Made by a program: the position numbers and the translations under genes
Source of the DNA: Escherichia phage VEc3
Sequence record: NC_047899.1
Reading direction: 5' to 3' (one strand)
Length of the DNA: 44,895 bases
The notes under the pieces: model-generated
What the model was told of the DNA's origin: nothing
The model's input: only the letters and a program-made list of their open reading frames with translations
Database searches by the model: none
Part shown: positions 1 to 44,895 of the stretch, piece by piece
Numbering within the stretch: position 1 is the first letter of the stretch
Layout of the letters: each line of letters begins with the position of its first letter

Positions 1-304
1 CTCGCCCTCGCCCTCGCCGGGTTGTCCCCATAGGGTGGCCTGAGGGAATCCGTCGAAGACGGGCAGGGCTGATGTACTCCTTGTACTAGCTTAGTAGTAC
101 ACAAGGGCAGGCCGTACTAGTTAGCTGGTACAGCCTAGTCTTTGCTCATGTACTAGCAAGGTGGAACGCTGGAGAGCGCCTAGGACGGCCTAGGGCACGC
201 CTTAGTGTTGGACAAGGTGAATGCCTTAGTGAAGCCTCTTAGTGCATTCCTGAGGCCATTCAGGGCGTTTATGAGGTATTGACAGGGTGGGCGTGGGTGG
301 GCTA
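1..304. repeat. Left direct terminal repeat (DTR), 304 bp
   Basis: Positions 1-304 are repeated exactly at 44592-44895; begins with a CTCGCC x3 tract and contains GTACTAG and CTTAGTG short repeats. Confidence 0.95.
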
Positions 305-384
305 TCTGTTCGTTTCGCTAGCGCTCCACTCACAAGCCTGACGTGTACCTTAGGTACTACCTTATGCTATTACTTGATGGATAG

Positions 385-486
385 CTTAGGTTAACCTTAG
401 TGGACTACCTTAGTTAAAGCCTTAGTGCTTATCTTAGTAATAGCTTAGTAGTGTACCTTAGTAAGTCTTAGTGTCTTCTCTTAGTG
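385..486. repeat. Phased CTTAGT(G/A) short-repeat array, about 9 copies
   Basis: CTTAG cores at 385,396,409,421,433,444,457,467,480, spaced 10-13 bp (about one helical turn); further copies at 201,225,237 (inside DTR) and 629,663,699. Confidence 0.8.
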
Positions 487-632
487 ATTGCACATGCAAG
501 CATGTAAGATGCCATTAGGTCGCGGTCGGTAGACCGCTAAAGAAAGAGAATAGTAATAAGATGCAGTAGGAGGAACACCAGAAACCTAGCCAACCTAGCC
601 TATCCTAGCTCTGTATCTGTTGCTCTTCCTTA

Positions 633-648
633 GTCTCACATGTTAGAC
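633..648. repeat. Degenerate copy of the 16-bp palindrome (GTCTCACATGTtAGAC)
   Basis: One mismatch to the GTCTCACATGTGAGAC element found at six other sites. Confidence 0.6.
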
Positions 649-715
649 AACCTAGGTTTACCTTAGTAGTTGTGACATGTATCACATAAATAATCTATCT
701 TAGTGAAATTTAGTG

Positions 716-744
716 TTGACATAGGTAATAGCTGGTAGTACATT
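716..744 (+). promoter_or_regulatory. Candidate host sigma70 early promoter (TTGACA-N17-TACATT)
   Basis: Perfect -35 TTGACA at 716-721, 17-bp spacer, -10 TACATT at 739-744; same architecture as 1348-1376. Confidence 0.55.
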
Positions 745-777
745 ACAGTCATCGGGAGGCAACATAGCCAAACGGTA

Positions 778-807
778 GGTAACTAAGTTACCTTGCTCTT
801 TAACAAT
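778..807 (+). promoter_or_regulatory. Hairpin plus rrn-type boxA (GCTCTTTAACAAT), candidate Nus antitermination site 1
   Basis: Hairpin GGTAAC-TAA-GTTACC at 778-792 followed by GCTCTTTAACAAT at 795-807; matches the E. coli rrn boxA core. Confidence 0.6.
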
Positions 808-865
808 TTGCTTAGTGTAACCTGTGTATGCCGTGGTTAATTACTTATTGAATGAGGAATTAACT

Positions 866-964
866 ATGAATTACGAAAAACTGTATAAAGCCTATTACTA
901 TAACGCATTAGTGAGAGGAGAAGAGCCTTTGTCTTATGCTGAGTTTGTGGAGGCTTTATCATGA
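866..964 (+). CDS. Small early ORF (32 aa), hypothetical
   Basis: ATG at 866 preceded by GAGG; stop overlaps next start (ATGA); not in the supplied track (below length cutoff). Confidence 0.3.
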   Translation: MNYEKLYKAYYYNALVRGEEPLSYAEFVEALS

Positions 965-1137
965 CTCTAACTAACCGTGAACTATCCGTTCTCTTCACCT
1001 TGTTATGCTACATGATTCGTAACAACGAATTGCTTACAGATGACGAGTTAGCCTTGTATCACCGCTTTCTGAACGAAGGTTGGACCGATACAGTTAACCA
1101 GAAACGTGACCTGATGAAGGAGCTAACCAATGTTTAA
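961..1137 (+). CDS. Small early ORF (58 aa), hypothetical
   Basis: ATG at 961 overlapping upstream stop; ends overlapping the start of ORF 1130. Confidence 0.35.
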   Translation: MTLTNRELSVLFTLLCYMIRNNELLTDDELALYHRFLNEGWTDTVNQKRDLMKELTNV

Positions 1138-1339
1138 ACATGAGATTTACACGGATTGCAATAAATCGGCTAAAGCTATCTGCGATTTGTACAAGGCAGA
1201 ATGTCAGACGTACAACCTCAACGATGGTACTGAGATGTTTTATCTTCAGTTTGAAAGCAAGTTATCTCACAAACGAGTGATTAACAGCCTGAATCAACAC
1301 TCCTTGGAGTGGGAAGAAGTAAATAGCAATAAAGTTTAA
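1130..1339 (+). CDS. Hypothetical early protein (69 aa)
   Basis: Track ORF; translationally coupled to the upstream small ORF. Confidence 0.5.
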   Translation: MFKHEIYTDCNKSAKAICDLYKAECQTYNLNDGTEMFYLQFESKLSHKRVINSLNQHSLEWEEVNSNKV

Positions 1340-1347
1340 ATTAACTA

Positions 1348-1376
1348 TTGACAGCCACGGCATACAAGGTTACATT
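1348..1376 (+). promoter_or_regulatory. Candidate host sigma70 early promoter (TTGACA-N17-TACATT)
   Basis: -35 TTGACA at 1348-1353, 17-bp spacer, -10 TACATT at 1371-1376. Confidence 0.55.
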
Positions 1377-1383
1377 AAGCATC

Positions 1384-1422
1384 AAGACGGCGACGTCTTT
1401 AAACATCCCGCTCTTTAACAAT
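1384..1422 (+). promoter_or_regulatory. Hairpin plus rrn-type boxA, candidate antitermination site 2
   Basis: Hairpin AAGACG-GCGA-CGTCTT at 1384-1399, then GCTCTTTAACAAT at 1410-1422. Confidence 0.6.
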
Positions 1423-1464
1423 AAGGTTTGTGTCTTGATAGGCTAACTAACTAAGGTAATTATC

Positions 1465-1575
1465 ATGAAAGGTTTAATTTGTGTAGAACGTATGGTCAAT
1501 GGTAAACTTGAAATATTACCACTGGAAAACCAATCTAGCTTCAAAGAGTGGTATGGCTGTTTCTCACTGATTTAA
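1465..1575 (+). CDS. Small early ORF (36 aa), hypothetical
   Basis: ATG at 1465 with AAGG upstream; below track cutoff. Confidence 0.3.
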   Translation: MKGLICVERMVNGKLEILPLENQSSFKEWYGCFSLI

Positions 1576-1581
1576 GGTAAA

Positions 1582-1630
1582 GGCTGGCACTAGTCAGCCT
1601 ATCAAGGCGCAAACCAAGCTCTTTAACAAT
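1582..1630 (+). promoter_or_regulatory. Hairpin plus rrn-type boxA, candidate antitermination site 3
   Basis: Hairpin GGCTGGC-ACTAGT-CAGCC at 1582-1599, then GCTCTTTAACAAT at 1618-1630. Confidence 0.6.
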
Positions 1631-1726
1631 TTGGATGGTAGCTTCTTAGTCTGGATAGGTTAAACCTAGGGGATTCTCTTGAGTCTCCTATAATGTAACC
1701 TAACTAACTAAATGAGGATTAACAAC

Positions 1727-2080
1727 ATGGCTATGTCTAATATGACTTACTCTCAGGTTTACAACACTGCTCATGCTGCACTGGTTGAACGCGTATGGGA
1801 TGATGCCATTGATTGTATTGATAACGCACATGATGCAATCCATGAGGTAGCGGACAGTGCTGTACCAATCTATTATGCTGACATCTTCTCAGTGATGGCC
1901 AGTGAAGGCATCGACCACTTCTTCGAGGATTCTGGCTTAATGCCAGACACTAAGGATGTGACGGTCGTACTACAAGCCCGTATTTATGAACAACTCACCA
2001 TTGATTTATGGGAACGTGTTCAAGATATGATTGATGCGTACATCGATTCCGCTGAGGATTCAGAAGAAGAAGAGGAATAA
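1727..2080 (+). CDS. ocr: Ocr-like DNA mimic (T7 gp0.3 homolog), anti-restriction
   Basis: 117 aa from ATG 1727 (GAGGA RBS); begins MAMSNMTY and contains [15 protein letters not shown] and [13 protein letters not shown]...[15 protein letters not shown] blocks recalled from T7 Ocr; acidic tail DSEEEEE; track ORF start at 1712 is probably too early. Confidence 0.85.
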
Positions 2081-2082
2081 GA

Positions 2083-2196
2083 ATGGAAAAGCTATACAAC
2101 TTCATCTTTTCAGACGGTGTAACCCTGAAGTGTTCCCTACGATTCGCTCAGATTCGTGAGGAAGTGCTAGGTACTACATACAAACTATTTAGCTGA
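2083..2196 (+). CDS. Small early ORF (37 aa), hypothetical
   Basis: ATG 3 nt after the ocr stop; below track cutoff. Confidence 0.3.
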   Translation: MEKLYNFIFSDGVTLKCSLRFAQIREEVLGTTYKLFS

Positions 2197-2210
2197 CACT
2201 ATAAGAGAAG
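2187..2210 (+). promoter_or_regulatory. Phage-promoter-like element, variant ATTTAGCTGACACTATAAGAGAAG
   Basis: Matches the SP6-type promoter except the conserved +1 G is A. Confidence 0.35.
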
Positions 2211-2272
2211 GCTTAACAAGGCGTTGCTACGGTAGCGCCTGATTAAACTTTCACTTACTAGAGGTTAAAATT

Positions 2273-2398
2273 ATGAAACTATCGCCATCCGCTAAAGGCC
2301 TCATTGCAGAACTTAAAGACTCTTTGAGGAATCCAATCATTTGGGCACTTATCTACATACCTTATGGTATCTACCTATTTCACCTCATCACTGAGTAA
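2273..2398 (+). CDS. Small hydrophobic early protein (41 aa)
   Basis: ATG 2273 with GAGG upstream; hydrophobic C-terminal segment IIWALIYIPYGIYLFHLI. Confidence 0.35.
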   Translation: MKLSPSAKGLIAELKDSLRNPIIWALIYIPYGIYLFHLITE

Positions 2399-2430
2399 AT
2401 AGCCTATAGCCTACCTATGTGGGCTATGTG

Positions 2431-2453
2431 ATATTTACTTACACTATAAGGTG
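2431..2453 (+). promoter_or_regulatory. Phage-promoter-like element, variant ATATTTACTTACACTATAAGGTG
   Basis: Resembles the phage promoter but with A at +1 and TTAC for TGGA. Confidence 0.35.
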
Positions 2454-2459
2454 ATTAAT

Positions 2460-3383
2460 ATGACTACTGAAAACACCCTTCTGTCTGTTCGTGAAGCTGC
2501 AACCGCTGAAATCAAGCAGCACTTAGACAATATCGGCACTTCTTACATCAAAGTTGGCGCTTGTCTGAATGAATTACGCGGTGATTTCGAAGGTCAAAAA
2601 GACTTTTTAGCTTATGTAGAATCAGAGTTCGGCATCAAGAAAGCACAATGCTACAAGCTGATGAGTGTAGCCCGTGTCTTTGAAGGAGACGAACGCTTTA
2701 AAGGTGTGGCTATGCGTGTAATGCTGGCGCTTGTTCCTTTCGCTGATGAAAATATAATCATGGAGAAGGCCGCAGAACTCGCCGCAGAGGGCAAGCTGGA
2801 CACTAACGCCGTAAACGCCCTGATTGATCCTAAGAAAGAGACAAAGGCCGAGACGGTACAATCTAAGGTTGAGTCGGTAAAACCGCAGGAGAACGCGACT
2901 GAGGCCGCAGAAACTATGCAAGGACATGCAACCTTTGAGGATTTCATATTAGAGAAGGCGAAAGAGGAGCTACAAAGTGTGCCGCCAGCAAGTGAGTCTG
3001 GTAACGACGAATCCGCACCGTGGGAAGACAAAAGCAAGCAGGAAGACACAAAGGCAGCGCCACGGGATAACACGGCTAACACCGAGAGTGCCGCTATTGC
3101 TGGCCTTCTGGCACAAATTAAAGCACTGACCGAGCAATTACAGGCAGCTAATGACCGCATTGCCTCCTTAAGCAGCGCACGCGAAAGCAAGAAAGCAGCC
3201 GCGCCTATGCTGCCGCAATTCAAATCTTCCTGCTTCTATGCTCGCTTAGGTTTAAGCGCTGAGGAGGCAACGAAGAAAACAGCAGTTAACAAGGCACGCC
3301 GCGAACTGGTTAAGCTAGGCTACGGCGAAGGCCATGAAGCATGGCCCTTAATCTCTGAGGCAGTAGAAGAATTAACTAAGTAA
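2460..3383 (+). CDS. Early protein (307 aa): conserved N-terminal domain, acidic low-complexity linker, coiled-coil, C-terminal domain
   Basis: Track ORF 2451-3383; ATG 2460 preferred (AAGG 8 nt upstream); occupies the slot of T7 gp0.7 but has no kinase motifs; N-terminal domain resembles a DUF3102-type phage domain (by recall). Confidence 0.7.
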   Translation: MTTENTLLSVREAATAEIKQHLDNIGTSYIKVGACLNELRGDFEGQKDFLAYVESEFGIKKAQCYKLMSVARVFEGDERFKGVAMRVMLALVPFADENIIMEKAAELAAEGKLDTNAVNALIDPKKETKAETVQSKVESVKPQENATEAAETMQGHATFEDFILEKAKEELQSVPPASESGNDESAPWEDKSKQEDTKAAPRDNTANTESAAIAGLLAQIKALTEQLQAANDRIASLSSARESKKAAAPMLPQFKSSCFYARLGLSAEEATKKTAVNKARRELVKLGYGEGHEAWPLISEAVEELTK

Positions 3384-3446
3384 CCTTATCGGTGGCATCT
3401 TCTTAGGTGTCACCTATTAAGGTTTCTTTCACTAGGAGTAAACAAG

Positions 3447-6074
3447 ATGCAAGACCTACACGCTATTCAACTTCAACTTGAAGAAGAAATGTTTAACGGC
3501 GGTATCCGTCGCTTTGAAGCGGACCAACAACGCCAGATTGCATCCGGTAATGAATCAGACACGGCATGGAATCGCCGCTTATTGTCCGAGTTAATCGCGC
3601 CAATGGCTGAAGGCATTCAGGCATACAAGGAAGAGTATGAAGGTAAAAGAGGCCGTGCACCGCGTGCATTAGCTTTCATTAACTGCGTAGAAAACGAAGT
3701 GGCAGCATATATCACGATGAAAATCGTTATGGATATGCTGAACACGGATGTAACCTTGCAGGCTATAGCCATGAATGTAGCTGACCGCATTGAGGACCAA
3801 GTACGTTTTAGCAAGCTGGAAGGTCACGCCGCCAAATACTTTGAGAAAGTTAAGAAGTCACTTAAGGCAAGTAAGACTAAATCATATCGCCATGCGCACA
3901 ACGTAGCGGTCGTGGCTGAGAAGTCAGTAGCTGACCGTGACGCTGATTTCTCTCGCTGGGAGGCGTGGCCTAAAGATACCTTGCTACAAATTGGTATGAC
4001 CTTGCTAGAAATACTGGAAAATAGTGTATTCTTCAATGGTCAGCCTGTCTTTCTTCGCACCTTGCGCACTAATGGTGGCAAGCATGGCGTTTACTACTTA
4101 CAGACTAGCGAACACGTGGGTGAATGGATAACTGCATTTAAAGAGCACGTAGCTCAGCTGAGTCCAGCCTATGCGCCTTGCGTTATTCCTCCTCGTCCGT
4201 GGGTTTCTCCGTTTAATGGTGGCTTCCATACTGAGAAAGTAGCAAGCCGTATTCGTCTAGTAAAAGGCAATCGTGAGCACGTCCGCAAGCTGACCAAAAA
4301 GCAAATGCCAGCGGTTTACAAGGCTGTTAACGCTTTGCAGGCGACTAAGTGGCAGGTTAATAAAGAGGTTTTGCAGGTAGTAGAGGACGTTATTCATCTC
4401 GACCTTGGTTATGGTGTGCCTTCCTTTAAACCACTCATCGACCGTGAGAACAAGCCAGCTAATCCAGTGCCGTTAGAGTTCCAGCACCTGCGAGGCCGTG
4501 AATTGAAAGAGATGCTAACACCGGAGCAATGGCAGGCCTTCATCAACTGGAAGGGTGAATGTACTAAGCTGTATACCGCTGAGACTAAGCGCGGCAGCAA
4601 GTCGGCGGCGACCGTCCGCATGGTAGGACAGGCCCGTAAATACAGCCAGTTTGACGCTATTTATTTTGTATATGCACTGGATAGCCGTTCACGCGTTTAT
4701 GCGCAATCTAGCACGCTCTCGCCGCAATCAAACGACTTAGGCAAGGCATTGCTCCGTTTTACCGAAGGGCAGCGTCTTGATAGCGCTGAGGCGCTTAAGT
4801 GGTTTTTGGTGAACGGGGCGAATAACTGGGGTTGGGATAAGAAAACTTTTGACGTGCGCACCTCTAACGTGCTGGATGGCGAATTTCAAGACATGTGCCG
4901 CGACATTGCAGCCGATCCGCTGACCTTCACTCAATGGGTAAATGCTGATTCCCCTTACGGCTTCCTTGCATGGTGCTTTGAATATGCGCGTTATCTGGAT
5001 GCACTGGATGAAGGCACGCAAGACCAATTCATGACGCATCTACCCGTCCATCAAGACGGTAGTTGCTCTGGTATCCAGCACTATAGCGCGATGTTACGCG
5101 ATGAAGTAGGTGCGAAAGCAGTAAACCTTAAGCCTTCTGACTTCCCTCAAGATATTTATGGCGCAGTCGCGCAGGTTGTTATCCAGAAGAATTACGCCTA
5201 CATGAATGCAGACGATGCAGTGACTTTCACATCTGGAAGCGTCACACTTACAGGTGCAGAACTGCGTAGCATGGCTAGTGCGTGGGATATGATAGGAATC
5301 ACTCGCGGATTGACCAAAAAGCCCGTAATGACACTACCTTATGGCAGCACACGTCTAACCTGCCGTGAATCAGTGATTGATTATATCGTTGATTTGGAAG
5401 AAAAAGAGGCCCAACGAGCTATTGCGGAAGGGCGTACCGCCAATCCTGTACATCCTTTTGATAATGACCGTAAGGACAGCCTGACACCTAGTGCAGCTTA
5501 TAACTATATGACGGCTTTAATCTGGCCTTCTATTTCGGAAGTGGTTAAAGCTCCTATAGTGGCAATGAAAATGATTCGTCAGCTTGCCCGTTTCGCAGCT
5601 AAAAGGAATGAAGGCTTAGAGTATACCTTGCCTACTGGCTTCATCTTGCAACAAAAGATTATGGCTACCGACATGCTACGCGTATCCACTTGCTTGATGG
5701 GTGAAATCAAGATGAGTCTACAGATTGAGACTGATGTAGTGGATGAAACGGCTATGATGGGCGCTGCTGCTCCTAACTTTGTTCACGGGCATGATGCTAG
5801 TCATCTCATCCTGACTGTATGTGACCTCGTTGACAAGGGCATTACATCCATCGCAGTCATCCATGATTCTTTCGGTACTCACGCAGGCCGTACAGCCGAT
5901 CTACGTGATAGTCTAAGGGCAGAAATGGTGAAGATGTATCAAGGCCGTAATGCCCTGCAAAGCCTGTTAGATGAGCATGAAGAACGCTGGTTAGTAGACA
6001 CCGGAATCCAAGTGCCAGAGCAAGGAGAGTTTGACCTTAACGAAATCTTAGTATCTGACTATTGCTTCGCATAA
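3447..6074 (+). CDS. DNA-directed RNA polymerase, single-subunit, SP6-type
   Basis: 875 aa; begins [32 protein letters not shown] and contains [27 protein letters not shown] and IHDSFGTH motifs; ends ...DYCFA like T7-family RNAPs. Confidence 0.95.
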
Positions 6075-6082
6075 TATTAATA

Positions 6083-6116
6083 GGCCATTCCTTCGGGAGT
6101 GGCCTTTTCTTTTACC
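6083..6116 (+). terminator. Rho-independent terminator after the RNAP gene
   Basis: GGCCATTCC-TTCG-GGAGTGGCC stem-loop (UUCG tetraloop) followed by TTTTCTTTT. Confidence 0.7.
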
Positions 6117-6147
6117 TACTACCGGTAACATTTCATTAACATAAAGT

Positions 6148-6163
6148 GTCTCACATGTGAGAC
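6148..6163. repeat. 16-bp perfect palindrome GTCTCACATGTGAGAC (copy 1)
   Basis: Exact palindrome immediately upstream of the phage promoter at 6166. Confidence 0.8.
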
Positions 6164-6165
6164 TT

Positions 6166-6188
6166 ATTTACCGGACACTATAGGATAG
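6166..6188 (+). promoter_or_regulatory. Phage RNAP promoter (ATTTACCGGACACTATAGGATAG)
   Basis: Matches the ATTTACyGGACACTATAG core; predicted +1 G at 6183. Confidence 0.6.
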
Positions 6189-6329
6189 CCGTCGGAGACG
6201 GGAAAGAAAGGGAAGATAAAGGATATAAAAGGAAGTAATAGGTATTAAAGGCTATATAGGTTATCTAGGAATACCTATTACCTTCTTCCTTCCTCTTATT
6301 ACTACTTAGAGGAAGGGCAGATCTAGGTT

Positions 6330-6345
6330 GTCTCACATGTGAGAC
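6330..6345. repeat. 16-bp perfect palindrome GTCTCACATGTGAGAC (copy 2)
   Basis: Exact palindrome immediately upstream of the promoter at 6351. Confidence 0.8.
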
Positions 6346-6350
6346 TTCGT

Positions 6351-6373
6351 ATTTACCGGACAGTATAGATAAG
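6351..6373 (+). promoter_or_regulatory. Phage RNAP promoter variant (ATTTACCGGACAGTATAGATAAG)
   Basis: Consensus-like with C to G at -5; precedes the HNH gene. Confidence 0.5.
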
Positions 6374-6395
6374 ACTAACTTACTTTGGAGGTTAC

Positions 6396-6812
6396 ATGCG
6401 TAAATCATTAGCTCAAAGAGTAGAGCAAGCAGGTTATACTATACAAGACGACGGTACTATCAAAGGTAAGCGAGGTAACATCTTGAAACCTTGGCTTCAA
6501 TCTTCAGGTTATCCAGTTGTAAATATAGTATTCAAGAAAGGTACAAAGACAACTACCCTTGTGCATCGCATAATTGCTAGTAAGTATTGTCCTTGCTCTG
6601 ACCCGTTGGCTAATGATGTAAACCACAAAGACGGAATCAAGACTAATAATGCAGCTTCTAATCTTGAATGGATTACACGTAGGCAGAACCGTAATCACTA
6701 TTTAGGTTTTGAGGACTATATGACACTTACGGCAGAGGATGCCCGTAAGAAGAATAATGAGCGCACTATTGCTCGACGTAAATTACTTAAACAGTTGAAT
6801 AATAAGGACTAA
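6396..6812 (+). CDS. HNH homing endonuclease
   Basis: 138 aa; VNHKDGIKTNNAASNLEWITRRQNRNH motif; AT-rich relative to neighbours. Confidence 0.85.
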   Translation: MRKSLAQRVEQAGYTIQDDGTIKGKRGNILKPWLQSSGYPVVNIVFKKGTKTTTLVHRIIASKYCPCSDPLANDVNHKDGIKTNNAASNLEWITRRQNRNHYLGFEDYMTLTAEDARKKNNERTIARRKLLKQLNNKD

Positions 6813-6814
6813 TT

Positions 6815-6946
6815 ATGCGTACTAACTTCGAAAAGATGACCCGTAAAGCTAACCGTTTTGACATGGAAGAAGGGCAGAAGAAAGGCAAGAAGCTGAATGT
6901 ACCTGTCCGTGACCGTGCATCTAAACGCGCTGCGTGGGAGTTCTAA
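6815..6946 (+). CDS. gp1.1-like small basic protein (43 aa)
   Basis: MRTNFEKMTRKANRFDMEEGQKKGKKLNVPVRDRASKRAAWEF resembles recalled T7 gp1.1 (MRNFEKMTKRSNRNARDFEATKGRKLNKTKRDRSHKRSWEGQ); AAGGA RBS. Confidence 0.5.
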   Translation: MRTNFEKMTRKANRFDMEEGQKKGKKLNVPVRDRASKRAAWEF

Positions 6947-6949
6947 GTT

Positions 6950-8938
6950 ATGGCTATTATTCAGAATGTACCGTGTCCTGCCTGTCAAAAGAATGGACAT
7001 GATATTACTGGCAACCATCTTATGATATTTGAGGATGGCGCTGGTTACTGTAACCGTGGTCACTTCCATGATAACGGTAAACCTTATTACCACAAGCCGG
7101 AAGGTGGCATCGAGATAACCGAGTTACCTATTACTGGCAATATCAAATATACACCTTCTCAATTCAAAGAAATGGAGAAGGAAGGGAAGATAAGCGACCC
7201 TAAGCTACGCGCCATCGCACTTGGTGGTATGCGTATGAAAGACCGTTGGGAGGTTATGAATGAGCAAGAAAGGGCAGACCAAGAAGCAGAGTGGAAACTT
7301 GATGTTGAATGGTTCCTCACGCTTAAGCGTAAGAACCTTGTATCCCGTCACATTCGAGGTGACATCGCAGCAATGTACGATGTGCGCGTTGGACACGATG
7401 AAGAGGGAAGAGTCAACCGTCACTATTATCCACGATATGAAAAGGGTGTGCTTGTTGGAGCAAAATGCCGGACGTTGCCGAAGGATTTTAAGTTCGGACA
7501 CCTAGGTAAACTCTTTGGTATGCAAGATCTTTTCGGTATGAACACTTTGTCTCACGTGTTAGACAAGGGGAGACGAAAGGATTGCTTGCTTATTGTAGGC
7601 GGTGAACTTGATGCACTAGCAGCGCAGCAGATGCTCCTTGATTCTGCCAAGGGTACTAAGTGGGAAGGCCAGCCATACCATGTATGGTCTGTCAACAAAG
7701 GTGAGTCTTGCCTTGAAGAGATAGTGCAGAACCGTGAGCATATCGCCCAATTCAAGAAGATTATTTGGGGCTTTGATGGGGATGGGGTTGGGCAGAAGCA
7801 GAACCAGCAAGCGGCTCGCCTGTTTCCCGGCAAATCCTATATCCTTGAATATCCTTCTGGTTGCAAAGATGCCAACAAGGCATTGATGGCTGGCAAGGCT
7901 AAAGAATTTGTGGATGCTTGGTTTAATGCAAAGTCATCTGATGAAGTCTTTGGTAGCCAGATTAAATCTATCGCATCTCAAAGAGATAAGCTCAAGGCTG
8001 CACGTCCAGAACAAGGGCTGTCATGGCCTTGGCCTAAGCTAAACAAGGTAACACTGGGTATCCGTAAGAACCAGCTTATCATTATAGGTGCAGGCTCTGG
8101 TGTAGGTAAGACTGAGTTCCTCCGTGAAGTAGTTAAGCATCTCATTGAAGAACACGGTGAATCTGTAGGCATCATTTCTACAGAAGACCCGATGGTCAAG
8201 GTGTCCCGTGCTTTTATCGGTAAGTGGATTGATAAGCGTATTGAGTTACCTCCAACCAATGACCCGAAAGAAGACGGATACCGTGAGGTGTTCGACTACA
8301 CCGAGGAAGAAGCTAACGCCGCCATTGATTATGTAGCTGATACAGGTAAGCTGTTTGTAGCTGACCTAGAAGGTGACTATTCGATGGAGAAGGTAGAGCA
8401 AACTTGCCTAGAGTTTGAGGCCATGGGTATTTCTAATATCATCATTGATAACTTAACGGGGATTAAATTAGATGAGCGTGCTTTTGGTGGGAAGGTTGGT
8501 GCACTTGATGAATGCGTCAAGCGGATTGGTACTATCAAAGACAGACACCCAGTTACTATATTCCTTGTATCACACCTTACACGTCCTCCGGCAAACCGTA
8601 CCCAACACGAAGAAGGTGGCGAGGTTATCCTTTCTGACTTCCGAGGCTCAGGAGCTATCGGATTCTGGGCATCTTACGCCTTGGGGATTGAGCGTAATAC
8701 AAGAGCTGAAACGCTTGACGAAAGGACTACCACGTATATCTCATGTGTCAAAGATCGCGACCAAGGTATCTTCACCGGAACCAAGATTATGCTTAAGGGT
8801 GATATTCAAACCGGACGTTTGAGAGAACCACAGGCTAGAACAAGGTCATTTGATACAGGTGAAGCAAGGCAACAAGAAGTGCCGGATTTACCGGACACTA
8901 TAGAAGAGACAACTTTTGACGATGAACAGGAGTTTTAA
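6950..8938 (+). CDS. DNA primase/helicase (gp4-like)
   Basis: 662 aa; N-terminal Cys4 zinc ribbon (CPACQ...CNRGHFH); Walker A GAGSGVGKT; acidic C-terminus ending ...DDEQEF. Confidence 0.9.
   Translation: MAIIQNVPCPACQKNGHDITGNHLMIFEDGAGYCNRGHFHDNGKPYYHKPEGGIEITELPITGNIKYTPSQFKEMEKEGKISDPKLRAIALGGMRMKDRWEVMNEQERADQEAEWKLDVEWFLTLKRKNLVSRHIRGDIAAMYDVRVGHDEEGRVNRHYYPRYEKGVLVGAKCRTLPKDFKFGHLGKLFGMQDLFGMNTLSHVLDKGRRKDCLLIVGGELDALAAQQMLLDSAKGTKWEGQPYHVWSVNKGESCLEEIVQNREHIAQFKKIIWGFDGDGVGQKQNQQAARLFPGKSYILEYPSGCKDANKALMAGKAKEFVDAWFNAKSSDEVFGSQIKSIASQRDKLKAARPEQGLSWPWPKLNKVTLGIRKNQLIIIGAGSGVGKTEFLREVVKHLIEEHGESVGIISTEDPMVKVSRAFIGKWIDKRIELPPTNDPKEDGYREVFDYTEEEANAAIDYVADTGKLFVADLEGDYSMEKVEQTCLEFEAMGISNIIIDNLTGIKLDERAFGGKVGALDECVKRIGTIKDRHPVTIFLVSHLTRPPANRTQHEEGGEVILSDFRGSGAIGFWASYALGIERNTRAETLDERTTTYISCVKDRDQGIFTGTKIMLKGDIQTGRLREPQARTRSFDTGEARQQEVPDLPDTIEETTFDDEQEF
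8886..8908 (+). promoter_or_regulatory. Phage RNAP promoter embedded in the primase/helicase 3' coding sequence
   Basis: ATTTACCGGACACTATAGAAGAG, full consensus; +1 G at 8903; encodes ...DLPDTIEE... Confidence 0.65.
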
Positions 8939-9099
8939 TGGAAATTATTAAACCAGTATTGAATATCGGTATTGAGATCCTATTCATGCTTGTGATCGCA
9001 GATTATGCTGCACGATATGGCTTCAAGAAAGCAGTGAAACTTATCGTTGCATCTGGTTTTATGATGTCAATGTTCTTTATTGTAACACGCCTTATCTAG
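8938..9099 (+). CDS. Small membrane protein (53 aa)
   Basis: ATG overlaps the primase stop (TAATG); two hydrophobic segments. Confidence 0.4.
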   Translation: MEIIKPVLNIGIEILFMLVIADYAARYGFKKAVKLIVASGFMMSMFFIVTRLI

Positions 9100-9116
9100 T
9101 GTATTTATCAGGGCTT

Positions 9117-9132
9117 GTCTCACATGTGAGAC
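9117..9132. repeat. 16-bp perfect palindrome GTCTCACATGTGAGAC (copy 3)
   Basis: Extended stem GCTTGTCTCACA/TGTGAGACAGGC, followed by TCTTATT. Confidence 0.8.
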
Positions 9133-9171
9133 AGGCTCTTATTAAGTACATTAAATAACTGGAGATTGATT

Positions 9172-9855
9172 ATGTATAAATTAGTATTGAATGTAGGTGA
9201 TTATGTTCGTAACATCAATGAAGCCTCACGTCGTTATCGTTGCCGTGGTGTAGTGGCTCGTGTAAGTGAGAACATGTATCATGTAGAATATGATGAGGGT
9301 ATTAAGGCTTCTTATCACAAGAAAACCGCACATAAATATCTTGAAAAGGTTGTAGAGGTAAGCAATCAATGTAAGTGCATACATGATGAGGTTTGCGATA
9401 AATGTGCTCGCCAGATGCTTAAGAATTTCCTAGCCCCTCTTTATTATGGTGCTGGTCCTCAAACACTAGCAGAGTACATGGCAGAAAAGAAAACCACACT
9501 CAAGAAAGAGCGTCGCAATGTAATCACTGGTAAGACTCAGAGTGAGATGATTAAGCAATGTGGCACTGCATTAGGTGTTACACAGTTCAATACTCGTGCA
9601 TTGGGTAAATCCACAGGACAAGCTATGGTGAAAATTGGTGAAGCTATGATGCACCCAAATGTGCCTGTGCGAATCTTGGATGTTGACCATGCAATCACAG
9701 AGCATGGCACACCACGGCGTGTAGCTAATGATCATTTCGCCGACACTATAGAAGGTATTATTCGTAAGCAAGGGTTGAAAGGTCTTCACATCTTGAATGA
9801 TGAAGAGTTACTGTACCTCCCTATTGTTACTGAAGAAACATACGTGAATATCTAA
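9172..9855 (+). CDS. Hypothetical protein (227 aa), Cys-containing
   Basis: Track ORF 9166-9855 (TTG); ATG 9172 preferred (GGAG 7 nt upstream); no family recognised. Confidence 0.6.
   Translation: MYKLVLNVGDYVRNINEASRRYRCRGVVARVSENMYHVEYDEGIKASYHKKTAHKYLEKVVEVSNQCKCIHDEVCDKCARQMLKNFLAPLYYGAGPQTLAEYMAEKKTTLKKERRNVITGKTQSEMIKQCGTALGVTQFNTRALGKSTGQAMVKIGEAMMHPNVPVRILDVDHAITEHGTPRRVANDHFADTIEGIIRKQGLKGLHILNDEELLYLPIVTEETYVNI
9734..9756 (+). promoter_or_regulatory. Candidate phage promoter inside CDS (ATTTCGCCGACACTATAGAAGGT)
   Basis: Conserved -12 to +5 core GACACTATAGAAG, upstream half diverged. Confidence 0.35.
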
Positions 9856-9865
9856 GGAGTTAATC

Positions 9866-10084
9866 ATGACTAAGGTATTAATTTATATGCGTGGACCTCA
9901 TAAATGCTATGCAGTTGTAGCACCAAATGGTGTTAAGCCTTATAGTACTTCAAAAGGATTGGCATTAATAGGTGCTAGTAGTAGTGCAAGTTTCCAAATG
10001 GAACTTTTTGGTCATTGGACTGAAAGGCAATTCCGTGAGGATTTTAAAGTCATTGGCAGCTTCATGGTGAAATATGCAGAATAA
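9866..10084 (+). CDS. Hypothetical protein (72 aa)
   Basis: Track ORF; AAGGAG RBS. Confidence 0.5.
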   Translation: MTKVLIYMRGPHKCYAVVAPNGVKPYSTSKGLALIGASSSASFQMELFGHWTERQFREDFKVIGSFMVKYAE

Positions 10085-10250
10085 ACATAGTCTTAGAATG
10101 TTCGATGGTCATGAAGACCTGCAAGCCAAGATTACTAACCAAGCCTTCCTGTTCGCACAGTTAACTATGGCTGAGGCCAAGAAGAATAGTCTCACTCGTG
10201 AACAGGTTATCAAGGAAAGTGAAGTGAAACGTAAGATTCGCAGTCGATAA
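10074..10250 (+). CDS. Small ORF (58 aa), hypothetical
   Basis: ATG 10074 overlapping upstream gene end; no clear RBS. Confidence 0.3.
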   Translation: MQNKHSLRMFDGHEDLQAKITNQAFLFAQLTMAEAKKNSLTREQVIKESEVKRKIRSR

Positions 10251-10260
10251 GTCAAGGGTT

Positions 10261-10276
10261 GTCTCACGTGTGAGAC
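10261..10276. repeat. Palindrome variant GTCTCACGTGTGAGAC (copy 4)
   Basis: One central change; extended stem GGTTGTCTCAC/GTGAGACAGCC then TTTTAT. Confidence 0.7.
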
Positions 10277-10307
10277 AGCCTTTTATCATGTTGATTGGAG
10301 GTGCATT

Positions 10308-10415
10308 ATGCCACGTGATTATGATTCTGATTGGGACTATTATGACTCAATGAATCCAAAACCCGAACGTTCAGATGATTACTACGAAACAGAGGTAATG
10401 TATGAAGACTATTGA
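10308..10415 (+). CDS. Small acidic ORF (35 aa), hypothetical
   Basis: GGAGG RBS 6 nt upstream; overlaps DNAP start by 14 nt. Confidence 0.35.
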   Translation: MPRDYDSDWDYYDSMNPKPERSDDYYETEVMYEDY

Positions 10416-12948
10416 TTGGAAGAAGGAGGCAGAAGGTCGTATCCTCGTGATGGATGCGGAAGCTAAAGGACTCCTTGACGCTATCCGATATGGACACCGT
10501 GAAGATGTGCATATCATTTGCTGCATGGACTTGCTTACTACCGAGGAGTTTCTCTTCTTCGACCCGTATGAGATGCGTGACCCTGAAGCAAGAGAACGCC
10601 TGAAGGAATGGGAAGGTCATCAAGACGGAACCTTGGTTGATGGTGTTAACTTCCTGAAGCATTGTGAAGCTATTGTGTCACAGAACTTCCTAGGGTATGA
10701 CGGACTTCTCTTTGAGAAAGCATTCCCTGATATTTGGAAAGGCTTTAACTATACCGAGAAGCGCGGTAAGGGCAGACTCCGTGCTGACCTGTGCCCGGTG
10801 CGAGTCATGGATACGCTGGTGATGAGTCGCCTGTTAAACCCCGATAGACGCCTTCCTCCGCAAGCATATGCCAAAGGTATGGGTAACGTCGCCCCTCACT
10901 CAATTGAGGCGCACGGCATCCGTATAGGTCGCTATAAACCGGAGAACGAGGACTGGTCTAAACTAACTGACCACATGGTTCACCGTGTACGTGAGGACGT
11001 GGCGATTGGTCGTGACCTATTCCTCTGGCTATTTAACGGAGAATGGACGGAGCACAAACGCCGTGGCGTGAATAAACGCACTGGCCTAGGTATTGAGACA
11101 GCCTTCCACATGGAGTCCATTGTGGCGCTGGAGATGAGCCGTCAGGCCGAGCGCGGGTTCCGTCTGGACATCGACAAGGCTTTGGCCCGATGCGAAGAAT
11201 TGGACGCTAAGATTGATGAGACAGTCGCAGCGTTCCGCCCTCACATGCCTATGCGTATCAAGTCTAAACCTTTTAAACCGGAAGAAAAGAATGAAGTATG
11301 CCAACGCGCAAATGAGTATGGAGCTAGCAACAATATACCTACTGTCCTTGACCCCTCACACTTTCTTCATGCCGAGAGACGAGGAGATCGCAAGACAGTA
11401 TGGAGTGTCACTACTAAGTCTGGTGATTGGTCGGCTAGTGTCAAGAAAGACTTTCCTCACCTTAGAGGAAACCGTAATGACACGCCAAGCATCAAGTGGA
11501 TTGGCGCTTACTCGCCTGTTACTTTCGAAGAGATCCCCTTGGGTAACAGGGGTACAGTTAAGCAAGTGCTCTATGAGTATGGATGGAAAGGTGTTGAATT
11601 TAACGATACCGAGCAAGCTCATCTCGATGAGCACGGAGTGTTACCAAAACCTTGGAGTGGTAAGATAAATGAAAAGTCCCTCACTTTATGGCAAGAAAGA
11701 GCCGCACGTGAAGGTAAAACAGTCCCTGATTGGTGCTTGGGTATCGCTGCATGGTACATATTCGTATCCCGTCGTGGTCAGATACTCAACCGTGGTGACG
11801 TTGAAGCCTTCAACGAGAAGGGAACGTGGCCCTCGCAGGCTGGTGTACGAAAGTGTCGCGGCCTTGTACCTGTAGCATTCAACAAGGAGCTAGGAATCAA
11901 TGCGCAGCAATACTACGAGAGGTACGGATGTTGGCCTACGTCTGACAAAGATGACGGAGAGTGGCGTGTTCCAGCTGTTGCTATTAGTATTGGCACTTCT
12001 ACGTTCCGTATGCGTCATCGTAACGTGGTTAATATTCCTGCCCGTGGCTTGTATCCTTTACGTGATTTATTCATAGCAGGGAAAGGCAAGCTAATCCTTG
12101 GTTGTGACGGTGCAGGTCTTGAACTGCGTGTCCTGTCTCACTTCATGAATGACCCTGAGTACCAAGAGATTGTACTGCACGGTGATATTCATACGCATAA
12201 CCAGATGAAGGCTGGTCTTCCTAAGCGTGATATGGCGAAGACGTTTATATACGCCTTCCTCTATGGTTCTGGTATAGCCAACCTTGCAGCAGTCTGCGGT
12301 GTTACTGAGGAAGAAATGAAGGAAGTTGTGGCAAGATTCGAGATTGAACTACCGTCTCTTGCACGTCTTCGTGAGAATGTTATCGCACAAGGTAACAAGT
12401 TTGGCTACCTGCAAGCACCTGATGGGCATTGGGGTCGCATCCGCATGTCTGGTGGTGAACTTAAAGAGCACACGATGCTTAACGTATTACTCCAGATGAC
12501 TGGCTCTTTGTGTATGAAATATGCATTAGTCAAGGCATTTGCAGTAATGCGCAAGGAAGGTGTAGCTTTGGATGCTATGGGAAATCCTTGTGGTGTGGCT
12601 AACGTGCATGATGAAATCCAGATGGAAGTTCCTGAAGAGGAGGTCTTGTATCTTAACTACGACCTACCTTTCACCTTAGATGGGTTCGAAACAGAGAAGG
12701 CTGCTGTGAAAGCAGTTTTCGATGCAGAGGAGAAACGTGTTCATGTGGATTCTGAAGGACGTATGTGGTCTGCTGCAAACCTCGTTAGCGTTGATGCTGA
12801 TGCTGGTGTATTGCATTGCCAGCGCCGTTATCACCGTGCAGGTCATATCATTGCCGAAGCCATGACTTGGGCAGGGCAGTATCTGAAGATGCGTTGCCCG
12901 ATGGCAGGAGAATATAAGATTGGCGCAAGCTGGAAGGAAACACACTGA
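10402..12948 (+). CDS. DNA polymerase (family A, T7 gp5-like)
   Basis: 848 aa; exonuclease and polymerase blocks (GxDGAGLELRVLSHF, HGDIHTHNQ, KTFIYAFLYGSG, VHDEIQ). Confidence 0.93.
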   Translation: MKTIDWKKEAEGRILVMDAEAKGLLDAIRYGHREDVHIICCMDLLTTEEFLFFDPYEMRDPEARERLKEWEGHQDGTLVDGVNFLKHCEAIVSQNFLGYDGLLFEKAFPDIWKGFNYTEKRGKGRLRADLCPVRVMDTLVMSRLLNPDRRLPPQAYAKGMGNVAPHSIEAHGIRIGRYKPENEDWSKLTDHMVHRVREDVAIGRDLFLWLFNGEWTEHKRRGVNKRTGLGIETAFHMESIVALEMSRQAERGFRLDIDKALARCEELDAKIDETVAAFRPHMPMRIKSKPFKPEEKNEVCQRANEYGASNNIPTVLDPSHFLHAERRGDRKTVWSVTTKSGDWSASVKKDFPHLRGNRNDTPSIKWIGAYSPVTFEEIPLGNRGTVKQVLYEYGWKGVEFNDTEQAHLDEHGVLPKPWSGKINEKSLTLWQERAAREGKTVPDWCLGIAAWYIFVSRRGQILNRGDVEAFNEKGTWPSQAGVRKCRGLVPVAFNKELGINAQQYYERYGCWPTSDKDDGEWRVPAVAISIGTSTFRMRHRNVVNIPARGLYPLRDLFIAGKGKLILGCDGAGLELRVLSHFMNDPEYQEIVLHGDIHTHNQMKAGLPKRDMAKTFIYAFLYGSGIANLAAVCGVTEEEMKEVVARFEIELPSLARLRENVIAQGNKFGYLQAPDGHWGRIRMSGGELKEHTMLNVLLQMTGSLCMKYALVKAFAVMRKEGVALDAMGNPCGVANVHDEIQMEVPEEEVLYLNYDLPFTLDGFETEKAAVKAVFDAEEKRVHVDSEGRMWSAANLVSVDADAGVLHCQRRYHRAGHIIAEAMTWAGQYLKMRCPMAGEYKIGASWKETH

Positions 12949-13064
12949 TGGATAGGCTTGACATTATTTGCCTATTCTTCACTCTCTTTCTTACACTCCT
13001 TATGCTTGCTTGTTATGGGAGTATGAGACTAGATATACCTGATGAAGAAGAGGGTTACGACTAA
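12948..13064 (+). CDS. Small membrane protein (38 aa)
   Basis: ATG overlaps DNAP stop (TGATG); hydrophobic core LFFTLFLTLLMLACY. Confidence 0.35.
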   Translation: MDRLDIICLFFTLFLTLLMLACYGSMRLDIPDEEEGYD

Positions 13065-13162
13065 TGCAAACTGCTTTTATTATTCTTGGTATCATATTAT
13101 TTATGGTAGTACTCTGGGCCTTCTCTGGCATTGACCCGGATTGTGATGGTAACTACGACTGA
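13064..13162 (+). CDS. Small membrane protein (32 aa)
   Basis: TAATG overlap with upstream ORF; hydrophobic ILGIILFMVVLWAF. Confidence 0.35.
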   Translation: MQTAFIILGIILFMVVLWAFSGIDPDCDGNYD

Positions 13163-13230
13163 GTTATACTCAAGGTCACTTACGAGTGGCCTTTATGGAT
13201 AACTTATCCCTACTTATTTTGTCTAACATG

Positions 13231-13253
13231 ATTTACTGGACACTATAGAAGGA
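13231..13253 (+). promoter_or_regulatory. Phage RNAP promoter (ATTTACTGGACACTATAGAAGGA)
   Basis: Full consensus; +1 G at 13248. Confidence 0.7.
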
Positions 13254-13317
13254 AAGCCTAGACAATCTAGGTTTATAAGGTAGTATAGGTAATTAAGTAA
13301 ATATAGGAGATATAAAC

Positions 13318-13695
13318 ATGTCTATGGTAACTACTCTGGTATTTGTAGCTCAATACTTTCGTGGTCTGGCTAATAAGTTCAAGTCCAAGGCTATCAAAGC
13401 TATTGAGTCTCGCATCGAGGCAGTACAGGCAGAGCAAGTTAAAGTTGAAGAACATCGTAGTTCTAAAATGATTGACTGCCATAACCGCTACTATGCATCT
13501 CGTGATAACCTTAATGCACGCCAAGTCAAAGAGGTTGAAGAGATGCTGGCACGTCACCAGCAAGAGCGCGACAGTCTGAAAGCTGAATTTGAAGAGAACA
13601 AGGCATCCATCGCCCTTGTACATCAAGCCGCATCTGACAGCCTGAAGAAAGAGATTGTTATGCTGGAAATTGAGTTAGACAACCTGACCAAATAA
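13318..13695 (+). CDS. Hypothetical coiled-coil protein (125 aa), N-terminal hydrophobic segment
   Basis: Track ORF; AGGAG RBS. Confidence 0.55.
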   Translation: MSMVTTLVFVAQYFRGLANKFKSKAIKAIESRIEAVQAEQVKVEEHRSSKMIDCHNRYYASRDNLNARQVKEVEEMLARHQQERDSLKAEFEENKASIALVHQAASDSLKKEIVMLEIELDNLTK

Positions 13696-13716
13696 TTACT
13701 GGACACTATAGAACAA
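13694..13716 (+). promoter_or_regulatory. Phage RNAP promoter (AATTACTGGACACTATAGAACAA)
   Basis: Consensus core; +1 G at 13711. Confidence 0.65.
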
Positions 13717-13857
13717 TAGGTCGGCTTAGTTCGGCCTATGATTGTAAAGTGTTGAACCTTATTGTGCATCTTGCACAACCCGATGCTATATCGGGCTTTC
13801 TAGTGAGTACATGCTTGTGCTCAGTACAAAACTAACTGACAATAGGAGACTAAATAA

Positions 13858-14664
13858 ATGGCACGTGGTGATTTTGATTTTGGTGCTCAGGTTACTAAGG
13901 CTGAAGGTAAAGTATTTAAGAACCCTGAAGTTGGTGATCATGAAGCAGTAATCTCTGGCATCATTCATGTTGGTTCCTTCCAAGATATTTTTAAGAAAGG
14001 TAATACCACTGAGGTTAAGAAGCCAGCAAACTTTGTTCTTGTTAAGATTATCCTGATGGGTGACGACGACAAGAATGAAGATGATTCTCGCATGGAACAG
14101 TGGATGGCTGTGTCTCTGAAGTCTGGTGACAAGGCAACCTTGACTAAGTTCCTGAATGCAGTTGACCCGAAAGAATTACTTGGTGGGTTCGATGATTTTA
14201 TCGGGGAATGCCTGACTGCAACTATGGTTGGCTCTGGTGACAAGAACGATGATGGGTCATTCAAGTATGTTAACTGGAAGGGCTTTGGTGGTATGCCGGA
14301 CAAGCTGAAGAAACTTGTCATTGCTCAGGTTGAAGAGGAAGGTCTGTCTATGACAGGTCATATCACCTTCGACAAGCTGACCAAAGAAATCCTTGATGAC
14401 ATCCCAGCTAACTTGGTGCGTCAATACTTCCTTAATGAAACACCTCGTGGTAAGAACCTGTCTGTTGCTGGTTCTCACGTAGAAGCAATCATTAAAGCTG
14501 CTCGTGAAGAAGACCCAGAGTGGAAGAAAGCCAAGAAGAAAGATGACGAGGATGCTACTCCAGCTAATCGTAAATCTCTGGATACTGGTGAGTCTGTTCC
14601 ACAGGAAGTACCTGAAGCAGAAGATACTCCTGCACCGGAGATGGATGAGGACGCGGAATATTAA
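13858..14664 (+). CDS. Candidate ssDNA-binding protein (gp2.5-like)
   Basis: 268 aa; long acidic C-terminal tail ending ...MDEDAEY with a terminal aromatic, as in T7 gp2.5; strong RBS; assignment by architecture only. Confidence 0.45.
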   Translation: MARGDFDFGAQVTKAEGKVFKNPEVGDHEAVISGIIHVGSFQDIFKKGNTTEVKKPANFVLVKIILMGDDDKNEDDSRMEQWMAVSLKSGDKATLTKFLNAVDPKELLGGFDDFIGECLTATMVGSGDKNDDGSFKYVNWKGFGGMPDKLKKLVIAQVEEEGLSMTGHITFDKLTKEILDDIPANLVRQYFLNETPRGKNLSVAGSHVEAIIKAAREEDPEWKKAKKKDDEDATPANRKSLDTGESVPQEVPEAEDTPAPEMDEDAEY

Positions 14665-14673
14665 GGAGAAAGG

Positions 14674-14892
14674 ATGAAAGTACAAATCGTAACCCTGCAC
14701 TGCAAGAAAGGTATCACAACGCTCGGAGGTAGCACTTTCCACTCTTTCTCCGAAGGGGAGATTTATGCTGACCTGCACTACATCTGGCGCGACGGACAGC
14801 ACGTGGTGAACTACAGCGACCCAGCTACGGGGAAACGCCACGGCGTATCGCTTCCTGCGCATGACATTGCTCAGGTGAACACAGTTTTATAA
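14674..14892 (+). CDS. Hypothetical protein (72 aa)
   Basis: Track ORF; AAGGAG RBS. Confidence 0.5.
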   Translation: MKVQIVTLHCKKGITTLGGSTFHSFSEGEIYADLHYIWRDGQHVVNYSDPATGKRHGVSLPAHDIAQVNTVL

Positions 14893-14893
14893 A

Positions 14894-14909
14894 GTCTCAC
14901 ATGTGAGAC
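14894..14909. repeat. 16-bp perfect palindrome GTCTCACATGTGAGAC (copy 5)
   Basis: Two nt after the upstream stop and 15 nt before the promoter at 14925. Confidence 0.8.
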
Positions 14910-14924
14910 AAATCGGTGTCCGGT

Positions 14925-14947
14925 ATTTACTGGACACTATAGAAGAG
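14925..14947 (+). promoter_or_regulatory. Phage RNAP promoter (ATTTACTGGACACTATAGAAGAG)
   Basis: Full consensus; +1 G at 14942. Confidence 0.7.
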
Positions 14948-14996
14948 AAGAATTTTAATCGGCGATAATGCCACAACTAACAAAGGAGAATTTAAT

Positions 14997-15371
14997 ATGT
15001 TCAAGATTGAAACTATCGTAAACCGTGTTGTTAAAGGTGCTGCTCTGGTATCCGTTGAGTCTTTCATTATCGTCGATGAAGCTGATCAACTGGTAGCTGG
15101 TACTAAGGCTTACGATACCCGTGAAGAAGCTCAGGCTAAGATTGACAGCATGGGTAACTTCGCTGCTGGTCTGGAGTTCGCTCGCGCTTGCTTCCCTGAG
15201 CAGGCTGACAAAGCTCAGATTGGTAAGGCTAATATCGTAGCTGAATATCTGGATTGGATTGCTGCTGGTAAGCCGGTGAAAGAAGTTAAGTCTGCTGAAG
15301 AAGCTGAAGCTCCAGTAGAAGAAGTAGCTGCACCGGTAGATGCTCCGGTAAGCGAAGAAGAAGAGTTTTAA
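14997..15371 (+). CDS. Small acidic-tailed protein (124 aa), own promoter and terminator
   Basis: Track ORF; Ala/Glu-rich; C-terminus ...VSEEEEF; flanked by promoter 14925 and terminator 15378. Confidence 0.6.
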   Translation: MFKIETIVNRVVKGAALVSVESFIIVDEADQLVAGTKAYDTREEAQAKIDSMGNFAAGLEFARACFPEQADKAQIGKANIVAEYLDWIAAGKPVKEVKSAEEAEAPVEEVAAPVDAPVSEEEEF

Positions 15372-15377
15372 TTGATG

Positions 15378-15410
15378 CCCTGTCTGCCTTAGTGTAGGCA
15401 GGGTCTTTTG
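15378..15410 (+). terminator. Terminator hairpin plus U-run
   Basis: CCCTGTCTGCC-TTAGTG-TAGGCAGGG then TCTTTT; same design as 24688. Confidence 0.65.
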
Positions 15411-15435
15411 CGTAATAGTTATTGGAGAATGAATT

Positions 15436-15741
15436 ATGCCGACTATTAAATCTCGTTTAGTAGCAGACTATGTGTATGGTCGTGACTTAAAGTTAATGCA
15501 AGATTACTTTAAAGTAATCATCCTGCTGGATGGAGAAGTGTTTCACACTAAAACATTCACCCTTCCTGAATTGTTTGATTTAGGTTATTGGGGTTATACA
15601 TATCAGGCCATAGCAGACAAGGTGCTACTCAGTGTATTAGAGGAGTGGCCTACATGCGACCAAACTTCGACTTCGGAGCTACAGTATCGGAAGACAATAA
15701 TCTCATCTTGTGGCCAACTGAAGGTAATAGAATCGCTTTAA
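15436..15741 (+). CDS. Hypothetical protein (101 aa), 3' end overlaps the exonuclease start
   Basis: Track ORF; GGAGA RBS; 88-nt overlap with the preferred exonuclease start makes extent uncertain. Confidence 0.4.
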   Translation: MPTIKSRLVADYVYGRDLKLMQDYFKVIILLDGEVFHTKTFTLPELFDLGYWGYTYQAIADKVLLSVLEEWPTCDQTSTSELQYRKTIISSCGQLKVIESL

Positions 15742-16682
15742 TAGATGCTGATATGTTACCTTACATCGTAGGATGTACAATCAGTGACATGACTTATGTA
15801 CGAGCTACAACTCGTGTTAAGTCAGGACAAGTCCCATCAATCAAAGATACACCTGAGTGTAAGCAAGCGTGTGACCGTGTGAACTCCTTGCTCAACTCTT
15901 GGGTGTATGCAGCAGAGTGTGATGCAGCTAAATTATTCATGACGAAATCAGAAGCTAACTTCCGTGTTCGCCTAGCCTTCACCAAGCCTTATAAGGGTCA
16001 ACGTAAGACCGAGAAGCCTCCGTTCTTCTATGAATTGCGAGAGCATCTCTTAGAGGTTCATGGTGCAATCTTGGCAGATGGAGAAGAGGCTGATGACCTC
16101 ATGAGCATTGCACAATGGGACAGCCACCGCCGCTTCCAGCAAGATACAGGTAACGAGTTTCCTATCGGTAGTCCAGAGCATAAAGCATTCTCTGATACTT
16201 GCATCGTTTCCTTGGATAAGGATTTGATGATTGTTCCCGGTTGGCACCTTCAGCCGGGACAAGAGAAGAAATGGGTAGAGCCTATGGGTTGGCTTGAGTT
16301 ACGCCGTAAGGCTAATGGTCAGGTTAAAGACCTTAAAGGTGCTGGCCTCATGTTTCATTATGCACAGATGATTATCGGTGATGATATTGATAACTATGCT
16401 GGCATACCTGGACGTGGTGCTAAATACGCCTATGATCTTCTCAAAGATTGTAAGACAGAGAAAGAGTTGTACATGGCAGTGCTTGGTGCTTACAAGGCTA
16501 AGTTCGGACATGGACAAGTTAAGATTAAGAATTACCGAGGTGGTTATCGTATCGGCAAGGCTTTTGACCTGATGCTCGAATGTGGTCGCCTAGCTCACAT
16601 GGCAAGATTCAAAGGTGATATATGGCGAGCCGATAAGAACCCAATCTTGTGGGGAGATGATGCGGAATGGTTAGCAAATTAA
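15654..16682 (+). CDS. 5'-3' exonuclease (gp6-like, FEN family)
   Basis: 342 aa from ATG 15654 (AGGAG RBS); acidic active-site blocks IALIDADML, ADGEEADDLM, LDKDLMIV, GDDIDNYAGIPG; track ORF 15588 is an N-terminal over-extension. Confidence 0.8.
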   Translation: MRPNFDFGATVSEDNNLILWPTEGNRIALIDADMLPYIVGCTISDMTYVRATTRVKSGQVPSIKDTPECKQACDRVNSLLNSWVYAAECDAAKLFMTKSEANFRVRLAFTKPYKGQRKTEKPPFFYELREHLLEVHGAILADGEEADDLMSIAQWDSHRRFQQDTGNEFPIGSPEHKAFSDTCIVSLDKDLMIVPGWHLQPGQEKKWVEPMGWLELRRKANGQVKDLKGAGLMFHYAQMIIGDDIDNYAGIPGRGAKYAYDLLKDCKTEKELYMAVLGAYKAKFGHGQVKIKNYRGGYRIGKAFDLMLECGRLAHMARFKGDIWRADKNPILWGDDAEWLAN

Positions 16683-17077
16683 AATCATCGGAGGTAGCAG
16701 CTTATAAGAGGGAATTACTAGAGAAGCAAGGATGGAAGTGCCCCCTATGTGGCGGCAGTCTCAAGGCTGTTACTCCTATAAACCGTGTACTTGACCATGA
16801 CCATGAGACAGGATTCTGCCGTGCTGTTGTATGCCGAGGTTGCAATGGTGCAGAAGGAAAGATTAAGGGTGTTATCTCTGGTTATGGTAAGGCTGGTAAC
16901 AACCGTTACTTCCAGCTTCAATGGTTAGAGCGACTATATGAATACTGGAAGTTACATAGTACGCCTCAGACAGATAAGTTATATCACAAACATCAAACGG
17001 AGGCAGAGAAGCGCGAGGCTAAGAACCGTAAGGCACGCCTTGCTTATGCAAGAAAGAAGGAGGTTAAAGTTGGGTAA
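16667..17077 (+). CDS. Endonuclease VII-like Holliday junction resolvase
   Basis: 136 aa; CPLCG...DHDH...CRGCN zinc-binding pattern as in T4 endonuclease VII. Confidence 0.75.
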   Translation: MVSKLKSSEVAAYKRELLEKQGWKCPLCGGSLKAVTPINRVLDHDHETGFCRAVVCRGCNGAEGKIKGVISGYGKAGNNRYFQLQWLERLYEYWKLHSTPQTDKLYHKHQTEAEKREAKNRKARLAYARKKEVKVG

Positions 17078-18077
17078 GCTTCGCAGCTTGTACAAAGACT
17101 CCGAGGTACTTGATGCAATCGAGCAAGCTACCGACGAGAAAGGTAATGTTAATTACAATGAGATGGCACGTGTATTATCGTGTCACCCTGTGGGTAAGAA
17201 GATTACCCGCCAGTTGGCTCGATACTGGCATGGTCAATTCAAGAAGACCAAGAAGAATGGTGATTATTACCAGACCCTTCTGCAAGAAGATAAGCGTATC
17301 AAAGAAGAGCGTAAGCTCAGGACTCCTGACCGCTACGAGGATTTGGCTATTGTACCATTGCCTGACTCACCTCATCGAAGTGTACTGGTAATCCCAGATA
17401 CTCATGCACCTTATGAGCATCCAGATACCTTAGAGTTCCTTGCAGCAGTCGCGGCACGTTACCGTCCAGATACAGTGGTTCACTTAGGGGATGAGGCAGA
17501 TAAACACGCCCTCTCCTTCCATGACTCTGACCCGAATCTGGATAGTGCTGGCATGGAGCTAGAGAAGGCTCGTGTCTTCATGCACAAGTTGCACAAGATG
17601 TTCCCTGTGATGCGCCTGTGTCATTCTAATCATGGCTCTATGCACTTCCGTAAGGCAAGCGCCAAGGGTATTCCAGTGCAATATCTTCGCACCTACCGTG
17701 AAGTCTTCTTCCCAAATGGAGGTGGCGACCAGTGGGATTGGCAGCATACACATGTTCTTGAGTTGCCGAATGGTGAACAAGTGGCATTCAAGCATCAACC
17801 TGCTGGCTCTGTCCTAGCAGATGCAGCGCATGAGCGTATGAACCTTGTGTGTGGTCACTTGCACGGTAAGATGTCTGTGGAGTACGCACGTAATACACAT
17901 GAACAGTATTGGGCTGTGCAAGGTGGCTGCTTAATTGATGAGTCATCCCGTGCATTTGCCTATGGGCGTGAGTCTAAATACAAGCCAGCATTAGGTTGTG
18001 TGGTTATTCTGGAGGGTGTACCTCATATTGTCCCGATGCAAACCAATAGCGACAACCGTTGGATTGGCAAGATTTAG
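17070..18077 (+). CDS. Calcineurin-like metallophosphoesterase
   Basis: Motifs IPDTHAPYEH, LGDEADKH, CHSNHG, GHLHG; TTG start 17070 with AAGGAGG RBS preferred over track start 16938, which overlaps the endo VII gene; in-frame ATG at 17163 is an alternative. Confidence 0.6.
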   Translation: MGKLRSLYKDSEVLDAIEQATDEKGNVNYNEMARVLSCHPVGKKITRQLARYWHGQFKKTKKNGDYYQTLLQEDKRIKEERKLRTPDRYEDLAIVPLPDSPHRSVLVIPDTHAPYEHPDTLEFLAAVAARYRPDTVVHLGDEADKHALSFHDSDPNLDSAGMELEKARVFMHKLHKMFPVMRLCHSNHGSMHFRKASAKGIPVQYLRTYREVFFPNGGGDQWDWQHTHVLELPNGEQVAFKHQPAGSVLADAAHERMNLVCGHLHGKMSVEYARNTHEQYWAVQGGCLIDESSRAFAYGRESKYKPALGCVVILEGVPHIVPMQTNSDNRWIGKI

Positions 18078-18094
18078 TTGACACTATAGAACAA
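18072..18094 (+). promoter_or_regulatory. Phage RNAP promoter (ATTTAGTTGACACTATAGAACAA)
   Basis: Closest of all copies to the classical SP6 promoter; +1 G at 18089. Confidence 0.65.
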
Positions 18095-18177
18095 AGGGCT
18101 AGGTAAGACTTTATCGGCTGGCGTATCCAAATGATATTGCACTAGCCCTTGATTGTATAGCGAATGGAGGATTCAAT

Positions 18178-18681
18178 ATGTCACACTATGAATGTAAGAA
18201 GTATCATAAGCGTTATGATTACTGTACTTGTGGTCAAGAGAAAACATCTTTTAAAGTTGGAGACAAGGTATTTCGTAATGAAAAAGATTCTATTCCTTGG
18301 AATCAATTCTGCAAAGAAGCTGGTATTGACCCTGATAGTCCTGTAACCATAGATGATATTGATGGCATTAACTTGTGCTTTCGTGAGGTGAGGGGTGCAG
18401 GTTGGGATTCCAAAAAATTCAAACTTGCATCTGATAAGTTAGACAACAATATGGTAACTCAGCCTAAGCACTACGAGTTCTTTGATGGTGTAGAGGCAAT
18501 CACTATCATTGCCCGCAGTATGACTGAAAAGCAATTCGCTGGGTACTGCATGGGTAATGCCCTTAAGTATCGCCTGCGTGCAGGTAAGAAGTTCAATACT
18601 GAAGAAGACTTGAAGAAGGCAGACTATTATAAAGAGTTATTCCAGAAGCATCGTCACGAATGTATTGATGAGGATATTTAA
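18178..18681 (+). CDS. Zinc-ribbon protein with DUF3310-like C-terminal domain
   Basis: 167 aa; N-terminal CKKYHKRYDYCTCG; C-terminal PKHY...GNALKYRLRAGKK pattern recalled as DUF3310. Confidence 0.45.
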   Translation: MSHYECKKYHKRYDYCTCGQEKTSFKVGDKVFRNEKDSIPWNQFCKEAGIDPDSPVTIDDIDGINLCFREVRGAGWDSKKFKLASDKLDNNMVTQPKHYEFFDGVEAITIIARSMTEKQFAGYCMGNALKYRLRAGKKFNTEEDLKKADYYKELFQKHRHECIDEDI

Positions 18682-18682
18682 T

Positions 18683-18856
18683 ATGGAAGGTAAACTGTAT
18701 AGAGGGTACTTCGGTAACTTATATAAAGTAAGCTCTCGCGGTTTTGTATTGACCTCTGATGATGAAGGTGCAATGTGGCACCTAAGTGCATATGGTTCTA
18801 ACTTAGCACACTTTAAAGAGGCAATAGTCAAAGGTGTGATGAAGGAGGTGAAATGA
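18683..18856 (+). CDS. Hypothetical protein (57 aa)
   Basis: ATG 18683 two nt after the upstream stop; track ORF 18665. Confidence 0.4.
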   Translation: MEGKLYRGYFGNLYKVSSRGFVLTSDDEGAMWHLSAYGSNLAHFKEAIVKGVMKEVK

Positions 18857-19800
18857 ACATCTTCCAATTCCTAGGTCTTCCAGAAGACCACCGCAATCAT
18901 CCATTCATGCTGGTGAAGCATCGCGGTGAAGTTCCTGAGAAGAAACTTACTTTTCCATGTTATGCACAGGTGAAACGAGATGGAATATTCAGTGCTGTTG
19001 TGGTGCGCAATGATGGTGCTGTTGCCGTCTTTGGTCGTACTGGTAAGAAGCTCGCAAATGTTGAAGCCTTGGAAAAGGCATTTAGTGTATTTCCTGTCGG
19101 GTTGTATCTTGGTGAGTTGCAATCTATGGCTGTTGATGTTTATCTTGAAGCTCTGTCAGGAGTGGTAAACCCTAATCGTACAGAGCCACTTGACTTTATA
19201 GGCCAGCAGATTAAAGACAACCTGTATATCGACTTCTTTGATATGTTAACCATTAAGGCATTCCATGATGGATTCACTGATGTTTCTTATCTCAAACGTT
19301 ACGATGCTTTACATCGTCGCATCGGCACTCATCTTAGCGGGTACAACGCTATCCTTCCTATTACTCCTTGCCATAATGAGCGAGAAGTTGAAGCGTTTGC
19401 GCAAGAGCAAATAGATGCAGGCCGAGAGGGTGCTGTGTTTAAACTTGACGTGGAGTATGAAAGTGGGCACAAGGGCTATCGTCAAACGAAGATCGTTCGT
19501 ATGGTGTCTTACGACCTAACCTGTATTGGGTGGGAGGAAGGAAAAGGTAAGTATAAAGGTAAAGTAGCTAACCTCATTTTCAAATGGAAAGGAGGCAAGT
19601 CTGTTAAGGCTATGCTGGGTCGTGGCTGGTCACATGAGGATGCAGCCCAAATGTATCACGATATTAAGCACGGTGGCGAACTGAACGTCATTGGGAAGAT
19701 CTTCGCTGTCAAGGCGTTGCAGGAATCTAGCAAGGGAGTCCTGAGACTTCCCAAGGTTTCTGAATTACGCCACGATAAGGAGGTTCCTGATGTTTATTGA
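18853..19800 (+). CDS. ATP-dependent DNA ligase
   Basis: 315 aa; KxDG adenylation motif in YAQVKRDGIF; overlapping ATGA start. Confidence 0.8.
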   Translation: MNIFQFLGLPEDHRNHPFMLVKHRGEVPEKKLTFPCYAQVKRDGIFSAVVVRNDGAVAVFGRTGKKLANVEALEKAFSVFPVGLYLGELQSMAVDVYLEALSGVVNPNRTEPLDFIGQQIKDNLYIDFFDMLTIKAFHDGFTDVSYLKRYDALHRRIGTHLSGYNAILPITPCHNEREVEAFAQEQIDAGREGAVFKLDVEYESGHKGYRQTKIVRMVSYDLTCIGWEEGKGKYKGKVANLIFKWKGGKSVKAMLGRGWSHEDAAQMYHDIKHGGELNVIGKIFAVKALQESSKGVLRLPKVSELRHDKEVPDVY

Positions 19801-19915
19801 TTTGAACGAAAAACAGCTTGAATTGTTAATAGAAGCCATTGAGCAATACTATTATATGTGGGGCTATCAGTCAGAAGAATTAGACTCCTTATATTCACAA
19901 CTAAAAGGAGGTTAA
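19790..19915 (+). CDS. Small ORF (41 aa), hypothetical
   Basis: AAGGAGG RBS 6 nt upstream of ATG 19790. Confidence 0.4.
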   Translation: MFIDLNEKQLELLIEAIEQYYYMWGYQSEELDSLYSQLKGG

Positions 19916-19917
19916 TT

Positions 19918-20115
19918 ATGTCTTTTGATTCTATGAAGGCAACTCGTGCTGTTGAGGTAGCAGAGGCCATCTTCGAAACTCTATCCTGTGGCATGGAAGT
20001 GCCATATACTTTACTGGCTGATGCAGAAGAACTTGGTCTTTCTGTAGAAGCTATCCAAGAGAAGGTTGACGAATTATATGGTACAGACGAAGAAGAAACC
20101 GACGATTTCATTTGA
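19918..20115 (+). CDS. Small acidic protein (65 aa)
   Basis: ATG 19918 with AAGGAGG RBS; acidic C-terminus EEETDDFI; track ORF 19858 is over-extended. Confidence 0.5.
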   Translation: MSFDSMKATRAVEVAEAIFETLSCGMEVPYTLLADAEELGLSVEAIQEKVDELYGTDEEETDDFI

Positions 20116-20125
20116 AGGAATGGAG

Positions 20126-20248
20126 ATGCTTGAGATGATTCTCAAGCCTTCTTCCCCGAAGGTGACTAAGACTCATGAAGAGTTAATCGTTGATGAAGTG
20201 AAGCGTTACATCATGGATTGTGTCAGAGCACAACTGGTGGTCCAATGA
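20126..20248 (+). CDS. Small ORF (40 aa), hypothetical
   Basis: ATG 20126 with AAGGA 6 nt upstream; ends with ATGA overlap into the next gene. Confidence 0.35.
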   Translation: MLEMILKPSSPKVTKTHEELIVDEVKRYIMDCVRAQLVVQ

Positions 20249-20706
20249 TACGTCCAGCTTCCTTCCTAGATATTCCTGAGATTATAAACCTTGGGAATAA
20301 ATATGTGGAAGAGGAAGTCAAGGTTGTAGCCCACCACTCAGCCTCATGGAATGCAGAACAAAGCGCACATAACCTTTGCGCATCTCTTAGTAGAGAAGAT
20401 TTATTCCTATGGGTTGCTGTAGATGAAGGGCGGATTGTAGGGTTCCTGTGGGCTGGCTATCACGAGTTGGCCCCTTGGACACCTGTAAGGGTTGCCTCTG
20501 ACATTCTCTTTTATATTATACCAGAGAAGCGAGGAACCTTACTTGGTATGCGTCTCATCAAAGCCCTAAAGCAATGGGCTAGTGATAATGAATGCTCTGA
20601 GGTTCGCCTGTCTATCGCCTCTGGTATTAATGAAGAACGTGTCGGACGTATGTATAAGCGACTTGGCTTTGAACCGTTTGGCACTGTGTACAACCTGAAG
20701 TTCTAA
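20245..20706 (+). CDS. GNAT-family N-acetyltransferase
   Basis: 153 aa; acetyl-CoA-binding signature in EKRGTLLGMRLIKALKQWA, preceded by GRIVGF strand. Confidence 0.7.
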   Translation: MIRPASFLDIPEIINLGNKYVEEEVKVVAHHSASWNAEQSAHNLCASLSREDLFLWVAVDEGRIVGFLWAGYHELAPWTPVRVASDILFYIIPEKRGTLLGMRLIKALKQWASDNECSEVRLSIASGINEERVGRMYKRLGFEPFGTVYNLKF

Positions 20707-20715
20707 GGAGATAAC

Positions 20716-20925
20716 ATGGGTGTTGTAAAGAAAGCATTTAAGGCTATCGGTCTTGCTCAAGATGCACCACGTATTGAAGCCAAAGTCCCAGCACAGCAGC
20801 TTGAGCGTAAGCCTGAGACTGAAGCTGAAGATATTCAAATTGGTGCAGGTGGTGATGATGCGACTGCATCTGCAAAAGGTAAGCGCGGCCTTGTCCGTCC
20901 GGTAGCTTCTAGCTTGAAGGTGTAA
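20716..20925 (+). CDS. Small protein upstream of portal (69 aa), possible virion protein
   Basis: Track ORF; AAGGAG RBS; position analogous to T7 gp6.7/7.3. Confidence 0.4.
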   Translation: MGVVKKAFKAIGLAQDAPRIEAKVPAQQLERKPETEAEDIQIGAGGDDATASAKGKRGLVRPVASSLKV

Positions 20926-20926
20926 T

Positions 20927-22477
20927 ATGAAACAGAGCACAGATTTGGAGTATGGAGGTAAGCGGTCTAAGATACCTAAGCTATGGGAGAAGTTCTCCAC
21001 TAAACGTAGCTCTTTCCTTGATAGGGCGAAGCATTACTCCAAATTAACCTTGCCCTATCTGATGAATGACAAAGGTGATAACGAGACTTCGCAGAATGGA
21101 TGGCAAGGTGTAGGTGCTCAGGCAACTAATCATCTAGCCAACAAGCTAGCGCAAGTACTATTCCCTGCACAGCGTTCCTTCTTCCGTGTAGACTTAACTG
21201 CACAAGGTGAGAAGGTTCTTAATCAGCGTGGCCTGAAGAAGACAGAGCTAGCTACCATCTTCGCTCAAGTGGAAACACGGGCAATGAAAGAGTTAGAGCA
21301 ACGTCAATTCCGGCCTGCTGTAGTGGAAGCATTCAAGCATCTTATTGTTGCTGGTAGTTGTATGCTATACAAGCCGAGCAAAGGTGCAATCAGTGCTATC
21401 CCAATGCATCACTATGTAGTTAACCGTGATACCAATGGCGACCTGTTAGACATTATCTTACTGCAAGAGAAAGCCTTACGCACCTTTGACCCAGCTACAC
21501 GTGCTGTAGTAGAGGTTGGCCTGAAAGGTAAGAAGTGCAAGGAGGATGACAGCGTTAAGCTGTACACACATGCTAAGTATCTTGGTGATGGATTTTGGGA
21601 ACTCAAGCAATCTGCTGATGATATCCCTGTGGGTAAGGTGAGTAAAATCAAATCAGAAAAGCTACCTTTCATCCCATTAACTTGGAAGCGAAGCTATGGT
21701 GAGGATTGGGGTCGCCCTCTTGCAGAGGATTACTCCGGTGATTTATTCGTTATCCAATTCTTATCTGAAGCGGTTGCCCGTGGTGCTGCGCTGATGGCAG
21801 ATATCAAGTACCTGATTCGTCCGGGTGCTCAAACTGATGTTGACCACTTTGTTAACTCTGGCACTGGTGAGGTTGTCACTGGTGTAGAAGAAGACATCCA
21901 TATTGTACAGTTAGGTAAATACGCAGACCTCACACCTATTAGCGCGGTTCTAGAGGTATACACTCGCCGTATCGGTGTTGTCTTCATGATGGAGACAATG
22001 ACACGCCGTGACGCCGAACGTGTTACTGCTGTAGAAATCCAGCGAGATGCGTTAGAGATTGAGCAGAACATGGGTGGTGTATACTCCCTCTTTGCTACTA
22101 CTATGCAATCGCCAGTAGCGATGTGGGGTCTGCTGGAGGCAGGGGAGTCCTTCACTAGTGACTTAGTGGACCCTGTGATTATCACAGGTATTGAAGCTTT
22201 AGGACGCATGGCTGAGTTGGATAAACTGGCTAACTTTGCTCAGTATATGTCACTGCCATTACAATGGCCTGAGCCTGTACTAGCTGCTGTGAAATGGCCT
22301 GACTATATGGATTGGGTGCGTGGTCAAATCTCTGCTGAACTGCCGTTCCTTAAATCGGCTGAAGAGATGGCACAAGAACAGGAAGCACAGATGCAAGCAC
22401 AGCAAGCACAGATGCTTGAAGAAGGTGTGGCTAAGGCCGTGCCGGGTGTAATTCAACAAGAACTTAAGGAGGCGTAA
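20927..22477 (+). CDS. Portal (head-to-tail connector) protein
   Basis: 516 aa; N-terminal block GWQGVGAQATNHLANKLAQVLFP resembles T7 gp8. Confidence 0.85.
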   Translation: MKQSTDLEYGGKRSKIPKLWEKFSTKRSSFLDRAKHYSKLTLPYLMNDKGDNETSQNGWQGVGAQATNHLANKLAQVLFPAQRSFFRVDLTAQGEKVLNQRGLKKTELATIFAQVETRAMKELEQRQFRPAVVEAFKHLIVAGSCMLYKPSKGAISAIPMHHYVVNRDTNGDLLDIILLQEKALRTFDPATRAVVEVGLKGKKCKEDDSVKLYTHAKYLGDGFWELKQSADDIPVGKVSKIKSEKLPFIPLTWKRSYGEDWGRPLAEDYSGDLFVIQFLSEAVARGAALMADIKYLIRPGAQTDVDHFVNSGTGEVVTGVEEDIHIVQLGKYADLTPISAVLEVYTRRIGVVFMMETMTRRDAERVTAVEIQRDALEIEQNMGGVYSLFATTMQSPVAMWGLLEAGESFTSDLVDPVIITGIEALGRMAELDKLANFAQYMSLPLQWPEPVLAAVKWPDYMDWVRGQISAELPFLKSAEEMAQEQEAQMQAQQAQMLEEGVAKAVPGVIQQELKEA

Positions 22478-23397
22478 TGTCTTTCTCATTTACTGAACCG
22501 TCAACCACTCACCCTACTGCTGAAGAGGGTCCGGTAGAAACCAAGGAGGTAACAACTGATGCTGCTACTACTGATGCTCCTGCTGACGCTGGCACTGCTG
22601 TACAAGATGACAATGCTGGTGCACAACCTACTGAAGACACCGGAGGAGAAGCCTCTGGACAGCCTTCAGAAAAAAGAGACAATGGCGGAGAGAATGGTGA
22701 ACCTAAGCCAGATGATACCGCGACCGACACTGAGGAAGTGCAATACTTCTTTGGAGAACATGAAGTAACAGTAGACATCCCACAGGATGTAACTGACAGC
22801 CTTAAAGAGAAAGGCATTGATGCCAAGCAGGTTGCCAAGGAACTCTATTCCAAAGGTGGCAAGTTTGAACTGTCAGATGCAACCAAGCAGAAATTGTATG
22901 ATGCTTTTGGCAAGTTTGCGGTAGATGCTTACCTGTCAGGTCTTAAGGCTCAAAATGAAGCCTTCTTCCTGAAAGAAGCCAACGCAGCTAAAGAGTTGGA
23001 AGCAGCTAACACCCAACGCTTCTCTGATGTTTCTAAGGAAATTGGTGGCGAAGAAGGTTGGTCCCGTCTTGAGGAGTGGGCGCTTGAAACGCTATCAGAT
23101 GACGAACTCACGGCATTCAATGCGGTGATGGAGTCTGGCAACCAATACCTTCAGCAATATGCTGTGCGTGAACTAGAAAGCCGCCGTAAGGCTGCACAGG
23201 GTGATGACAAACCAAACCTGATTGAACCCTCTGCACCTGCTGCTGCATCTGAAGATAATGGCCCACTCTCTCGTGAGCAGTACCTGCGTGAGATGATGAC
23301 TCTTAGCTCTCGCTTCGGTACAGACAAGAAGGCTGCTGCTGAGTATCAGGCTAAACTGGATGCTCGCCGTCGTGCTGGTATGGCTCGCGGTCTGTAA
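22477..23397 (+). CDS. Capsid assembly scaffolding protein
   Basis: 306 aa; acidic, Ala/Glu-rich; between portal and capsid; TAATG coupling. Confidence 0.7.
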   Translation: MSFSFTEPSTTHPTAEEGPVETKEVTTDAATTDAPADAGTAVQDDNAGAQPTEDTGGEASGQPSEKRDNGGENGEPKPDDTATDTEEVQYFFGEHEVTVDIPQDVTDSLKEKGIDAKQVAKELYSKGGKFELSDATKQKLYDAFGKFAVDAYLSGLKAQNEAFFLKEANAAKELEAANTQRFSDVSKEIGGEEGWSRLEEWALETLSDDELTAFNAVMESGNQYLQQYAVRELESRRKAAQGDDKPNLIEPSAPAAASEDNGPLSREQYLREMMTLSSRFGTDKKAAAEYQAKLDARRRAGMARGL

Positions 23398-23402
23398 TCA
23401 GT

Positions 23403-23425
23403 ATTTACTGGACACTATAGAAGGG
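23403..23425 (+). promoter_or_regulatory. Phage RNAP promoter for the capsid gene
   Basis: ATTTACTGGACACTATAGAAGGG; +1 G at 23420; transcript begins with hairpin GGGAGA-AATG-TCTCCC, then TAAGGAGG RBS. Confidence 0.75.
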
Positions 23426-23473
23426 AGAAATGTCTCCCTAAATTATCAATTTGATTTATAAGGAGGTTTATTA

Positions 23474-24679
23474 ATGAGCACCCCGAATAACCTGACCAAC
23501 GTTGCAGTCTCCGCTTCCGGCGAGGTAGACAGCCTTCTCATTGAGAAATTCAATGGCAAGGTAAATGAGCAGTACCTGAAAGGTGAGAACATCATGTCCT
23601 ACTTTGATGTTCAGACTGTTACTGGTACTAACACTGTAAGCAACAAATATTTGGGTGAAACCGAGTTGCAGGTTCTGGCACCGGGCCAGTCTCCGGCTGC
23701 AACCTCTACTCAGGCCGATAAAAACCAACTGGTAATCGATGCCACTGTTATTGCTCGTAACACGGTTGCTCACCTGCATGATGTACAGGGTGACATTGAT
23801 AGCCTGAAGCCGAAGCTGGCTACTAACCAAGCGAAGCAGCTGAAGAAGATGGAAGATGAAATGCTGATTCAGCAGATGCTGCTGGGCGGTATTGTCAACA
23901 CTCAGGTTAAGCGTATTAAGCCGCGTGTTAAAGGTCATGGCTTCTCTGTCAACGTAGAAGTTACAGAAAGGGAAGCACTGGTCAACCCGCAGTATGTAAT
24001 GGCGGCTGTAGAGTTTGCTCTGGAGCAGCAGCTTGAGCAGGAAGTAGACATCTCTGATGTAGCTATCCTGATGCCGTGGCGATACTTCAACGTACTGCGT
24101 GATGCAGACCGTATCGTTGACAAGAGCTACACAATTAGCCAGTCTGGTGCAACCATTCAGGGTTTTGTTCTGTCTTCTTACAACTGCCCTGTTATCCCGT
24201 CTAACCGCTTCCCTAAATTCTCTGCTGGTCAGAAACATCACCTGCTGTCAAATAAAGACAACGGTTATCGTTATGACCCGACTGCAGAAATGAATGGCGC
24301 TATCGCTGTACTGTTCACTGCTGATGCGCTGCTGGTTGGTCGTTCTATTGATGTTACTGGCGATATCTTCTATGAGAAGAAAGAGAAGACCTACTACATT
24401 GATACTTTCATGTCTGAAGGTGCAATCCCTGATCGTTGGGAAGCAGTGTCTGTTGTGACAACTAAGCGTAAATCATCTACTGGTGATGCTGATGGTACTG
24501 ATGGAGCACAGCACACTCAAGTTCTTAACCGTGCACAGCGCAAAGCTGTATACGTCAAGAATGCTGCTCCGGCAGGTGCTGCCGTTGCTGCTAGTCTGTC
24601 TGCTGAAGACTTAGTTGCTGCTGTCCGTTCTGTCATGGCAAATGACATTAAGCAGACTGCAATGAAACCTGCTGAGTAA
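23474..24679 (+). CDS. Major capsid protein
   Basis: 401 aa; strong promoter and RBS, highly biased codon usage, followed by a terminator. Confidence 0.85.
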   Translation: MSTPNNLTNVAVSASGEVDSLLIEKFNGKVNEQYLKGENIMSYFDVQTVTGTNTVSNKYLGETELQVLAPGQSPAATSTQADKNQLVIDATVIARNTVAHLHDVQGDIDSLKPKLATNQAKQLKKMEDEMLIQQMLLGGIVNTQVKRIKPRVKGHGFSVNVEVTEREALVNPQYVMAAVEFALEQQLEQEVDISDVAILMPWRYFNVLRDADRIVDKSYTISQSGATIQGFVLSSYNCPVIPSNRFPKFSAGQKHHLLSNKDNGYRYDPTAEMNGAIAVLFTADALLVGRSIDVTGDIFYEKKEKTYYIDTFMSEGAIPDRWEAVSVVTTKRKSSTGDADGTDGAQHTQVLNRAQRKAVYVKNAAPAGAAVAASLSAEDLVAAVRSVMANDIKQTAMKPAE

Positions 24680-24687
24680 TACCTATG

Positions 24688-24723
24688 CCCTATCTACCTT
24701 GCGTAGGTAGGGTTCTTTTTGTT
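24688..24723 (+). terminator. Terminator after the capsid gene
   Basis: CCCTATCTACC-TTGCG-TAGGTAGGG then TTCTTTTTGTT. Confidence 0.75.
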
Positions 24724-24733
24724 AGGAGGATTC

Positions 24734-25471
24734 ATGCCTGTAATTAAACAAACCAGTAAAGTAGGACACATGATGGAAGATGTGGCCTTCCAGATTATTG
24801 ATAGCAAGCTTGAAGCGGTCAACTTGTGTATGCGAGCTATTGGTCGTGAGGGTGTGGATTCTCTCGACTCAGGCGATCTTGATGCAGAAGATGCAAGTAA
24901 GATGATTGATATTGTATCCCAGCGCTTCCAGTATAACAAAGGCGGTGGCTGGTGGTTCAATCGTGAACCTAACTGGCAGCTTGCACCAGACACGAACGGT
25001 GAGATTAACTTGCCTAATAACTGCCTAGCTGTATTGCAGTGCTACGCATTGGGTGAGAAGAAAGTGCCTATGACTATGCGTGCAGGTAAGCTTTACTCCA
25101 CATGGAGTCACACCTTTGATATGCGCAAGCATGTTAATGCTAATGGCATGATTCGTCTTACCTTACTCACCTTACTACCCTACGAGCATCTACCTACAAG
25201 TGTAATGCAGGCTATTGCCTATCAAGCTGCTGTAGAGTTTATTGTGTCTAAGGATGCAGATCAGACTAAGCTAGCCACTGCGCAGCAGATAGCCACTCAG
25301 CTTCTTATGGATGTACAATCTGAGCAAATGTCACAGAAGCGATTAAACATGCTGGTACATAATCCCACTCAGCGTCAATTTGGTATCATGGCTGGTGGCT
25401 CTCAGAATGTACCTGCTTACTCTCATTCACCTTATGATAGTTGGGCACTCCGTCCTTGGGAGGATCGTTAA
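24734..25471 (+). CDS. Tail tubular protein A (gp11-like)
   Basis: 245 aa from ATG 24734 (AGGAGGA RBS); track ORF 24719 slightly over-extended. Confidence 0.65.
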   Translation: MPVIKQTSKVGHMMEDVAFQIIDSKLEAVNLCMRAIGREGVDSLDSGDLDAEDASKMIDIVSQRFQYNKGGGWWFNREPNWQLAPDTNGEINLPNNCLAVLQCYALGEKKVPMTMRAGKLYSTWSHTFDMRKHVNANGMIRLTLLTLLPYEHLPTSVMQAIAYQAAVEFIVSKDADQTKLATAQQIATQLLMDVQSEQMSQKRLNMLVHNPTQRQFGIMAGGSQNVPAYSHSPYDSWALRPWEDR

Positions 25472-27873
25472 TGGAAGTACAAGGTTCATTAGGCAGACAA
25501 ATCCAAGGGATTAGCCAGCAACCGCCAACGGTGCGCTTGGATGGTCAGTGCACAGCTATGGTTAATATGATGCCTGATGTAGTGAATGGTACTCAATCAC
25601 GCATGGGTACAACTCATATTGCAAAGATACTTGATGCGGGGACTGATGACATGGCTACTCATCATTATCGCAGAGGTGATGGTGATGAAGAGTATTTCTT
25701 CACGTTGAAGAAAGGACAAGTTCCTGAGATATTTGATAAGTATGGGCGCAAATGTAATGTGACTTCACAAGATGCACCTATGGCTTACTTGGCTGAGGTG
25801 ATAAACCCAAGAGAAGATGTGCAATTTATGACGATAGCTGATGTTACTTTCATGCTTAACCGCAGGAAGGTAGTTAAAGCTAGTAACAGAAAGTCACCCA
25901 AAGTTGGAAACAAAGCCATTGTGTTTTGTGCATATGGTCAATACGGTACATCTTATTCCATTGTAATTAATGGGGCCAACGCTGCTAGTTTTAAAACACC
26001 GGATGGTGGAAGTGCAGACCATGTTGAACAAATTCGAACTGAACGTATCACTTCTGAATTGTACTCTAAGTTACAGCAATGGAGCGGTGTGAGTGACTAT
26101 GAAATACAAAGAGATGGTACTAGTATATTTATCGAGAGACGGGATGGTGCTAGCTTTACAATAACAACCACCGATGGTGCAAAAGGTAAGGATTTAGTGG
26201 CTATCAAGAATAAAGTTAGCTCTACTGACCTACTCCCTTCTCGTGCGCCTGCGGGTTATAAAGTGCAAGTGTGGCCTACTGGCAGCAAACCTGAGTCTCG
26301 TTACTGGCTGCAAGCTGAGCCTAAAGAGGGAAACCTTGTATCTTGGAAAGAAACAATAGCTGCCGATGTATTACTTGGGTTTGATAAAGGCACAATGCCT
26401 TATATCATTGAACGTACAGGTATCGTAGACGGCATAGCTCAATTCAAGATAAGACAAGGCGATTGGGAAGATCGTAAAGTAGGAGATGACCTGACTAACC
26501 CTATGCCTTCTTTTATTGATGAAGAAGTACCTCAGACAATAGGTGGGATGTTCATGGTGCAGAACCGCCTATGCTTTACAGCAGGTGAAGCTGTTATTGC
26601 TTCTCGTACATCATACTTCTTCGATTTCTTTCGTTATACGGTTATCTCTGCATTGGCAACTGACCCATTTGATATTTTCTCAGATGCTAGTGAAGTCTAC
26701 CAGCTAAAACATGCAGTGACCTTAGATGGCGCTACCGTGTTGTTCTCTGATAAGTCACAATTCATACTGCCAGGAGATAAGCCTTTAGAGAAGTCAAATG
26801 CATTGCTTAAGCCTGTTACAACATTTGAAGTGAACAATAAAGTGAAGCCAGTAGTAACTGGTGAATCGGTAATGTTTGCCACTAATGATGGTTCTTACTC
26901 TGGTGTACGAGAGTTCTATACAGACTCTTATAGTGACACTAAGAAGGCACAAGCAATCACAAGTCATGTGAATAAACTCATCGAAGGTAACATTACCAAC
27001 ATGGCAGCAAGCACCAATGTCAACAGGTTACTTGTCACTACCGATAAGTATCGTAACATAATCTACTGCTACGATTGGTTATGGCAAGGAACAGACCGTG
27101 TACAATCAGCATGGCATGTATGGAAGTGGCCTATAGGTACAAAGGTGCGAGGTATGTTTTATTCTGGCGAATTACTTTACCTGCTCCTTGAGAGAGGCAA
27201 TGGTGTCTATCTGGAGAAGATGGATATGGGTGATGCATTAACCTATGGTTTAAATGATCGTATCCGAATGGATAGACAGGCAGAGTTAATCTTCCAGCAT
27301 TTCAAAGCAGAAGATGAGTGGGTATCTGAACCGCTACCTTGGGTTCCTACTAACCCAGAACTTTTAGATTGCATCTTAATCGAGGGTTGGGATTCATATA
27401 TTGGTGGTTCTTTCCTATTCAAATACAACCCCGGTGATAACACCTTGTCTACAACCTTTGATATGCATGATGATAGCCACGTAAAAGCGAAGGTTATTGT
27501 TGGTCAGATTTACCCTCAAGAGTTTGAACCAACACCTGTAGTTATCAGAGATAGGCAAGACCGTGTATCCTATATTGATGTACCTGTTGTGGGATTAGTT
27601 CACCTTAATCTTGATATGTATCCTGATTTCTCCGTGGAGGTTAAGAATGTGAAGAGTGGTAAAGTACGCAGGGTGCTGGCGTCAAACCGTATAGGTGGTG
27701 CTCTCAACAATACAGTAGGTTATGTTGAACCAAGAGAGGGTGTCTTCAGATTCCCACTGAGGGCTAAGAGTACGGATGCTGTTTATCGTATTATTGTAGA
27801 ATCACCTCACACATTCCAGCTCCGCGATATTGAGTGGGAAGGGAGCTACAATCCAACCAAAAGGAGGGTCTAA
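25471..27873 (+). CDS. Tail tubular protein B (gp12-like)
   Basis: 800 aa from ATG 25471 (TAATG coupling, GGAGGA RBS); size and position match gp12. Confidence 0.75.
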   Translation: MEVQGSLGRQIQGISQQPPTVRLDGQCTAMVNMMPDVVNGTQSRMGTTHIAKILDAGTDDMATHHYRRGDGDEEYFFTLKKGQVPEIFDKYGRKCNVTSQDAPMAYLAEVINPREDVQFMTIADVTFMLNRRKVVKASNRKSPKVGNKAIVFCAYGQYGTSYSIVINGANAASFKTPDGGSADHVEQIRTERITSELYSKLQQWSGVSDYEIQRDGTSIFIERRDGASFTITTTDGAKGKDLVAIKNKVSSTDLLPSRAPAGYKVQVWPTGSKPESRYWLQAEPKEGNLVSWKETIAADVLLGFDKGTMPYIIERTGIVDGIAQFKIRQGDWEDRKVGDDLTNPMPSFIDEEVPQTIGGMFMVQNRLCFTAGEAVIASRTSYFFDFFRYTVISALATDPFDIFSDASEVYQLKHAVTLDGATVLFSDKSQFILPGDKPLEKSNALLKPVTTFEVNNKVKPVVTGESVMFATNDGSYSGVREFYTDSYSDTKKAQAITSHVNKLIEGNITNMAASTNVNRLLVTTDKYRNIIYCYDWLWQGTDRVQSAWHVWKWPIGTKVRGMFYSGELLYLLLERGNGVYLEKMDMGDALTYGLNDRIRMDRQAELIFQHFKAEDEWVSEPLPWVPTNPELLDCILIEGWDSYIGGSFLFKYNPGDNTLSTTFDMHDDSHVKAKVIVGQIYPQEFEPTPVVIRDRQDRVSYIDVPVVGLVHLNLDMYPDFSVEVKNVKSGKVRRVLASNRIGGALNNTVGYVEPREGVFRFPLRAKSTDAVYRIIVESPHTFQLRDIEWEGSYNPTKRRV

Positions 27874-28595
27874 TGGCTATAGGTTCTGCCGTTATGGCTG
27901 GTATGTCTTCTATTGGTAGTATGTTTACAGGCAGCGGTGCAGCAGCCGCTGCTGGAGATGCTGCCGCAGGTGGCGGAGGCTTGCTAGGTTCTCTAGGTGG
28001 CTTCCTAAGCGGCTCTACTGCTGGCTTCTCTAATGCTGGGCTTCTTGGTGCTGGCCTTCAAGGTTTAGGCTTGATTGGTGATCTCTTTGGTGGAAGTGAT
28101 GAAGCCAAGGCAATGAAGAAAGCACAAGAAGAACAGTGGCGGCAGCAACTTATTGCTACACAAGAAGCATACAAAACAGTAGCAGATGCAGAGCGTTCTG
28201 CTGCTAAACAATATCATGCAGATGCAATAAGCAATCAGGCTTCACTACTACAGCAGCGAGCACAGGTTGCATTACTAGCAGGTGCTACTGGTACTGGTGG
28301 TAACTCTGTATCTTCTATGCTGAATGACTTAGCAGCAGAGGGCGGGAGGAACCAGAGTACAATTATTGATAACTATGAGAATCAGAAGATTAACTTCACC
28401 AATCAGCTTAAGTCTATCCAGCGAGGTGGACAGATGCAGATGCGTGAGTTTAAGAAGCCTTCTGCCGTGAGCACCTTGGTGCAAGGTATACCGAGTCTGG
28501 CATCTGCCTATGTAACAGGTAGTAAGTCCGGCATGGCTTTAGGTAAAGCTTTAACTGATTCTCGTACATATTCATCTGGAACAAGAGGTATTTAA
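27873..28595 (+). CDS. Internal virion protein, Gly/Ala-rich (gp13/14-like)
   Basis: 240 aa from ATG 27873 (AGGAGGG RBS); N-terminal glycine-rich hydrophobic region. Confidence 0.5.
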   Translation: MAIGSAVMAGMSSIGSMFTGSGAAAAAGDAAAGGGGLLGSLGGFLSGSTAGFSNAGLLGAGLQGLGLIGDLFGGSDEAKAMKKAQEEQWRQQLIATQEAYKTVADAERSAAKQYHADAISNQASLLQQRAQVALLAGATGTGGNSVSSMLNDLAAEGGRNQSTIIDNYENQKINFTNQLKSIQRGGQMQMREFKKPSAVSTLVQGIPSLASAYVTGSKSGMALGKALTDSRTYSSGTRGI

Positions 28596-31543
28596 TGGCA
28601 ATTGAGCGACAAGCAGTACAAGGCCTGCCACAAGTGCAGGCCACTTCTCCTAATGTCATGACCTTTGCACCTCAGCGAGTTGGAGGTGTGGAGGCTGGCG
28701 TAGCTTCTACCTCCGGTAGTCGATTTATCGAAGACCTTATTCGAGCAGCCAGTAGTGTAGCTGATGTAACCACTGGTATCCTTAATCAAAAGATTGAGGA
28801 AGATAAGGTTGTTCAAATGGAACGGGCATATAACGGATTAATGCCTTCTGAGGATGCAACTCGTGGTGGCGCTCGTGCTAACATGCTTGTCAAAGCTCAA
28901 CTGCTAGCTAATGATGAAGCAGCACGAATGAAAGACATGGCTACTCGTTTCCAAGGAACGGATGACGAGTGGACACAACTTATGGTTGACTCTCGTAATG
29001 AGATGCAGAATAAGCTGTTCCAGCAATACCCTGAGTTGCAAGGTGACAAAGATATTATGCGTATGGTCACTAATGTCTTCCAAGAACAGCAGCCTCAGAT
29101 TTGGGCTACACGAACCCAGCATAAACTTGACCGTGAACAAGCAGACCGTGAGGATACCTTTGACGGGCGAGTGGCTTCTACTTGGGATTCTAGTATTGAC
29201 CCTGAAGCCTCTGGCTATGCTTTACAGGAACGAATCCGCGAAGGTCTTACTCAAGGATTACTACCTGAACAGATGCACAAGAAGTTAGTCCAGCGAGCAA
29301 TTTCACTTGCACAAGGCGGTGATGTTAGCATGGCTGAAGCCCTGAAGTATGTGAAGGATGATAAGGGTGTTTCTGTTTATGCTAAGAATCCACAGCTTAT
29401 CACAGCCATCACTAGTGGTAATGCAGTTTGGGCTAGGAATAATGTAGCTGATGTAACTCGTATGTCTTTCGAAGTTAAAGAATCCTACCTTGCAGGTGAT
29501 TTAACTGATGAAGAATTGTTGGAACGAGCACAGCACATTAATAATCTGACAGGTAACTCTGTCTTCTCTAATCCAGAGCTAGAGGCACTGATGCGCCAAC
29601 GGGCTAAGCAGAATGCAGAGCTAGGTGCAATGCAGGATATGCGACGTGAGCTTTACTCCGACCGCCTGACTGGCTTCCAAGGTAAGACTGATAAAGAGAA
29701 GAAGGCTTACATTGATGTTATCAAACAGGATAGCCAACTTTATGCAGACCAGCAAATCAAACAACGTGGCTTGGACCCTTACAGTCAAGAGGCTGAAGCT
29801 ATTCGTGGTGCAGTGGAAGTGCAGCGCCTGCAATTCATGAACTCCAAAGGCTTAGTGGATGATACCTTTGAGTCTCGTATCAAAGCCATGGAATCTATGC
29901 TATCGCCTGAGCACTTTGCCAAGGGCGAACCACAGGAGTTGATGACTATTCGCCAGTTGTGGGAACAGTTGCCAGAAGAGAGCCGAGGTGTCTTTGGTGA
30001 CACGGTGAATGGCTATATGGATAACTACAACACTGCACTACAAATGGGAGAGACACCTCTGCAGGCTGCAAGGTTTGCGCGTGAAGCACAGCAGAAATTC
30101 TCTCGTACTGAGAAGGAAACCAAGAAGTTCAACTCAGCTATTGGAGATGCACTGGATGAGGTATCTGGTGCTGGCTGGTTTGATGGTAAAACCGAAGTGT
30201 CAGACTTAGGTAAAGCTATTGCGGAAGAAGAGTTACGAGCTAAGGCCAATATGTTGTGGTCTAGTGGTATGCGTAACATGGATTCTATCAAGAAGGCTTT
30301 AATTACTTGGGGCAATAAACGCTACACTCAAACAGAGGATGCAAAGACTTCCGGTGGCTATTTCATTAAAGGTGATTACACTTCTGCATCTGATATGCTT
30401 ATGTCAGTTGGGAAAGGCGTAAACCCTACCGATGTACCTCTGGCGCTTGGTAGGTATGTAGAAACACAGATGCCAGAATTGAAGAAGGAGCTTCAAGAGT
30501 GGGAAACTAAAGATGATATATACATTGATTACAATGAACAGAAAGGAACTTTTGTGATTCGTGCTGGTGCAGCAGGTCGCCCTCTTTCTGGAGTAATCCC
30601 TGTAACCTCTTTAGATACTACTTCACTACTAGATTCTGCCTATCAGAAGAAAGTAGAGGAACGAGATAAAGGCGAGTATGTCCACCCGTATCGTACAGAT
30701 ATTGGTGCACAAGAGCCTATGCCAGCTAAACCAACTGCCAAAGATATTGGTAAATTTGGACTAGCTAACTTCCTCATGTCTTCTGCTTTTGCTTCTGGTG
30801 AGAATCTGCCTTCTAACTTCGAGATTAACTATCGAGGTAATATGCAACAATTCTATGACAAGCTAGCTATGGATGAGAATAAAGATAAAGTTGGCTTTAA
30901 TAAGGCAACTGGAACCTTTACTCCATATAAAGACGCTCGCGGTGAGTCTATCGGTTACGGTCATTTCTTAACGGAAGAAGAGAAGCGAAACGGGTATATT
31001 AAGATTGGTGATGAACTAGTTCCCTATCGAGGGTCTATGTCTCAGCTTACAGAGAGCAAGGCTCGCGCTCTTATGGAGCAAGATGCCAAGAAGCATGTGC
31101 CTCCTACTCGTGACTGGAAGATTCCGTTTGACCAGATGCATCCTGCACAGCAACGTGGCTTGATGGATTTAACCTACAATTTAGGTAAAGGTGGAATCCA
31201 GAACTCACCGCGTGCTCTTGCTGCATTCAAAGCTGGTAAGCTTACGGAAGGCTTTATCGAAATGCTGGGCACTGCATCAAGTGAAGGTAAGCGTATCCCT
31301 GGTCTACTGAAGCGACGCGCTGAGGCATACAATATGGCATCTGCTGGTGGTGTGCCTAAGATTACCGAAGTGGAGACTCGTGAAGATGGCTCCATGTGGG
31401 TTAGGTTTGGTGGACCTATGCCAGCAGGTTCTGTCTCGGCATGGACTCATAAACGTATTGGCGCGGATGGTTGGTATCAGGTTTATGAGGCTGCACCTAC
31501 CAAGTTGGCTAAAGGTTCTAAGGTAGGTAAATTTAAGTTGTAG
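28595..31543 (+). CDS. Internal virion protein with C-terminal lysozyme-like domain
   Basis: 982 aa; C-terminal YKDARGESIGYGH and LMDLTYNLG blocks resemble T4-type lysozyme (YKDTEGYYTIGIGH). Confidence 0.7.
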   Translation: MAIERQAVQGLPQVQATSPNVMTFAPQRVGGVEAGVASTSGSRFIEDLIRAASSVADVTTGILNQKIEEDKVVQMERAYNGLMPSEDATRGGARANMLVKAQLLANDEAARMKDMATRFQGTDDEWTQLMVDSRNEMQNKLFQQYPELQGDKDIMRMVTNVFQEQQPQIWATRTQHKLDREQADREDTFDGRVASTWDSSIDPEASGYALQERIREGLTQGLLPEQMHKKLVQRAISLAQGGDVSMAEALKYVKDDKGVSVYAKNPQLITAITSGNAVWARNNVADVTRMSFEVKESYLAGDLTDEELLERAQHINNLTGNSVFSNPELEALMRQRAKQNAELGAMQDMRRELYSDRLTGFQGKTDKEKKAYIDVIKQDSQLYADQQIKQRGLDPYSQEAEAIRGAVEVQRLQFMNSKGLVDDTFESRIKAMESMLSPEHFAKGEPQELMTIRQLWEQLPEESRGVFGDTVNGYMDNYNTALQMGETPLQAARFAREAQQKFSRTEKETKKFNSAIGDALDEVSGAGWFDGKTEVSDLGKAIAEEELRAKANMLWSSGMRNMDSIKKALITWGNKRYTQTEDAKTSGGYFIKGDYTSASDMLMSVGKGVNPTDVPLALGRYVETQMPELKKELQEWETKDDIYIDYNEQKGTFVIRAGAAGRPLSGVIPVTSLDTTSLLDSAYQKKVEERDKGEYVHPYRTDIGAQEPMPAKPTAKDIGKFGLANFLMSSAFASGENLPSNFEINYRGNMQQFYDKLAMDENKDKVGFNKATGTFTPYKDARGESIGYGHFLTEEEKRNGYIKIGDELVPYRGSMSQLTESKARALMEQDAKKHVPPTRDWKIPFDQMHPAQQRGLMDLTYNLGKGGIQNSPRALAAFKAGKLTEGFIEMLGTASSEGKRIPGLLKRRAEAYNMASAGGVPKITEVETREDGSMWVRFGGPMPAGSVSAWTHKRIGADGWYQVYEAAPTKLAKGSKVGKFKL

Positions 31544-31560
31544 TATCTAACTCAAGGCTT

Positions 31561-31576
31561 GTCTCACATGTGAGAC
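31561..31576. repeat. 16-bp perfect palindrome GTCTCACATGTGAGAC (copy 6)
   Basis: Between the two large internal virion protein genes; extended stem then TCTTTAT. Confidence 0.8.
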
Positions 31577-31607
31577 AGGTCTTTATGATAGGCACTATGG
31601 AGGAATT

Positions 31608-34600
31608 ATGGAACAAGACATTAAGACTAATTGGGCTGGATATGTCCAGTCTACTCCTGAGCCGTTTTCTATTGAGGCGGCTCCGGTATCGGCTCCTACG
31701 ATACGCCAGCGTAATGAGTTACAAGAGCAAGTTCTTGAAGCTAAAGCTGATGCTGATATCTTAGGTGCTGTAGGTGCTGCCTTCCAGAAGGAGTGGTTGG
31801 CATTCGGAGGCAAGCGGTGGTATGACCGTGCCACTGCTGATTTCACACCTCAACCAGACTTCGAGATACAACCTGAGCAACGTGAAGCACTACGTTTCAA
31901 ATATGGTACAGATATGATGCAGACAATCACTGAGGGTGTTCGTTCTGAGGATGAATTGAACTTCCGTATTCAGAATGCTGATGAAGACCTTGAGCGCAAT
32001 AAGCGCATTGCTCAGGCTGGCTGGGTTGGCTCTGTGGCGACGATTGGCGCTGCTGTGCTTGACCCTGTGGGATGGGTTGCCTCTATTCCAACCGGTGGTG
32101 CCGCTAAAGTTGGACTCGTAGGCCGTGCTGTGCGTGGCGCTATCGCCGCTGGCGTAAGTAATGCCGCTATTGAATCCGTATTGGTCCAAGGTGACATGAC
32201 TCGTGATTTAGATGACATTATGGTAGCACTAGGCTCCGGTATGGCTATGGGTGGCGTTATTGGAGCTGTAGCGCGTGGTAGGGCCACTAAGCTCAGTGAG
32301 CAAGGAGATGACAGGGCTGCGAGCATTGTGCGCAGTGCAGACGCAGGGGACCGCTATGTGCGTGCTGTTGCTGATGATAGTATCGGTGCGATGCGTGTTA
32401 AGGGTGAAGAGTTACTCACTGAGGGTGCATTTGATATCTCTAGCAAAGGTGAAGATTTGCTGAAAACCCTACAGCGGGAAGGTAATGCAATTGATATGAC
32501 CCCTCGCCGCTGGGCCGGAACTCTGTCTGCCCTTGGTACTGTCGTACATTCCTCTCAGGATGCAAGTGTACGCGGCCTTGGTGCTCGCCTGTTTGAGTCC
32601 CCCCAAGGCTTAGGTATGCAGAAGGCATCTGCTAGTCTCATGCAGAATACTAACTTGAACCGTCTGAAATCTGCTGATATGAATCGTTTCAACGATGGGT
32701 TCGATTTATGGCTCAAAGAGAATAATATCAACCCGGTTGCAGGTCATACTAACTCTCACTATGTGCAGCAATATAATGAGAAGGTATGGGAAGCTGTACG
32801 CATCGGTATGGATGAGTCTACGCCTAAGTCTATCCGTATGGCAGCAGAGGGGCAGCAAGCTATGTATCGTGAAGCATTAGCATTACGTCAACGCTCTGGT
32901 GAAGCTGGGTTTGAAAAGGTTAAAGCAGATGATAAGTACATGCCTGATATTTTTGACAGTATGAAGGCTCGTCGTCAATTCAGTATGCACGATAAAGAGG
33001 ACATCATTGAGTTATTCTCTCGTGCATACCAGAATGGTTCTCGTAAGGTTCCAAAGGAAGTGGCTGATGATATTGCACGAGCACAAGTAAACCGCGTTGC
33101 TGATGCCACCTTGACCGGACAGCTTAGCTTTGAAAAGGCTATGTCTGGTCAAACCAAAGCAGAATATGAAGCACTAATGCGCAAAGCAGGCTTTAGTGAT
33201 GAAGAGATTGAAAAGATGGTAGAAGCTCTGGATAATAAAGAAACCAGAGATAATATCTCTAACCGAGCTAAGATGAGTTTAGGCTTAGATGTTACTCAAG
33301 AGTACAATGGCATTCGTATGCGTGACTTTATGAACACTAACGTGGAAGAGTTAACAGATAACTACATGAAGGAAGCGGCAGGTGGTGCTGCCTTGGCTCG
33401 TCAAGGTTTCTCTACCTATCAGGCTGCACTTAATGCAATTGATCTTGTAGAGCGAAATGCACGAAATGCAGCTAAAGATACAAAAGCACACGCACAATTT
33501 GAAGCGGAGTCGGCTAAGATCCGTCAATCAGAGCCTGATTACAAGAAGGCACAAGAGAAGATTGAAGAGTTAAAGAAGCGACTTAAATTGAAAGAGAAAG
33601 ATGAAGCAGCTGGTCTGGCTATTGATGAAGAAATCCGTCAGATGCGAGAAGGGCTTCGCTTGATTATGGGTAAATCTATCGATTCAAACCCACAAGATTT
33701 GTCTACTAAAATGCTGCGTCGTGGGCGTGACATTACAGGTGTACTTCGCTTAGGTCAGATGGGCTTCGCACAGCTAGGTGAACTTGCTAACTTCATGGGT
33801 GAGTTTGGTATTGCTGCCACCACTATGGCTTTAGGTAAGCAATTCCGCTTCACCTCTAAGGCGTTGCGTAATGGCGATGGCTTCTTTCGAGATAAGAATT
33901 TAGCTGAGGTTGAGCGAATGGTAGGTTACATTGGTGAAGACAACTGGCTGACAACTAAGGGTGCGCGTCCCGATGAGTTTGGTGATGTAACCACAGTGCG
34001 AGGTATGATGGCCCATTTTGACCAGTCCATGAACTCTATACGACGTGCTCAGACAAACCTATCCCTCTTCCGCATGGCACAGGGTTCTCTGGAGCGAATG
34101 ACCAATAGGCAAATAGCTTTGTCTTTCATTGACCACCTTGAAGGCAAGAAGATTATTCCTCAGAAGAAACTGGAGGAACTTGGTCTTACTCAGGAGTTCA
34201 TGACTAACCTACAGAAGCACTATGATGCTAACTCTAAAGGTTCTGGCTTGCTTGGCTTTGATACAATGCCTTATGCCATGGGTGAAACTTTAGCTAATGC
34301 TATTCGTCGTAAGTCAGGTCTAATTATCCAACGTAACTTCATTGGTGATGAAGGTATCTGGATGAACAAAGCACTAGGTAAGACATTTGCACAGCTTAAG
34401 TCATTCTCTCTTGTATCTGGTGAGAAGCAATTTGGTCGAGGGATTCGCCACGATAAAATTGGTCTTGCTAAGAAGACAGCTTATGGTTTTGCTTTGGGTT
34501 CAATAGTGTATGCGGCAAAAGCCTATGTGAACTCTATTGGTCGAGAAGACCAAGATGAATATTTGGAAGAGAAGTTATCGCCTAAAGGGTTGGCCTTTGG

Positions 34601-34916
34601 TGCAATGGGTATGATGAGTACAACTGCTGTATTTAGTCTAGGTGGAGATTTCTTAGGTGGCCTAGGTGTTCTACCTTCTGAGTTAGTACAATCCCGTTAT
34701 GAGGCTGGCTTTCAGACTAAGGGTTTGATAGACCAAATACCACTAGTAGGTGTTGGTCAAGATGCATATCGTTTAGCAGATTCTATAACTAAATACGCAG
34801 AGGGTGATACAGAAGGTGTAGATGTGGCACGTAGGGTTTTACGCTTAGTGCCTCTAGCTAATGTAATAGGAATCCAGAACGCATTGCGTTATGGCTTAGA
34901 TGAACTGGAGGATTAA
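31608..34916 (+). CDS. Large internal virion/ejection protein (gp16-like)
   Basis: 1102 aa; position and size. Confidence 0.7.
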   Translation: MEQDIKTNWAGYVQSTPEPFSIEAAPVSAPTIRQRNELQEQVLEAKADADILGAVGAAFQKEWLAFGGKRWYDRATADFTPQPDFEIQPEQREALRFKYGTDMMQTITEGVRSEDELNFRIQNADEDLERNKRIAQAGWVGSVATIGAAVLDPVGWVASIPTGGAAKVGLVGRAVRGAIAAGVSNAAIESVLVQGDMTRDLDDIMVALGSGMAMGGVIGAVARGRATKLSEQGDDRAASIVRSADAGDRYVRAVADDSIGAMRVKGEELLTEGAFDISSKGEDLLKTLQREGNAIDMTPRRWAGTLSALGTVVHSSQDASVRGLGARLFESPQGLGMQKASASLMQNTNLNRLKSADMNRFNDGFDLWLKENNINPVAGHTNSHYVQQYNEKVWEAVRIGMDESTPKSIRMAAEGQQAMYREALALRQRSGEAGFEKVKADDKYMPDIFDSMKARRQFSMHDKEDIIELFSRAYQNGSRKVPKEVADDIARAQVNRVADATLTGQLSFEKAMSGQTKAEYEALMRKAGFSDEEIEKMVEALDNKETRDNISNRAKMSLGLDVTQEYNGIRMRDFMNTNVEELTDNYMKEAAGGAALARQGFSTYQAALNAIDLVERNARNAAKDTKAHAQFEAESAKIRQSEPDYKKAQEKIEELKKRLKLKEKDEAAGLAIDEEIRQMREGLRLIMGKSIDSNPQDLSTKMLRRGRDITGVLRLGQMGFAQLGELANFMGEFGIAATTMALGKQFRFTSKALRNGDGFFRDKNLAEVERMVGYIGEDNWLTTKGARPDEFGDVTTVRGMMAHFDQSMNSIRRAQTNLSLFRMAQGSLERMTNRQIALSFIDHLEGKKIIPQKKLEELGLTQEFMTNLQKHYDANSKGSGLLGFDTMPYAMGETLANAIRRKSGLIIQRNFIGDEGIWMNKALGKTFAQLKSFSLVSGEKQFGRGIRHDKIGLAKKTAYGFALGSIVYAAKAYVNSIGREDQDEYLEEKLSPKGLAFGAMGMMSTTAVFSLGGDFLGGLGVLPSELVQSRYEAGFQTKGLIDQIPLVGVGQDAYRLADSITKYAEGDTEGVDVARRVLRLVPLANVIGIQNALRYGLDELED

Positions 34917-35878
34917 TGAGTTATACTTTCACAGAACATATAGCCAACGGTACGCAAGTAACCTATCCCTTTAGCTTTGCTGGTAGGGATAAAGGTTATC
35001 TTCGTGCCTCAGATGTGATAGTGGAGTCTCTTCAAGGTAACACTTGGATTGAGGTTACATCTGGCTGGCAACTAACTGGCACGCACCAGATTACTTTTGA
35101 TGTAGCACCAGTTGCAGGTTTGAAGTTCCGTATTCGAAGGGAAGTACAAAAGGAGTATCCATACGCTGAGTTTGACCGTGGTGTTACCTTGGATATGAAG
35201 TCTTTAAATGGTTCTTTCATTCATATACTGGAGATTACACAGGAGTTACTTGACGGGTTTTATCCAGAAGGATACTTCATTAAACAGAATGTAAGCTGGG
35301 GCGGCAATAAGATTACTGATTTGGCTGATGGCACAAATCCTGGAGATGCAGTAAATAAAGGGCAGCTTGATGCCATCGACAAGAAGCATACAGATTGGAA
35401 CGCCAAACAGGACATTGAGATTGCTGGCCTTAAGGCTGGTATGACTTCTGGTATTGCGCACAGTTCTATTCCTTGGTACACGATAGCCAAAGGTGGTGAG
35501 GTTTCCGTAAAACCACCTTATGAATTTCAAGATGCACTAGTTTCCCTTAATGGGGTATTGCAGCACCAAATTGTAGGCGCATACTCTATAAGCAACAACA
35601 CTATCACTTTCGCAGAGCCGCTTGTGGCGGGTACAGAGGTGTATGTGGTGATTGGTAGTCGTGTGGCTACATCTGAACCTACTATTCAGTCAGAGTTGAA
35701 CTTTGACTTAATAGAAGGCCAACAAGTAGTACAGATTGGCTCTGCATTTAAGTACATTGAGGTCTACCTTGATGGATTATTACAACCTAAACTTGCTTAT
35801 CAGGTAGACGGTGACATTGTTACTTTCTCAGAAAGAGTACCAGAATGCCGGATGACTGCTAAGATTATCACAGCATAA
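34916..35878 (+). CDS. Tail fiber/tailspike adaptor protein (gp17 N-domain-like)
   Basis: 320 aa; N-terminal region resembles the T7 gp17 tail-attachment domain. Confidence 0.7.
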   Translation: MSYTFTEHIANGTQVTYPFSFAGRDKGYLRASDVIVESLQGNTWIEVTSGWQLTGTHQITFDVAPVAGLKFRIRREVQKEYPYAEFDRGVTLDMKSLNGSFIHILEITQELLDGFYPEGYFIKQNVSWGGNKITDLADGTNPGDAVNKGQLDAIDKKHTDWNAKQDIEIAGLKAGMTSGIAHSSIPWYTIAKGGEVSVKPPYEFQDALVSLNGVLQHQIVGAYSISNNTITFAEPLVAGTEVYVVIGSRVATSEPTIQSELNFDLIEGQQVVQIGSAFKYIEVYLDGLLQPKLAYQVDGDIVTFSERVPECRMTAKIITA

Positions 35879-35887
35879 GGAGGTGGG

Positions 35888-36082
35888 ATGATTAACTCCG
35901 AACTGGTAGATAGTGGTGTGAAGCTTGCGCCACCTGCACTCGTATCAGGTGGGTACTTCCTCGGTATCAGTTGGGATAATTGGGTGTTAATAGCAACATT
36001 CATTTATACCGTGTTGCAAATTGGGGACTGGTTTTATAATAAGTTCAAGATTTGGAGGGAGAAGCGTGAGCGTACACAATAA
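35888..36082 (+). CDS. Holin (class II-like)
   Basis: 64 aa; two hydrophobic segments and charged C-terminus KIWREKRERTQ; AAGGAGG RBS. Confidence 0.55.
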   Translation: MINSELVDSGVKLAPPALVSGGYFLGISWDNWVLIATFIYTVLQIGDWFYNKFKIWREKRERTQ

Positions 36083-36365
36083 ACATGCAGCTACAGAGGA
36101 CGAGGTTGGCATTCTGCATGGTGCTATTACCAAAATCTTCAATAAGAAAGCACAGGCAATACTGGACACTATAGAAGAAGACCCTGATGCAGCATTACAT
36201 TTAGTGTCTGGTAAGGATATTGGTGCGATGTGTAAGTGGGTTCTTGATAACGGCATTACCGCCACACCTGCTGCACAGCAGGAAGAGTCCAAGTTATCTA
36301 AGCGCCTCAAGGCTATCCGAGAGGCATCCAGTGGTAAGATAATTCAGTTTACAAAAGAGGAGTGA
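36066..36365 (+). CDS. Terminase small subunit (gp18-like), start uncertain
   Basis: GTG 36066 with GGAGGG RBS preferred; track ATG 36021 is the alternative; position between holin and terminase large subunit. Confidence 0.45.
   Translation: MSVHNKHAATEDEVGILHGAITKIFNKKAQAILDTIEEDPDAALHLVSGKDIGAMCKWVLDNGITATPAAQQEESKLSKRLKAIREASSGKIIQFTKEE
36157..36179 (+). promoter_or_regulatory. Phage RNAP promoter embedded in the terminase small subunit CDS
   Basis: GGCAATACTGGACACTATAGAAGAAG; +1 G at 36174; encodes ...AILDTIEED. Confidence 0.55.
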
Positions 36366-36366
36366 T

Positions 36367-36810
36367 ATGCATAGATGGTGTGAATCTCAAGGTTATACCA
36401 TCTTACCTTCTGGTGTCATCCTTTCAAAGGGTGGCACCCCTCTCAAACCATTCAAGGCGGGTAGGGGTTATTTAGCAGTTAAAATTAAAAATAAAGAAGG
36501 TAAATGGCGTAATGTCTATGTTCATCAATTAGTGGCTTATAAGTATTTACCTAAAACTAATAATGAAGTAAACCACAAAGACGGCGATAAGCACAACAAT
36601 GATGTTAGCAACTTGGAGTGGGTAACAAGAAGCGAGAATAACTATTTAAAATGCAATGGAAATGATAGGAGTGCCTTAAATAGCTATTTAGCAAGATTAA
36701 AAGATTGCTTCTTGCAAGGTAAGGGTGTAGCAGAAACCGCTAGACTTACTGGTAAAAGTGAACCAAGAGTTTCTTCTCTCTTTAAGGAGTGGCGAAATGG
36801 CAAAGGCTAG
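36367..36810 (+). CDS. HNH homing endonuclease inserted between the terminase genes
   Basis: 147 aa; VNHKDGDKHNNDVSNLEWVTRSENN motif; strongly AT-rich; paralogous in design to the HNH at 6396. Confidence 0.85.
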   Translation: MHRWCESQGYTILPSGVILSKGGTPLKPFKAGRGYLAVKIKNKEGKWRNVYVHQLVAYKYLPKTNNEVNHKDGDKHNNDVSNLEWVTRSENNYLKCNGNDRSALNSYLARLKDCFLQGKGVAETARLTGKSEPRVSSLFKEWRNGKG

Positions 36811-38695
36811 AGAATCACAGGCAGAGGCATTAAAGCGGTGGGAAAACCTTAAAGAACTACAAGACACTTTTAAATATACAGCGGAAGGTTTGCTTCTCTT
36901 TGCAGATACAGTTATTCATAACTTAATTGCAGGCAACCCTCATCTGATTCGTATGCAGGCGGATATCTTGAAGTTCCTATTTTACGGACACAAGTACCGC
37001 CTCATCGAAGCGCCTCGTGGTATCGCTAAGACAACACTATCAGCAATCTATACGGTATTCCGTATTATTCATGAACCGCATAAGCGTATCATGGTTGTGT
37101 CCCAAAACGCCAAGCGAGCAGAGGAAATCGCAGGTTGGGTAGTTAAAATCTTCCGTGGCTTAGACTTTCTTGAGTTTATGCTGCCGGATATCTACGCTGG
37201 GGACCGTGCATCCGTTAAGGCGTTTGAGATTCATTACACCCTACGTGGTAGTGATAAGTCTCCTTCTGTATCCTGTTACTCAATCGAAGCAGGTATGCAG
37301 GGTGCTCGTGCTGATATTATTCTAGCGGATGACGTAGAGTCGATGCAGAATGCTCGTACGGCAGCGGGCCGTGCCTTGCTTGAGGAACTGACTAAGGAGT
37401 TTGAATCTATCAACCAGTTTGGGGATATCATTTACCTTGGTACACCTCAGAACGTAAACTCTATCTACAACAACCTACCTGCTCGTGGTTACTCTGTTCG
37501 TATCTGGACTGCGCGTTACCCTTCAGTAGAGCAAGAGCAATGTTATGGCGACTTCCTTGCACCTATGATTGTTCAAGATATGAAGGACAACCCAGCACTT
37601 CGCTCAGGGTACGGGTTGGATGGTAATAGTGGTGCACCTTGTGCCCCTGAAATGTATGATGATGAAGTCCTGATTGAGAAGGAAATCTCTCAGGGTGCTG
37701 CTAAGTTCCAGCTTCAGTTCATGCTTAACACTCGCATGATGGATGCTGACAGATACCCATTACGCCTGAACAATCTAATCTTCACCTCGTTTGGTACAGA
37801 GGAAGTCCCTGTGATGCCTACGTGGAGTAATGATTCCATAAACATCATTGGTGATGCACCTAAGTACGGTAACAAGCCTACGGATTTCATGTACAGACCT
37901 GTAGCTCGCCCATACGAATGGGGTGCTGTCTCCCGCAAGATTATGTATATTGACCCTGCGGGTGGTGGTAAGAACGGAGATGAGACGGGTGTAGCCATCG
38001 TATTCCTGCACGGCACATTCATTTATGTGTATCAGTGCTTTGGTGTACCTGGCGGATACCGAGAGTCGTCCCTGAATCGCATTGTGCAGGCCGCAAAGCA
38101 GGCGGGTGTTAAAGAGGTATTCATTGAGAAGAACTTTGGTCATGGCGCGTTTGAGGCGGTAATTAAGCCGTACTTTGAACGAGAGTGGCCTGTAACTCTG
38201 GAAGAAGATTACGCCACCGGACAGAAAGAATTGCGTATCATTGAGACGCTGGAGCCGCTCATGGCAGCCCATAGGCTTATCTTCAATGCAGAGATGGTGA
38301 AGTCAGACTTTGAGTCGGTACAGCACTATCCGCTTGAACTACGCATGTCCTACAGTCTTTTCAATCAAATGTCGAACATAACGATTGAGAAGAACAGCCT
38401 ACGGCACGATGACCGCCTAGACGCCCTGTATGGTGCTATACGGCAATTAACTTCTCAGATAGACTATGACGAGGTTACACGGATTAATCGCCTCAGAGCG
38501 CAGGAGATGCGAGATTACATCCATGCTATGAACACACCTCATCTACGCAGGGCAATGCTATATGGGGATTACGGTACTGAGCGAAGAGTGACCAACACTT
38601 CCGTAGCGATGCAGCAGCGAGTTTACGGGCAGAGCTACCGAAATAAATCGGCAAGCAGAAATACACTTTCTGCAAGGATTTCAAGGACTTATTAA
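36797..38695 (+). CDS. Terminase large subunit (gp19-like)
   Basis: Walker A-like GIAKTT, YLGTPQ, FMLN, HDDRLDAL blocks as in T7 gp19; ATG 36797 with AAGGAG RBS preferred over track start 36758. Confidence 0.92.
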   Translation: MAKARESQAEALKRWENLKELQDTFKYTAEGLLLFADTVIHNLIAGNPHLIRMQADILKFLFYGHKYRLIEAPRGIAKTTLSAIYTVFRIIHEPHKRIMVVSQNAKRAEEIAGWVVKIFRGLDFLEFMLPDIYAGDRASVKAFEIHYTLRGSDKSPSVSCYSIEAGMQGARADIILADDVESMQNARTAAGRALLEELTKEFESINQFGDIIYLGTPQNVNSIYNNLPARGYSVRIWTARYPSVEQEQCYGDFLAPMIVQDMKDNPALRSGYGLDGNSGAPCAPEMYDDEVLIEKEISQGAAKFQLQFMLNTRMMDADRYPLRLNNLIFTSFGTEEVPVMPTWSNDSINIIGDAPKYGNKPTDFMYRPVARPYEWGAVSRKIMYIDPAGGGKNGDETGVAIVFLHGTFIYVYQCFGVPGGYRESSLNRIVQAAKQAGVKEVFIEKNFGHGAFEAVIKPYFEREWPVTLEEDYATGQKELRIIETLEPLMAAHRLIFNAEMVKSDFESVQHYPLELRMSYSLFNQMSNITIEKNSLRHDDRLDALYGAIRQLTSQIDYDEVTRINRLRAQEMRDYIHAMNTPHLRRAMLYGDYGTERRVTNTSVAMQQRVYGQSYRNKSASRNTLSARISRTY

Positions 38696-38716
38696 TTACT
38701 GGACACTATAGAAGGA
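38694..38716 (+). promoter_or_regulatory. Phage RNAP promoter (AATTACTGGACACTATAGAAGGA)
   Basis: Consensus core; +1 G at 38711; leader contains hairpin GGGTGTAC-TCCT-GTACACCC. Confidence 0.7.
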
Positions 38717-38860
38717 AGGCCCAGATAATAAGAGAAAATAATAGGTAATATATAGGTTAACCTAGGTTATATAGGTATGCCTTAGTATGGGTGTACTCCT
38801 GTACACCCTATTCATTACTACCTTACTACCTTACTATATTTACATAATAGGAGAGAGACA

Positions 38861-39139
38861 ATGGCTAATGATTATAGTAGTCAACCATTAACAGGTAAGT
38901 CTAAGAGAAAGCAGGTACAACTTGTAAGTGAAGAACTAATGCTTCCGGTAATCAAAAAAGAGGAAGCTAGTAAGAAAAGCAATGTCATTAATGATGCCAC
39001 CAAATCAGGTAAACAGAAAGGGGCCATGGTGTGCCTTGAAGCGGAAGGTGGTGTATTGAAGATTGCTATCGCGGTTGATGGCAAAGAAGATTCAGAGTGG
39101 AAGTTAGTAACAGTGGGAACCACTGTTACCCCAGTTTAA
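38861..39139 (+). CDS. Small protein, paralog A (92 aa)
   Basis: Shares SGKQKGAMV-LE...IA-A...W...TP with the adjacent ORF; strong RBS. Confidence 0.6.
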   Translation: MANDYSSQPLTGKSKRKQVQLVSEELMLPVIKKEEASKKSNVINDATKSGKQKGAMVCLEAEGGVLKIAIAVDGKEDSEWKLVTVGTTVTPV

Positions 39140-39157
39140 GAGAAGGAGGAAGATTAC

Positions 39158-39448
39158 ATGGCTGAATATGGTACTACAGGTTCTGTTACGGGTCAGGCTT
39201 TTAGAGTGAAAGCAGTACAAACTGTTGCAACGGCAATCCCGATGCCTGTTGTTAAAGAAGAAGACCTTAAGAGTAAAGATCACCCTATCAACATCAAACA
39301 TTTATCAGGTAAACAGAAAGGTGCAATGGTTGCTCTTGAGAAAAAGAACACAACCTTACATATTGCTGTTGCACATGGTAGTGAACCAACAGACCCTTGG
39401 TATGTAACTAGCATGGAATCGCTCGCTGTCACTCCAGCAGGTGGATAA
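39158..39448 (+). CDS. Small protein, paralog B (96 aa)
   Basis: Paralogous to 38861-39139; AAGGAGG RBS. Confidence 0.6.
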   Translation: MAEYGTTGSVTGQAFRVKAVQTVATAIPMPVVKEEDLKSKDHPINIKHLSGKQKGAMVALEKKNTTLHIAVAHGSEPTDPWYVTSMESLAVTPAGG

Positions 39449-39450
39449 TA

Positions 39451-39795
39451 ATGCTTAACAAATACTTCAAGCGCCGGGAGTTCGCTTGCCGTTGTGGGTG
39501 CGGTACATCCACTGTTGATGCTGAATTACTACAGGTAGTCACAGATGTGCGTGAGCACTTTGGTTCTCCTGTAGTTATCACTTCGGGGCACCGCTGTGCT
39601 AAGCATAATGCTAATGTAGGAGGGGCTAAGAACTCCATGCATCTTACTGGTAAGGCTGCTGACATTAAGGTGTCTGGTGTTGGCCCAATGGAGGTACGTG
39701 CATACCTCTGCAATAAATACCATGATAAGTACGGTATTGGTGCTTATCCTACTTTTACCCATATCGACGTTAGAGATAACAAAGCAAGATGGTAA
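39451..39795 (+). CDS. Endolysin, zinc peptidase M15 family
   Basis: 114 aa; SGHRCAKHN...SMHLTGKAADI...H-D pattern typical of M15 zinc peptidases. Confidence 0.8.
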   Translation: MLNKYFKRREFACRCGCGTSTVDAELLQVVTDVREHFGSPVVITSGHRCAKHNANVGGAKNSMHLTGKAADIKVSGVGPMEVRAYLCNKYHDKYGIGAYPTFTHIDVRDNKARW

Positions 39796-39903
39796 GATGC
39801 ATTGAATGGTGTGAACGCATGGTTGCTAAGGCTTCAGAGGAAGGTAATTATGAAGATTGGCAGAACTACTCAACTTTATTAGCACAATGGAAAGGGAGGT
39901 GCA

Positions 39904-40053
39904 ATGAAAAAGCTGTTCAAATCTAAGAAGGTTGTAGGTGCACTAGTTGCATTGGCAATTGCTCTTGTTTCTGTAGGTCTTGGTGTAGACCTTGGCTCTG
40001 GCACGGAATCCTCTGTGACAGATGTGGTCTGCCAAGTGATCACCTGTGAATAA
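39904..40053 (+). CDS. Small membrane protein (49 aa)
   Basis: AAGGGAGG RBS; N-terminal TM helix VVGALVALAIALVSVGLGV; C-terminal CxxxxC. Confidence 0.45.
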   Translation: MKKLFKSKKVVGALVALAIALVSVGLGVDLGSGTESSVTDVVCQVITCE

Positions 40054-40267
40054 GTTTCTAGAAGTTCTGGCAGGTCTTATTGGCCTGCTTGTCTCTGCTA
40101 AGAAGAAACAAGAAGAGAAGGAGGCACAAAGTGAAGCGAATCATGTTAGTGACAACCCTTCTGATTGGTTCGCTGACCACTTCCGGGTGTCAGCAGGCGT
40201 TACCAGAGAAAGCAATGGTGAAACCTCTGAGGCCGACGCTGACGGAAGTTTACGAGGTAGACGATAA
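40046..40267 (+). CDS. Candidate i-spanin (Rz-like), GTG start
   Basis: Track ORF; N-terminal TM segment FLEVLAGLIGLLVSA; contains the lipoprotein ORF in another frame. Confidence 0.35.
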   Translation: MNKFLEVLAGLIGLLVSAKKKQEEKEAQSEANHVSDNPSDWFADHFRVSAGVTRESNGETSEADADGSLRGRR

Positions 40268-40340
40268 GGTCTGCTTTAGTAAGCCTGACGCTACAAAATT
40301 AGGTTTGTATATTCTTTCGCTGGAACGCGGATATAATTAA
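40143..40340 (+). CDS. Candidate o-spanin (Rz1-like lipoprotein)
   Basis: MLVTTLLIGSLTTSGC lipobox-like signal, Pro-rich mature part, C-terminal Cys; nested in the 40046 ORF. Confidence 0.4.
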   Translation: MLVTTLLIGSLTTSGCQQALPEKAMVKPLRPTLTEVYEVDDKVCFSKPDATKLGLYILSLERGYN

Positions 40341-40369
40341 TACATAGCTTTATGTATCAGTGTCTTACG

Positions 40370-40392
40370 ATTTACTGGACAATATAGAAGAG
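40370..40392 (+). promoter_or_regulatory. Phage RNAP promoter variant (ATTTACTGGACAATATAGAAGAG)
   Basis: Single C to A change at -5; +1 G at 40387; upstream of tailspike 1. Confidence 0.55.
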
Positions 40393-40471
40393 ATAAGATA
40401 GCGCCGTTCTTTTGAGCGGCCTATTACTAGCCAATCTTCATAGGGAGGGTTGGAAAGTAATAGGAGATAGC

Positions 40472-42370
40472 ATGGCTAAATTAACCAAACCTAATACTGA
40501 AGGAATCTTGCATAAAGGACAATCTTTGTATGAGTACCTTGATGCGAGAGTTTTAACATCAAAGCCGTTTGGTGCTGCAGGTGACGCCACTACTGATGAT
40601 ACGAAGGTTATAGCTGCTTCATTAAACTCTCAGAAAGCTGTCACAGTCTCAGATGGTGTATTCTCTAGCTCTGGTATTAATAGTAATTACTGTAACTTAG
40701 ACGGTAGAGGTAGTGGCGTGCTAAGTCACCGTTCCAGTACAGGTAACTACTTAGTATTTAACAATCTACGTGCAGGTCGCTTAAGTAATATTACGGTAGA
40801 AAGTAATAAGGCGACTGATACAACTCAGGGACAGCAGGTATCTCTTGCTGGTGGAAGTGATGTTACTGTAAGTGACGTTAACTTCTCAAACGTTAAAGGT
40901 ACTGGTTTCAGTTTAATCGCATACCCTAATGATGCGCCACCTGATGGACTTATGATTAAAGGCATTCGAGGTAGCTATTCAGGCTATGCTACTAATAAGG
41001 CAGCCGGATGCGTACTTGCTGACTCCTCAGTTAACTCCCTCATAGATAACGTCATTGCTAAGAACTACCCTCGGTTCGGAGCAGTAGAGTTGAAAGGTAC
41101 AGCCAGTTACAACATAGTCAGTAATGTTATAGGGGCAGATTGCCAGCATGTAACTTACAACGGCACTGAAGGGCCAATAGCTCCTTCTAATAACCTTATC
41201 AAGGGGGTGATGGCTAATAACCCTAAGTATGCAGCGGTTGTTGCAGGCAAAGGAAGTACGAACTTAATCTCAGACGTGCTAGTAGATTACTCAACTTCTG
41301 ATGCTAGGCAGGCTCATGGTGTTACCGTAGAAGGGTCTGATAACGTCATAAATAATGTGCTTATGTCAGGATGTGATGGTACTAACTCTTTAGGACAAGT
41401 GCAGACTGCTACAATTGCACGCTTTATAGGTACAGCTAATAACAACTATGCGTCTGTATTTCCTAGCTACAGTGCTACAGGTGTTATTACTTTCGAATCC
41501 GGCTCTACCCGTAACTTCGTAGAGGTAAAGCACCCTGGCAGGAGAAACGACCTTCTCAGTTCTGCTAGTACTATTGACGGTGCAGCTACTATTGACGGCA
41601 CTAGTAATAGTAACGTAGTGCACGCACCTGCCTTAGGGCAGTACATAGGTAGTATGTCAGGTAGGTTCGAATGGCGGATTAAGTCCATGTCACTCCCTTC
41701 AGGCGTTCTTACTTCTGCTGATAAGTACAGAATGCTTGGAGATGGTGCTGTGTCATTAGCTGTAGGTGGGGGCACTTCTTCTCAAGTTCGCCTATTTACT
41801 TCTGGTGGTACTTCTCGGACAGTGTCCCTCACCAACGGTAACGTGCGTCTTTCTACCAGTAGCACAGGCTTTTTGCAGTTAGGTGCTGATGCAATGACCC
41901 CAGACAGTACTGGTACATACGCATTAGGTTCCGCCAGTCGAGCATGGTCTGGCGGTTTTACTCAAGCAGCATTCACTGTTACCTCAGATGCTCGGTGTAA
42001 AACAGAACCTCTTACTATCTCAGATGCCTTACTGGATGCTTGGTCTGAAGTTGACTTTGTGCAGTTTCAGTATTTGGATCGTGTTGAGGAGAAGGGTGCA
42101 GACTCAGCTAGATGGCACTTTGGCATCATCGCTCAGCGAGCTAAGGAGGCTTTCGAACGTCACGGTATAGATGCACATCGCTATGGCTTCTTGTGCTTCG
42201 ACAGTTGGGATGATGTATACGAGGAAGATGCCAATGGCTCTCGTAAACTGATTACACCAGCAGGTTCCCGCTACGGTATTCGTTACGAGGAAGTACTGAT
42301 ATTAGAGGCTGCGTTGATGCGGCGGACTATTAAGCGTATGCAGGAAGCACTAGCTGCCCTTCCTAAGTAA
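40472..42370 (+). CDS. Tailspike 1 with C-terminal intramolecular chaperone domain; probable capsule depolymerase
   Basis: 632 aa from ATG 40472 (AGGAG RBS); Ser/Thr/Gly/Asn-rich beta-helix-like body; C-terminal SDARCK...WHFGIIAQRAKEAF...GIRYEEVLILEA matches the self-cleaving chaperone module of endosialidase/K5-lyase tailspikes (by recall). Confidence 0.8.
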   Translation: MAKLTKPNTEGILHKGQSLYEYLDARVLTSKPFGAAGDATTDDTKVIAASLNSQKAVTVSDGVFSSSGINSNYCNLDGRGSGVLSHRSSTGNYLVFNNLRAGRLSNITVESNKATDTTQGQQVSLAGGSDVTVSDVNFSNVKGTGFSLIAYPNDAPPDGLMIKGIRGSYSGYATNKAAGCVLADSSVNSLIDNVIAKNYPRFGAVELKGTASYNIVSNVIGADCQHVTYNGTEGPIAPSNNLIKGVMANNPKYAAVVAGKGSTNLISDVLVDYSTSDARQAHGVTVEGSDNVINNVLMSGCDGTNSLGQVQTATIARFIGTANNNYASVFPSYSATGVITFESGSTRNFVEVKHPGRRNDLLSSASTIDGAATIDGTSNSNVVHAPALGQYIGSMSGRFEWRIKSMSLPSGVLTSADKYRMLGDGAVSLAVGGGTSSQVRLFTSGGTSRTVSLTNGNVRLSTSSTGFLQLGADAMTPDSTGTYALGSASRAWSGGFTQAAFTVTSDARCKTEPLTISDALLDAWSEVDFVQFQYLDRVEEKGADSARWHFGIIAQRAKEAFERHGIDAHRYGFLCFDSWDDVYEEDANGSRKLITPAGSRYGIRYEEVLILEAALMRRTIKRMQEALAALPK

Positions 42371-42377
42371 GCAACAG

Positions 42378-42400
42378 GCAGTGCGTAAGCACTGCTTTTC
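42378..42400 (+). terminator. Hairpin plus T-run between the two tailspike genes
   Basis: GCAGTGC-GTAA-GCACTGC followed by TTTTC. Confidence 0.55.
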
Positions 42401-42455
42401 ACGCAACTTTTCTTAAAGGTTATCATGGTGGTAGCCTTTCAGAAAAGGAGGTTAC

Positions 42456-44159
42456 ATGCTTCAAAGATTAGGCTCCAAATTAGTCTCATCTAAAGTTTCA
42501 CACTATGGTGTTTCTAGGGTACTATCAGATAAACTAGATGAAATAGTTACACCATTAGATATTAATAGTGGCAATTCATTAGTTCAAGCTATGGCTGCAT
42601 CTGGTAATAGGTTCTCCGTGTTTAACTCAACAGATACCTTCAAGATTACAGTAGGCGATGGTGGAGACTATTCAACTTTGTACGAAGCCATAGAGGGTGC
42701 TTGCAAAATGCGACCTACCTATAAAGAAGGTAAGAGCTATTGTGAAATCTCTCTTAAAAGAGGCTTTATATTAAGAGAGCAATTGGAGTTCACGGGAGGT
42801 TTTGACTTATCTTGGATTAAGATAACATCTGAAGATGAAGTAGTGTATGCAGATACTTCGTCCTTTACAAAGAAAGTAAGACATTACTATGAGTATAAGT
42901 ACCTGTTCCTATTTACAGAAGGTACAAAGAGTCCTATCTTCTCTATATTGATTCAAGAAAACAGAGATGATAGTGATGTTTGTGCCTTTATGATTACAAG
43001 GTTTGCAGAGCTTAATTTCTGGCCTGGATCTGGTGCACGTAAGTTTTATGTGGGTGTAGATTCTCAGTTTGGATGCTGGATTAAAGGCTACCACACTGGG
43101 TCTGCACCGGACAAGACTGCTGTAGATAAATATCAACCACCGGGGTACTTCCTCTGCGACTTTTCTGATAGCAGATATAATGCCATCATGGCTTACTCTA
43201 GTTATGTACACCTTCCTTGTAGTAAGTTTGATAGAAGTGGTAATAGTTTTAATCAACCCTCTGTTACATGTATTTATAATACAGTTGCACACTTTCAAGG
43301 ATCTTCTGCCAAAGATTGCTACATAGGTTGGAATATACGATATGGAGCACATGTTAACATGCGAGATCATCAAACTACCAACTGTACATACAGAGGTCTT
43401 ACTTGTATACATGGAGTCTTTGTAGATGCAAGACGTCACGATGTGGAAGGGACAGACATACCGACAAGCGGTAAGGTATTAAATCCAGAAGAGCAGAATG
43501 GCTTCTATGGGTGTTTAACAGGTGTGCAAGTAGACGGTGCAACTATTGTAGATCTAGCAGGGAATGATATGCGAAACTGTGGTACTACTATTAAATGCGA
43601 TAACGGTGCTGTGGTTTCAGCTAAAGGATTGGACGTATCTGGAGCTAAGACTATGGTTTTCCAATGCCAAGGTGGCTCAACTGTAGCTTGTCCTAGGTTA
43701 TGGGCAGACAACATCAAACAATTATGTGTGTTACGTTATGACTCAAAAGTAACAAGCCGTTGGGCTACAATAACTACACATACTAAGTTTGAGCAGCTTA
43801 GTCGTTTCTGTGATGCAGATATGTCAAGTCATTTAACTCTATCTGACTCCAAGATAGATGGAGATATAGCATTCTTTGCTGGTAACTCATCTACTATCTC
43901 TATCTCTGGTTCAAGTACGGTTAAAGTAAGAGCCTTTAGATCATTTACTGGTTCTAAGGTTACTCTATCTGGTATTACTTATAACCCTGAGTATGCTAAG
44001 GCTGTATCACCAGAAGAACTACAATTTAGGATTTCTCAAGGAGGGATTATAGCAATGAACCCTATCACCATCTCCGATGGGTCTGTGCCTATCTTGTCTA
44101 AACCACGTAATACCTTATCAGATGCAGGTATTATCTTCTCTGCGGTAGGTAATATCTGA
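42456..44159 (+). CDS. Tailspike 2 / second receptor-binding protein, Cys-rich, AT-rich
   Basis: 567 aa; AAGGAGG RBS; terminal position as in two-tailspike SP6/K1-5-like phages; no domain recognised. Confidence 0.55.
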   Translation: MLQRLGSKLVSSKVSHYGVSRVLSDKLDEIVTPLDINSGNSLVQAMAASGNRFSVFNSTDTFKITVGDGGDYSTLYEAIEGACKMRPTYKEGKSYCEISLKRGFILREQLEFTGGFDLSWIKITSEDEVVYADTSSFTKKVRHYYEYKYLFLFTEGTKSPIFSILIQENRDDSDVCAFMITRFAELNFWPGSGARKFYVGVDSQFGCWIKGYHTGSAPDKTAVDKYQPPGYFLCDFSDSRYNAIMAYSSYVHLPCSKFDRSGNSFNQPSVTCIYNTVAHFQGSSAKDCYIGWNIRYGAHVNMRDHQTTNCTYRGLTCIHGVFVDARRHDVEGTDIPTSGKVLNPEEQNGFYGCLTGVQVDGATIVDLAGNDMRNCGTTIKCDNGAVVSAKGLDVSGAKTMVFQCQGGSTVACPRLWADNIKQLCVLRYDSKVTSRWATITTHTKFEQLSRFCDADMSSHLTLSDSKIDGDIAFFAGNSSTISISGSSTVKVRAFRSFTGSKVTLSGITYNPEYAKAVSPEELQFRISQGGIIAMNPITISDGSVPILSKPRNTLSDAGIIFSAVGNI

Positions 44160-44308
44160 TGCCACTGATCAAGTCAGTTAAGCAAAGTGCTGTACGCCAG
44201 AACACAGAAGAGCTTATTCAATCAGGACGTGACCCTAAGCAGGCTTATGCCATTGCCAAGGATGTACAACGTCGTGCCATGAAGAAACCTTCTGCATCTT
44301 CTGCGTAA
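44159..44308 (+). CDS. Small basic protein (49 aa)
   Basis: ATG overlaps the tailspike 2 stop (TGATG); below track cutoff. Confidence 0.35.
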   Translation: MPLIKSVKQSAVRQNTEELIQSGRDPKQAYAIAKDVQRRAMKKPSASSA

Positions 44309-44376
44309 GCAGGTTAATATCTTAGTGTACACAAGGGCAGACTTAGGTTTGCTCTTAGTGTACCAAAGGAGGTCAC

Positions 44377-44532
44377 ATGATTTGGATTCATACGTATGGT
44401 GTAGGGCCGTTCCAGAAGAATGTACTCAGGAAGATTCATGAGTCCGAGGAATCAGCCTTAGCCAGCCAGAAGGTTCTCGGTGGAACCGTTCAGTGTTACA
44501 TGAAGAAACCACAAGGTTTCGACTTAGTGTAA
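44377..44532 (+). CDS. Small ORF (51 aa), hypothetical
   Basis: AAGGAGG RBS upstream of ATG 44377; last ORF before the right DTR. Confidence 0.35.
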   Translation: MIWIHTYGVGPFQKNVLRKIHESEESALASQKVLGGTVQCYMKKPQGFDLV

Positions 44533-44591
44533 CCATAGGTGATCACAAAGTAACCAAAGTCAAAATTTTGATGTAGGCGTGTGTGAGCTCT

Positions 44592-44895
44592 CTCGCCCTC
44601 GCCCTCGCCGGGTTGTCCCCATAGGGTGGCCTGAGGGAATCCGTCGAAGACGGGCAGGGCTGATGTACTCCTTGTACTAGCTTAGTAGTACACAAGGGCA
44701 GGCCGTACTAGTTAGCTGGTACAGCCTAGTCTTTGCTCATGTACTAGCAAGGTGGAACGCTGGAGAGCGCCTAGGACGGCCTAGGGCACGCCTTAGTGTT
44801 GGACAAGGTGAATGCCTTAGTGAAGCCTCTTAGTGCATTCCTGAGGCCATTCAGGGCGTTTATGAGGTATTGACAGGGTGGGCGTGGGTGGGCTA
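44592..44895. repeat. Right direct terminal repeat (DTR), 304 bp
   Basis: Exact copy of 1-304 at the window end; typical of T7-like linear genomes. Confidence 0.95.

Follow-up and report, generated by a model that had tools for sequence, protein, structure and literature searches.

The described systems closest to the one proposed here are KorB with its operator OB, from the IncP plasmid RK2, and ParB with parS. In both, as in our proposal for the phage protein gp6, a dimeric protein with a ParB-type helix-turn-helix (HTH) reads a short palindrome dispersed in several copies over one replicon, and the sites, like those in the phage, lie beside promoters, far from promoters and inside genes. 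The parS half-site GTTTCAC is one base from the heptamer GTCTCAC of the phage palindrome. The KorB OB core is TTTAGCGGCTAAA (PMC11790492), and parS sites are inverted repeats of about 16 bp (PMC10786196). Unlike KorB and ParB, gp6 has no CTPase domain, its HTH starts at about residue 13 and so gives no indication of a sliding clamp, the C-terminal end is J-like and the replicon is that of a strictly lytic T7-like phage.

Also relevant are the RNase III signals of T7 (R0.3, R0.5, R1.1, R4.7, R18.5 and others), with which three of the sites described below (9117, 10261 and 31561) share a two-tier hairpin with an asymmetric internal loop, the flanks (A)CUCAAGG...CCUUUAUGA and a location immediately upstream of a ribosome-binding site. 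In T7, too, such hairpins contain other signals, namely promoters (R6.5, R13). The apex is variable in T7, whereas in VEc3 it is a conserved 16-bp palindrome that is also found alone; RNase III cleavage at the VEc3 sites is predicted. To our knowledge, the textbook programme of the T7-like phages relies on polymerases, promoters, terminators and RNase III sites and lacks an operator-repressor layer.

Palindrome copies in the VEc3 genome

The stretch of Escherichia phage VEc3 DNA analysed here (44,895 nt, the window) is a complete Vectrevirus genome, K1E/K1-5-like and belonging to the SP6 supergroup, by which we mean Vectrevirus, Zindervirus and relatives on Klebsiella, Proteus, Erwinia, Vibrio and Pseudomonas. 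A previous sequence-only reading had reported five exact copies of a palindrome and two one-base variants, all intergenic. A motif scan of the whole window reproduced every position, with GTCTCACATGTGAGAC exact at 6148, 6330, 9117, 14894 and 31561 and one-mismatch copies at 633 and 10261 (Table 1). An eighth copy, at 7549 and with two mismatches, had been overlooked; it lies inside the primase/helicase reading frame (6950-8938), so that the intergenic placement is right for the seven listed copies only. That such repetition is not chance is confirmed by the eight matches with up to two mismatches in the window, against an expectation of 0.01 from 100 shuffles. Of the 16 occurrences of the heptamer GTCTCAC in the window, 14 are within palindromes, and the two isolated ones compare with 5.25 expected.

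Table 1. Positions in the window of the palindrome copies, the predicted hairpins around them and associated features
Feature	Position	Strand	Remarks
Left-end copy GTCTCACATGTTAGAC	633-648	none	half-sites GTCTCAC and GTCTAAC
Gene 6	2451-3383	+	310 aa from GTG 2451; early gene directly upstream of the RNA polymerase gene
Exact palindrome, bare	6148-6163	none	2 bp before phage promoter 6166-6188
Phage promoter ATTTACCGGACACTATAGGATAG	6166-6188	+	no mismatches to the consensus used; companions at 6351-6373 and 14925-14947
Exact palindrome, bare	6330-6345	none	5 bp before phage promoter 6351-6373
Coding-embedded copy GTCTCACGTGTTAGAC	7549-7564	none	primase/helicase gene, translated S-H-V-L-D
T7-type RNase III-like two-tier RNA hairpin (predicted)	9097-9153	+	upstream of gene 10; exact palindrome 9117-9132 at apex
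T7-type RNase III-like hairpin (predicted)	10241-10297	+	upstream of gene 12/DNA polymerase; GTCTCACGTGTGAGAC (10261-10276) at apex
Exact palindrome, bare	14894-14909	none	15 bp before phage promoter 14925-14947
T7-type RNase III-like hairpin (predicted)	31538-31600	+	between gp35 and gp36; exact palindrome 31561-31576 at apex

The earlier interpretation, which had left classes of site unseparated, is as a whole partly supported. Flanks extending the stem to 11-13 bp had been noted, and at 9117, 10261 and 31561 there is indeed a 13-bp upper stem; what had been missed is the internal loop and the lower stem of 9-11 bp beneath it. Folding favours the plus strand at 9117 (E+ -31.7 vs E- -20.0; covariance model score 79.1 bits) and at 10261 (E+ -29.0 vs E- -14.1), and the flanks of the third hairpin, AACTCAAGG...GTCTTTATGAT, agree with the T7 site consensus. 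In the alignment of this hairpin class (class A), 97.1% of cells are paired, against 29-43% in slid controls, and 13 of 24 pairs show compensatory changes, a level reached by none of 500 shuffles. The plus strand is more stable than the minus strand by 6-15 kcal/mol, and none of the 55 class A palindrome copies carries a mismatch. A covariance model made from these hairpins (R1) matches T7 only at 843-910, 1418-1488 and 36807-36876 (E 1e-4 to 1e-3), which we take to be R0.3, R0.5 and R18.5, upstream of genes 0.3, 0.5 and 18.5, going by the T7 site coordinates of Dunn and Studier 1983 and not by an annotation. The flanks CUCAAGG...CUUUAUGA are common to class A hairpins and T7 sites.

The hairpins around 9117, 10261 and 31561 are thus predicted T7-type RNase III signals, the signal being the surrounding two-tier hairpin and not the palindrome itself. 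RNase III processing, one of the functions previously suggested for the palindrome, fits these three of the eight copies and not the other five, which lack the two-tier architecture. Among relatives, some RNase III-type hairpins lack the palindrome and some palindromes lack the hairpin, and in a Vibrio phage (L155, 12000-12090) the two are adjacent and separate; since each occurs alone, they are separable modules. The annotation of Proteus phage Premi labels the orthologous class A hairpins as terminators.

The copies at 6148, 6330 and 14894 do lie just upstream of a phage promoter, as had been claimed (Table 1); the 23-nt promoter consensus has 11 matches in the window. The early terminator hairpin (6082-6105) ends 43 bp before the first of these, and the last begins 2 nt past the gp17 stop codon. 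The left-end copy follows the terminal-repeat/CTTAGT array and precedes the first sigma70-like promoter (716-744), with a perfect CRP-type site (671-686) about 22 bp downstream, edge to edge. Its orthologues in phiEa1H (763) and Premi (42730) immediately adjoin a phage promoter. No two-tier hairpin of at least about 20 bp is present at 633, 6148, 6330 or 14894, which have a 6-bp stem only. The 6148 copy has neither a lower stem nor strand asymmetry in folding (E+ -14.1 vs E- -17.6), and the bare copies in general have folding z-scores near 0 (-0.4 to +0.7) and show no strand asymmetry; R1 matches them at its apical positions 31-46 only.

It is very improbable that the copies are pause or termination hairpins for phage or host RNA polymerase, insulating downstream promoters. 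A simple scan does mark 6148 and 6330 as terminator-like, with a hairpin and T-rich tail, the label chosen by the Premi annotators points the same way, and the element is often next to a true intrinsic terminator in relatives. However, the U-rich tails that had suggested this function are the A/T-rich start (ATTTAC) of the promoter, missing from the SP6, Proteus and Erwinia orthologues: there is no U-run at SP6 6093, Premi 5911, phiEa1H 7036 and 14700 or window 14894, and hence no G+C-rich hairpin plus U-run conserved at orthologous sites. Nor would a structural terminator need conserved sequence, concerted evolution or copies embedded in coding sequence.

Concerted evolution of the motif

Conservation in related phages had been named as a check, and each relative tested (K1E, K1-5, SP6, Proteus Premi, Klebsiella K13PH07C1L and Erwinia phiEa1H) has six to nine copies of GTC..AC-N2/3-GT..GAC at orthologous positions, the chance expectation being 0.1 per genome. 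Positions 4-5 and 12-13 are alike within a genome and differ between genomes (TC/GA, TA/TG or CA/TG), giving half-site types GTCTCAC, GTCTAAC and GTCCAAC that change together genome-wide. As the copies change in concert, including coding ones, where the amino acid follows the motif, a trans-acting reader is implied. In Proteus phages the spacer is 3 bp long at most sites and 2 bp at one.

That this reader is a conserved host transcription factor or nucleoid protein, exploited by the phage, strikes us as the most improbable explanation. The 633 copy does lie near a CRP-type site and the first sigma70-like promoter, in a region on which host regulators act before phage proteins exist, but GTCTCAC is common to phages of E. 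coli, Erwinia, Vibrio and Pseudomonas and GTCCAAC is found in phages whose hosts, Salmonella, Klebsiella and Proteus, are closely related. The motif type thus crosses host relatedness and follows phage lineage and, as described below, residue 69 of gp6.

The codons orthologous to those at 7549 are TCT AAC GTG TTG GAC in SP6 and TCC AAC GTG TTG GAC in a Klebsiella phage. The primase codon matches the half-site type of each genome: TC-type genomes have His (CAC), TA- and CA-type genomes Asn (AAC). The right half of the VEc3 copy cannot be GTGAGAC because an in-frame TGA would result. In phiEa1H the same 16-mer occurs in both the RNA polymerase and ligase genes, in each case read as SHVLD. In K1E the derived His of the primase copy breaks hairpin pairing (C x U) and restores the consensus half-site, which argues for selection on the half-site sequence. 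Pairing is not irrelevant: at heterotypic sites outside the left end, the orientation giving a U.G wobble is favoured over that giving a C.A mismatch (18 vs 5), so that RNA pairing matters too at many sites.

We nevertheless consider it unlikely that the palindrome acts as an RNA hairpin only, on rightward transcripts, being the apical stem of RNase III sites and, in the bare copies, a 3'-end or processing hairpin, with uniformity maintained by an RNA-level reader or site-to-site pairing and no DNA-binding protein involved. Class A copies certainly lie within conserved RNA structures, as their pairing, compensatory changes, strand preference and freedom from mismatches attest; SP6 retains the T.G (U.G) combination in six of nine copies, centres of 2 and 3 nt are both tolerated, and T7 RNase III sites likewise lie beside or around promoters. 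Against this, the bare copies offer a 6-bp stem, generally understood to be too short for RNase III, with neither strand asymmetry nor distinctive z-scores. Left-end copies, upstream of the first early promoter, have frequent stem mismatches (23/40) and keep recognisable half-sites; some promoter-proximal copies of Klebsiella phages contain C.A mismatches, and the K1E primase copy has moved from pairing towards the consensus half-site. Concerted genome-wide change in mid-stem would also be unexpected for independent hairpins.

gp6 and its link to the motif

The gene 6 product, whose start is annotated in K1E at an ATG equivalent to 2460, is predicted to contain an N-terminal KorB/ParB-type HTH domain (residues ~13-125; AF2 model pLDDT ~90), the best structural matches of which are the DNA-binding domains of KorB and ParB, with sequence similarity to these proteins undetectable. 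The ParB N-terminal CTPase domain is absent, with only some 12 residues preceding the HTH and no Pfam ParBc match. A disordered linker of ~80 residues is followed by a long helix (208-248) that, in the model, probably serves dimerisation. The C-terminal domain is J-domain-like but lacks the HPD motif and does not qualify as a J-domain co-chaperone. Two of seven gp6 orthologues weakly match Pfam DUF3102, below the gathering threshold (best E 0.064), and DUF3102 proteins are the nearest predicted viral structures in BFVD beyond gp6 orthologues (E 3e-3 to 0.2). This family of phage and plasmid proteins, resembling gp6 by weak sequence similarity and predicted structure, has no known function, so the likeness adds no mechanism. 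In the gene annotations of K1E and relatives, no ParA/IncC or KorA partner stood out.

A gp6 homology search of IMG/VR retrieved 34 loci, each of which contains at least one copy of the motif, and all but the two with the shortest flanks contain several; they include Vibrio, Pseudomonas and Marinomonas-type phages in which gp6 is only 33-36% identical. Both gp6 and the motif are absent from T7 and two other Studiervirinae genomes. Since the presence of each is a clade trait, co-occurrence by itself is phylogenetically confounded. An unrelated contig (L160) encodes a homologue of the gp6 N-domain alone; the motif is found there both within this gene and in a divergent intergenic region. Furthermore, across 41 loci gp6 residue 69 is Lys in every GTCTCAC genome and Asn or His in every GTCCAAC or GTCTAAC genome. 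GTCTAAC half-sites are also numerous in SP6 relatives with Asn (L139, L140), and His69 is therefore not uniquely tied to a third motif type. In trees of both RNA polymerase and gp6, Vectrevirus (Lys) is nested inside the Asn clade, which indicates at least two coupled switches of residue and motif. As for ParB and KorB, multiple short palindromic sites (6-9 copies) lie on the same replicon, and here their type covaries with residue 69.

A column-by-column scan took in gp6, RNA polymerase, primase and DNA polymerase, coverage being too low for gp10 and gp11. In gp6 only K69 and E105 both separate the motif classes and are invariant within the TC class; class-separating columns in the other three proteins are heterogeneous. 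A different phage protein, possibly virion-injected, might read the DNA site, the gp6 Lys/Asn correlation then being coincidental or indirect; conserved proteins without assigned function do exist (gp10, gp11, gp17, gp18, gp25, gp28), and the scan was confined to four proteins. We think this distinctly unlikely: a gp10 homologue is undetectable in phiEa1H, which has the motif, and only gp6 combines a DNA-binding-type fold, a class-separating invariant residue in the helix after the helix-turn and the co-occurrence in L160.

Proposed mechanism

Of the functions previously suggested, that of an operator for a dimeric DNA-binding protein is favoured by the comparative genomics, and gp6 can be named as the candidate. 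Judging from these sequence comparisons, the palindrome is probably a double-stranded DNA recognition site for this early protein of the phage itself. It would comprise two 7-bp half-sites (GTCTCAC) in inverted orientation with a purine-pyrimidine dinucleotide between them, each half-site being read by one gp6 N-domain. The invariant helix residues K64 and Q66, with the nearly invariant Y68, would face the invariant bases GTC..AC, and residue 69 would face positions 4-5, as Lys with ..TC.. and as Asn or His with ..CA.. or ..TA... We infer that gp6 binds these sites and that residue 69 contacts bases. Spacers of both 2 and 3 bp are unusual for a dimeric operator and make it necessary to assume a flexible gp6 tether that allows both.

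The sites occupy what non-coding room these tightly packed genomes offer, at transcription-unit boundaries: the left end has one, two flank the first phage promoters just past the early terminator, a further one precedes the gene-18 promoter and one is forced into the primase reading frame. The remaining three are insertions in the apical stem of RNase III-type hairpins, where the palindrome merely lengthens the stem.

More tentatively, we propose an operator-type system, previously unrecognised, across the SP6-supergroup phages, in which an early DUF3102/KorB-like protein may bind 6-9 dispersed palindromes through a one-residue code (Lys69 for GTCTCAC, Asn69 for GTCCAAC) and organise or regulate the incoming genome globally. 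We found no description of a gp6-palindrome system in the searchable literature. In such a system, the placing of sites within RNase III hairpins, and even within coding sequence, would be deliberate. Our best guess is that gp6 binding would, in the manner of KorB, globally tune or insulate early and class II transcription, or that it would organise the third of the genome that enters first. The protein may insulate or tune the first phage promoters, block read-through by host RNA polymerase or counter silencing in a VirB-like manner.

Implications

The proposed superimposition of a DNA site and an RNA processing signal bears on annotation, where such hairpins are now labelled terminators, and on phage engineering. 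If the proposal is true, it would provide a first function for a DUF3102-like protein family and a natural, tractable specificity switch in a ParB/KorB-type fold, with Lys or Asn at one position set against two base pairs. A conserved early DNA-binding protein with its set of sites would, if true, add an operator layer across a whole subfamily to which the source of SP6 RNA polymerase belongs, as do several therapeutic K1 and Klebsiella phages.

Distribution and classes of the palindrome

The 44,895-bp sequence comprises the complete genome of a phage, with a direct terminal repeat of 304 bp and all genes on the + strand. It is 93-98% identical to the Vectrevirus phages (K1E, K1-5, EEc4 and others), which are placed in the SP6 supergroup of the Molineuxvirinae, family Autographiviridae; 11 phage promoters of type ATTTAC(C/T)GGACACTATAG were mapped in it. 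A pattern scan again found the five exact copies of GTCTCACATGTGAGAC and the two copies with one mismatch described in the sequence-only reading. That reading had held all copies to be intergenic, having overlooked an eighth, with two mismatches, in the primase/helicase gene (see the table). Eight matches compare with 0.01 expected, and 14 of the 16 GTCTCAC heptamers in the genome lie inside palindromes; isolated half-sites are no commoner than chance (2 against 5.25 expected). Seven of the eight sites fall within the leftmost third of the genome, the part that is first to enter the cell and that carries early and DNA-metabolism genes.

Coordinates of palindromes and other features (VEc3 positions unless another genome or contig is named)
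Feature	Position	Remarks
Palindromes, class A	9117, 10261, 31561	13-bp upper stem, 2x3 internal loop, 9-11 bp lower stem; 10261 with one mismatch, others exact
Palindromes, class B	6148, 6330, 14894	Exact and bare; gap to the phage promoter downstream 2, 5 and 15 bp
Palindrome, class C, left end	633	One mismatch; upstream of first sigma70-like promoter
Palindrome, class C, coding	7549	Two mismatches; inside primase/helicase gene
Half element GTCTAACATG with promoter 13231	13214-13253	Element directly precedes the promoter and runs into it (GTCTAACATGATTTACTGGAC)
gp6 gene	2451-3383	310 aa; early gene directly upstream of RNA polymerase gene
Sigma70-like promoters	716-744, 1348-1376	
Small hairpin	777-793	
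boxA-like sequences	794-806, 1409-1421, 1617-1629	Early region
CRP-type site TGTGACATGTATCACA	671-686	Perfect
Early terminator	6082-6105	
Inverted repeat including upstream half of gene-18 promoter	14915-14938	SP6 ~14275-14300; Premi ~13895-13918
(C)CTTAGT repeat array	340-500	Dense; just inside left terminal repeat
Long imperfect palindrome	6225-6316	Arms 6229-6246/6270-6287, 89% complementary; more arms as far as 6316
First extra ORF	6396-6812	138 aa; directly 3' of second promoter-proximal palindrome
Second extra ORF	36367-36810	147 aa; small/large terminase junction
T7 matches of class A model	T7 843-910, 1418-1488, 36807-36876	Directly upstream of genes 0.3, 0.5 and 18.5
Hairpin and palindrome, Vibrio phage Vp670	L155 12000-12090	Adjacent
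Odd-type palindrome, K1-5	L002 9570-9585	
Palindromes in gp6-N-domain gene and between divergent ORFs, contig L160	L160 10142-10157 and 4046-4061	Same as L109 2645
Palindrome clusters, non-T7-like phage contigs	L012 8700-8830, L063 4930-5045, L013 7520-7585, L096 7455-7515, L052 1385 and 3708	
Further contigs with GTCTCAC(YR)GTGAGAC clusters	L086, L097	

The sites fall into three classes. Folding energies at class A sites are -25 to -32 kcal/mol (z = -3.8 to -6.0), and thanks to G.U pairs RNA of the + strand is 6-15 kcal/mol more stable than that of the - strand. At class B sites extra pairing is absent and folding is equal on both strands, so that the stem-extending flanks noted earlier are real in class A and lacking in class B; the proximity of class B copies to phage promoters was borne out. 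Three palindromes lie at -20 to -48 of class II-type promoters, adjoining the promoter with no overlap. Long-range pairing of 6148 with 6330 as an RNase III duplex was discarded as their flanks do not pair, and likeness of the palindrome to promoter cores, seen in one copy only (6148, bottom strand), was judged coincidental. The half element at promoter 13231 may be a decayed or split palindrome.

Class A hairpins resemble T7 RNase III signals

Among the roles suggested earlier, that of RNase III site suits the class A copies, which are putative T7-type signals, and not the bare ones. The flanks AACTCAAGG...GTCTTTATGAT (31561) and AAGTCAAGG...CCTTTTATCAT (10261) match those of T7 RNase III hairpins, for example ACTCAAGGTC...GGCCTTTATGATT at R0.5 and R1.1. 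Class A sites of nine phage lineages, 25 in all and both orthologous and paralogous, were aligned. Cells of this alignment are 97.1% paired, against only 29-43% in slid controls; compensatory double changes occur in 13 of 24 pairs and G.U pairs are conserved at three positions, values reached by none of 500 shuffles. Searched against the T7 genome, a covariance model of class A matches three places only (E 1e-4 to 1e-3), where R0.3, R0.5 and R18.5 lie; we take the T7 site positions to be those of Dunn and Studier (1983). No Rfam family matched.

The same model retrieves hairpins lacking the palindrome in Vibrio phage Vp670 and Erwinia phage phiEa1H, and in Vp670 one RNase III-type hairpin stands beside a separate palindrome. 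Hairpin and palindrome are therefore separable modules. In VEc3 the palindrome is nested at the apex of all three RNase III-type hairpins; T7 likewise nests promoters inside such hairpins (R6.5, R13). The RNase III-like character of the three sites is an extension of known T7 biology. The further suggestion of a terminator or pause signal for the phage RNA polymerase fails, since the U-rich tails are not conserved at orthologous sites.

Concerted change of the motif

The generalised motif GTC..AC-N2/3-GT..GAC has ten fixed bases and is expected 0.1 times per genome by chance. Every relative examined has 6-9 copies in orthologous positions: at the left end, after the RNAP gene, inside and after the primase gene, before the DNAP gene, before gene 18 and in the gp35-gp36 gap. 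Positions 4-5 and 12-13 are the same throughout one genome and differ between genomes. GTCTCAC/GTGAGAC (TC type, named by positions 4-5) is found in Vectrevirus, Erwinia, Vibrio, Pseudomonas and several environmental phages, GTCCAAC/GTTGGAC (CA type) in Klebsiella, Proteus, Lelliottia and Salmonella phages, and GTCTAAC/GTTGGAC (TA type) is common in the SP6 lineage. Spacers of 2 bp are purine-pyrimidine in every case; Proteus, Vibrio and Pseudomonas phages have 3 bp.

Such concerted change of all copies in a genome is not expected of independent hairpins and therefore points to a sequence-specific reader. A host factor is unlikely to be that reader because motif type tracks phage lineage instead of host relatedness. 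Recognition by primase was also dropped: both strands of the motif begin with GTC, as does the T7 primase site, but the copied flanks are without consensus and SP6 primase recognises GCA.

K1-5 carries a lone CA-type palindrome, the Salmonella/Klebsiella type, among TC-type copies. It adjoins a gene 12 start region resembling SP6 and looks like a mosaic import. Its presence implies that the apex of an RNase III hairpin can accommodate a non-cognate site.

The copies embedded in coding sequence are the most telling evidence for sequence-specific reading. The primase copy is TCT CAC GTG TTA GAC (S-H-V-L-D) in TC-type genomes and TCT/TCC AAC GTG TTG GAC (S-N-V-L-D) in TA- and CA-type genomes, so that one residue of the protein changes with motif type. 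TC-type primase copies have GTTAGAC as their right half because GTGAGAC would give an in-frame TGA. The His codon of K1E, a derived state, introduces a C x U mismatch into the potential hairpin yet restores the consensus half-site, so that selection there acts on half-site sequence, not pairing. phiEa1H carries the TC-type primase 16-mer unchanged, and in the same frame, in two genes, RNAP and ligase.

Stem mismatches occur in 0/55 class A copies, 4/60 copies of the RNAP-primase interval and 23/40 left-end copies, which agrees with two constraints: half-site sequence everywhere, plus RNA pairing within RNase III hairpins. A purely RNA-level role, which accounts for class A, the U.G bias and the variable spacer, we regard as improbable, since it leaves the concerted evolution and the left-end, coding and bare copies unexplained.

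gp6 as the candidate reader

gp6 has no Pfam match and its PHROG is of unknown function. Its homologues, in 212 phage records, all lie within this group of ~44-47 kb Autographiviridae. The motif was present in 34 of 34 IMG/VR loci retrieved by gp6 homology, down to 33% identity, in several copies each except where the retrieved flanking DNA was short; neither gp6 nor motif was found in T7, a Yersinia T7-like phage or a Klebsiella Przondovirus. The contig L160 is unrelated to SP6-like phages and has only a Lys-type gp6 N-domain in common with VEc3. It bears GTCTCACGCGTGAGAC within the gp6-N-domain gene, read V-S-R-V-R, and a second copy between divergent ORFs, reminiscent of parS sites inside parB genes.

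Across 41 loci, gp6 residue 69 (helix KAQCY[K]LMSVARVF) is Lys in all GTCTCAC genomes and Asn, or His in the case of SP6, in all GTCCAAC/GTCTAAC genomes. In trees of RNAP and of gp6, the latter with residue 69 masked, Vectrevirus (Lys) is nested in the Asn clade and the outgroups have Lys, so that residue and all sites must have switched together at least twice. Just two of the 239 gp6 columns, K69 and E105, both separate the classes and are invariant within the TC class, which is paraphyletic. The few separating columns elsewhere (RNAP 2/864, primase 2/638, DNAP 6/538) are all heterogeneous, and one of the two in primase is the codon of the embedded site. That a phage protein other than gp6 is the reader seems to us unlikely; RNAP itself was rejected, since each genus has a promoter specificity region of its own and these do not follow motif type.

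Asn commonly reads A and Lys commonly reads G. Asn69 would read A5 of GTCCAAC and Lys69 the G opposite C5 of GTCTCAC, a chemically sensible pairing. In the same helix K64, Q66 and L70 are invariant and A65, Y68 and M71 nearly so; the invariant residues would face the invariant motif bases. An AlphaFold2 model built on a 14-sequence alignment has a confident helical N-domain (13-125, pLDDT ~90), disorder at 129-208, a long helix (208-248) and then a confident C-terminal domain. Foldseek gave no significant match in the PDB, with KorB and ParB among the weak hits; the CTPase domain of ParB is absent from gp6. The nearest non-orthologues among predicted viral structures are DUF3102 proteins, with which sub-threshold Pfam matches agree. 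A profile search of PDB sequences returned coiled-coil noise only, and Pfam and PHROGs searches on conserved unknown proteins nothing informative.

Other features of the genome and its relatives

The early region has three boxA-like copies of (T/C/A)GCTCTTTAACAA, the rrn/lambda antitermination boxA consensus. The first is downstream of the first sigma70-like promoter and a small hairpin, the second downstream of another sigma70-like promoter; TCTTTAACAA recurs three times in SP6 and five in Klebsiella phage K13PH07C1L. This suggests that early transcripts of the host polymerase are under rrn-type antitermination. The CRP-type site, the only TGTGA-N6-TCACA in the genome, lies 22 bp past the left-end palindrome, and the -35 of the first early promoter follows ~30 bp further on; the site is conserved in both K1E and SP6, with a similar version in the Klebsiella phage.

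The upstream half of the gene-18 promoter lies within an inverted repeat (GGTGTCCGGTATTTACTGGACACT) whose left arm co-varies with the promoter specificity region (SP6 GTGTCTC/GGGGACAC, Premi GTGGTCT/AGACCAC); in RNA it forms a 10-bp hairpin contributing ~-13 of the region's -23 kcal/mol. K1E, K1-5 and Premi have arrays similar to the (C)CTTAGT array, which is placed much as the short repeat arrays beside T7 terminal repeats are. The two promoter-proximal palindromes flank the long purine-rich/pyrimidine-rich imperfect palindrome, whose position matches the T7 primary replication origin (3' of the RNAP gene, between two phage promoters).

Two ORFs absent from K1E, K1-5 and SP6 are 37-40% identical to stretches of phiEa1H, which has three annotated HNH endonuclease genes, and close relatives of VEc3 annotate an HNH homing endonuclease in the region of the first, between the RNAP and primase genes. 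Both are probably homing endonuclease insertions. None of the K1E proteins compared is closer to phiEa1H than to SP6.

Several non-T7-like phage contigs contain operator-like clusters of 2-3 GTCTCAC(CA/TG/TA)GTGAGAC palindromes, grouped around AT-rich sequence that resembles promoters. Their fetched flanks contained no gp6-like gene, and we treat them as a matter separate from the gp6 system.

A proposed gp6-palindrome system

The literature searched contained nothing on the 16-mer, the palindromes, gp6 or DUF3102 function, the 2004 SP6/K1-5 genome papers being outside its scope. A system of gp6 and palindromes, the residue setting its specificity and the overlay of its sites on RNA processing signals all seem to be new.

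The best-supported reading is that an early KorB/ParB-like HTH protein, dimeric and flexibly tethered, would recognise the palindrome as its DNA site. The sites occupy what little non-coding space there is where transcription units meet. Three cap RNase III-type hairpins, in which a palindrome only lengthens the stem, and one is squeezed into a reading frame. Possible consequences of binding include global regulation or insulation of the kind exerted by KorB, a roadblock just past the early terminator, and organisation of the incoming DNA.

Follow-up and report, generated by a model that had tools for sequence, protein, structure and literature searches.

The closest described replication origins are those of bacteriophage T7, in which phi1.1A/B are the primary origins while phiOR and phi6.5 are secondary ones that take over when the primary is deleted (PMC8373140). 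According to the same article, T7-origin plasmids require RNase H to be inactivated; this fits an RNA:DNA-hybrid primer intermediate. For SP6, PMC4837284 cites Dobbins 2004 for a suggested origin at the DNA polymerase gene. No replication-initiation data or mapped origin for SP6-group phages was found in the literature searched, so the case for an origin made here is built on analogy. The window analysed, i.e. the whole stretch of 44,895 nucleotides, is the complete genome of Escherichia phage VEc3, a Vectrevirus (K1E/K1-5-like) of the SP6-like group. A sequence-only reading had placed in its 6.2-kb region a candidate primary origin mirroring that of T7. Our analysis suggests that the best-supported reading of this region is a T7-type, transcription-primed origin, to which we give a probability of about 45%.

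The locus is ordered as RNA polymerase gene, terminator hairpin, palindrome and promoter P1, a 145-bp AT-rich tract, then palindrome and promoter P2, and the primase/helicase is encoded just downstream. This architecture is kept in at least seven genera of SP6-like phages. The features are as follows, in window coordinates:

3447–6074, + strand: single-subunit RNA polymerase gene, T7 gene 1 homologue and left boundary of the locus (Pfam RNA_pol, E 4.5e-89; RPOL_N, E 1.5e-31)
6082–6128, + strand: terminator-like two-hairpin element (hairpin 6082–6105, T-run to 6112, small hairpin 6112–6128)
6148–6163, no strand: palindrome copy 1, GTCTCACATGTGAGAC, perfect over 16 bp and ending 2 nt before P1
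6166–6188, + strand: promoter P1, +1 at G6183, exact match to the genome's phage promoter consensus
6189–6201, + strand: H1 hairpin, CCGTC-GGA-GACGG (5-bp stem, 3-nt loop), covering +7 to +19 of the P1 transcript and predicted by both RNA and DNA folding
6208–6272, + strand: phased array of seven (A/T)AGG units, purine-rich and of low duplex stability
6229–6287, + strand: imperfect inverted repeat, arms 6229–6246 and 6270–6287 of 18 nt each, 16/18 complementary
6288–6316, + strand: pyrimidine-rich tract with a small hairpin, CCTTCCTCT ... AGAGGAAGG, from inverted-repeat search, folds and composition
6330–6345, no strand: palindrome copy 2, GTCTCACATGTGAGAC, with CTAGGTT directly before it
6351–6373, + strand: promoter P2, +1 at G6368, one mismatch (C to G at -5)
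6396–6812, + strand: HNH homing-endonuclease gene between the P2 leader and gene 1.1 (Pfam HNH_3, E 2.6e-08)
6815–6946, + strand: homologue of T7 gene 1.1, right synteny anchor (Pfam Phage_1_1, E 2.8e-14; 51% identity to T7 gp1.1)

The gene at 3447–6074 is annotated as RNA polymerase in K1E/K1-5. Judging by the flanking genes, the region is probably the SP6-group counterpart of the T7 spacer between gene 1 and gene 1.1 that holds the primary origin. The HNH gene is missing from most relatives (query coverage of at least 80% in only 2 of 78 records) and is a strain-specific insertion outside the conserved element. Downstream of the polymerase gene, a terminator scan detected a 10-bp stem and a T-run at 6082. 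Local alignment of 6082–6128 with T7 5875–5905 gave a score of 30 that none of 1000 shuffles reached, and the two-hairpin fold matches that of T7 R1.1. Moreover, GAGTGGCCTTT is found exactly in the VEc3 hairpin and at T7 1456 and 5875, which we take to be the R0.5 and R1.1 sites. The hairpin at 6082–6128 is thus most probably a homologue of the T7 R1.1 RNase III site: R1.1 sits in the same intergenic spacer, and the VEc3 element shares with it GAGTGGCCTTT...ACCT.CT.CCGGT in addition to the fold. The homologue is this terminator-like hairpin and not the inverted repeat of the tract, which does not resemble T7 RNase III sites in sequence. The T7 R-site features (AAGGTC...GAGTGGCCTT upper stem and flanking lower stem) were not found at the inverted repeat 6229–6287, the similarity being confined to 6082–6128 and 13168–13197. 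The inverted repeat, lying between two promoters, was also considered as the R1.1 equivalent and was dropped given the R1.1 homology found at 6082–6128. From the position of the R1.1-like hairpin, P1 would be the positional equivalent of T7 phi1.1B.

The genome contains 12 sites matching the phage promoter consensus, against 0.04 expected. The P1 core, ATTTACCGGACACTATAG at 6166–6183, shows no mismatch and P1 is kept in all relatives compared, while the P2 core, ATTTACCGGACAGTATAG at 6351–6368, carries one mismatch and is followed by a leader of only 27 nt to the next start codon. A second promoter is common to the enterobacterial relatives: P2 of Pm5460 has the same CAGTATAG as P2 of VEc3, and KPN7 has AGTATAG in both its promoters. 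BD5 has no second promoter. The two palindrome-then-promoter modules described earlier at 6148–6188 and 6330–6373 are indeed present and nearly identical, with 19/19 and 18/19 matching bases. Tandem promoters ahead of an AT-rich tract, the T7 arrangement, do not occur here, as the tract lies between P1 and P2.

The stretch from 6190 to 6325, previously described as AT- and purine-rich, is AT-rich (37.5% G+C against 45.0% for the genome), but its purine richness is confined to the first part: 6190–6270 is 74% purine and 6271–6305 is 80% pyrimidine. Over 80 nt the purine content reaches 0.75, the genome maximum. The AGG motifs begin at 6209, 6220, 6230, 6240, 6249, 6258 and 6267 (spacing 11, 10, 10, 9, 9 and 9). 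This phased chain of seven is the longest in the genome, the runner-up having four, and the maximum was five in 100 Markov-simulated genomes. Arrays of 5–9 units beginning at about +26 to +31 are found in nine lineages. As for the imperfect inverted repeat, also part of the sequence-only reading, it does exist, and when the tract was dinucleotide-shuffled 1000 times, an equally good ungapped repeat arose 7 times. Comparable repeats with different arm sequences occur in SP6 (4/1000), BP12B (0/1000) and SE29 (5/1000); none was found in the Klebsiella phages (77–89/1000 in the shuffle test). The repeat, whose 5' arm belongs to the AGG array, is not the conserved core: BD5 has the palindrome, the promoter and the AGG array without the inverted arm; the T7 origin has no such repeat either. 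Sequence comparison thus points to the phased AGG array as the most conserved feature of the tract, the inverted arm, absent in this distant relative, being accessory.

The balance between RNA:DNA-hybrid and duplex energy is over the first 60 nt of the P1 transcript the most hybrid-favouring in the genome (z -3.8). As an origin criterion this balance was rejected: T7 shows no hybrid-favouring balance in its phi1.1B tract (+0.035), so that purine richness does not count among the known properties of origins. Duplex stability was assessed by a genome-wide search for the least stable 80-bp windows, with T7 as positive control. The four least stable windows of T7 are at phiOL, phi6.5, phi1.1B (the AT-rich tract of the primary origin) and phiOR. 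PhiOL too has a role in T7 replication, so that all four windows fall at replication-associated promoters. Applied to VEc3, SP6 and K1-5, the same approach retrieved the tracts downstream of the promoters at 6166, 13231 and 38694 or their orthologues. The two further modules are:

13168–13317, + strand: second module, with an R1.1-like hairpin (13168–13197), a promoter (13231–13248) and an AT-rich leader with AGG motifs that runs to the ATG at 13318
38694–38860, + strand: third module, with a promoter where the terminase large-subunit gene ends (the T7 phiOR position), followed by an AGG array, then a GC hairpin and finally a pyrimidine tract

The terminase large-subunit assignment is supported by a Pfam match (E 1.6e-35). 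The 38.7-kb module is of low stability in VEc3, SP6 and K1-5, and its architecture is identical in Pm5460. The 6.2-kb region thus appears to be one of three modules (6.2, 13.2 and 38.7 kb) that combine a promoter with a melting-prone tract. At 6.2 kb, the unstable 80-bp window begins 41 nt past the P1 start site and ranks third least stable in VEc3 and K1-5 and fourth in SP6; the T7 primary origin likewise ranks only third in T7. GC skew was tried as an origin locator and discarded as uninformative. The cumulative skew increases steadily and has neither a minimum nor an inflection; a change-point fit gives 7.2 kb in VEc3 (interval 4.6–19.7 kb) and nothing in SP6, and it misses the known T7 origin.

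Sequence and comparison indicate that early host transcription ends or is processed at the R1.1-like hairpin 6082–6128, that P1 comes first among the promoters of the phage's own RNA polymerase, and that transcription from P1 enters the 5' hairpin and then the approximately 10-nt-phased (A/T)AGG array, purine-rich and easily melted. If the 6.2-kb region is a transcription-primed origin, the transcript could remain hybridised to the template strand in this tract because a purine-rich RNA:DNA hybrid would out-compete the weak DNA duplex. The phage DNA polymerase may then take this hybrid as a primer for rightward synthesis, and the displaced strand may let the primase/helicase load for leftward synthesis. 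P2 would mainly drive expression of gene 1.1 and the primase/helicase operon.

A first alternative, which we consider somewhat unlikely, is that the region acts at the level of transcription and RNA only, as two class II promoters with a structured 5' leader, replication starting elsewhere. The hairpins of the P1 transcript (H1 as a stabiliser, the long imperfect one, the small one and the palindrome) would then control its stability, processing or translation, for example through Shine-Dalgarno-like AGG motifs paired to an anti-Shine-Dalgarno-like pyrimidine tract. H1 argues for this: at its third pair most phages have G-C, but SE29 and KPN7 have U-A, and PP1 and T205P4 have A-U, i.e. compensatory changes in three independent lineages. 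Such covariation, together with the G.U-containing stems, indicates that selection acts also at the RNA or single-strand level. Moreover, four lineages retain the central hairpin with stems that differ in sequence, and in 15 of 16 sequences RNA of the + strand gives a better fold than RNA of the - strand. The homologous T7 spacer has an RNase III site, and at 9117, 10261 and 31561 the stem of the palindrome hairpin is extended, with U.G pairs and U-runs. However, fold energies of the VEc3 tract are only weakly better than those of shuffles (z -1.0 to -2.1), and for the related 38.7-kb module there is no advantage over shuffles (z +0.56). RNAalifold, run on a MAFFT alignment of 14 sequences, recovered only H1 and the palindrome; the inverted-repeat stem (17–18 bp with one mismatch and one G.U) and the other lineage-specific stems escaped it because central stems shift between lineages. 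An Rfam 15 covariance-model search with E up to 10 returned best matches of 11–20 bits against thresholds of 41–85, thus no match. Finally, BD5 keeps the AGG array without the complementary arm, the R1.1 homologue is the hairpin at 6082–6128 and not the inverted repeat, and an RNA leader leaves the phasing of about 10 nt and the 10-nt indels unexplained.

Another possibility, rather unlikely in our view, is that the 6.2-kb region is a T7-type origin module of secondary or back-up rank, like phi6.5 or phiOR, replication normally starting either downstream of the DNA polymerase gene, at the 13.2-kb module, or at the module behind the terminase gene. In VEc3, SP6 and K1-5 alike, no 80-bp window is less stable than that of the 13.2-kb tract, and directly upstream of the promoter of this module lies a closer copy of the T7 R1.1 hairpin (score 39 against T7 5857–5888, reached by 0/1000 shuffles). 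The location suggested for the SP6 origin by Dobbins 2004, in the form cited above, also points to the DNA polymerase gene. On the other side, the gene-order homology with the T7 primary origin belongs to the 6.2-kb site, which also has a pair of promoters, an AGG array longer than any other and the most pronounced purine and hybrid bias, and the T7 primary origin is not the least stable tract of its genome either. T7 genome entry is transcription-driven; if the same holds for VEc3, the 6.2-kb module would be the first of the three to enter the cell. For the preferred reading as an origin, "primary" status is argued from T7 synteny only, since two other like modules exist (13231 and 38694) and the 6.2-kb one is not the least stable; among the three modules it is the best candidate.

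The 16-bp palindrome occurs eight times in the genome against 0.18 expected; the palindromes reported earlier at both promoter modules are there, but are not specific to them. At the copy 1 position the palindrome is kept in SP6 and in Klebsiella, Proteus, Pectobacterium and Vibrio relatives; at the copy 2 position it is present in Vectrevirus, Zindervirus and the Klebsiella group and lacking in Pm5460, KPN7, PP1 and BD5. No mention of the palindrome sequences was found in the literature searched. We consider the palindromes a separate, conserved eight-copy element, accessory to the candidate origin. Together with the phased (A/T)AGG(T/A)A units they could be double-stranded DNA sites for a phage or host protein, the units as a one-face array and the palindromes as a dimer operator, the protein regulating class II promoters or organising the DNA; this explanation is quite improbable. 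It would account for the spacing of about 9.7 bp, near the helical repeat, for the phase to the promoter kept in nine lineages and for indels between lineages occurring as whole 10-nt units. The palindrome core is identical at the eight sites and all copies change in concert between genera, including one inside the primase/helicase ORF, where a His/Asn codon tracks the palindrome type of the genome. The copy farthest to the left precedes the early promoters, in a place where no rightward transcripts are expected. However, the analysis brought up no candidate for the binding protein, conservation within each unit is limited to the AGG core, and the palindrome asymmetry is of the U.G type (T4.G13 in 6 of 9 SP6 copies, and also in the extended stems), which fits a single-stranded hairpin better than a duplex operator. 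A combined proposal, which we regard as unlikely, would make the palindromes, with their eight orthologous copies, a cis element for a co-evolving trans-acting factor, and the AGG arrays at three promoters an undescribed, deeply conserved origin determinant of SP6-like phages, acting as a purine-rich R-loop- or primer-forming element or as a one-face binding array for a factor.

A chance AT-rich spacer that merely carries two promoters is barely credible and already disfavoured: AT-rich stretches between genes are frequent and RNA folding gave weak z-scores, but most of about 75 Vectrevirus records have 93–99% identity in the spacer (one has 89%), its architecture is still present where identity is down to about 70% and, further out, in other genera, and its AGG chain and purine content are genome-wide extremes. 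Among the Vectrevirus records, conservation of the spacer at least equals that of the flanking coding DNA. The order terminator, palindrome, promoter, AGG array is common to phages of E. coli, Salmonella, Klebsiella, Proteus and Pectobacterium and extends to a Vibrio phage whose polymerase C-terminus is only 49.5% identical. An ORF scan of the spacer gave no plausible gene, a 47-aa minus-strand ORF (6265–6408) overlapping the start of the strain-specific HNH gene, and a sigma-70 scan of the spacer gave no host promoter. An IMG/VR pattern scan retrieved 12 loci only, mostly from genomes already known.

If the 6.2-kb module is an origin, it would allow rational genome engineering of the SP6/K1E/K1-5 group, and SP6-polymerase-driven orthogonal replication systems could be built, as done with the T7 origin (PMC8373140). 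K1E/K1-5-type phages are candidates for phage therapy and SP6 RNA polymerase is a standard tool. Beyond this locus, the comparison yields three modules of promoter and unstable tract through a stability criterion validated on T7, and the phased purine repeat, absent from T7, could explain how the transcript becomes a primer.

How does the VEc3 locus compare with known origins? As in the iteron origins of plasmids and of lambda (ori), tandem direct repeats stand beside an easily melted region; however, the seven VEc3 units are only 9–11 nt long with a conserved core of 3–4 nt (only WAGG is conserved). To our knowledge, T7-like phages use no initiator protein (Rep- or O-like), and we know of no initiator gene in the SP6-like group. 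For the SP6 primase, use of the trinucleotide 5'-GCA-3' has been reported; one GCA is present on the + strand at 6309–6311, a trinucleotide being too short for a meaningful sequence test. At the R-loop-primed origins of ColE1 (RNA II) and the mitochondrial CSB region, and likewise at the retroviral polypurine tract, a transcript rich in purines or G stays hybridised and serves as primer. The first 60 nt of the P1 transcript resemble these systems by their energy balance, whereas the T7 origin itself has no hybrid bias.

With the T7 replication-associated promoters phiOR, phi6.5 and phiOL, the three VEc3 modules share a promoter followed by a low-stability tract, and the 38694 module lies right after the terminase large-subunit gene, as phiOR does. 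They differ by the phased AGG repeat and pyrimidine tract common to the SP6-group modules and lacking in T7, and the 13.2-kb module is without an obvious positional equivalent there. Compared with the T7 primary origin, whose function alone is demonstrated, VEc3 has no phi1.1A equivalent upstream of the hairpin, and its AT-rich tract lies between P1 and P2 while the 83-nt tract of T7 follows phi1.1B, behind both promoters. The VEc3 tract is longer (about 145 bp against 61–83 bp), less AT-rich (38% against 28% G+C) and more purine-biased (0.75 against 0.57); it consists of 10-nt-phased repeats followed by their inverted complement, an arrangement that T7 lacks, and is flanked by palindromes. 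The proposed mirroring of T7 thus fails for the promoter layout, extends to "primary" status through synteny only, and stands for gene order and for the low-stability tract. Both loci occupy the slot between the RNA polymerase gene and gene 1.1 or its homologue, both have an R1.1-type hairpin upstream of a promoter (R1.1 itself being just upstream of phi1.1B), in both, transcription from a rightward phage promoter runs into a tract that is among the least stable of the genome, and in both a short motif is repeated within that tract, CTTAAG/CTTTAAG in T7 and WAGG in VEc3.

The best-supported reading of the region 6082-6373 is that it is to SP6-group phages what the primary-origin region is to T7, and by analogy with T7 we give origin function at this 6.2-kb site a probability of about 0.45. 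The window is a complete phage genome (44,895 bp, with a direct terminal repeat of 304 bp) whose large genes all lie on the + strand; it shares 95-99% identity with many Vectrevirus phages of E. coli (K1E/K1-5-like; Molineuxvirinae, SP6 supergroup). Neither a plausibly starting ORF nor a sigma-70-type promoter turned up in scans of the spacer holding the candidate origin, and it matches no Rfam family.

Features of the candidate origin and of related regions in the window
1-304 and 44592-44895: direct terminal repeat
633-648, 6148-6163, 6330-6345, 7549-7564, 9117-9132, 10261-10276, 14894-14909, 31561-31576: copies of the 16-bp palindrome
3447-6074, + strand: single-subunit RNA polymerase gene (Pfam RNA_pol, E 4.5e-89)
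6075-6395: spacer, 321 bp, 3' of the RNA polymerase gene
6082-6105: terminator-like hairpin, with a small second hairpin to 6128
6166-6188, + strand: phage promoter P1 (+1 = G6183)
6189-6201: H1, small 5' hairpin of the P1 transcript (CCGTC-GGA-GACGG)
6209, 6220, 6230, 6240, 6249, 6258, 6267: AGG array 3' of P1 (spacing 11, 10, 10, 9, 9, 9)
6215 and 6262: window-aligned positions of natural tract indels (T205P4; ULINTec6/ULINTec4)
6351-6373, + strand: phage promoter P2
6396-6812: HNH homing endonuclease ORF (Pfam HNH_3), an insertion after the P2 leader and ahead of gene 1.1
6815-6946: gene 1.1 homologue (Pfam Phage_1_1, E 2.8e-14; 51% identity to T7 gp1.1)
6950-8938: primase/helicase ORF
13168-13317: 13.2-kb module, an R1.1-like hairpin (ACTCAAGGTCACTTACGAGTGGCCTTTATG) upstream of promoter 13231, then the 80 bp with the lowest duplex stability genome-wide
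38694-38860: 38.7-kb module, a promoter where the terminase large-subunit gene ends, then arrayed AGG units, a GC hairpin and a pyrimidine tract

The gene 1.1 homologue comes next after the HNH gene, and the primase/helicase gene follows it, so the spacer truly corresponds in position to the T7 gene 1/gene 1.1 spacer. Just 2 of the 78 related records have the HNH gene at this place; it has taken over the ribosome-binding site and initial codons of the gene that it displaced (start, ATGCGTAA); UAB78 and BP12B carry HNH genes at neighbouring positions, and the site therefore looks like an insertion hot spot. The T7 spacer, according to PMC8373140 and PMC12839067, comprises phi1.1A, the R1.1 RNase III site, phi1.1B and an A/T-rich origin tract. 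The hairpins at 6082-6128 align to the 3' half of T7 R1.1 with the same two-hairpin fold (T7 5875-5905 to window 6097-6126, score 30, reached by 0 of 1000 shuffles), and the 11-mer GAGTGGCCTTT is exact at T7 1456 and 5875 and at window 6097 and 13184. These two T7 positions correspond to the R0.5 and R1.1 RNase III sites. The alignment and the shared 11-mer map R1.1 onto 6082-6128, phi1.1B onto P1 and the T7 A/T-rich tract onto 6184-6329.

The sequence-only reading had proposed a candidate T7-like primary origin here, built of two palindrome-promoter modules around an AT- and purine-rich stretch with an imperfect inverted repeat. Both modules were recovered, as a perfect palindrome GTCTCACATGTGAGAC ahead of promoter matches ATTTACCGGACACTATAG at 6166 (gap of 2 nt) and ATTTACCGGACAGTATAG at 6351 (5 nt), and the promoter family numbers 12 in the genome against 0.04 expected. 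The stretch 6190-6325 is indeed AT-rich (37.5% G+C against a genome mean of 45.0%), but it is purine-rich only over its first 81 nt (74%), the next 35 nt being 80% pyrimidine. The inverted repeat is also present, with 18-nt arms at 6229-6246 and 6270-6287 complementary at 16 of 18 positions; when the tract is dinucleotide-shuffled 1000 times, 7 of the shuffles contain a repeat as good. The proposed likeness to the tandem promoters and AT-rich region of T7 holds in spirit but not in layout: here the tract is followed by an additional promoter, P2, and phi1.1A has no equivalent.

The spacer is 93-99% identical in most of about 75 Vectrevirus records (89% in one), where the coding DNA on either side is no better conserved, and it can be traced at about 70% identity in Zindervirus (SP6, UAB78, BP12B, SE29, K30) and in a Klebsiella group (cp4, M186, Kpp61, Koku). 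Further relatives were found via the polymerase C-terminus: Proteus phage Pm5460, Klebsiella KPN7, Pectobacterium PP1 and Vibrio phage BD5 (49.5% identity). In all relatives compared, the terminator hairpin is followed by the palindrome, the phage promoter and the AGG-repeat tract, in that order. H1 and the second promoter are present in all but BD5, and the second palindrome is confined to the three closest groups. The BD5 spacer, with neither the pyrimidine-rich inverted arm nor P2, retains the AGG-repeat tract, so the conserved core is the phased AGG repeat and not the inverted repeat. This repeat counts 5-9 units in nine lineages, the first at about +26 to +31 of the transcript. A seven-unit chain occurs once in the genome (the runner-up, at the 38.7-kb module, has four), and the longest chain in 100 Markov-simulated genomes had at most five. 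Natural indels in the tract amount to exactly one 10-nt unit (+AAAGGTAATA in T205P4; +CTAGGAATAC in ULINTec6 and ULINTec4), and the 80 nt after P1 are the purine maximum of the genome (0.75; top 0.03% of windows). ULINTec4 (MZ997839.1) also carries about 220 nt of almost pure poly-T after the terminator hairpin, annotated as a hypothetical protein and probably an assembly artefact. In T7, CTTAAG/CTTTAAG is densest in the primary-origin A/T-rich tract (5911-6000), which has 4 copies where 90 nt contain 0.1 on average; phiOL and phi6.5 show smaller clusters. The T7 origin tract, too, is thus made from a short repeat.

H1 shows compensatory changes (CCTTC/GAAGG in SE29 and KPN7; CCATC/GATGG in PP1 and T205P4, the latter reading CCATC-GGA-GATGG). 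A central hairpin is predicted in Vectrevirus, SP6, BP12B and SE29 with lineage-specific stem sequences, and in 15 of 16 sequences, which are not independent, predicted folding favours the + strand over the - strand. The fold z of the window leader, about -1 to -2, is a weak thermodynamic signal, RNAalifold did not recover the central stem, and the 38.7-kb leader has no folding advantage over shuffles (z +0.56). On this evidence H1 is under real selection as an RNA or single-stranded structure; for the inverted repeat such selection is plausible without being compelling. H1 resembles the stem-loops that T7 late transcripts carry at the 5' end and for this reason probably stabilises the P1 transcript. 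A hairpin near-identical to H1, CCGTCGAAGACGG, lies within the terminal repeat (50-62 and 44641-44653), and 6313-6334 and 44333-44354 have in common AAGGGCAGA(C/T)(C/T)TAGGTT.

We ranked 80-bp windows by nearest-neighbour duplex stability, with T7 as positive control. The four least stable T7 windows genome-wide fall at phiOL, phi6.5 (+12), phi1.1B (+5; the A/T-rich tract of the primary origin) and phiOR (+19). PhiOL has a replication role in T7. PMC8373140 names phi1.1A/B as primary and phiOR and phi6.5 as secondary origins. For the window, SP6 and K1-5, the ranking consistently places three tracts near the top, downstream of the promoters at 13231, 6166 and 38694 or their orthologues; the 6.2-kb tract is third in the window, as is the primary origin in T7. 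These module tracts are also the top three + strand windows for (A/T)AGG(A/T)(A/T). The R1.1-like hairpin at 13.2 kb is a second copy, closer to T7 R1.1 (score 39; 0 of 1000 shuffles); its module is another of the origin type, and the primary origin might lie there instead. The 6.2-kb site might then be secondary, and Dobbins 2004, as cited in PMC4837284, pointed to the DNA polymerase gene in SP6; what speaks for primary status at 6.2 kb is only synteny and its being the first module available, and we hold the secondary role to be improbable. The 38.7-kb promoter stands exactly in the place of phiOR in T7, and Pm5460 shows the same post-terminase architecture (38781-38950). On the minus strand, (A/T)AGG density peaks at 320-700, likewise at the left end of SP6 and K1-5, and appears there as a CTTAG(G/T) array recalling the repeat arrays adjoining the T7 terminal repeats. 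Cumulative GC skew rises monotonically in the window and is uninformative; change-point fitting of the skew, imprecise here and failing on T7, was discarded.

A hybrid-vs-duplex energy scan gave 6182-6241 as the most RNA:DNA-hybrid-favouring 60 nt of the genome (z -3.8), and P1 ranks best or second-best among promoters in all three SP6-group genomes. Since the T7 phi1.1B tract is not favourable, this energy was rejected as an origin criterion and is a feature of this phage group.

The palindrome, with 8 copies against 0.18 expected, is an element separate from the candidate origin; only 3 of the 8 precede a promoter. Copies lie at orthologous positions in the window, K1-5 and SP6, and the core reads GTCTCAC..GTGAGAC in Vectrevirus and GTC(T/C)AAC..GTTGGAC in SP6, a concerted change. 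The leftmost copy is inverted, those at 9117, 10261 and 31561 form extended terminator-like stems with U.G-type pairs and a T-run, and T4.G13 in 6 of 9 SP6 copies is a wobble on the + strand only. The copy in the primase/helicase ORF encodes S-H-V-L-D in the window vs S-N-V-L-D in SP6, its His/Asn codon following the palindrome type of the genome; it bears a TTA mismatch because a perfect K1E-type palindrome would create a TGA stop. The strand asymmetry, concerted change and coding-copy tracking point to a strand-specific hairpin that a sequence-specific factor recognises; the palindrome sequences were not found in the literature searched. In SP6, an in-frame ATG immediately 5' of the coding copy might be an internal start. 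In Pm5460 (562-600), the left-end palindrome GTCCAACATGTTGGAC is directly followed by a promoter-like sequence, ATAAAGACCACTATAGAAG, perhaps a phiOL-type promoter; in the window the left-end palindrome is not followed by one.

The tract could instead serve as an RNA leader only, which we consider rather unlikely; that it is a protein-binding array seems to us more doubtful than this or a secondary-origin role. If the 6.2-kb site is an origin, P1 would transcribe into an easily melted, purine-rich, phased-repeat tract, its transcript may persist as a hybrid, and this hybrid could prime DNA synthesis. Such an intermediate fits the requirement of T7-origin plasmids for loss of RNase H (PMC8373140). 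The candidate origin is homologous in position to that of T7 but differs in build, with phased purine repeats, an inverted arm and flanking palindromes, its tract lying between the promoters whereas that of T7 lies after them.

Follow-up and report, generated by a model that had tools for sequence, protein, structure and literature searches.

The genome of Escherichia phage VEc3 (NC_047899.1), analysed here as a whole stretch of 44,895 nucleotides (the window), carries a small HNH gene between its RNA polymerase and primase genes, and the question raised by this locus is whether the gene serves the phage or is a mobile element that copies itself into one defined site of related genomes. The phage is an SP6-like podophage of the genus Vectrevirus (K1E/K1-5 group), and the window spans all or nearly all of its genome; the nearest GenBank records, vB_Ec-G9, LF31P3 and PhiNW-E1, share 93–95% identity with the window over 87–91% of its length. 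The neighbourhood of the gene is organised as follows.

3447..6074, upstream of the HNH ORF: single-subunit RNA polymerase (RNAP) gene (RNA_pol, E=4.5e-89)
6082..6105, + strand: terminator-like hairpin with T-run behind the RNAP gene, bounding the intergenic region on its upstream side
6167..6183, + strand: first promoter of the RNAP–HNH spacer, motif TTTACCGGACA[C/G]TATAG
6352..6368, + strand: second spacer promoter, SP6/K1E-type, TTTACCGGACAGTATAG, motif TTTACCGGACA[C/G]TATAG
6387..6391, + strand: Shine–Dalgarno GGAGG of the HNH gene (sequence and alignment of relatives)
6396..6812, + strand: HNH ORF, ATG start, 138 aa (ORF list, profiles and model)
6815..6946, + strand: gp1.1-like gene (K1E gp8 / SP6 gp9), 43 aa (Phage_1_1, E=2.8e-14)
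6950..8938, downstream of the HNH ORF and the gp1.1-like gene: primase/helicase gene

The initial annotation had placed a 138-aa HNH gene between the RNAP gene and the gp1.1-like and primase genes, and the ORF at 6396..6812 agrees with it exactly. This is not a chance ORF, since 68–99% amino acid identity is kept in other phages with a dN/dS of 0.05–0.2.

By profile match and predicted fold, the product belongs to the HNH nucleases, in the lineage of the homing endonuclease I-HmuI. Residues 55–99 match Pfam HNH_3 (E=2.6e-8, 33.8 bits, cut-off 24.8), and the full length matches PHROG 959, 'HNH endonuclease' (profile length 138, E=4.6e-34). The sole real match of phmmer against the PDB is I-HmuI (1U3E, E=3.3e-10), in which residues 13–122 are aligned to residues 12–120. 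An AlphaFold2 (AF2) model generated from 61 homologues (pLDDT 94.6, pTM 0.82) gives 1u3e_M as the only significant Foldseek match in the PDB (E=1.9e-8, TMq 0.62, 29% identity). The modelled order comprises an N-terminal helix, a NUMOD4-like β domain (residues ~14–55), the HNH ββα core (residues 74–102) and a basic C-terminal helix (residues 113–136), and the succession of an I-HmuI-like DNA-binding β domain and an HNH core is present in both the sequence and the fold alignment to 1U3E, which extend over residues 13–122. In the core, N76, H77, N89 and N98 correspond to D74, H75, N87 and N96 of I-HmuI. H77 and N89 do not vary among the 61 homologues, and conservation of N76 and N98 reaches at least 90%; Asn76, situated where I-HmuI has Asp74, is the norm of this family. 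In the I-HmuI structure of 2004, Shen et al. reportedly assigned a catalytic His (general base), a structural Asn and a metal-binding Asn/His. An NCBIfam match to ZorE, far below threshold (16.5 bits against 600), was disregarded as the common HNH motif.

I-HmuI, from Bacillus phage SPO1, shares with the 138-aa protein the N-terminal β domain followed by the HNH ββα-metal core and the 'H-N-N' form of the motif (H77, N89 and N98 here), and the group of I-HmuI, I-HmuII, I-BasI, I-TwoI and I-PfoP3I is likewise phage-borne. [quoted passage not shown] A C-terminal helix-turn-helix or NUMOD1-type module is absent from the protein, and the match to I-HmuI ends at residue ~120 of 174. Pfam NUMOD4, detected in most homologues, was not detected in the 138-aa protein. 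The wider family contains 1713 proteins at E<=1e-8, mostly NUMOD4+HNH_3 proteins of 177–400 aa with additional C-terminal DNA-binding modules. Since it ends at one long basic helix without a helix-turn-helix domain, the 138-aa protein can be described as a minimal member of the I-HmuI lineage. A homologue of 141 aa with 54% identity and the same short architecture lies at 3001–3426 of L019, a region of a 51-kb contig (SRR20950965), in an unrelated neighbourhood with neither RNAP nor primase nearby, so the short HNH subfamily also occupies other sites in other phages.

The segment that distinguishes carriers from empty-site relatives is slightly larger than the ORF and brings its own signals for the downstream gene.

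6401..6822, + strand: 422-bp segment absent from empty-site relatives (alignments)
6804..6808, + strand: AAGGA, replacement ribosome-binding site of gp8 (the gp1.1-like gene), carried by the insert (sequence)
6820–6822, + strand: extra Thr codon of gp8, giving MRTNF instead of MRNF (alignments)

The empty site reads GGAGATTTAACCATGCG(Y)AACTT. In the alignment of empty sites (K1-5, K1E, ACG-C91, LF31P3 and SP6) it appears as ...CTTTGGAGATTTAACC-ATGCG(Y)AACTTYGAR..., and the filled site appears as ...CTTTGGAGGTTAC-ATGCGTAAATCA...[HNH]...AATAAGGACTAATT-ATGCGTACTAACTTC... The boundaries of the insert are ambiguous by a few bases, because the 7-bp ATGCGTA is located at both ends (6396–6402 and 6815–6821). 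The insert is situated at the very start of gp8 and captures the gp8 promoter, ribosome-binding site and start-codon context (ATGCGTA...). The HNH ORF starts 28 nt past the predicted +1 of the promoter at 6352–6368 and forms the first ORF of the predicted transcript, and the equivalent of this promoter drives gp8 directly in empty-site genomes. G6391, in the Shine–Dalgarno GGAGG, is found only in HNH-carrying genomes, and the empty sites have GGAGA. The displaced gp8 gains from the insert a new ATGCGTA start and the AAGGA at 6804–6808, which lies inside the last HNH codons, 6 nt before the gp8 ATG, and is kept in all aligned carriers.

The extra Thr codon is present in every carrier with an ATGCGTA gp8 start (the window, PhiNW-E1, G9, L012–L017, UAB_Phi78 and L018) and absent from all SP6-like and T7-like empty-site genomes examined, which all have MRNF. 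PM93 is a carrier with a more divergent gp8 start (ATGAGAAAT) and without the Thr codon. On sequence grounds, this codon is a candidate target-immunity change that would protect carriers from their own enzyme. The first ~30 nt of the gp1.1-like gene, ATGCGYAACTTYGARAAGATG, are unusually conserved and are common even to T7-like phages.

The initial annotation had called for a synteny comparison with related phages and had named universal presence at this site as evidence against a selfish element; the comparison showed that, at one site, the stretch is cleanly present in some genomes and absent from others. Megablast of positions 5500–8000 returned 100 related phage records, 40 of which were listed, and exactly the HNH stretch is absent from 36 of these 40, as seen from the two or three aligned pieces that cover 83% of the query. 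The query is covered to 100%, among the 40 listed, only by PhiNW-E1, UAB_Phi78 (two records) and pSL2; G9, whose record is permuted at the HNH site, is also a carrier. Exact absence was observed in K1-5, K1E, ACG-C91, LF31P3 and SP6, and in 12 IMG/VR SP6-like contigs. These contigs came from an IMG/VR scan for the two gp8-start variants, in which the sole SP6-like carrier was UAB_Phi78; matches to the Thr-containing start on several further contigs of 16–90 kb were set aside, as they fell in unrelated genes that lack homology to RNAP, HNH or primase. About a dozen scattered SP6-like genomes from three genera carry the gene at the identical site, against at least 17 distinct empty-site SP6-like genomes and most of the listed GenBank records. 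The Vectrevirus carriers have amino acid identities of 97.8% (PhiNW-E1), 96.4% (G9) and 99% (metagenome contigs L012–L015); the Zindervirus carriers, 90% (UAB_Phi78 and pSL2) and 83% (L016); and the Acadevirus (Proteus) carriers PM93 and PM116, 71%.

Element and flanks have different histories, as seen in synonymous divergence, flank identity to an empty genome and base composition. Between the window and the other Vectrevirus carriers, the dS of the HNH gene is 0–0.08, and for these pairs of genomes the neighbouring RNAP gene gives 0.23–0.53. The nearest matches to the insert flanks belong to HNH-less genomes. In particular, the HNH-less IMG/VR contig L035 has no substitution relative to the window over 5661–6390, the 730 bp upstream of the insert, and over 6813–7074 differs only at the junction bases, at 6839 and at 6899–6900; its empty site is canonical, with no deletion scar. 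From this flank match, the window corresponds to a backbone like that of L035 to which the insert has been added, the conversion tract spanning just a few bases. No long co-conversion tract common to the carriers was found, and divergence climbs again within ~100–300 bp on each side. The GC content of the HNH gene is 38.6%, compared with 45.0% for the genome and 46–48% for the neighbouring genes, placing it in the lowest 5% of 417-bp windows. The gene thus looks recently acquired by the window phage through horizontal spread, as far as comparison of genomes can tell, although the low local divergence could also reflect ordinary recombination instead of endonuclease-driven conversion, since the genomes of these phages are mosaic everywhere. 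Of the differences from L035, the one at 6899–6900 is a double substitution private to the window (GT for AA) in the gp1.1-like gene, which changes a conserved Lys to Val and gives LNVPVRD where all aligned relatives have LNKPVRD.

Across genera, the HNH dS rises to 1.3–2.0, similar to the primase dS of 1.6–1.9, and the element is therefore old in SP6-like phages; part of its distribution could be due to vertical descent and loss. The HNH dN/dS is about 0.05 for the window against UAB_Phi78 and L016, indicating that the protein is kept functional under purifying selection across genera. Two same-site copies are broken: the copy at 3001–3416 of L017 (GCA_903974605.1) has lost 1 nt directly behind the HKDG motif, and that at 3001–3430 of L018 has two frameshifts. 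Either these copies are decaying homing endonuclease genes (HEGs) or they contain assembly errors; degenerate copies are expected from the invasion–decay cycle of HEGs, with assembly errors a possible source.

Taken with the fold and the site polymorphism, these data make it very probable that 6396..6812 is a free-standing HEG of the I-HmuI-like HNH lineage. When a carrier and an HNH-less SP6-like phage infect one cell, the enzyme would be made early or mid-infection from the promoter at 6352–6368, and would nick or cut the allele without the insert close to the conserved start region of gp8 (...GGAGATTTAACCATGCGYAACTTYGARAAGATG...). The break would then be repaired by recombination with the HNH-carrying genome, by which the 422-bp insert would be copied into the recipient, and co-conversion would reach only a very short way. 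Protection of the carrier genomes would probably come from the insert, which splits the site and adds the in-frame gp8 Thr codon. Characterised I-HmuI-type enzymes are site-specific nickases (PMC3428280), and for one of them, the 161-aa I-PfoP3I, a 14-bp site suffices (PMC3428280). The analogy with I-HmuI, I-HmuII, I-BasI, I-TwoI and I-PfoP3I favours a strand-specific nickase with a short site (about 14–25 bp) over a double-strand cutter.

A more specific form of this reading, advanced tentatively and rather doubtful at present, is a 'start-codon-capturing' HEG, whose target would be the conserved gp1.1-like start ATGCGYAACTTYGARAAGATG and whose immunity would reside in the co-inherited Thr codon. 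In that case, an enzyme of 138 aa with no helix-turn-helix domain would recognise a site that several Autographiviridae genera have kept, the extra gp8 codon would be an uncommon trace of HEG–target co-evolution, legible straight from the sequence, and such a HEG might bias recombination in therapeutic K1-phage cocktails.

The strong purifying selection could also be explained by a domesticated, beneficial nuclease, kept, for example, for degrading or excluding co-infecting relatives (marker exclusion) or for acting on host or satellite DNA, and not for copying itself. The cross-genus dN/dS of ~0.05 is comparable to that of the primase, the HNH gene is the first ORF after an early/middle promoter, and HEGs have been reported at genetic-exchange boundaries near essential genes (PMC10448857), all of which would suit such a role. 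However, the gene occurs in a small minority of very close relatives infecting the same hosts, and frameshifted copies exist, making this explanation unlikely. Moreover, cutting the empty allele of a competitor is the same event as homing, and the two accounts differ in emphasis more than in mechanism.

The frameshifted copies are equally relevant to an inactive relic, in which a HEG in decay would have lost its DNA-cutting ability and be carried along passively. Such a relic would be in keeping with these pseudogenised copies in relatives and with a minimal protein without the C-terminal DNA-binding module of most family members (177–400 aa). In the window, however, the reading frame and the catalytic residues are intact, the dN/dS is well below 1, and a dS of 0–0.08 on divergent backbones indicates recent spread; the short architecture, meanwhile, is that of the whole PHROG family 959 (profile length 138). 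A relic is therefore quite improbable, and a functional HEG remains the preferred reading.

The spacer upstream of the gene contains several repeated elements. The promoter motif TTTACCGGACA[C/G]TATAG has 13 sites in the window, all on the + strand, compared with 0.09 expected. A 16-bp perfect palindrome, GTCTCACATGTGAGAC, has eight copies with <=2 mismatches in the window, compared with 0.01 expected (16 bp each, at 633, 6148, 6330, 7549, 9117, 10261, 14894 and 31561). The copies at 6148 and 6330 are located a few bases upstream of the two spacer promoters, and the SP6 and UAB_Phi78 equivalents of the spacer palindromes are GTCTAACGTGTTGGAC. The palindrome could be an RNA processing hairpin, a terminator-like hairpin or a protein-binding site. 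Between the promoters, at 6190–6330, a purine-rich tract GGAAAGAAAGGGAAGATAAAGG is followed by its approximate inverted complement CCTATTACCTTCTTCCTTCC; this inverted repeat is kept in K1E, K1-5 and ACG-C91, and PhiNW-E1 has a 10-bp duplication inside it. The initial annotation had called the spacer promoters putative origin promoters, and the inverted repeat at 6190–6330 may be the replication origin that it named. A replication accessory role, in which a nickase would help to start DNA replication at the adjacent promoter-flanked putative origin (6148–6345), would fit the position of the gene immediately downstream of the two promoters with their palindromes and inverted repeat and the nickase activity of the relatives of the enzyme, yet it is scarcely credible and was rejected on position and dispensability, as the same intergenic region is present without the HNH gene in most relatives and the gene thus cannot be needed for replication. 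We know of no HNH_3 enzyme with such a role.

A packaging role was also rejected on position and dispensability. In cos phages, HNH proteins of the HK97 gp74 type accompany terminase and portal as conserved partners. The gene studied here resembles them in being phage-encoded with an HNH motif, but some 30 kb separate it from the terminase genes and most relatives do without it; the HNH gene at the terminase locus of the window, described below, is itself I-HmuI-like and polymorphic.

Among known free-standing elements, the HNH and GIY-YIG HEGs of T4-like phages (MobA–E and SegA–G) are close in behaviour: they stand alone between conserved genes and are sporadic among close relatives. They are reported to spread by cutting the HEG-less allele, with co-conversion of the flanks (PMC2790892, PMC2988022), and the window HNH gene likewise appears to spread by cutting the HEG-less allele. 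In contrast to the T4-like HEGs, the window element resides in an SP6-like member of the Autographiviridae, its inferred co-conversion tract is only a few bases, and it takes over both promoter and start codon from the gene downstream. The kind of element is already known, in that orthologues are annotated in GenBank as 'HNH (homing) endonuclease': UAB78_013 of UAB_Phi78 ('HNH homing endonuclease', 90% amino acid identity), EcG9_050 of vB_Ec-G9 ('HNH endonuclease', 96%) and gp09 of Proteus phage PM93 ('HNH endonuclease', 71%) are the same gene at the same site, each as an annotation only. No experimental or comparative study of these orthologues was found in the literature searched, and no specific description of the HNH element was found in the literature on SP6, K1-5, K1E and UAB_Phi78; the only HEG discussed in one report is that of UAB_Phi87 (PMC4837284), and in another a homing endonuclease is merely listed among variable genes (PMC5582158).

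The element offers a clean, well-bounded example of a free-standing HNH HEG in SP6-like (Molineuxvirinae) phages, and its broader significance is small; the start-codon capture and the linked Thr codon are modestly interesting details. Assays of homing or nicking can readily be designed, given a defined empty site, near-isogenic empty partners (L035 and LF31P3) and a polymorphism that is a candidate for immunity. Therapy cocktails make use of Vectrevirus (K1E/K1-5-like) phages, and when members of a cocktail infect the same cell, HEGs can skew how recombination between them turns out. In addition, the minimal 138-aa architecture could interest engineers of small sequence-specific nickases.

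The window contains a further HNH gene.

36367..36810, + strand: second HNH_3 gene, 147 aa, GC 38.1% (HNH_3, E=2.6e-11)

Flanked by the genes for the two terminase subunits, small and large, this gene shares an overlap with the beginning of the large subunit ORF. LF31P3 and G9 lack it, whereas PhiNW-E1, 101101UKE1, KMB47 and AAPEc6 have it; judged from its sequence and distribution, it is another polymorphic I-HmuI-like HEG. The two HNH genes of the window are paralogues with 47% identity over 90 aa. The initial annotation had noted that they differ in sequence and had suggested independent acquisitions; the difference holds, each gene is polymorphic on its own, and this identity together with the independent presence and absence makes independent acquisition reasonable. 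The description of the RNAP–primase interval as a known hotspot for selfish endonuclease insertions holds for SP6-like phages as far as the hotspot itself is concerned, since further HNH inserts occur in this interval of relatives, but such a statement was not found in the literature.

Several other HNH genes were observed in the relatives. At 3555–4043 of both L012 and L014, a different NUMOD4+HNH_3 gene of 162 aa is located between gp8 and the primase gene. In L013 (3773–5800) and L015 (1598–3627), the primase/helicase gene is in two ORFs, split by a 166-aa HNH_3(+HTH) gene, and the interruption may be an intron or a split gene. K1E and L013 have a 72-aa gp8.5 in the RNAP–primase interval; gp8.5 of K1E was considered as a remnant of the 162-aa HNH gene at the gp8–primase junction and rejected, as no similarity was found (E=1.4). 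In vB_Ec-G9 (L011), two more HNH genes are annotated, at 10260..10715 after endonuclease VII and at 37155..37616 after the tailspike genes, and the window (16667..17077) apparently has none at these sites, so Vectrevirus genomes vary in their whole HNH gene complement.

Follow-up and report, generated by a model that had tools for sequence, protein, structure and literature searches.

[quoted passage not shown] We addressed this question in Escherichia phage VEc3 (NC_047899.1), whose 44,895-nucleotide sequence, a Vectrevirus (K1E-like) genome of a K1E/SP6-type phage, is referred to as the window. A sequence-only reading of the window had proposed that the primase-helicase and a 268-aa protein share acidic C-terminal tails ending in an aromatic residue, that the latter protein is the SSB, and that both dock on the DNA polymerase as gp4 and gp2.5 do in T7; a profile search against gp2.5 and an OB-fold structure prediction were suggested as checks. 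An earlier account of an SSB in SP6/K1E-type phages was not found in a literature search, in which most subscription papers were beyond reach.

Acidic, aromatic-ended tails in the window

The gene at 6950..8938 (plus strand) encodes a T7-gp4-type primase-helicase of 662 aa, which is the homologue of K1E gp9 (98% identity; 25% to T7 gp4) and matches phrog_239, DNA primase/helicase, at 2e-185. Pfam assigned DnaB_C to aa 357-604 (1e-14) and Toprim_2 to aa 218-312 with 19.1 bits, slightly below the cut-off of 22.1, and a Toprim primase and a DnaB-type helicase domain are found on one chain, as in the T7 gp4 type. The protein ends in ...TIEETTFDDEQEF. Its C-terminal tail is aa 641-662 (QQEVPDLPDTIEETTFDDEQEF; 8870..8935, plus strand). 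In all relatives sampled, the tail has F or Y as its last residue, preceded by a residue that is acidic or small, except for SP6 (...QEFNG) and the metagenomic contig L037 (...EDFG), in which the F is followed by two residues and by one, respectively. The 268-aa protein, the homologue of K1E gp16 (phrog_862; 13858..14664, plus strand), ends in ...APEMDEDAEY. The tails of the two proteins (...DDEQEF and ...EMDEDAEY) are therefore as the sequence-only reading stated.

A strict pattern was then applied to the window, in which the last residue is F, Y or W, the penultimate residue is D or E, and the last six residues include at least three acidic and no basic ones. Three of the 50 plus-strand genes matched, i.e., ORFs 6950-8938, 13858-14664 and 14997-15371. 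Composition-preserving shuffles gave 0.036 matching tails expected in 50 genes, with P(>=2) = 4e-4, and three matches were reached in none of 5000 shuffles. The two proteins named before were thus borne out as tail-bearers, and a third one, ORF 14997-15371 (...SEEEEF), had been overlooked. The tip of the 268-aa protein ends in Y, and those of the other two proteins end in F. ORF 19858-20115 (85 aa, ...EEETDDFI) was considered as a fourth tail-bearer and was left out of the set, since the aromatic residue is not retained by its relatives. This ORF and ocr (...SEEEEE) are further acidic C-termini in the window.

The third tail-bearer is a 124-aa protein (14997..15371, plus strand), homologous to K1E gp18 and belonging to phrog_4429. 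It consists of a globular domain of about 95 aa, an A/E/P/V-rich linker and the acidic tip, and no match was obtained in Pfam, in PDB by sequence, or in NCBIfam. All of its 372 homologues are named 'hypothetical', and one nr record says DUF1508.

Predicted architecture of the 268-aa protein

Prediction by AlphaFold2 (AF2) from the single sequence gave a pLDDT of 40, and a model based on an alignment of 27 sequences (mean pLDDT 77.6, core about 90) was used in its place. The model showed an OB-fold beta-barrel core at aa ~25-145 (13930..14292, plus strand; pLDDT 80-94) with OB-fold structural matches. The predicted strands are at 26-47, 50-53, 57-66, 80-86, 118-129 and 135-144, and the helices at 94-102 and 111-114. 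The core is followed by a predicted helical subdomain, aa ~148-218 (14299..14511, plus strand; pLDDT about 85-94), in which T175, P183, G205 and S206 are conserved among 27 homologues. The remaining aa 222-268 (14521..14661, plus strand) form a disordered P/A/E-rich linker and the acidic tip, ...QEVPEAEDTPAPEMDEDAEY, as judged from the model and the homologues, and aa 229-258 of the linker have a pLDDT below 50. The model as a whole thus comprises a beta-barrel core, a subdomain of helices and a tail predicted to be disordered.

The 268-aa gene has its own phage promoter-like site as well as an AGGAG ribosome-binding site. The promoter-like site, TACTGGACACTATAG (13697..13711, plus strand), is located closely upstream of the gene, and 13 matches to this kind of phage-RNAP site were counted in the window against 1.3 expected. 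The identical 15-mer also precedes the 124-aa gene (14928..14942, plus strand) and, at 23406, the capsid gene. A phage promoter of its own is likewise present at gene 2.5 of T7.

Searches with Pfam, PHROGs and six-frame translation detected no second SSB-like ORF in the window. The OB-fold model, the remote homologues with DDDIPF tips described below and the lack of a rival ORF support the assignment of 13858-14664 as the SSB. The 268-aa protein is probably the single-stranded-DNA-binding protein of the phage, and we infer its ssDNA binding from the predicted fold and these relatives.

Relatives of the 268-aa protein

The assignment to the gp2.5 family, on the other hand, was not upheld, because the 268-aa protein has neither Pfam nor profile similarity to gp2.5. 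It had no Pfam match even at E<=10, whereas T7 gp2.5, used as a control, matched PF21265 (SBB_T7) at 1.1e-89. The profile comparison with gp2.5 by hhalign, using the 27-sequence profile, gave a probability of 0.08, and phmmer with T7 gp2.5 against the six-frame translation of the window gave only E>2. PDB sequence and profile searches with the 268-aa protein reached no known SSB, and no Pfam match among its 85 relatives led to one. A fold search of BFVD with the model returned only uncharacterised phage proteins and two DUF669 proteins, and a kinship with DUF669 was not confirmed by sequence comparison. All 214 homologues in GenBank are named "hypothetical", phrog_862 is listed as unknown in PHROGs, and Pfam has no model for the family.

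A profile search with the 268-aa family reached 97 clusters, many of which are tipped with DDDIPF, DDEVPF or DDEIPF, the tip of bacterial SSBs. The 268-aa protein is thus akin to a family with bacterial-type SSB tips. The gene for one remote homologue (P0075) lies between a T7-type polymerase and an exonuclease, like the 268-aa gene in the window. Bacterial SSB (E. coli ...DFDDDIPF) also has an OB fold, a disordered linker and an acidic, aromatic-ended tip, and this very DDDIPF-type tip is present on remote homologues of the 268-aa protein; however, the 268-aa protein itself has no similarity to PF00436, and its tip DEDAEY is without the I-P-F element.

Other OB-fold proteins were compared in the same manner. 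PrgE of plasmid pCF10 (PDB 8S4S/8S4T), an atypical OB-fold SSB-like protein that binds dsDNA and ssDNA and oligomerises via its N-terminal tail, shares only 12-15% identity with the 268-aa protein. The solved chains of PrgE have 128-136 residues and matched the OB core alone (101 aligned residues), and the matches listed gave no PrgE equivalent of the long acidic tail or of the subdomain of helices. Enterobacter phage Enc34 ORF6 (DUF2815, PF10991) and the gp2.5-like SSBs of other phages are phage-encoded, monomer-type OB-fold SSBs with acidic C-termini (PMC5686142), but the 268-aa protein has no Pfam match to PF10991 or PF21265, and gp2.5 and the Enc34 SSB were both missing among the structural matches listed for the model.

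Conservation and co-variation of the tails

The tails are kept in 30 IMG/VR loci, 8 more distant GenBank phages and 2 metagenomic contigs, and all three are kept across Molineuxvirinae, Colwellvirinae, Gajwadongvirus and unclassified Autographiviridae. The tip of the 268-aa protein, [acidic]-x-E-[YF], is kept in 27 homologues (down to 33% identity) and 31 loci. The tips are conserved even where the linkers diverge. In two distant contigs, the homologue of the 124-aa protein is without the tip.

The tips also change together. Those of Aeromonas phage MJG shift jointly to ASY / ATY / AAY, those of the Klebsiella group are SEY / AEY / EEY, and contig L037 has EDFG on the helicase and EDFS on the SSB-like protein. 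The tails of the helicase and the SSB-like protein are more alike within than between genomes, with P=0.009 for the last 8 aa and P=0.0005 for the last 22 aa in pairing permutations that ignore kinship and are uncorrected for phylogeny. In the window, QEVP[DE]xxDT is present in the tails of both the primase-helicase and the 268-aa protein. This co-variation, as seen in the sequences, argues for a common partner.

The combination resembles that of T7, in which a gp4-type primase-helicase and an OB-fold protein both have acidic, aromatic-ended tails (...NDTDF and ...EDGDF), and a family A polymerase homologous to gp5 is present. The differences are that the SSB candidate has no detectable sequence or profile homology to gp2.5, that the tip is [DE]-x-E-[FY] in VEc3 but D-x-D-F in T7, and that VEc3 has three tail-bearers, whereas only gp2.5 and gp4 were found among T7 genes 2 to 6.7.

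Candidate docking sites on the DNA polymerase

The T7 tails bind to the front basic patch of gp5 and to a patch of the thioredoxin-binding domain (PMC12339929; bioRxiv 10.64898/2026.05.20.726333). The putative docking partner in VEc3 is the family A DNA polymerase (10402..12948, plus strand), homologous to K1E gp13, which matches Pfam DNA_pol_A at 3.5e-23 and phrog_17 and shares 35% identity with T7 gp5 in the palm and fingers. Fourteen SP6/K1E-type polymerases were aligned with T7 gp5, and the loop with the T7 front basic patch (K587/K589/R590/R591) was missing from all 14 of them, as a T7-specific insertion. A partial retention of this patch had appeared in a first pairwise alignment and was rejected, since the 15-sequence alignment showed the loop to be deleted.

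Two other basic elements are candidate tail-binding sites. One is the thumb insertion, aa 278-378 (11233..11535, plus strand), which has about 100 aa with a net charge of +5. A low-confidence alignment places it where T7 has its thioredoxin-binding loop (residues 257-327), which has 71 aa and a net charge of +7. R285 in the insertion is invariant among the 14 polymerases, and R326 and K349 are aligned to T7 R278 and K304, again with low confidence. The other is a conserved hairpin, DGHWGRIRMSGGELKE, aa 674-689 (12421..12468, plus strand), which adjoins the expected place of the T7 front basic patch. R679 and R681 of the hairpin are invariant in the 14 sequences and aligned to T7 H602 and R604. 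The basic residues of the hairpin in VEc3 are only R679, R681 and K688, and E686 and E689 adjoin them. A T7-like docking of the tails on the polymerase is plausible, although VEc3 differs from T7 in lacking the front-patch loop and in having the longer thumb insertion.

Proposed function of the tails and alternative explanations

We favour, with moderate confidence, the explanation that the 268-aa protein is the phage SSB and that the tips of all three proteins are, most likely, rivals for a single site, most probably on the polymerase. The OB core and the helical subdomain would coat ssDNA at the fork, with the disordered linker and the Tyr-ended tip extending beyond. The primase-helicase presumably forms a hexameric T7-gp4-like ring with one tail per subunit. 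The site for which the tips would compete is basic and accepts an aromatic residue, and it would belong to a replisome protein of the phage. The family A DNA polymerase is the most probable partner by analogy with T7 gp4 and gp2.5 on gp5/thioredoxin; we infer both the partner and the candidate sites from this analogy. The primase-helicase may recruit and retain polymerases via its tails, and the SSB may pass ssDNA to the polymerase, which would strip the SSB off. The 124-aa protein may be brought to the same tail-binding site or may modulate that site. Points against this explanation are the deleted front-patch loop and the few basic residues of the hairpin, the Y of the SSB tip as opposed to the F of the other two, the two residues beyond the F in the SP6 helicase, and the homologues of the 124-aa protein without a tip in two distant contigs.

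The tails might instead serve chiefly within the same protein (in cis) or between SSB and helicase, with the polymerase not being the target. The tail would then fold as a DNA mimic into the basic OB groove and tune the affinity to ssDNA, and the tails of the helicase and the 124-aa protein would bind the same groove for loading or unloading of the SSB. In models, the tail of T7 gp2.5 occupies the DNA-binding groove of gp2.5 itself, and it modulates the binding of ssDNA (PMC12339929); the polymerases have no T7 front basic patch loop, and tail residues 259-264 of the 268-aa protein have a pLDDT of at least 50 with lower flanks, which hints at a predicted contact. However, such an action is compatible with docking on the polymerase, since T7 has both; a common third partner is the simpler explanation of a helicase tail conserved in the same form, and conserved basic elements are retained in the polymerases. 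We consider this explanation rather unlikely.

More improbable still is that the tails mimic the tip of the host SSB and recruit or sequester host proteins that interact with SSB, such as exonuclease I, RecQ, PriA or the chi subunit, and not a phage protein. The DDDIPF, DDEVPF and similar tips of remote OB-family members match the E. coli SSB tip, and the family tip is therefore modular and can be directed to the host. The tips in the window (DAEY, EQEF and EEEF), however, are without the I/V-P-F element and closer to DGDF and DTDF of T7, and a tip common to and co-varying with the phage primase-helicase points to a partner within the phage.

The annotation of the relatives suggests another function, since 82 of the 85 match the nearest curated family, NCBIfam NF046043 (phage replication initiation protein, NGO0469 family). 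The 268-aa protein itself matches weakly over aa 20-107 (E 4e-4, 19.9 bits against a curated cut-off of 75), and is homologous to NF046043 over the OB core, yet outside the curated family. The NF046043 members found have 200-220 aa and host-type DD[DE][IVL]PF tips, and the 268-aa protein exceeds them in length by about 50 aa; nine of the ten relatives tipped with DD[DE][IVL]PF score above the cut-off. The name of this family has no experimental support and was traced to weak BLAST matches, one to a nanovirus Rep with 26% identity in 109 aa and one to a phage primase with 32% in 87 aa (PMC1931599), and is probably wrong. Moreover, the predicted fold is an OB barrel and neither Rep/HUH nor primase, the true NF046043 members have SSB-type tips beyond the domain, and the phage already encodes a primase-helicase. 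A role of the 268-aa protein in replication initiation or as a primase-like protein, and not as an SSB, is therefore very unlikely.

A chance or compositional coincidence among acidic proteins, conceivable because the early and middle proteins of phages are frequently acidic and other acidic C-termini occur in the window, is effectively refuted by the excess of matches over the shuffles, the retention of the tips despite linker divergence and the coordinated changes between the proteins.

Implications of the shared tip

If the family of the 268-aa protein is truly an SSB family, its recognition would supply a missing part of the replication module in a large group of phages used in therapy, and would also correct the NF046043-type annotation that is spreading through prophage records. 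Matched, co-varying tails predict which proteins bind each other in a non-T7 replisome, and the tails suggest that the 124-aa protein is likely to belong to the replisome. That acidic tails serve for docking is established for T7 and bacterial SSBs, and these observations therefore extend a known principle and do not introduce a new one.

A broader proposal, which we regard as possible and put forward tentatively, is that the tip [DE]-x-E-[FY] serves as an address label for one replisome site, used by the helicase, a new SSB family and a YegP/DUF1508-like protein. The 124-aa protein would be a new replisome accessory protein or regulator competing with the helicase and the SSB for the polymerase. 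The tip would be swappable across the OB family, and the choice of the replisome or repair machinery that an SSB joins would therefore depend on it. The tips across the wider OB-fold family include the phage type xEE[FY] and the host type DDDIPF, and also PPGFxYDPATNSF and DDPLAxLGL.

Three proteins of the replication region share an acidic tip

Over its full length, the region 6950-14664 was 97.7% identical to Escherichia phage EEc4 and 93% identical to phage K1E. K1E is classified in the genus Vectrevirus (Autographiviridae, Molineuxvirinae), and because SP6 represents its sister genus, the wording "SP6-like backbone" used in the sequence-only reading is fair. The genes in this part of the genome encode the primase-helicase (6950-8938, K1E gp9), the DNA polymerase (10402-12948, gp13), the 268-aa protein (13858-14664, + strand, gp16), a small protein (14674-14892, gp17) and a 124-aa protein (14997-15371, + strand, gp18), with an exonuclease and an endonuclease VII encoded downstream of the last. 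A 138-aa HNH_3 homing-endonuclease ORF (6396-6812; Pfam 2.6e-8) separates the RNA polymerase gene from the primase-helicase gene; K1E instead carries gp8 and gp8.5, a pair of small ORFs, at this place.

The sequence-only reading had described acidic C-termini with a terminal aromatic residue on the primase-helicase (...DDEQEF) and the 268-aa protein (...EMDEDAEY), and both were found exactly so in the ORF translations. A scan of all ORFs revealed a third such tail on the 124-aa protein, which ends ...PVSEEEEF. Under a strict pattern (an aromatic residue last, an acidic one before it, and among the final six residues at least three acidic ones and none basic), three of the 50 genes matched against 0.036 expected from composition-preserving shuffles, and the probability of two or more matches was 4e-4. 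The tip was kept on all three proteins in 30 IMG/VR loci (49–99% identity), while the linkers diverged. The same three-protein tip was present in the more distant Vibrio phage phi-A318, Ralstonia phage Reminis, Pseudomonas phage MR4 and Aeromonas phage MJG, and likewise in Vibrio phage JSF38, Escherichia phage ECBP5, Pantoea phage Nufs112 and Edwardsiella phage WAG25P1. The gene order in these eight phages is primase-helicase, polymerase, SSB-like protein, one or more small proteins, a homologue (about 120 aa) of the 124-aa protein, and exonuclease. The 85-aa product of 19858-20115, whose end is strongly acidic (...GTDEEETDDFI), was considered as a fourth tail-bearer and dropped, as the aromatic residue is lost in its relatives, which retain the acidity and have variable last residues (DD, SE, YQY, DY).

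The primase-helicase of SP6 (3254-5242) ends ...TQEFNG, two residues beyond the aromatic residue, and that of its three closest relatives terminates at ...TQEF; the SP6 ending may be genuine variation, or it may reflect a difference in the sequence of the stop codon. The primase-helicase of JSF38 (1920-4658) and the DNA polymerase of WAG25P1 (5780-8964) are each split into two ORFs with an HNH_3 endonuclease ORF between them, and both splits resemble insertions of the homing-endonuclease or intron kind into genes of the replisome.

Tips vary jointly across lineages

The tips of the three proteins change together across lineages. In most of them the helicase ends xEF, the SSB-like protein xE[FY] and the third protein xxF (EEF, ETF, EDF), the third-protein tip being GAF or KAF in Reminis and Nufs112. 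The corresponding endings are SEY, AEY or EEY, and EEY in a Klebsiella group of three loci, and ASY, ATY and AAY in Aeromonas phage MJG. In one contig (L037) the helicase ends EDFG and the SSB-like protein EDFS, so that in these two proteins one residue follows the aromatic one, and the third protein has no tip.

The helicase and SSB-like tails from 16 lineages were compared by a pairing-permutation test, and they were more alike within genomes than between them. The mean score was 16.3 within and 13.5 between genomes for the last 8 residues (P = 0.009), and 12.6 and 5.5, respectively, for the last 22 residues (P = 0.0005); the test ignores phylogeny, so the independent events number fewer than 16. 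Some 20 residues before their ends, both VEc3 tails contain QEVP[DE]xxDT. For the third protein, the same comparison found no co-variation beyond the tip. The co-variation of the tails points to a putative shared partner.

The 268-aa protein belongs to a predicted OB-fold family distinct from gp2.5

With the threshold relaxed to E<=10, Pfam still gave no match for the 268-aa protein, in a search in which T7 gp2.5 matched PF21265 at 1e-89, and it had no sequence relative in the PDB. Its profile showed no similarity to gp2.5; a search of this kind had been proposed as a check. The protein is a member of phrog_862, listed by PHROG as of unknown function, and its homologues at 214 places in GenBank phage records are all labelled "hypothetical protein" or lack a functional annotation. 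An AlphaFold2 model from a 27-sequence alignment (mean pLDDT 77.6, pTM 0.72) predicted a beta-barrel core at about residues 25–145 with a helix between strands, which is OB-fold-like as the sequence-only reading would require, followed by a helical subdomain (residues 148–218) and disorder from residue 229 to the C-terminus.

An exhaustive profile search with this family gave 97 clusters, among which the C-termini are modular. Many are xEE[FY], some members end in acidic residues followed by W, and a large group ends DDDIPF, DDEIPF, DDEVPF or DDDLPF. Bacterial SSBs, such as that of E. coli (...DFDDDIPF), have the same tip as these remote relatives. One relative with a DDDIPF tip, P0075, matched the profile at E 4e-19 along almost the whole protein, and its gene lies between a T7-type polymerase and an exonuclease, the same position as that of the 268-aa gene. 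Other relatives carry distinct, conserved motifs at the C-terminus, of the PPGFxYDPATNSF type (P0081, P0083, P0090, P0091, P0094, P0101, P0130) or the DDPLAxLGL type (P0095, P0115, P0121, P0138), which suggests that there may be additional docking partners.

In the family, 82 of 85 members matched NCBIfam NF046043, "phage replication initiation protein, NGO0469 family". Nine of the ten members with a DD[DE][IVL]PF tip scored above its cut-off with whole-profile matches, whereas the VEc3 protein scored 19.9 bits against a cut-off of 75. A table in Piekarowicz et al. 2007 (PMC1931599) gives NGO0469 the label "replication initiation" for its resemblance to a nanovirus Rep (26% identity, 109 residues) and to a phage primase (32%, 87 residues); the accompanying text ventures the guess that it "probably encodes the primase". 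The name of NF046043 traces to these weak BLAST matches of 2007 without experimental backing, and it is probably wrong. The members look like SSBs; those including P0075, P0110, P0122, P0123, P0128, P0140 and P0141 carry the DD[DE][IVL]PF tip after a domain homologous to the predicted OB core of the VEc3 protein.

Because an OB fold, a disordered linker and an SSB-type tip make up the SSB architecture, we consider it likely that the whole family consists of SSBs and that the 268-aa protein is the SSB of this phage. A sequence search of the window found nothing else resembling gp2.5 or E. coli SSB. The SSB assignment made at first sight is thus well supported by the predicted fold, the family tips and the gene context, but the OB-fold family is other than that of gp2.5, and it is unannotated or misnamed.

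Candidate docking sites on the DNA polymerase

In T7, suppressors of a gp2.5 without its terminal Phe mapped to the polymerase. The acidic tails of T7 gp4 and gp2.5 attach to gp5 at two sites, one being a front basic patch (K587, K589, R590, R591, flanked by K594 and R599), and the terminal Phe is indispensable to gp2.5 (PMC12339929; bioRxiv 10.64898/2026.05.20.726333). A pairwise alignment suggested partial conservation of this patch, which proved misleading when 14 SP6/K1E-type polymerases were aligned with gp5: the K587-R591 segment is an insertion absent from all 14. The adjacent hairpin, DG[HR]WGRIR..., has invariant R679 and R681 aligned to T7 H602 and R604, and is richly basic in distant relatives (e.g., DGRWGRIRKKGGKL) and weaker in VEc3 (DGHWGRIRMSGGELKE). 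Where the T7 thioredoxin-binding loop lies (257–327, net charge +7), in a part of the alignment of low confidence, these polymerases have a longer thumb insertion (278–378 in VEc3, +5) in which a basic stretch, FRPHMPMRIKSKPFKP, and the residues R285, R326 and K349 are conserved. The hairpin and the thumb insertion are plausible candidate tail-binding sites.

The T7-like docking proposed earlier is plausible, and the co-varying tails point to a shared partner; the T7 patch itself is not conserved. From the T7 analogy and this co-variation, we lean slightly towards the polymerase as the surface on which the tails would dock; the alternatives are that they bind in the SSB's own OB groove, or on the helicase.

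The polymerase segment LPFTLDGFETEKAAVKAVFD... (12658-12765, about aa 753–788) occurs in some Molineuxvirinae and is replaced by a shorter one in others. All of these polymerases have in addition about 60 extra residues near the C-terminus as compared with gp5.

The third tail-bearing protein

About 95 residues of the 124-aa protein make up a conserved globular part, which is followed by a linker rich in Ala, Glu, Pro and Val and by the tip. Many Autographiviridae have this tail on the protein; in two distant contigs the homologue lacks the tip. It belongs to phrog_4429, and its 372 homologues are all unnamed except for one nr record, DUF1508 (YegP-like). The segment FIIVDEADQLVAGTKAYDTREEAQAKIDSM looks YegP-like, a likeness that Pfam did not detect, and no relative was found in the PDB. 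Among T7 genes 2 to 6.7 such a tail occurs on gp2.5 and gp4 only, and the third tail-bearer is a difference of VEc3 from T7. Since it shares the tip, the 124-aa protein is predicted to visit the same site as the helicase and 268-aa tips.

Promoter-like sites and upstream elements

A promoter-like motif of the SP6/K1E type (core GACACTATAG) gave 13 matches in the window against 1.3 expected, with two-mismatch matches counted. Sites on the + strand are at 2190, 6169, 8889, 9737, 13234, 13697, 14928, 18075, 23406, 36160 and 38697. The exact 15-mer TACTGGACACTATAG precedes the genes at 13318, 13858, 14997 and 23474 (capsid), and occurs also at 36160 and 38697. The copy at 13697 lies upstream of the 268-aa gene, which is also preceded by an AGGAG ribosome-binding site; T7 gene 2.5, too, is served by a promoter of its own, and this context fits the SSB reading. 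The site at 14928 is the 124-aa gene's own. Between the site at 13697 and the 268-aa gene, two short inverted repeats at 13712-13800 (ggtcggc...ttcggcc and cccgat gctat atcggg) could form RNA hairpins, which may act as processing or stability elements.

Follow-up and report, generated by a model that had tools for sequence, protein, structure and literature searches.

Promoters for a phage's own RNA polymerase that lie inside genes are an ordinary and already documented feature of the compact genomes of T7/SP6-type phages. RNA polymerases of this type read the DNA duplex from -17 to -5 by sequence alone, melt the TATA element and start transcription at a +1 G (GAA...). In T7 (NC_001604), promoter φ4c is found at 12671, within the primase/helicase coding sequence (11565-13265), and φ4.3 is located just after that gene, 76 nt past its stop codon. 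The SP6 promoter has the consensus ATTTAGGTGACACTATAGAAG. An SP6 site (AATTAGGTGACACTATAGAAGAG, 8411-8433) lies inside the helicase gene, gene 9 (6472-8457), at the place homologous to that of the VEc3 helicase site described below, and a core-perfect site starting at 9111 is found in SP6 gene 10. The polymerases of phages K1E and K1-5 share 99% identity with one another and 85% with that of SP6, and a K1E-type polymerase drives expression from the K1E promoter experimentally, in another setting (PMC6412113). That expression system shares polymerase family and promoter type with the phage studied here, but its promoter is carried on plasmids and it says nothing on genome positions (PMC6412113).

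The genome of Escherichia phage VEc3 (NC_047899.1; the window analyzed is the whole stretch of 44,895 nucleotides) belongs to Vectrevirus, the K1E/K1-5-like phages of the SP6 supergroup. It includes three promoter sequences within genes, for primase/helicase, gp10 and the small terminase subunit (terS). These resemble T7 φ4c and φ4.3, which are class II promoters, in having the same orientation as the genes and in the nested transcripts expected from them, and φ4c, like VEc3 promoter 1, is inside the primase/helicase gene. However, φ4c precedes the stop codon by about 600 nt and is in the folded helicase domain, whereas the VEc3 site occupies the last 17 codons, in a tail that cannot be aligned. 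The T7 recognition sequence, TAATACGACTCACTATAG, also differs from that of VEc3, and the T7 sites are listed as promoters in their record, while those of VEc3 are predictions. With SP6, VEc3 shares the core GACACTATAG and the GAA start; positions -12 to -10 are GGT in SP6 and CTG or CCG in VEc3. The small terminase gene of SP6 has no site, and SP6 carries one in gene 35 instead, at 29392.

The VEc3 promoter set

We identified 13 sites for the promoter of the phage's own single-subunit RNA polymerase, all 13 of them on the plus strand; a search of the 14 complete Vectrevirus genomes for minus-strand sites of at least 15 bits found none. The polymerase gene and the ten sites other than the embedded ones are as follows.

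3447-6074, plus strand: single-subunit RNA polymerase gene, predicted reader of these promoters (Pfam RNA_pol, E = 4.5e-89; RPOL_N, E = 1.5e-31)
2187-2209, plus strand: promoter, its first 10 nt overlapping the 3' end of a 37-aa ORF
6166-6188, plus strand: intergenic promoter after the RNA polymerase gene, with the ACCGGA variant also seen in the helicase promoter (8886-8908)
6351-6373, plus strand: intergenic promoter, second of a tandem pair with 6166
13231-13253, plus strand: intergenic consensus promoter
13694-13716, plus strand: promoter whose AA at -17/-16 ends a TAA stop codon
14925-14947, plus strand: intergenic consensus promoter, the top score of all sites
18072-18094, plus strand: promoter whose TAG at -14 to -12 is the stop codon of the upstream gene
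23403-23425, plus strand: consensus promoter upstream of the major capsid gene
38694-38716, plus strand: promoter whose AA at -17/-16 completes the stop codon, TAA, of the large terminase gene
40370-40392, plus strand: intergenic promoter upstream of the tail-spike genes

In K1-5 and K1E, the annotated RNA polymerase genes occupy the syntenic position. Four of these ten promoters (2187, 13694, 18072 and 38694) share 2-10 nt with the 3' end of the gene before them, so that the overlap of promoter and code forms a continuum in a genome this compact. In those four cases the overlap is confined to the final codons or the stop codon, whereas the three embedded sites lie entirely within reading frames:

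8886-8908, plus strand: promoter 1 (-17 to +6), ATTTACCGGACACTATAGAAGAG, +1 G at 8903, 37.2 bits
6950-8938, plus strand: primase/helicase gene, host of promoter 1 (phrog_239, E = 2.3e-185)
9734-9756, plus strand: promoter-like site 2 (-17 to +6), ATTTCGCCGACACTATAGAAGGT, +1 G at 9751, 19.9 bits
9172-9855, plus strand: gp10 gene, host of site 2 (phrog_6703, E = 3.6e-123; gp10 in K1E and K1-5)
36157-36179, plus strand: promoter 3 (-17 to +6), CAATACTGGACACTATAGAAGAA, +1 G at 36174, 25.5 bits
36066-36365, plus strand: small terminase gene, terS, host of promoter 3 (phrog_891, E = 3e-25; Pfam PF11123 DNA_Packaging_2, E = 3.6e-16)

The initial annotation had placed phage promoters inside three genes, and all three are found where it put them, each wholly within a plus-strand ORF with protein family support; for gp10 that support comes from phrog_6703, a Pfam search having given no match. 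None of the GenBank records examined here marks the three embedded sites.

Allowing up to two mismatches, the core GACACTATAGAAG occurs 13 times in the genome, against an expectation of 1.35, and the core 13-mer is exact in all three embedded sites. The scores given above come from a weight matrix trained solely on the ten other promoters, with the embedded sites left out; on the same scale the next-best position on either strand reached 8.7 bits and the maximum in shuffled sequence was 13.5. When all protein sequences were held fixed and codons were resampled from the genome's own usage, the recoded genomes contained a mean of 0.26 sites of at least 19 bits, and none of 2000 recodings had three or more (the maximum count in an earlier run of 300 recodings was three). 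Given the encoded peptides, the probabilities of the observed codons are 1.4e-4, 2.9e-4 and 6.8e-5 for the three sites. The only three copies of the peptide DTIE in the proteome coincide with these sites, and all of them are encoded by GACACTATAGAA. Positions +1 to +3 are GAA at the helicase, gp10 and terS sites, the start with the highest activity for SP6 RNA polymerase (PMC7429497). Consensus -35 and -10 hexamers of host sigma-70 promoters were no more frequent than in shuffled sequences (33 and 31 matches, 32.0 and 35.2 expected), and none stands out at the three embedded sites.

Conservation of the embedded sites

All three sites are present at the same place in 14 of 14 complete Vectrevirus genomes, as are the intergenic promoters. 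Synonymous diversity of the overlapped codons is 2-5 times below that of the rest of the gene (0.032 versus 0.164, 0.081 versus 0.168 and 0.068 versus 0.204), although the single tests are each modest (p = 0.03-0.08) and, the Vectrevirus clade being shallow, equal invariance is seen in many other windows of each gene. Core substitutions occur in some relatives, namely -7 C>T (helicase site of K1-5, terS site of L004), -8 A>G (terS site of L013) and -9 G>A (gp10 site of NTNC80A); the sites are therefore not indispensable. Departures from the promoter consensus coincide with residues conserved in all clades: A-I-L in terS (-17 to -12) and H-F in gp10 (-17 to -13). The earlier proposal that these sequences are constrained both as protein code and as promoter, to be checked in the overlapped codons of relatives, is supported by comparison: the sites are kept in all 14 Vectrevirus genomes, with reduced synonymous diversity, and one of them tracks promoter specificity (see below). 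This comparative evidence supports the view that they are real promoters in coding sequence, where the two codes pull against each other.

The helicase promoter spans codons 646-653 and encodes D-L-P-D-T-I-E-E. Structures of T7 gp4 match the primase/helicase up to about residue 607 of 662, and promoter 1 is beyond the aligned region. It had been described as a full-consensus promoter in the last 50 nt of the gene; in fact its start is 53 nt from the end of the stop codon, and it differs from the best site (14925) by a single base, C in place of T at -11, which the promoters at 6166 and 6351 also have. A site is present about 10-12 codons before the stop in nine SP6-like clades. Positions -13 to -5 of the helicase site match the intergenic promoters of the same clade at 8.56 of 9 positions, as compared to 4.46 of 9 for those of other clades, and none of 100,000 permutations gave as good a match. 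The encoded peptide varies with promoter specificity (DLPDTIE, DLGDTIE, DLGRTIE, ELETTIE, EIGATIE, DMCCTIE, PIVAGIE). Since the SP6 specificity is close to that of K1-5, with probable cross-recognition, the covariation argument rests on the six more divergent clades. This tracking of specificity across clades is strong comparative evidence of function, and we consider the helicase site very probably an active promoter. The promoter has the upper hand in the helicase tail, where the protein simply puts up with its sequence.

The gp10 site is the least clear-cut of the three, and the weakest. It had been proposed as a weaker promoter, which agrees with its score, the lowest of the embedded sites; its evidence across clades is mixed. 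Its bases at -13 and -10 are found in no other VEc3 promoter, and within the 14 Vectrevirus genomes that carry it the score falls to 14.0 bits in NTNC80A. SP6-like clades have TTACGTGACACTATAGG in gp10, about three codons from the position of the VEc3 site. A promoter-grade element is kept in this part of gp10 by two lineages, and its codons, TTA CGT GAC ACT ATA, are invariant although they include six- and four-fold degenerate ones. The element is absent from L039. In L048 it keeps the SP6-type sequence although the phage's own promoters are TGTGTTGCACTATAG, and because of this mismatch, protein constraint or recent recombination could explain the L048 element. The gp10 site appears to be a weaker compromise with conserved gp10 residues, and the balance tilts only slightly toward its acting as a promoter.

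The terS promoter encodes A-I-L-D-T-I-E-E, in a gene with the same length and position as terS of K1-5. It matches the consensus from -14 to +4 and departs from it at -17 to -15 (CAA for ATT). The suggestion of a strong promoter in the small terminase gene holds up, with 25.5 bits and presence in 14 of 14 Vectrevirus genomes. The core is invariant in the clade; the relatives L004 and L013 have the substitutions given above. Outgroups lack the site, and have no promoter within 1.5 kb on either side of the terS position. Their codons are ATC CTN GAT GCN ATC GAG, compared to ATA CTG GAC ACT ATA GAA in Vectrevirus, for the same or similar residues. Because the outgroup sequence at this place (I-L-D-x-I-E) is separated from the promoter mostly by synonymous changes plus one Ala/Ser-to-Thr replacement, the terS promoter seems to have arisen within Vectrevirus. 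No other phage promoter lies in some 14 kb of the late region, between a terminator-like hairpin and 38694:

24687-24713, plus strand: strong terminator-like hairpin after the major capsid gene (11-pair stem, then a T run)

We judge the terS site probably functional, with less assurance than for the helicase tail and more than for gp10.

Predicted transcription and alternative explanations

The three sequences are quite probably working promoters for the phage's T7/SP6-type polymerase that happen to lie inside coding sequence. Since the polymerase recognizes the duplex by sequence alone, it would fire irrespective of any codons that ribosomes read in the same DNA. At each site a nested transcript would begin within the 3' part of the host gene, and these transcripts would add to read-through from upstream promoters and so increase expression of the genes that follow:

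8938-9099, plus strand: gene 9.5 (53 aa; phrog_15806, E = 2.5e-38; gp9.5 in K1E), first gene downstream of promoter 1
9866-10084, plus strand: gp10.5 (phrog_9214; K1E gp10.5), first gene downstream of site 2, with a 115-nt leader
10402-12948, plus strand: DNA polymerase gene, annotated as such in close relatives
36367-36810, plus strand: HNH endonuclease gene between terS and terL, first downstream of promoter 3 (phrog_59, phrog_959, Pfam HNH_3), with a 193-nt leader
36797-38695, plus strand: large terminase gene, terL, conserved target downstream of promoter 3 (phrog_17672, E = 2e-238)

Promoter 1 (+1 at 8903) would serve gene 9.5, gp10 and the DNA polymerase cluster; the gene 9.5 leader is 35 nt, and the final codons of the helicase gene contain its Shine-Dalgarno sequence (CAGGAG). 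The unstructured, acidic C-terminal tail in which promoter 1 lies would allow the helicase to tolerate any peptide that the promoter dictates. Site 2 (+1 at 9751) would serve gp10.5 through DNA polymerase, and the helicase and gp10 sites are the only promoters between 6351 and 13231. Promoter 3 (+1 at 36174) would serve the large terminase, the N-terminus of which matches K1-5 terL, and in VEc3 also the inserted HNH endonuclease, a gene absent from K1-5, K1E and SP6. We infer the transcription starts and their downstream effect from sequence, position, statistics, conservation and covariation.

One or more of the sites might instead be non-functional look-alikes, kept for the encoded peptide (...DTIE...) or left as relics of recombination. 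This is most plausible for the gp10 site, given its 19.9 bits, its unique departures at -13 and -10, the L048 element that mismatches its own promoter type and the lack of an element in L039; the marginal within-clade synonymous tests and the core substitutions in some relatives point the same way. However, the peptide at the helicase site is not conserved and shifts with promoter specificity, DTIE occurs nowhere else in the proteome and has identical codons in all three copies, and chance recoding almost never yields three such sites. Outgroup terS proteins manage with D-A, D-S or A-A at this position and with non-promoter codons, and even in gp10 two lineages keep a promoter-grade element with invariant degenerate codons. 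We therefore regard this explanation as unlikely.

It is more doubtful still that the sites mainly serve the DNA itself, as conserved linkers at which gene modules are swapped by recombination, transcription-primed replication origins, or elements of polymerase-driven genome entry or packaging, rather than mRNA synthesis. Replication origins of T7 are promoter-associated. Just past the helicase promoter, two haplotypes exist among Vectrevirus genomes, corresponding to the presence or absence of gene 9.5, which also follows the equivalent promoter in another clade, L039, and the HNH gene has been inserted downstream of the terS promoter in some genomes. Such roles would nonetheless require a sequence that the polymerase recognizes, so that ordinary promoter function is not excluded by them. 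The gene after each site has a Shine-Dalgarno sequence and a leader of 35-193 nt, and the tandem pair at 6166 and 6351, being analogous to T7 φ1.1A/B, would make a better candidate for an origin. Arrival of the terS site with a mobile HNH cassette, as its driving promoter, might be suggested by its position 193 nt upstream of the start codon of a variable insert. The site is, however, within conserved terS coding sequence, outside the insert; K1-5, K1E and most other Vectrevirus phages lack the HNH gene and carry the identical site with the same codons, and the K1-5 terS/terL junction is clean, with no footprint of an HNH deletion. This origin is refuted, and we give it almost no weight.

Implications for K1E/K1-5-type phages

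Reading the three sites as promoters leaves the current understanding of T7-type transcription unchanged, and its practical value is modest. Transcription maps of K1E/K1-5-type phages should include the embedded sites. Such phages are used for therapy and genome engineering, and promoters serving the DNA polymerase or large terminase genes could be lost unnoticed when the helicase 3' end, gp10 or terS is recoded or deleted. In the helicase tail, a regulatory signal clearly dictates a stretch of protein, and the terS site illustrates a promoter and a non-promoter counterpart that differ almost entirely at silent codon positions. Somewhat more probably than otherwise, the helicase-tail promoter is an ancient, fixed landmark of the whole SP6-like group, with each switch in polymerase specificity rewriting four or five tail residues, so that the specificity of a clade may be read from its helicase protein. 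Separately, lineages would have made late-gene promoters, mostly by synonymous changes, that break the promoterless late region of about 14 kb, in terS in Vectrevirus and in gene 35 in SP6-type modules.

Promoters of the phage polymerase and their overlap with genes

A 4-kb piece of the window matched 142 phage records; its top matches, at 92-98% identity, were to Escherichia phages K1E, K1-5 and their relatives, which belong to the genus Vectrevirus in the SP6-like subfamily Molineuxvirinae. The gene at 3447-6074, with Pfam matches to RNA_pol and RPOL_N, specifies the phage's single-subunit RNA polymerase. The 21-mer ATTTACTGGACACTATAGAAG occurs 13 times in the window at up to 5 mismatches, always on the + strand, and its core 13-mer also occurs 13 times at up to 2 mismatches, versus 1.35 expected. 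A weight matrix trained only on the ten promoter sites outside genes scored 13 genome positions at no less than 19.9 bits; elsewhere, on either strand, the best score was 8.7 bits, and the maximum in shuffled sequence was 13.5 bits. The three promoter sequences that the initial annotation had placed inside coding regions are among the 13, each wholly within its host gene, and the site at 9734 is indeed weaker than the other two.

Intragenic promoter sites and other features of the VEc3 genome
8886-8908, +, site 1; 37.2 bits, second best in the genome; in primase/helicase gene 6950-8938 (phrog_239, E = 2e-185)
9734-9756, +, site 2; 19.9 bits; in gp10 gene 9172-9855 (phrog_6703)
36157-36179, +, site 3; 25.5 bits; in small terminase gene (terS) 36066-36365 (phrog_891; Pfam PF11123)
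36367-36810, HNH endonuclease gene exactly between terS and the large terminase gene (terL), overlapping the terL start by 14 nt
15377-15404, +, strong terminator-like hairpin GCCCTGTCTGCC...GGCAGGGT, 3' of the 14997-15371 gene
24687-24713, +, strong terminator-like hairpin GCCCTATCTACC...GGTAGGGT, 3' of the major capsid gene, similar in sequence to 15377-15404
6082-6105, third hairpin, unrelated to the other two, 3' of the RNA polymerase gene

All 13 sites, intragenic and intergenic, are found at homologous places in each of the 14 complete Vectrevirus genomes, none of which has a minus-strand site. Overlap with coding sequence extends beyond the intragenic sites: four of the ten remaining promoters overlap the 3' end of the upstream gene by 2-10 nt (2187-2196, 13693-13695, 18075-18077 and 38693-38695). 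Overlapping stop codons account for departures from consensus in three promoters, TAA giving an A at -16 in 13694 and 38694 and TAG giving a G at -12 in 18072. The three intragenic sites are the far end of this continuum of promoter and code overlap in a compact genome. Tandem promoters 6166 and 6351 come after the RNA polymerase gene, and a 16-bp palindrome, GTCTCACATGTGAGAC, lies 2-5 nt upstream of each (6148-6163 and 6330-6345); it might bind a regulator or be associated with an origin.

Codon choice at the intragenic sites

Chance or compositional matches were ruled out by the shuffles and by recoding the proteome with all protein sequences fixed and codons redrawn from the genome's own usage. 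Recoded proteomes averaged 0.26 sites scoring 19 bits or higher, and none of 2000 recodings held three sites or reached 37.2 bits; in a separate run of 300 recodings the maximum site count was 3. The probabilities of the observed codons given the peptides are 1.4e-4, 2.9e-4 and 6.8e-5. The peptide D-T-I-E occurs three times in about 40 ORFs, precisely at the three sites, and each time is encoded GACACTATAGAA. Another reading takes D-T-I-E as a functional peptide motif whose coding sequence merely resembles a promoter. That reading is unlikely in general, the peptide being absent elsewhere in the proteome, and is ruled out for the helicase, where the peptide varies with promoter type (see below); for the gp10 site it retains some residual probability. 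The common reading frame of the three sites (GAC ACT ATA GAA) is not a significant signal: of three frames, one is closed by a TAG, so that agreement by chance has a probability of about 1 in 4. ATA is likewise weak as a rare-codon signal, making up 17% of the Ile codons in the genome.

The initial annotation held that these sequences are constrained as both protein code and promoter, and comparison of the overlapped codons among relatives agrees with this. Synonymous diversity falls below the gene average at all three sites (helicase, 0.032 against 0.164 for the whole gene, one-sided p 0.03; gp10, 0.081 against 0.168, p 0.08; terS, 0.068 against 0.204, p 0.04), in within-clade tests that are underpowered because the Vectrevirus genomes are very similar and the clade shallow, many other windows per gene being equally invariant.

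The three sites among related phages

Site 1 is the best supported of the three. Homology of the primase/helicase to T7 gp4 structures stops near residue 607 of 662, and the site occupies codons 646-653, in a tail that cannot be aligned to T7 gp4. Across a set made up of K1-5, SP6 and 35 related IMG/VR loci, nine clades carry a promoter-like sequence some 10-12 codons ahead of the helicase stop.

Helicase-tail promoter sequences and encoded peptides
Vectrevirus: ATTTACCGGACACTATAG, DLPDTIE
L037-L040 group: ATTTAGGTGACACTATAG, DLGDTIE
PP1-like: ACTTAGGGCGGACTATAG, DLGRTIE
L046: AATTAGAGACCACTATAG, ELETTIE
phD2B-like: AAATAGGGGCTACTATAG, EIGATIE
L048: ATATGTGTTGCACTATAG, DMCCTIE
L049-51: CAATAGTGGCGGGTATAG, PIVAGIE

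The specificity bases of these sequences vary by clade and, in each one, agree with those of the two intergenic promoters that precede the helicase gene at the same locus. Across positions -13 to -5, the match to promoters of the same clade is 8.56 of 9, versus 4.46 of 9 for other clades, and no random reassignment in 100,000 equalled the own-clade value. The promoter thus sets the protein sequence here, and the helicase tail tolerates it. No recognisable helicase-tail promoter was detected in one SP6-like lineage (L045, IMGVR_UViG_2706795336_000001), where this otherwise widespread site is lost or moved. A core substitution, C to T at -7 (GGATACTATAG), occurs independently in the helicase-tail promoter of K1-5 (L002 8320-8340) and the terS promoter of another related genome (L004 1589-1611), which hints that T at this position is tolerated by this type of polymerase.

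The leader from the site 1 start at 8903 to the ATG of gene 9.5 is 35 nt; its Shine-Dalgarno sequence, CAGGAG, doubles as helicase codons Q-E, and the ATG overlaps the helicase stop codon. Just 3' of the promoter (window 8909-8945, and likewise L028-L036, L039 and K1-5) relatives show two haplotypes, one reading ...CAG GAG TTT TAA TG followed by gene 9.5 and the other ...AGT GAG TTC TGA and lacking gene 9.5. In L039, which belongs to another clade, the equivalent promoter also has gene 9.5 on its 3' side. Together these observations suggest that modules are exchanged at a boundary marked by the helicase promoter.

At site 3, the Vectrevirus codons ATA CTG GAC ACT ATA GAA are nearly invariant, and flanking codons differ synonymously. 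In all other clades the residues here are identical or similar (I-L-D-A/S-I-E), with the codons ATC CTN GAT GCN ATC GAG, and no promoter lies at this place or within 1.5 kb on either side. The changes that set the Vectrevirus promoter apart from these outgroups are mostly silent, with one Ala/Ser-to-Thr replacement. At -17 to -15 the promoter departs from consensus on A-I residues conserved in every clade, a visible compromise with the protein. This is the sole phage promoter between hairpin 24687-24713, 3' of the capsid gene, and promoter 38694, and in relatives lacking the HNH gene it lies 191 nt upstream of terL. The possibility that the HNH insert brought the site is ruled out by K1-5, K1E and most relatives, which have an identical site without the HNH gene. 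Just 16 of the 201 matching phage records cover that gene, and SP6 lacks it as well; in K1E a homing endonuclease instead splits the large terminase gene (gp40A/40.5/40B), and in mutPK1A2 an HNH homing endonuclease is annotated within the corresponding terS-terL region, where only 66% of the query matches. An in-frame ATG at 36228-36230, preceded by AAGGA, lies 55 nt 3' of the terS promoter start; that an internal transcript might yield the conserved C-terminal part of the small terminase, 46 residues long (MCKWVLDNG...), is pure speculation.

Of the three, the gp10 site has the weakest case. All 14 Vectrevirus genomes have it, one in a weakened form, and its bases at -13 and -10, which fall on H-F residues conserved in most clades, are shared with none of the genome's other promoters. 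In the gp10 alignment, SP6-like clades have an element of their own type, TTACGTGACACTATAGG, that is perfect in its core, lies about three codons from the Vectrevirus site and keeps its Leu, Arg and Thr codons invariant, which favors function. Against this, the element is absent in L039, and L048 keeps an SP6-type version despite its own promoters being of another type.

Predicted transcripts and precedents in related phages

T7/SP6-type polymerases recognize duplex DNA at -17 to -5, melt the TATA region and start at a +1 G. All three sites have GAA at +1 to +3, the start giving highest activity with SP6 polymerase (PMC7429497), and experimental work has made use of K1E polymerase to drive a K1E promoter (PMC6412113). 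We infer from these properties that nested transcripts would begin at 8903, 9751 and 36174, each boosting downstream genes. Transcripts from site 1 would cover gene 9.5, gp10 and the genes beyond as far as the DNA polymerase, those from site 2 gp10.5 to the DNA polymerase, and those from site 3 the large terminase together with, in this genome, the HNH gene. A literature search for transcription-start mapping in SP6-like phages gave nothing usable. The features reported by the initial annotation are real and their reading as embedded promoters is correct, with function deduced from sequence: sites 1 and 3 are very probably functional promoters and site 2 possibly so.

A phage promoter within the primase/helicase gene is textbook, since the T7 reference record places promoter φ4c at 12671, within the primase/helicase CDS (11565-13265); T7 φ4.3 lies 76 nt past the stop of that gene. 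Gene 35 of SP6, encoding an internal virion protein, contains a promoter-like site with a perfect core, CGCTAGGTGACACTATAGGTG (L003 29392), and the same SP6-type site, CATTAGGTGACACTATAGGAG, occurs in the corresponding gene of three Vectrevirus-type genomes (L065 32196, L066 29651 and L067 27264). In these lineages the long late region may thus be served by a different intragenic promoter.

No promoter features are annotated in the GenBank records of K1-5, SP6 and K1E, or under the matches in the other records examined. The original genome papers of these phages reportedly tabulate promoters, and the exact three sites are likely to be in those published tables already. Embedded promoters are conceptually ordinary for this phage group. 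The way the helicase tail covaries with promoter specificity and the largely silent difference that defines the terS promoter are tidy evolutionary illustrations rather than new biology.

Follow-up and report, generated by a model that had tools for sequence, protein, structure and literature searches.

The open reading frame at positions 20245 to 20706 of the Escherichia phage VEc3 genome encodes the SP6/K1E-group copy of a phage-specific GNAT acetyltransferase family (PHROG 1249), which accompanies the virion-assembly genes of short-tailed phages. The window, i.e. the whole 44,895-nucleotide stretch analysed (NC_047899.1), is a complete Vectrevirus genome (K1E/K1-5/SP6-like). The gene is already known and is annotated as "acetyltransferase" in public Vectrevirus phages, with products that are 96–100% identical (96% for K1E, 100% for ULINTec6 and Vectrevirus T205P5). 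It is the same gene as K1E gene 27, the SP6-group "acetyltransferase" (YP_425004; PHROG 1249), with the same length and the same neighbours (ligase, genes 25 and 26, GNAT, gene 28, portal) and without material difference. No functional work on the SP6/K1E acetyltransferase gene was found in the literature. We tentatively favour the reading that the protein may be expressed late, stay out of the virion and acetylate proteins from acetyl-CoA, in connection with the assembly of virion proteins that are ejected or internal.

Gene, fold and cofactor loop

The coding sequence and the two GNAT motifs of its product are located as follows:

20245..20706, + strand: GNAT acetyltransferase coding sequence, 153 amino acids plus TAA; K1E gene 27 equivalent and PHROG 1249 member
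20521..20547, + strand: beta4-alpha3 acetyl-CoA (pyrophosphate) loop, P93-E-K-R96-G97-T-L-L-G101, inside the Pfam GNAT match
20620..20670, + strand: C-terminal GNAT motif (alpha4), S126-G-I-N-E-E-R-V-G-R-M-Y138-K-R-L-G-F142, with the usual tyrosine position, from alignments

Because every homologue starts with MIRPA, the ATG at 20245 was chosen as start codon and not the upstream TTG at 20218. This ATG overlaps the TGA of the preceding small open reading frame (ATGA), and a GGTGG is present 4 nucleotides 5' of it. The gene has a G+C content of 45.8%, close to the 45.0% of the genome, and comparison with K1E gives a dN/dS of 0.05; the gene is under strong purifying selection.

The GNAT signature of the product is far above chance. 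Three Pfam models are matched above their gathering thresholds: PF00583 (Acetyltransf_1) with 38.9 bits for a cut-off of 20.7 (E 1.2e-9), PF13508 (Acetyltransf_7) with 36.3 bits for a cut-off of 27 and PF13673 (Acetyltransf_10) with 25.6 bits for a cut-off of 23.6. PHROG 1249 ("acetyltransferase") matches over the full length, residues 1–151, with an E-value of 1.1e-53. An AlphaFold (AF2) model was obtained with a pLDDT of 88 and a pTM of 0.84, in which the order of the secondary structure elements fits the GNAT arrangement b1-a1-a2-b2-b3-b4-a3-b5-a4-b6. When this model was compared to the PDB with Foldseek, 683 chains were matched at E ≤ 1e-3; the best 50 of these 683 are all GNATs, with TM-scores of 0.60–0.80. 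The model thus indicates that the gene encodes a genuine GNAT-fold protein. Fusion partners were considered as a clue to function and discarded, the longer members of the PHROG 1249-type family being only GNAT-GNAT tandems.

The predicted acetyl-CoA loop is largely intact and appears to be a variant of the canonical Q/R-x-x-G-x-G/A motif. The loop reads R96-G97-T-L-L-G101 in VEc3, with a family consensus of PE-RG---G, and its spacing departs from the canonical one. Arg96 and Gly97 are invariant across the SP6-like set and are at least 90% conserved among 60 diverse family members. In the alignment of these 60 proteins, the tyrosine of the C-terminal motif is replaced by phenylalanine or leucine in a minority of members, so the tyrosine is not strictly required.

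Transcription unit and neighbouring genes

The features surrounding the gene, in order along the genome, are:

18072..18092, + strand: phage RNA polymerase (RNAP) promoter ATTTAGTTGACACTATAGAAC, starting the transcription unit that contains the GNAT gene
19918..20115, + strand: small open reading frame, K1E gene 25 equivalent (PHROG 5860, function unassigned)
20078..20248, + strand: small open reading frame, K1E gene 26 equivalent (PHROG 6507, function unassigned), the TGA of which overlaps the GNAT ATG
20716..20925, + strand: 69-amino acid open reading frame, K1E gene 28 equivalent (PHROG 9033, E 1e-12; PHROG 1320, E 2e-11; synteny)
20927..22477, + strand: portal (head-tail connector) gene, from open reading frame and synteny
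23403..23423, + strand: next phage promoter, a consensus copy ahead of the major capsid gene
24687..24713, + strand: first strong terminator-like hairpin downstream, past the capsid gene, from a hairpin search
25441..27873, + strand: tail tubular protein B, from the open reading frame list and synteny, start codon unrefined
27834..28595, + strand: internal virion protein B-like open reading frame (K1E gp34), matching PHROG 805 "internal virion protein" with E 3e-52 from residue 67

The promoter at 18072..18092 is one of ten copies of the ATTTACTGGACACTATAGAAG-type consensus in the window, and the next copy does not occur before 23412. In the predicted unit that starts at this promoter, around 18.08 kb, the kinase, ligase, GNAT, gp7.3-like, portal and scaffold genes are transcribed together, and the GNAT gene is probably translationally coupled to the small open reading frame preceding it. 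The phage RNAP itself is encoded by an early gene, 14 kb upstream of the GNAT gene. By sequence, the product of 20716..20925 resembles the small virion protein of the T7 gp7.3 type ("host range and adsorption"); neither this open reading frame nor the small one directly upstream of the GNAT gene (20078..20248) has a significant Pfam match. The first-pass annotation had described a 153-residue GNAT with an acetyl-CoA-binding signature, located just upstream of the structural block. The profile searches and the structure prediction bear out both the signature and the fold, and the position agrees with the gp7.3-like and portal genes that follow.

The family in short-tailed phages

PHROG 1249 GNATs are common and are found amid virion-assembly genes in many short-tailed phages. 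A tblastn search with the VEc3 protein retrieved 229 phage records, and the family comprises more than 1,100 clusters at 50% identity. A GNAT or GNAT-like gene is present in the same slot (small open reading frames, GNAT, gp7.3-like gene, portal) in six Autographiviridae lineages: Molineuxvirinae, Colwellvirinae, Gajwadongvirus, Krylovirinae, Slopekvirinae and Ghunavirus. The opinion of the first-pass annotation that GNATs are unusual in T7-like phages does not hold, given these numbers and the predicted GNAT fold of T7 gp13 described below. Among 38 IMG/VR loci, 17 have the order GNAT, small open reading frame(s), T7-type portal, with portals called by an HMM built from the VEc3 portal and other T7-like portals. 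The remaining loci mostly have a large open reading frame upstream and large ones downstream, five of them with homologues of the YeP4-type tail gene.

Outside the Autographiviridae, an HMM of the VEc3 family matches SIO1 p29 (E 5e-38) and proteins of YeP4 (E 2e-52) and Alcaligenes phage QDWS535 (E 2e-29), all three of which belong to PHROG 1249, as does the MR4 homologue. The GNATs of SIO1/VpV262/YeP4-like and P22-like phages align to the VEc3 protein over the full length with 27–31% identity, and those of the SIO1, YeP4 and P22-like relatives share its GNAT motifs and pass the Pfam GNAT models. The gene of these relatives is located between the tail and the ejection-protein genes and is immediately followed by one for a small virion protein, internal or ejected; in VEc3 it is followed by the gp7.3-like gene and the portal. 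In YeP4, a tail protein gene (PHROG 376) precedes it and an internal virion protein gene (PHROG 418) follows; in QDWS535, a P22 gp10-like Hc3 gene is located upstream, about 560 bp away, placing the GNAT gene roughly in the slot of P22 gene 14. A nonstructural acetyltransferase-family gene in the slot of internal virion protein A (IVP-A) has been described for SIO1/VpV262/YeP4-like and P22-like podoviruses (Hardies et al. 2016, PMC4819975). According to the passages of that paper dealing with T7, the IVP-A of this phage (gp13) has acetyltransferase matches; morphogenesis depends on it, and virions do not retain it (PMC4819975, citing Kemp et al. 2005).

T7 gp13 is also predicted to have a GNAT fold: the model for the gp13 family has a pLDDT of 93.6 and the best 50 PDB matches listed are all GNATs. 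Like the VEc3 protein, gp13 is small (about 140 amino acids), nonstructural and encoded inside the virion gene block. Unlike it, gp13 (PF11090; PHROG 308) matches no Pfam GNAT model and has no CoA loop that can be recognised, and its gene occupies another position. When the VEc3 family was compared to T7 gp13 with hhalign, 18 N-terminal residues were aligned with a probability of 59%, which is not a significant sequence link; no significant link was found to P22 gp14 (DUF2824) or T7 gp7 either. A gp13-family HMM has no match in the six-frame translation of the window, where the internal virion protein B gene directly follows tail tubular protein B and the IVP-A slot between them is empty. The same arrangement is observed in LUZ19, phiA318 and fHe-Kpn01, while gp13 is present in T7 and Ghunavirus 17A; the complementary occurrence of gp13 and of GNATs in the slot equivalent to T7 gene 7 (slot 7) is drawn from six genomes and one published table. 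The lack of gp13 in VEc3 fits one protein replacing the other.

The slot relatives are more distant. LUZ19 Rac (gp28) has the same slot, size and GNAT fold family as the VEc3 protein, its coding sequence abutting the first structural gene in the order small open reading frame, GNAT (Rac), small virion protein, portal. Profile-profile comparison of the Rac and VEc3 families gives a probability of 89% (E 2e-6, 109 columns), and an HMM from a Rac-family alignment of four members taken from phage records has its best match anywhere in the window at 20245..20706. MR8 gp35 is 30% identical to the VEc3 protein over 114 amino acids (E 6e-7). A BLASTP comparison of Rac with the VEc3 protein gave nothing; Rac belongs to PHROG 3986, to which the VEc3 protein has no match. 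The fHe-Kpn01 (Drulisvirus) gp38 gene and T7 gene 7 (PHROG 2746) occupy the same slot, directly before the small virion protein and portal genes; neither product significantly matches the VEc3 family or any Pfam GNAT model. Rac-family proteins weakly match the T7 gp7 family (E about 1e-5). Slot relatives were not detected in the virion proteomes of phiPsa17 and fHe-Kpn01, and a recent virion atlas of a phiKMV-like phage makes no mention of Rac or acetylation.

A possible assembly factor or host-directed enzyme

If the protein is an assembly-linked acetyltransferase, it would be produced at the onset of late expression and kept out of the virion. It would act as an acetyl-CoA-dependent protein N-acetyltransferase that helps to build the small virion proteins, whether ejected or internal (gp7.3-like gp28; gp34/35/36 core), into infectious particles, and would correspond in function to T7 gp13 and P22 gp14. 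Toxicity on overexpression and acetylation of host proteins, as for Rac and fHe-Kpn01 gp38, may then be a side activity or a lineage-specific one. On the favourable side, the closest relatives outside the Autographiviridae hold the IVP-A slot, VEc3 lacks a gp13-type IVP-A and the order GNAT, small virion protein, portal is fixed in the six lineages. On the other side, the connection to T7 gp13 exists only at the level of the fold and that to P22 gp14 is not significant; gp13, from its missing CoA loop, probably works without catalysis, while the VEc3 family retains the loop; the sole slot-7 relatives studied by experiment, Rac and gp38, show host-directed effects; and the VEc3 gene itself is outside the IVP-A slot. 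The first-pass annotation did not mention a connection to virion assembly, to which family membership and neighbourhood point.

A bolder version, which we consider rather unlikely, is that in phages without gp13 (SP6-, phiKMV- and KP34-like phages and Colwellvirinae) the slot-7 GNAT would be a relocated, still active IVP-A assembly factor. Acetylation of small ejected or core proteins would then be required for infectious particles, and T7 gp13, T7 gp7 and P22 gp14 would derive from one common ancestor as degenerate forms that no longer catalyse.

Host takeover by protein acetylation, one of the roles put forward in the first-pass annotation, finds a precedent in Rac, a positional relative. 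Rac causes the RNAP alpha subunit to be cleaved in a manner dependent on its CoA pocket, is toxic and increases the acetylation of proteins (PMC7552054). By a Rac-like mechanism, host proteins would be acetylated at the middle-to-late switch and host functions shut down or redirected. The shared slot and the remote, profile-level homology agree with this, as does the toxicity in E. coli of fHe-Kpn01 gp38, for which an HHpred match to N-acetyltransferases is reported (PMC7291057). However, alpha cleavage is reported to be confined to Phikmvvirus, the LKA1 GNAT from the same slot not causing it (PMC7552054). Pairwise comparison shows no similarity to Rac, the two proteins fall into separate PHROGs, and the RNAP gene of VEc3 is early and distant, whereas that of LUZ19 is late-encoded and adjoins Rac. 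Close family members also occur in SIO1-like and P22-like phages. To our knowledge, these phages have no RNAP of their own, so that shut-off of the host RNAP cannot be a general role of the family. The precedent is genus-specific and its carrier only remotely related, and we consider a Rac-like role unlikely for VEc3.

Less probable is a catalytically silent protein, in which the GNAT fold would serve only as scaffold in the assembly of ejection proteins or tails, without acetyl transfer, as appears to be the case for T7 gp13. The features of gp13 given above, the deviating loop of the VEc3 protein and the replacement of the usual catalytic tyrosine in some family members are in line with this. 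Against it, Arg96 and Gly97 are conserved among very divergent members, and relatives with 25–30% identity, like the VEc3 protein itself, still pass the Pfam GNAT models; a protein with a purely structural role would not be expected to keep its cofactor site in this way.

Acetylation of small molecules, such as polyamines or an antibiotic-like compound, could alter the cellular milieu while DNA is packaged, or render harmless a metabolite made by the host or a competitor. Among solved structures, the closest in sequence are polyamine and diamine acetyltransferases and AAC(6') enzymes (DpA, PDB entry 8a9o, E 1e-5; SSAT2, E 1.4e-4), and the NCBIfam equivalogs RimI, AAC(6'), ArsN1 and MshD give weak matches. 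The latter are all far under their cut-offs and generic for small GNATs, the structural matches to protein N-terminal acetyltransferases (Naa60, RimI-type) are equally good, and the locked position beside virion genes is left unexplained. We give this possibility a similarly low standing.

The two other roles suggested in the first-pass annotation, counter-defence and toxin-like tRNA acetylation, were rejected, no supporting feature having been found for either. Phage GNATs can inactivate defence proteins, and this general precedent is the sole point for an AcrVA5-like acetylation of a host immune protein, which we regard as quite improbable. The gene is a core, syntenic and slowly evolving one across many subfamilies and hosts, it is expressed with the late genes, where early expression, variability and a patchy occurrence are typical of anti-defence genes, and a PADLOC search with the protein gave no match. 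Least probable is a tRNA acetyltransferase of the TacT/AtaT/ItaT type blocking translation: the small size and the toxicity of gp38 would agree, but no toxin-antitoxin GNAT is present among the PDB and NCBIfam sequence matches or the best 50 of the 683 structural matches, neither flanking open reading frame (PHROG 6507, gp7.3-like) is of antitoxin type, and a translation block during structural gene expression would hurt the phage.

The assembly-linked acetyltransferase is the reading we tentatively prefer. The gene itself is ordinary: it belongs to the annotated core of a phage group that has been sequenced well. Its more general interest is that the ejection and assembly genes of short-tailed phages are almost always accompanied by an enzyme fold that binds a cofactor. 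Since K1E, K1-5 and SP6 are genetically tractable, a role in assembly, as for T7 gp13, and one in host shut-off, as for Rac, could be told apart. The answer would be relevant to the engineering of therapeutic K1-specific and Klebsiella phages carrying the GNAT gene.

The GNAT gene and its transcription unit

The gene (20245–20706, +) consists of 153 codons followed by TAA. An in-frame TTG is located nine codons upstream, but the ATG at 20245 is taken as the start, since all homologues open with MIRPA. This start codon and the TGA of the small ORF before it overlap (ATGA), and GGTGG is located 4 nt upstream of the ATG. The protein matches three Pfam GNAT models above their curated thresholds (Acetyltransf_1 with an E-value of 1.2e-9 and 38.9 bits, the cut-off being 20.7) and PHROG 1249, "acetyltransferase", with an E-value of 1.1e-53. 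An AlphaFold2 model, for which 19 homologues were used as input, has a mean pLDDT of 88 and a pTM of 0.84, with the strand and helix order of a GNAT. In a Foldseek search of the PDB, 683 chains match the model at E ≤ 1e-3; the best 50 are all GNATs (TM 0.60–0.80), and Naa60, phosphinothricin/BAR acetyltransferases, RimI-type enzymes, SSAT and AAC(6') are among the matches listed. Profile search and structure prediction, two of the checks proposed in the first-pass annotation, thus both return a GNAT and confirm its identification of the gene.

The window is a complete Vectrevirus genome (K1E/K1-5-like, Molineuxvirinae, SP6 group); over the 12 kb surrounding the gene, it shares 97.6% identity with Escherichia phage KMB47 and many others. 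The protein is identical to those of ULINTec6 ("putative acetyltransferase") and Vectrevirus T205P5, and shares 96% identity with K1E gene 27 ("acetyltransferase", YP_425004), 76% with SP6, 61% with Proteus phage PM93, 41% with Erwinia phage Era103 and 27–38% with proteins of Vibrio, Marinomonas, Pseudomonas, Pectobacterium, Yersinia and Roseobacter phages. The matches comprise 229 phage records in total. An SP6-like profile searched against 1.84 billion representatives retrieves 1,158 representative clusters at E ≤ 1e-10, and 5,617 when the threshold is relaxed to E ≤ 1e-3; most of the 150 matches listed are about 150 amino acids long. Given these named homologues and cluster counts, the gene is one of a large family and has been annotated before. 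Four family members (P0063, P0071, P0075 and P0097) are 318–385 amino acids long and contain two tandem GNAT domains; no other fused domain is seen in these four.

Between the gene and its K1E counterpart, 28 differences are synonymous and 6 non-synonymous (dN/dS 0.05), and the GC content of the gene is that of the genome. The SP6-type promoter core ACACTATAG occurs in ten plus-strand copies, inside the consensus ATTTACTGGACACTATAGAAG.

Promoters and terminator-like hairpin
6175, 8895, 9743, 13240, 13703, 14934, 18081, 23412, 36166 and 38703, +, SP6-type promoters with the ATTTACTGGACACTATAGAAG consensus
24687–24713, first strong terminator-like hairpin downstream of the GNAT gene, after the capsid gene

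The gene lies between the promoters at 18081 and 23412. Flanked by the former and the hairpin, it is predicted to share a transcript with the genes for the kinase, ligase, portal and scaffold, and with the gp7.3-like ORF and two small ORFs. An ORF of 875 amino acids located 14 kb upstream (3447–6074; E-value of 1e-111 to T7 RNAP) encodes the phage RNA polymerase. The GNAT gene is a conserved, native and late-transcribed gene. Among its upstream neighbours, gene 26 (20078–20248, +, with the start annotated in K1E) and the end of gene 25 (19918–20115, +) overlap by 38 nt. Starting gene 26 instead at the ATG at 20120, which has a GAAGGA ribosome-binding site, would abolish the overlap; the match to PHROG 6507 speaks for the longer form.

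Conserved residues and substrate class

In an alignment of 60 members, down to about 25% identity with the window protein, R3, A5, D9, G66, R96, G97, W111, G141 and G146 are at least 90% conserved. The beta4-alpha3 loop reads PE-RG---G in the family and R96-G97-T-L-L-G101 in the window protein, a variant of Q/R-x-x-G-x-G/A longer by one residue. The alpha4 tyrosine (Y138) is common, with Phe or Leu in a minority of members. Retention of the loop and conserved residues across the 60 members favours a cofactor-binding, probably active enzyme, unlike T7 gp13. Among solved proteins, those closest in sequence are small GNATs of a generic kind (DpA polyamine acetyltransferase with an E-value of 1e-5, SSAT2 and AAC(6')) and no NCBIfam model comes near its own cut-off, so the substrate class is not readable from homology.

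Elsewhere in the window, two small paralogous ORFs lie in tandem (38861–39139 and 39158–39448, +; 92 and 96 amino acids) and share 38% identity (E-value of 3e-16). In a table published for a related phage, the K1E counterpart is listed as "putative acetyl-CoA acetyltransferase", a label that looks unfounded, as neither ORF matches Pfam.

Gene position in related phages

Several lineages of Autographiviridae share the order small ORFs, GNAT, small virion protein, portal; in T7 the slot is occupied by gene 7.

Occupants of the slot before the portal
K1E: same gene order
Pseudomonas phage MR4 (Gajwadongvirus): same gene order
Vibrio phage phiA318 and Marinomonas phage CPP1m (Colwellvirinae): same gene order
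LUZ19 and MR8 (Krylovirinae): more divergent protein, same slot
Ghunavirus Henninger and 17A (Studiervirinae): more divergent protein, same slot
fHe-Kpn01 (Drulisvirus): more divergent protein, same slot

Because the same slot is filled in several lineages, the first-pass view of GNATs as unusual in T7-like phages is not borne out.

The LUZ19 protein, gp28 or Rac, causes cleavage of the host RNAP alpha subunit when expressed and raises protein acetylation, and mutation of its acetyl-CoA pocket abolishes cleavage (PMC7552054). The cleavage is specific to Phikmvvirus; the LKA1 GNAT, at the same location, lacks the effect (PMC7552054). The fHe-Kpn01 protein gp38 is toxic in E. coli, has N-acetyltransferases as HHpred matches and bears no "virion-associated" note, which its neighbours do (PMC7291057); the slot protein of phiPsa17 is missing from the structural proteome as reported. 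Pairwise comparison shows no similarity between the window protein and Rac. Several other comparisons support remote homology: Rac matches PHROG 1249 with an E-value of 5e-4, the two families align over 109 columns (probability 89%, E-value of 2e-6), MR8 gp35 is 30% identical to the window protein over 114 amino acids (E-value of 6e-7), and the best match of the Rac-family HMM in the six-frame window is the GNAT ORF.

T7 gp7 ("host range", PHROG 2746; 1631–2032 of the T7 locus L007), which shares the slot, was compared with L005:3501–3920 and L003:3471–3917 of other phage loci. Two Rac-family proteins, MR8 gp35 and Henninger gp6, match PHROG 2746 weakly (E-value of about 1e-5), and in the hhalign alignment HHKGDILDVTSVVINPEADSKG of gp7 falls on HVGPCL..W.YVLPEYRG of the Rac family. 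No Pfam model matches gp7. It may be a degenerate GNAT relative, although the statistics are weak.

Other family members are located in the slot of T7 gp13 (internal virion protein A, IVP-A), an arrangement of acetyltransferase genes described by Hardies et al. (PMC4819975). The proteins of Roseophage SIO1 (p29), Yersinia phage YeP4 and Alcaligenes phage QDWS535 are clear members by sequence (family HMM E-values of 5e-38, 2e-52 and 2e-29); all belong to PHROG 1249, pass the Pfam GNAT models where tested and are encoded within the tail and ejection gene block.

GNAT genes in the tail and ejection block
YeP4: after a tail protein gene (PHROG 376) and before an internal virion protein gene (PHROG 418)
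SIO1: flanked by a "tail appendage" gene and gp26.1/gp26
QDWS535 (L011:2450–2878): separated by about 560 bp from the P22 gp10-like Hc3 upstream

The QDWS535 position corresponds roughly to that of P22 gene 14 (L056:2912–3367). Among 38 IMG/VR loci recovered with the family alignment, 17 contain the GNAT, small ORF(s) and a T7-type portal, in that order. In most of the rest, one large ORF precedes the GNAT and others follow it; YeP4-type tail gene homologues are present in five loci. In at least two different gene orders, the family is physically linked to genes for the virion, ejection and assembly.

T7 gp13 itself matches acetyltransferases, is required for morphogenesis and is absent from the finished virion, and IVP-A homologues are present in P22 and epsilon15 (PMC4819975). 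For the gp13 family, modelled with a pLDDT of 93.6, all 50 PDB matches listed are GNATs, RimI, PA4794 and SpeG among them (E-value of about 3e-5, TM about 0.6). At the sequence level, the window family can be aligned to gp13 only at the N-terminal MIRP-x-x-x-D strand. Profile comparison with P22 gp14 (Pfam DUF2824, annotated "head morphogenesis") gives no significant alignment; in the non-significant one, YLPEIRG of gp14 is in register with the family Y-V-x-P-E-x-R-G.

The window genome has no gp13: no gp13-family match is present in any of its six frames.

Genes at the gp13 position of the window
25441–27873, tail tubular protein B, directly before the IVP-B-like gene
27834–28595, +, IVP-B-like gene, with a PHROG 805 match beginning at residue 67

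Ejection proteins of 982 and 1,102 amino acids follow, and the protein sizes of this region agree with K1E gp34–36 (PMC8954989). About 66 codons of the IVP-B-like ORF (27834–28031, +) precede the PHROG match and overlap the end of tail tubular protein B; the true start is probably internal, because K1E gp34 is listed as 240 amino acids. Gp13 was also not found in LUZ19, phiA318 and fHe-Kpn01, while T7 and Ghunavirus 17A contain both gp13 and a slot-7 gene, that is, one at the position of T7 gene 7. For a T3-like Citrobacter phage, a published table includes gp6.7, gp7.3 and gp8 and does not list gene 7; gp13 is listed in the same paper for a second, Dev2-like phage. In the small sample examined, the virion gene block of each genome includes one or more small GNAT-fold genes.

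Possible role

We tentatively propose that the window GNAT is a non-virion enzyme, equivalent in function to IVP-A. It would acetylate proteins using acetyl-CoA while itself remaining outside the virion, at the stage when the small ejected or internal proteins are assembled. The main alternative, acetylation of host proteins in the manner of its remote homologue Rac, appears unlikely: the Rac effect is genus-specific, the RNAP gene is early in the window genome, and family members occur in SIO1-like and P22-like phages, which are not known to encode an RNAP of their own. A silent scaffold role, acetylation of small molecules and counter-defence are lesser candidates. The tRNA-toxin-like acetylation suggested in the first-pass annotation has no supporting feature, there being neither an antitoxin neighbour nor such a toxin among the PDB and NCBIfam sequence matches or the 50 structural matches listed.

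The finding is real, yet ordinary as first stated, the gene being annotated already and such genes being common in the T7 supergroup. What is added is modest, a connection between the slot-7 GNATs of SP6-like phages, the acetyltransferases of the IVP-A slot and the missing gp13, from which comes a hypothesis testable in tractable phages.
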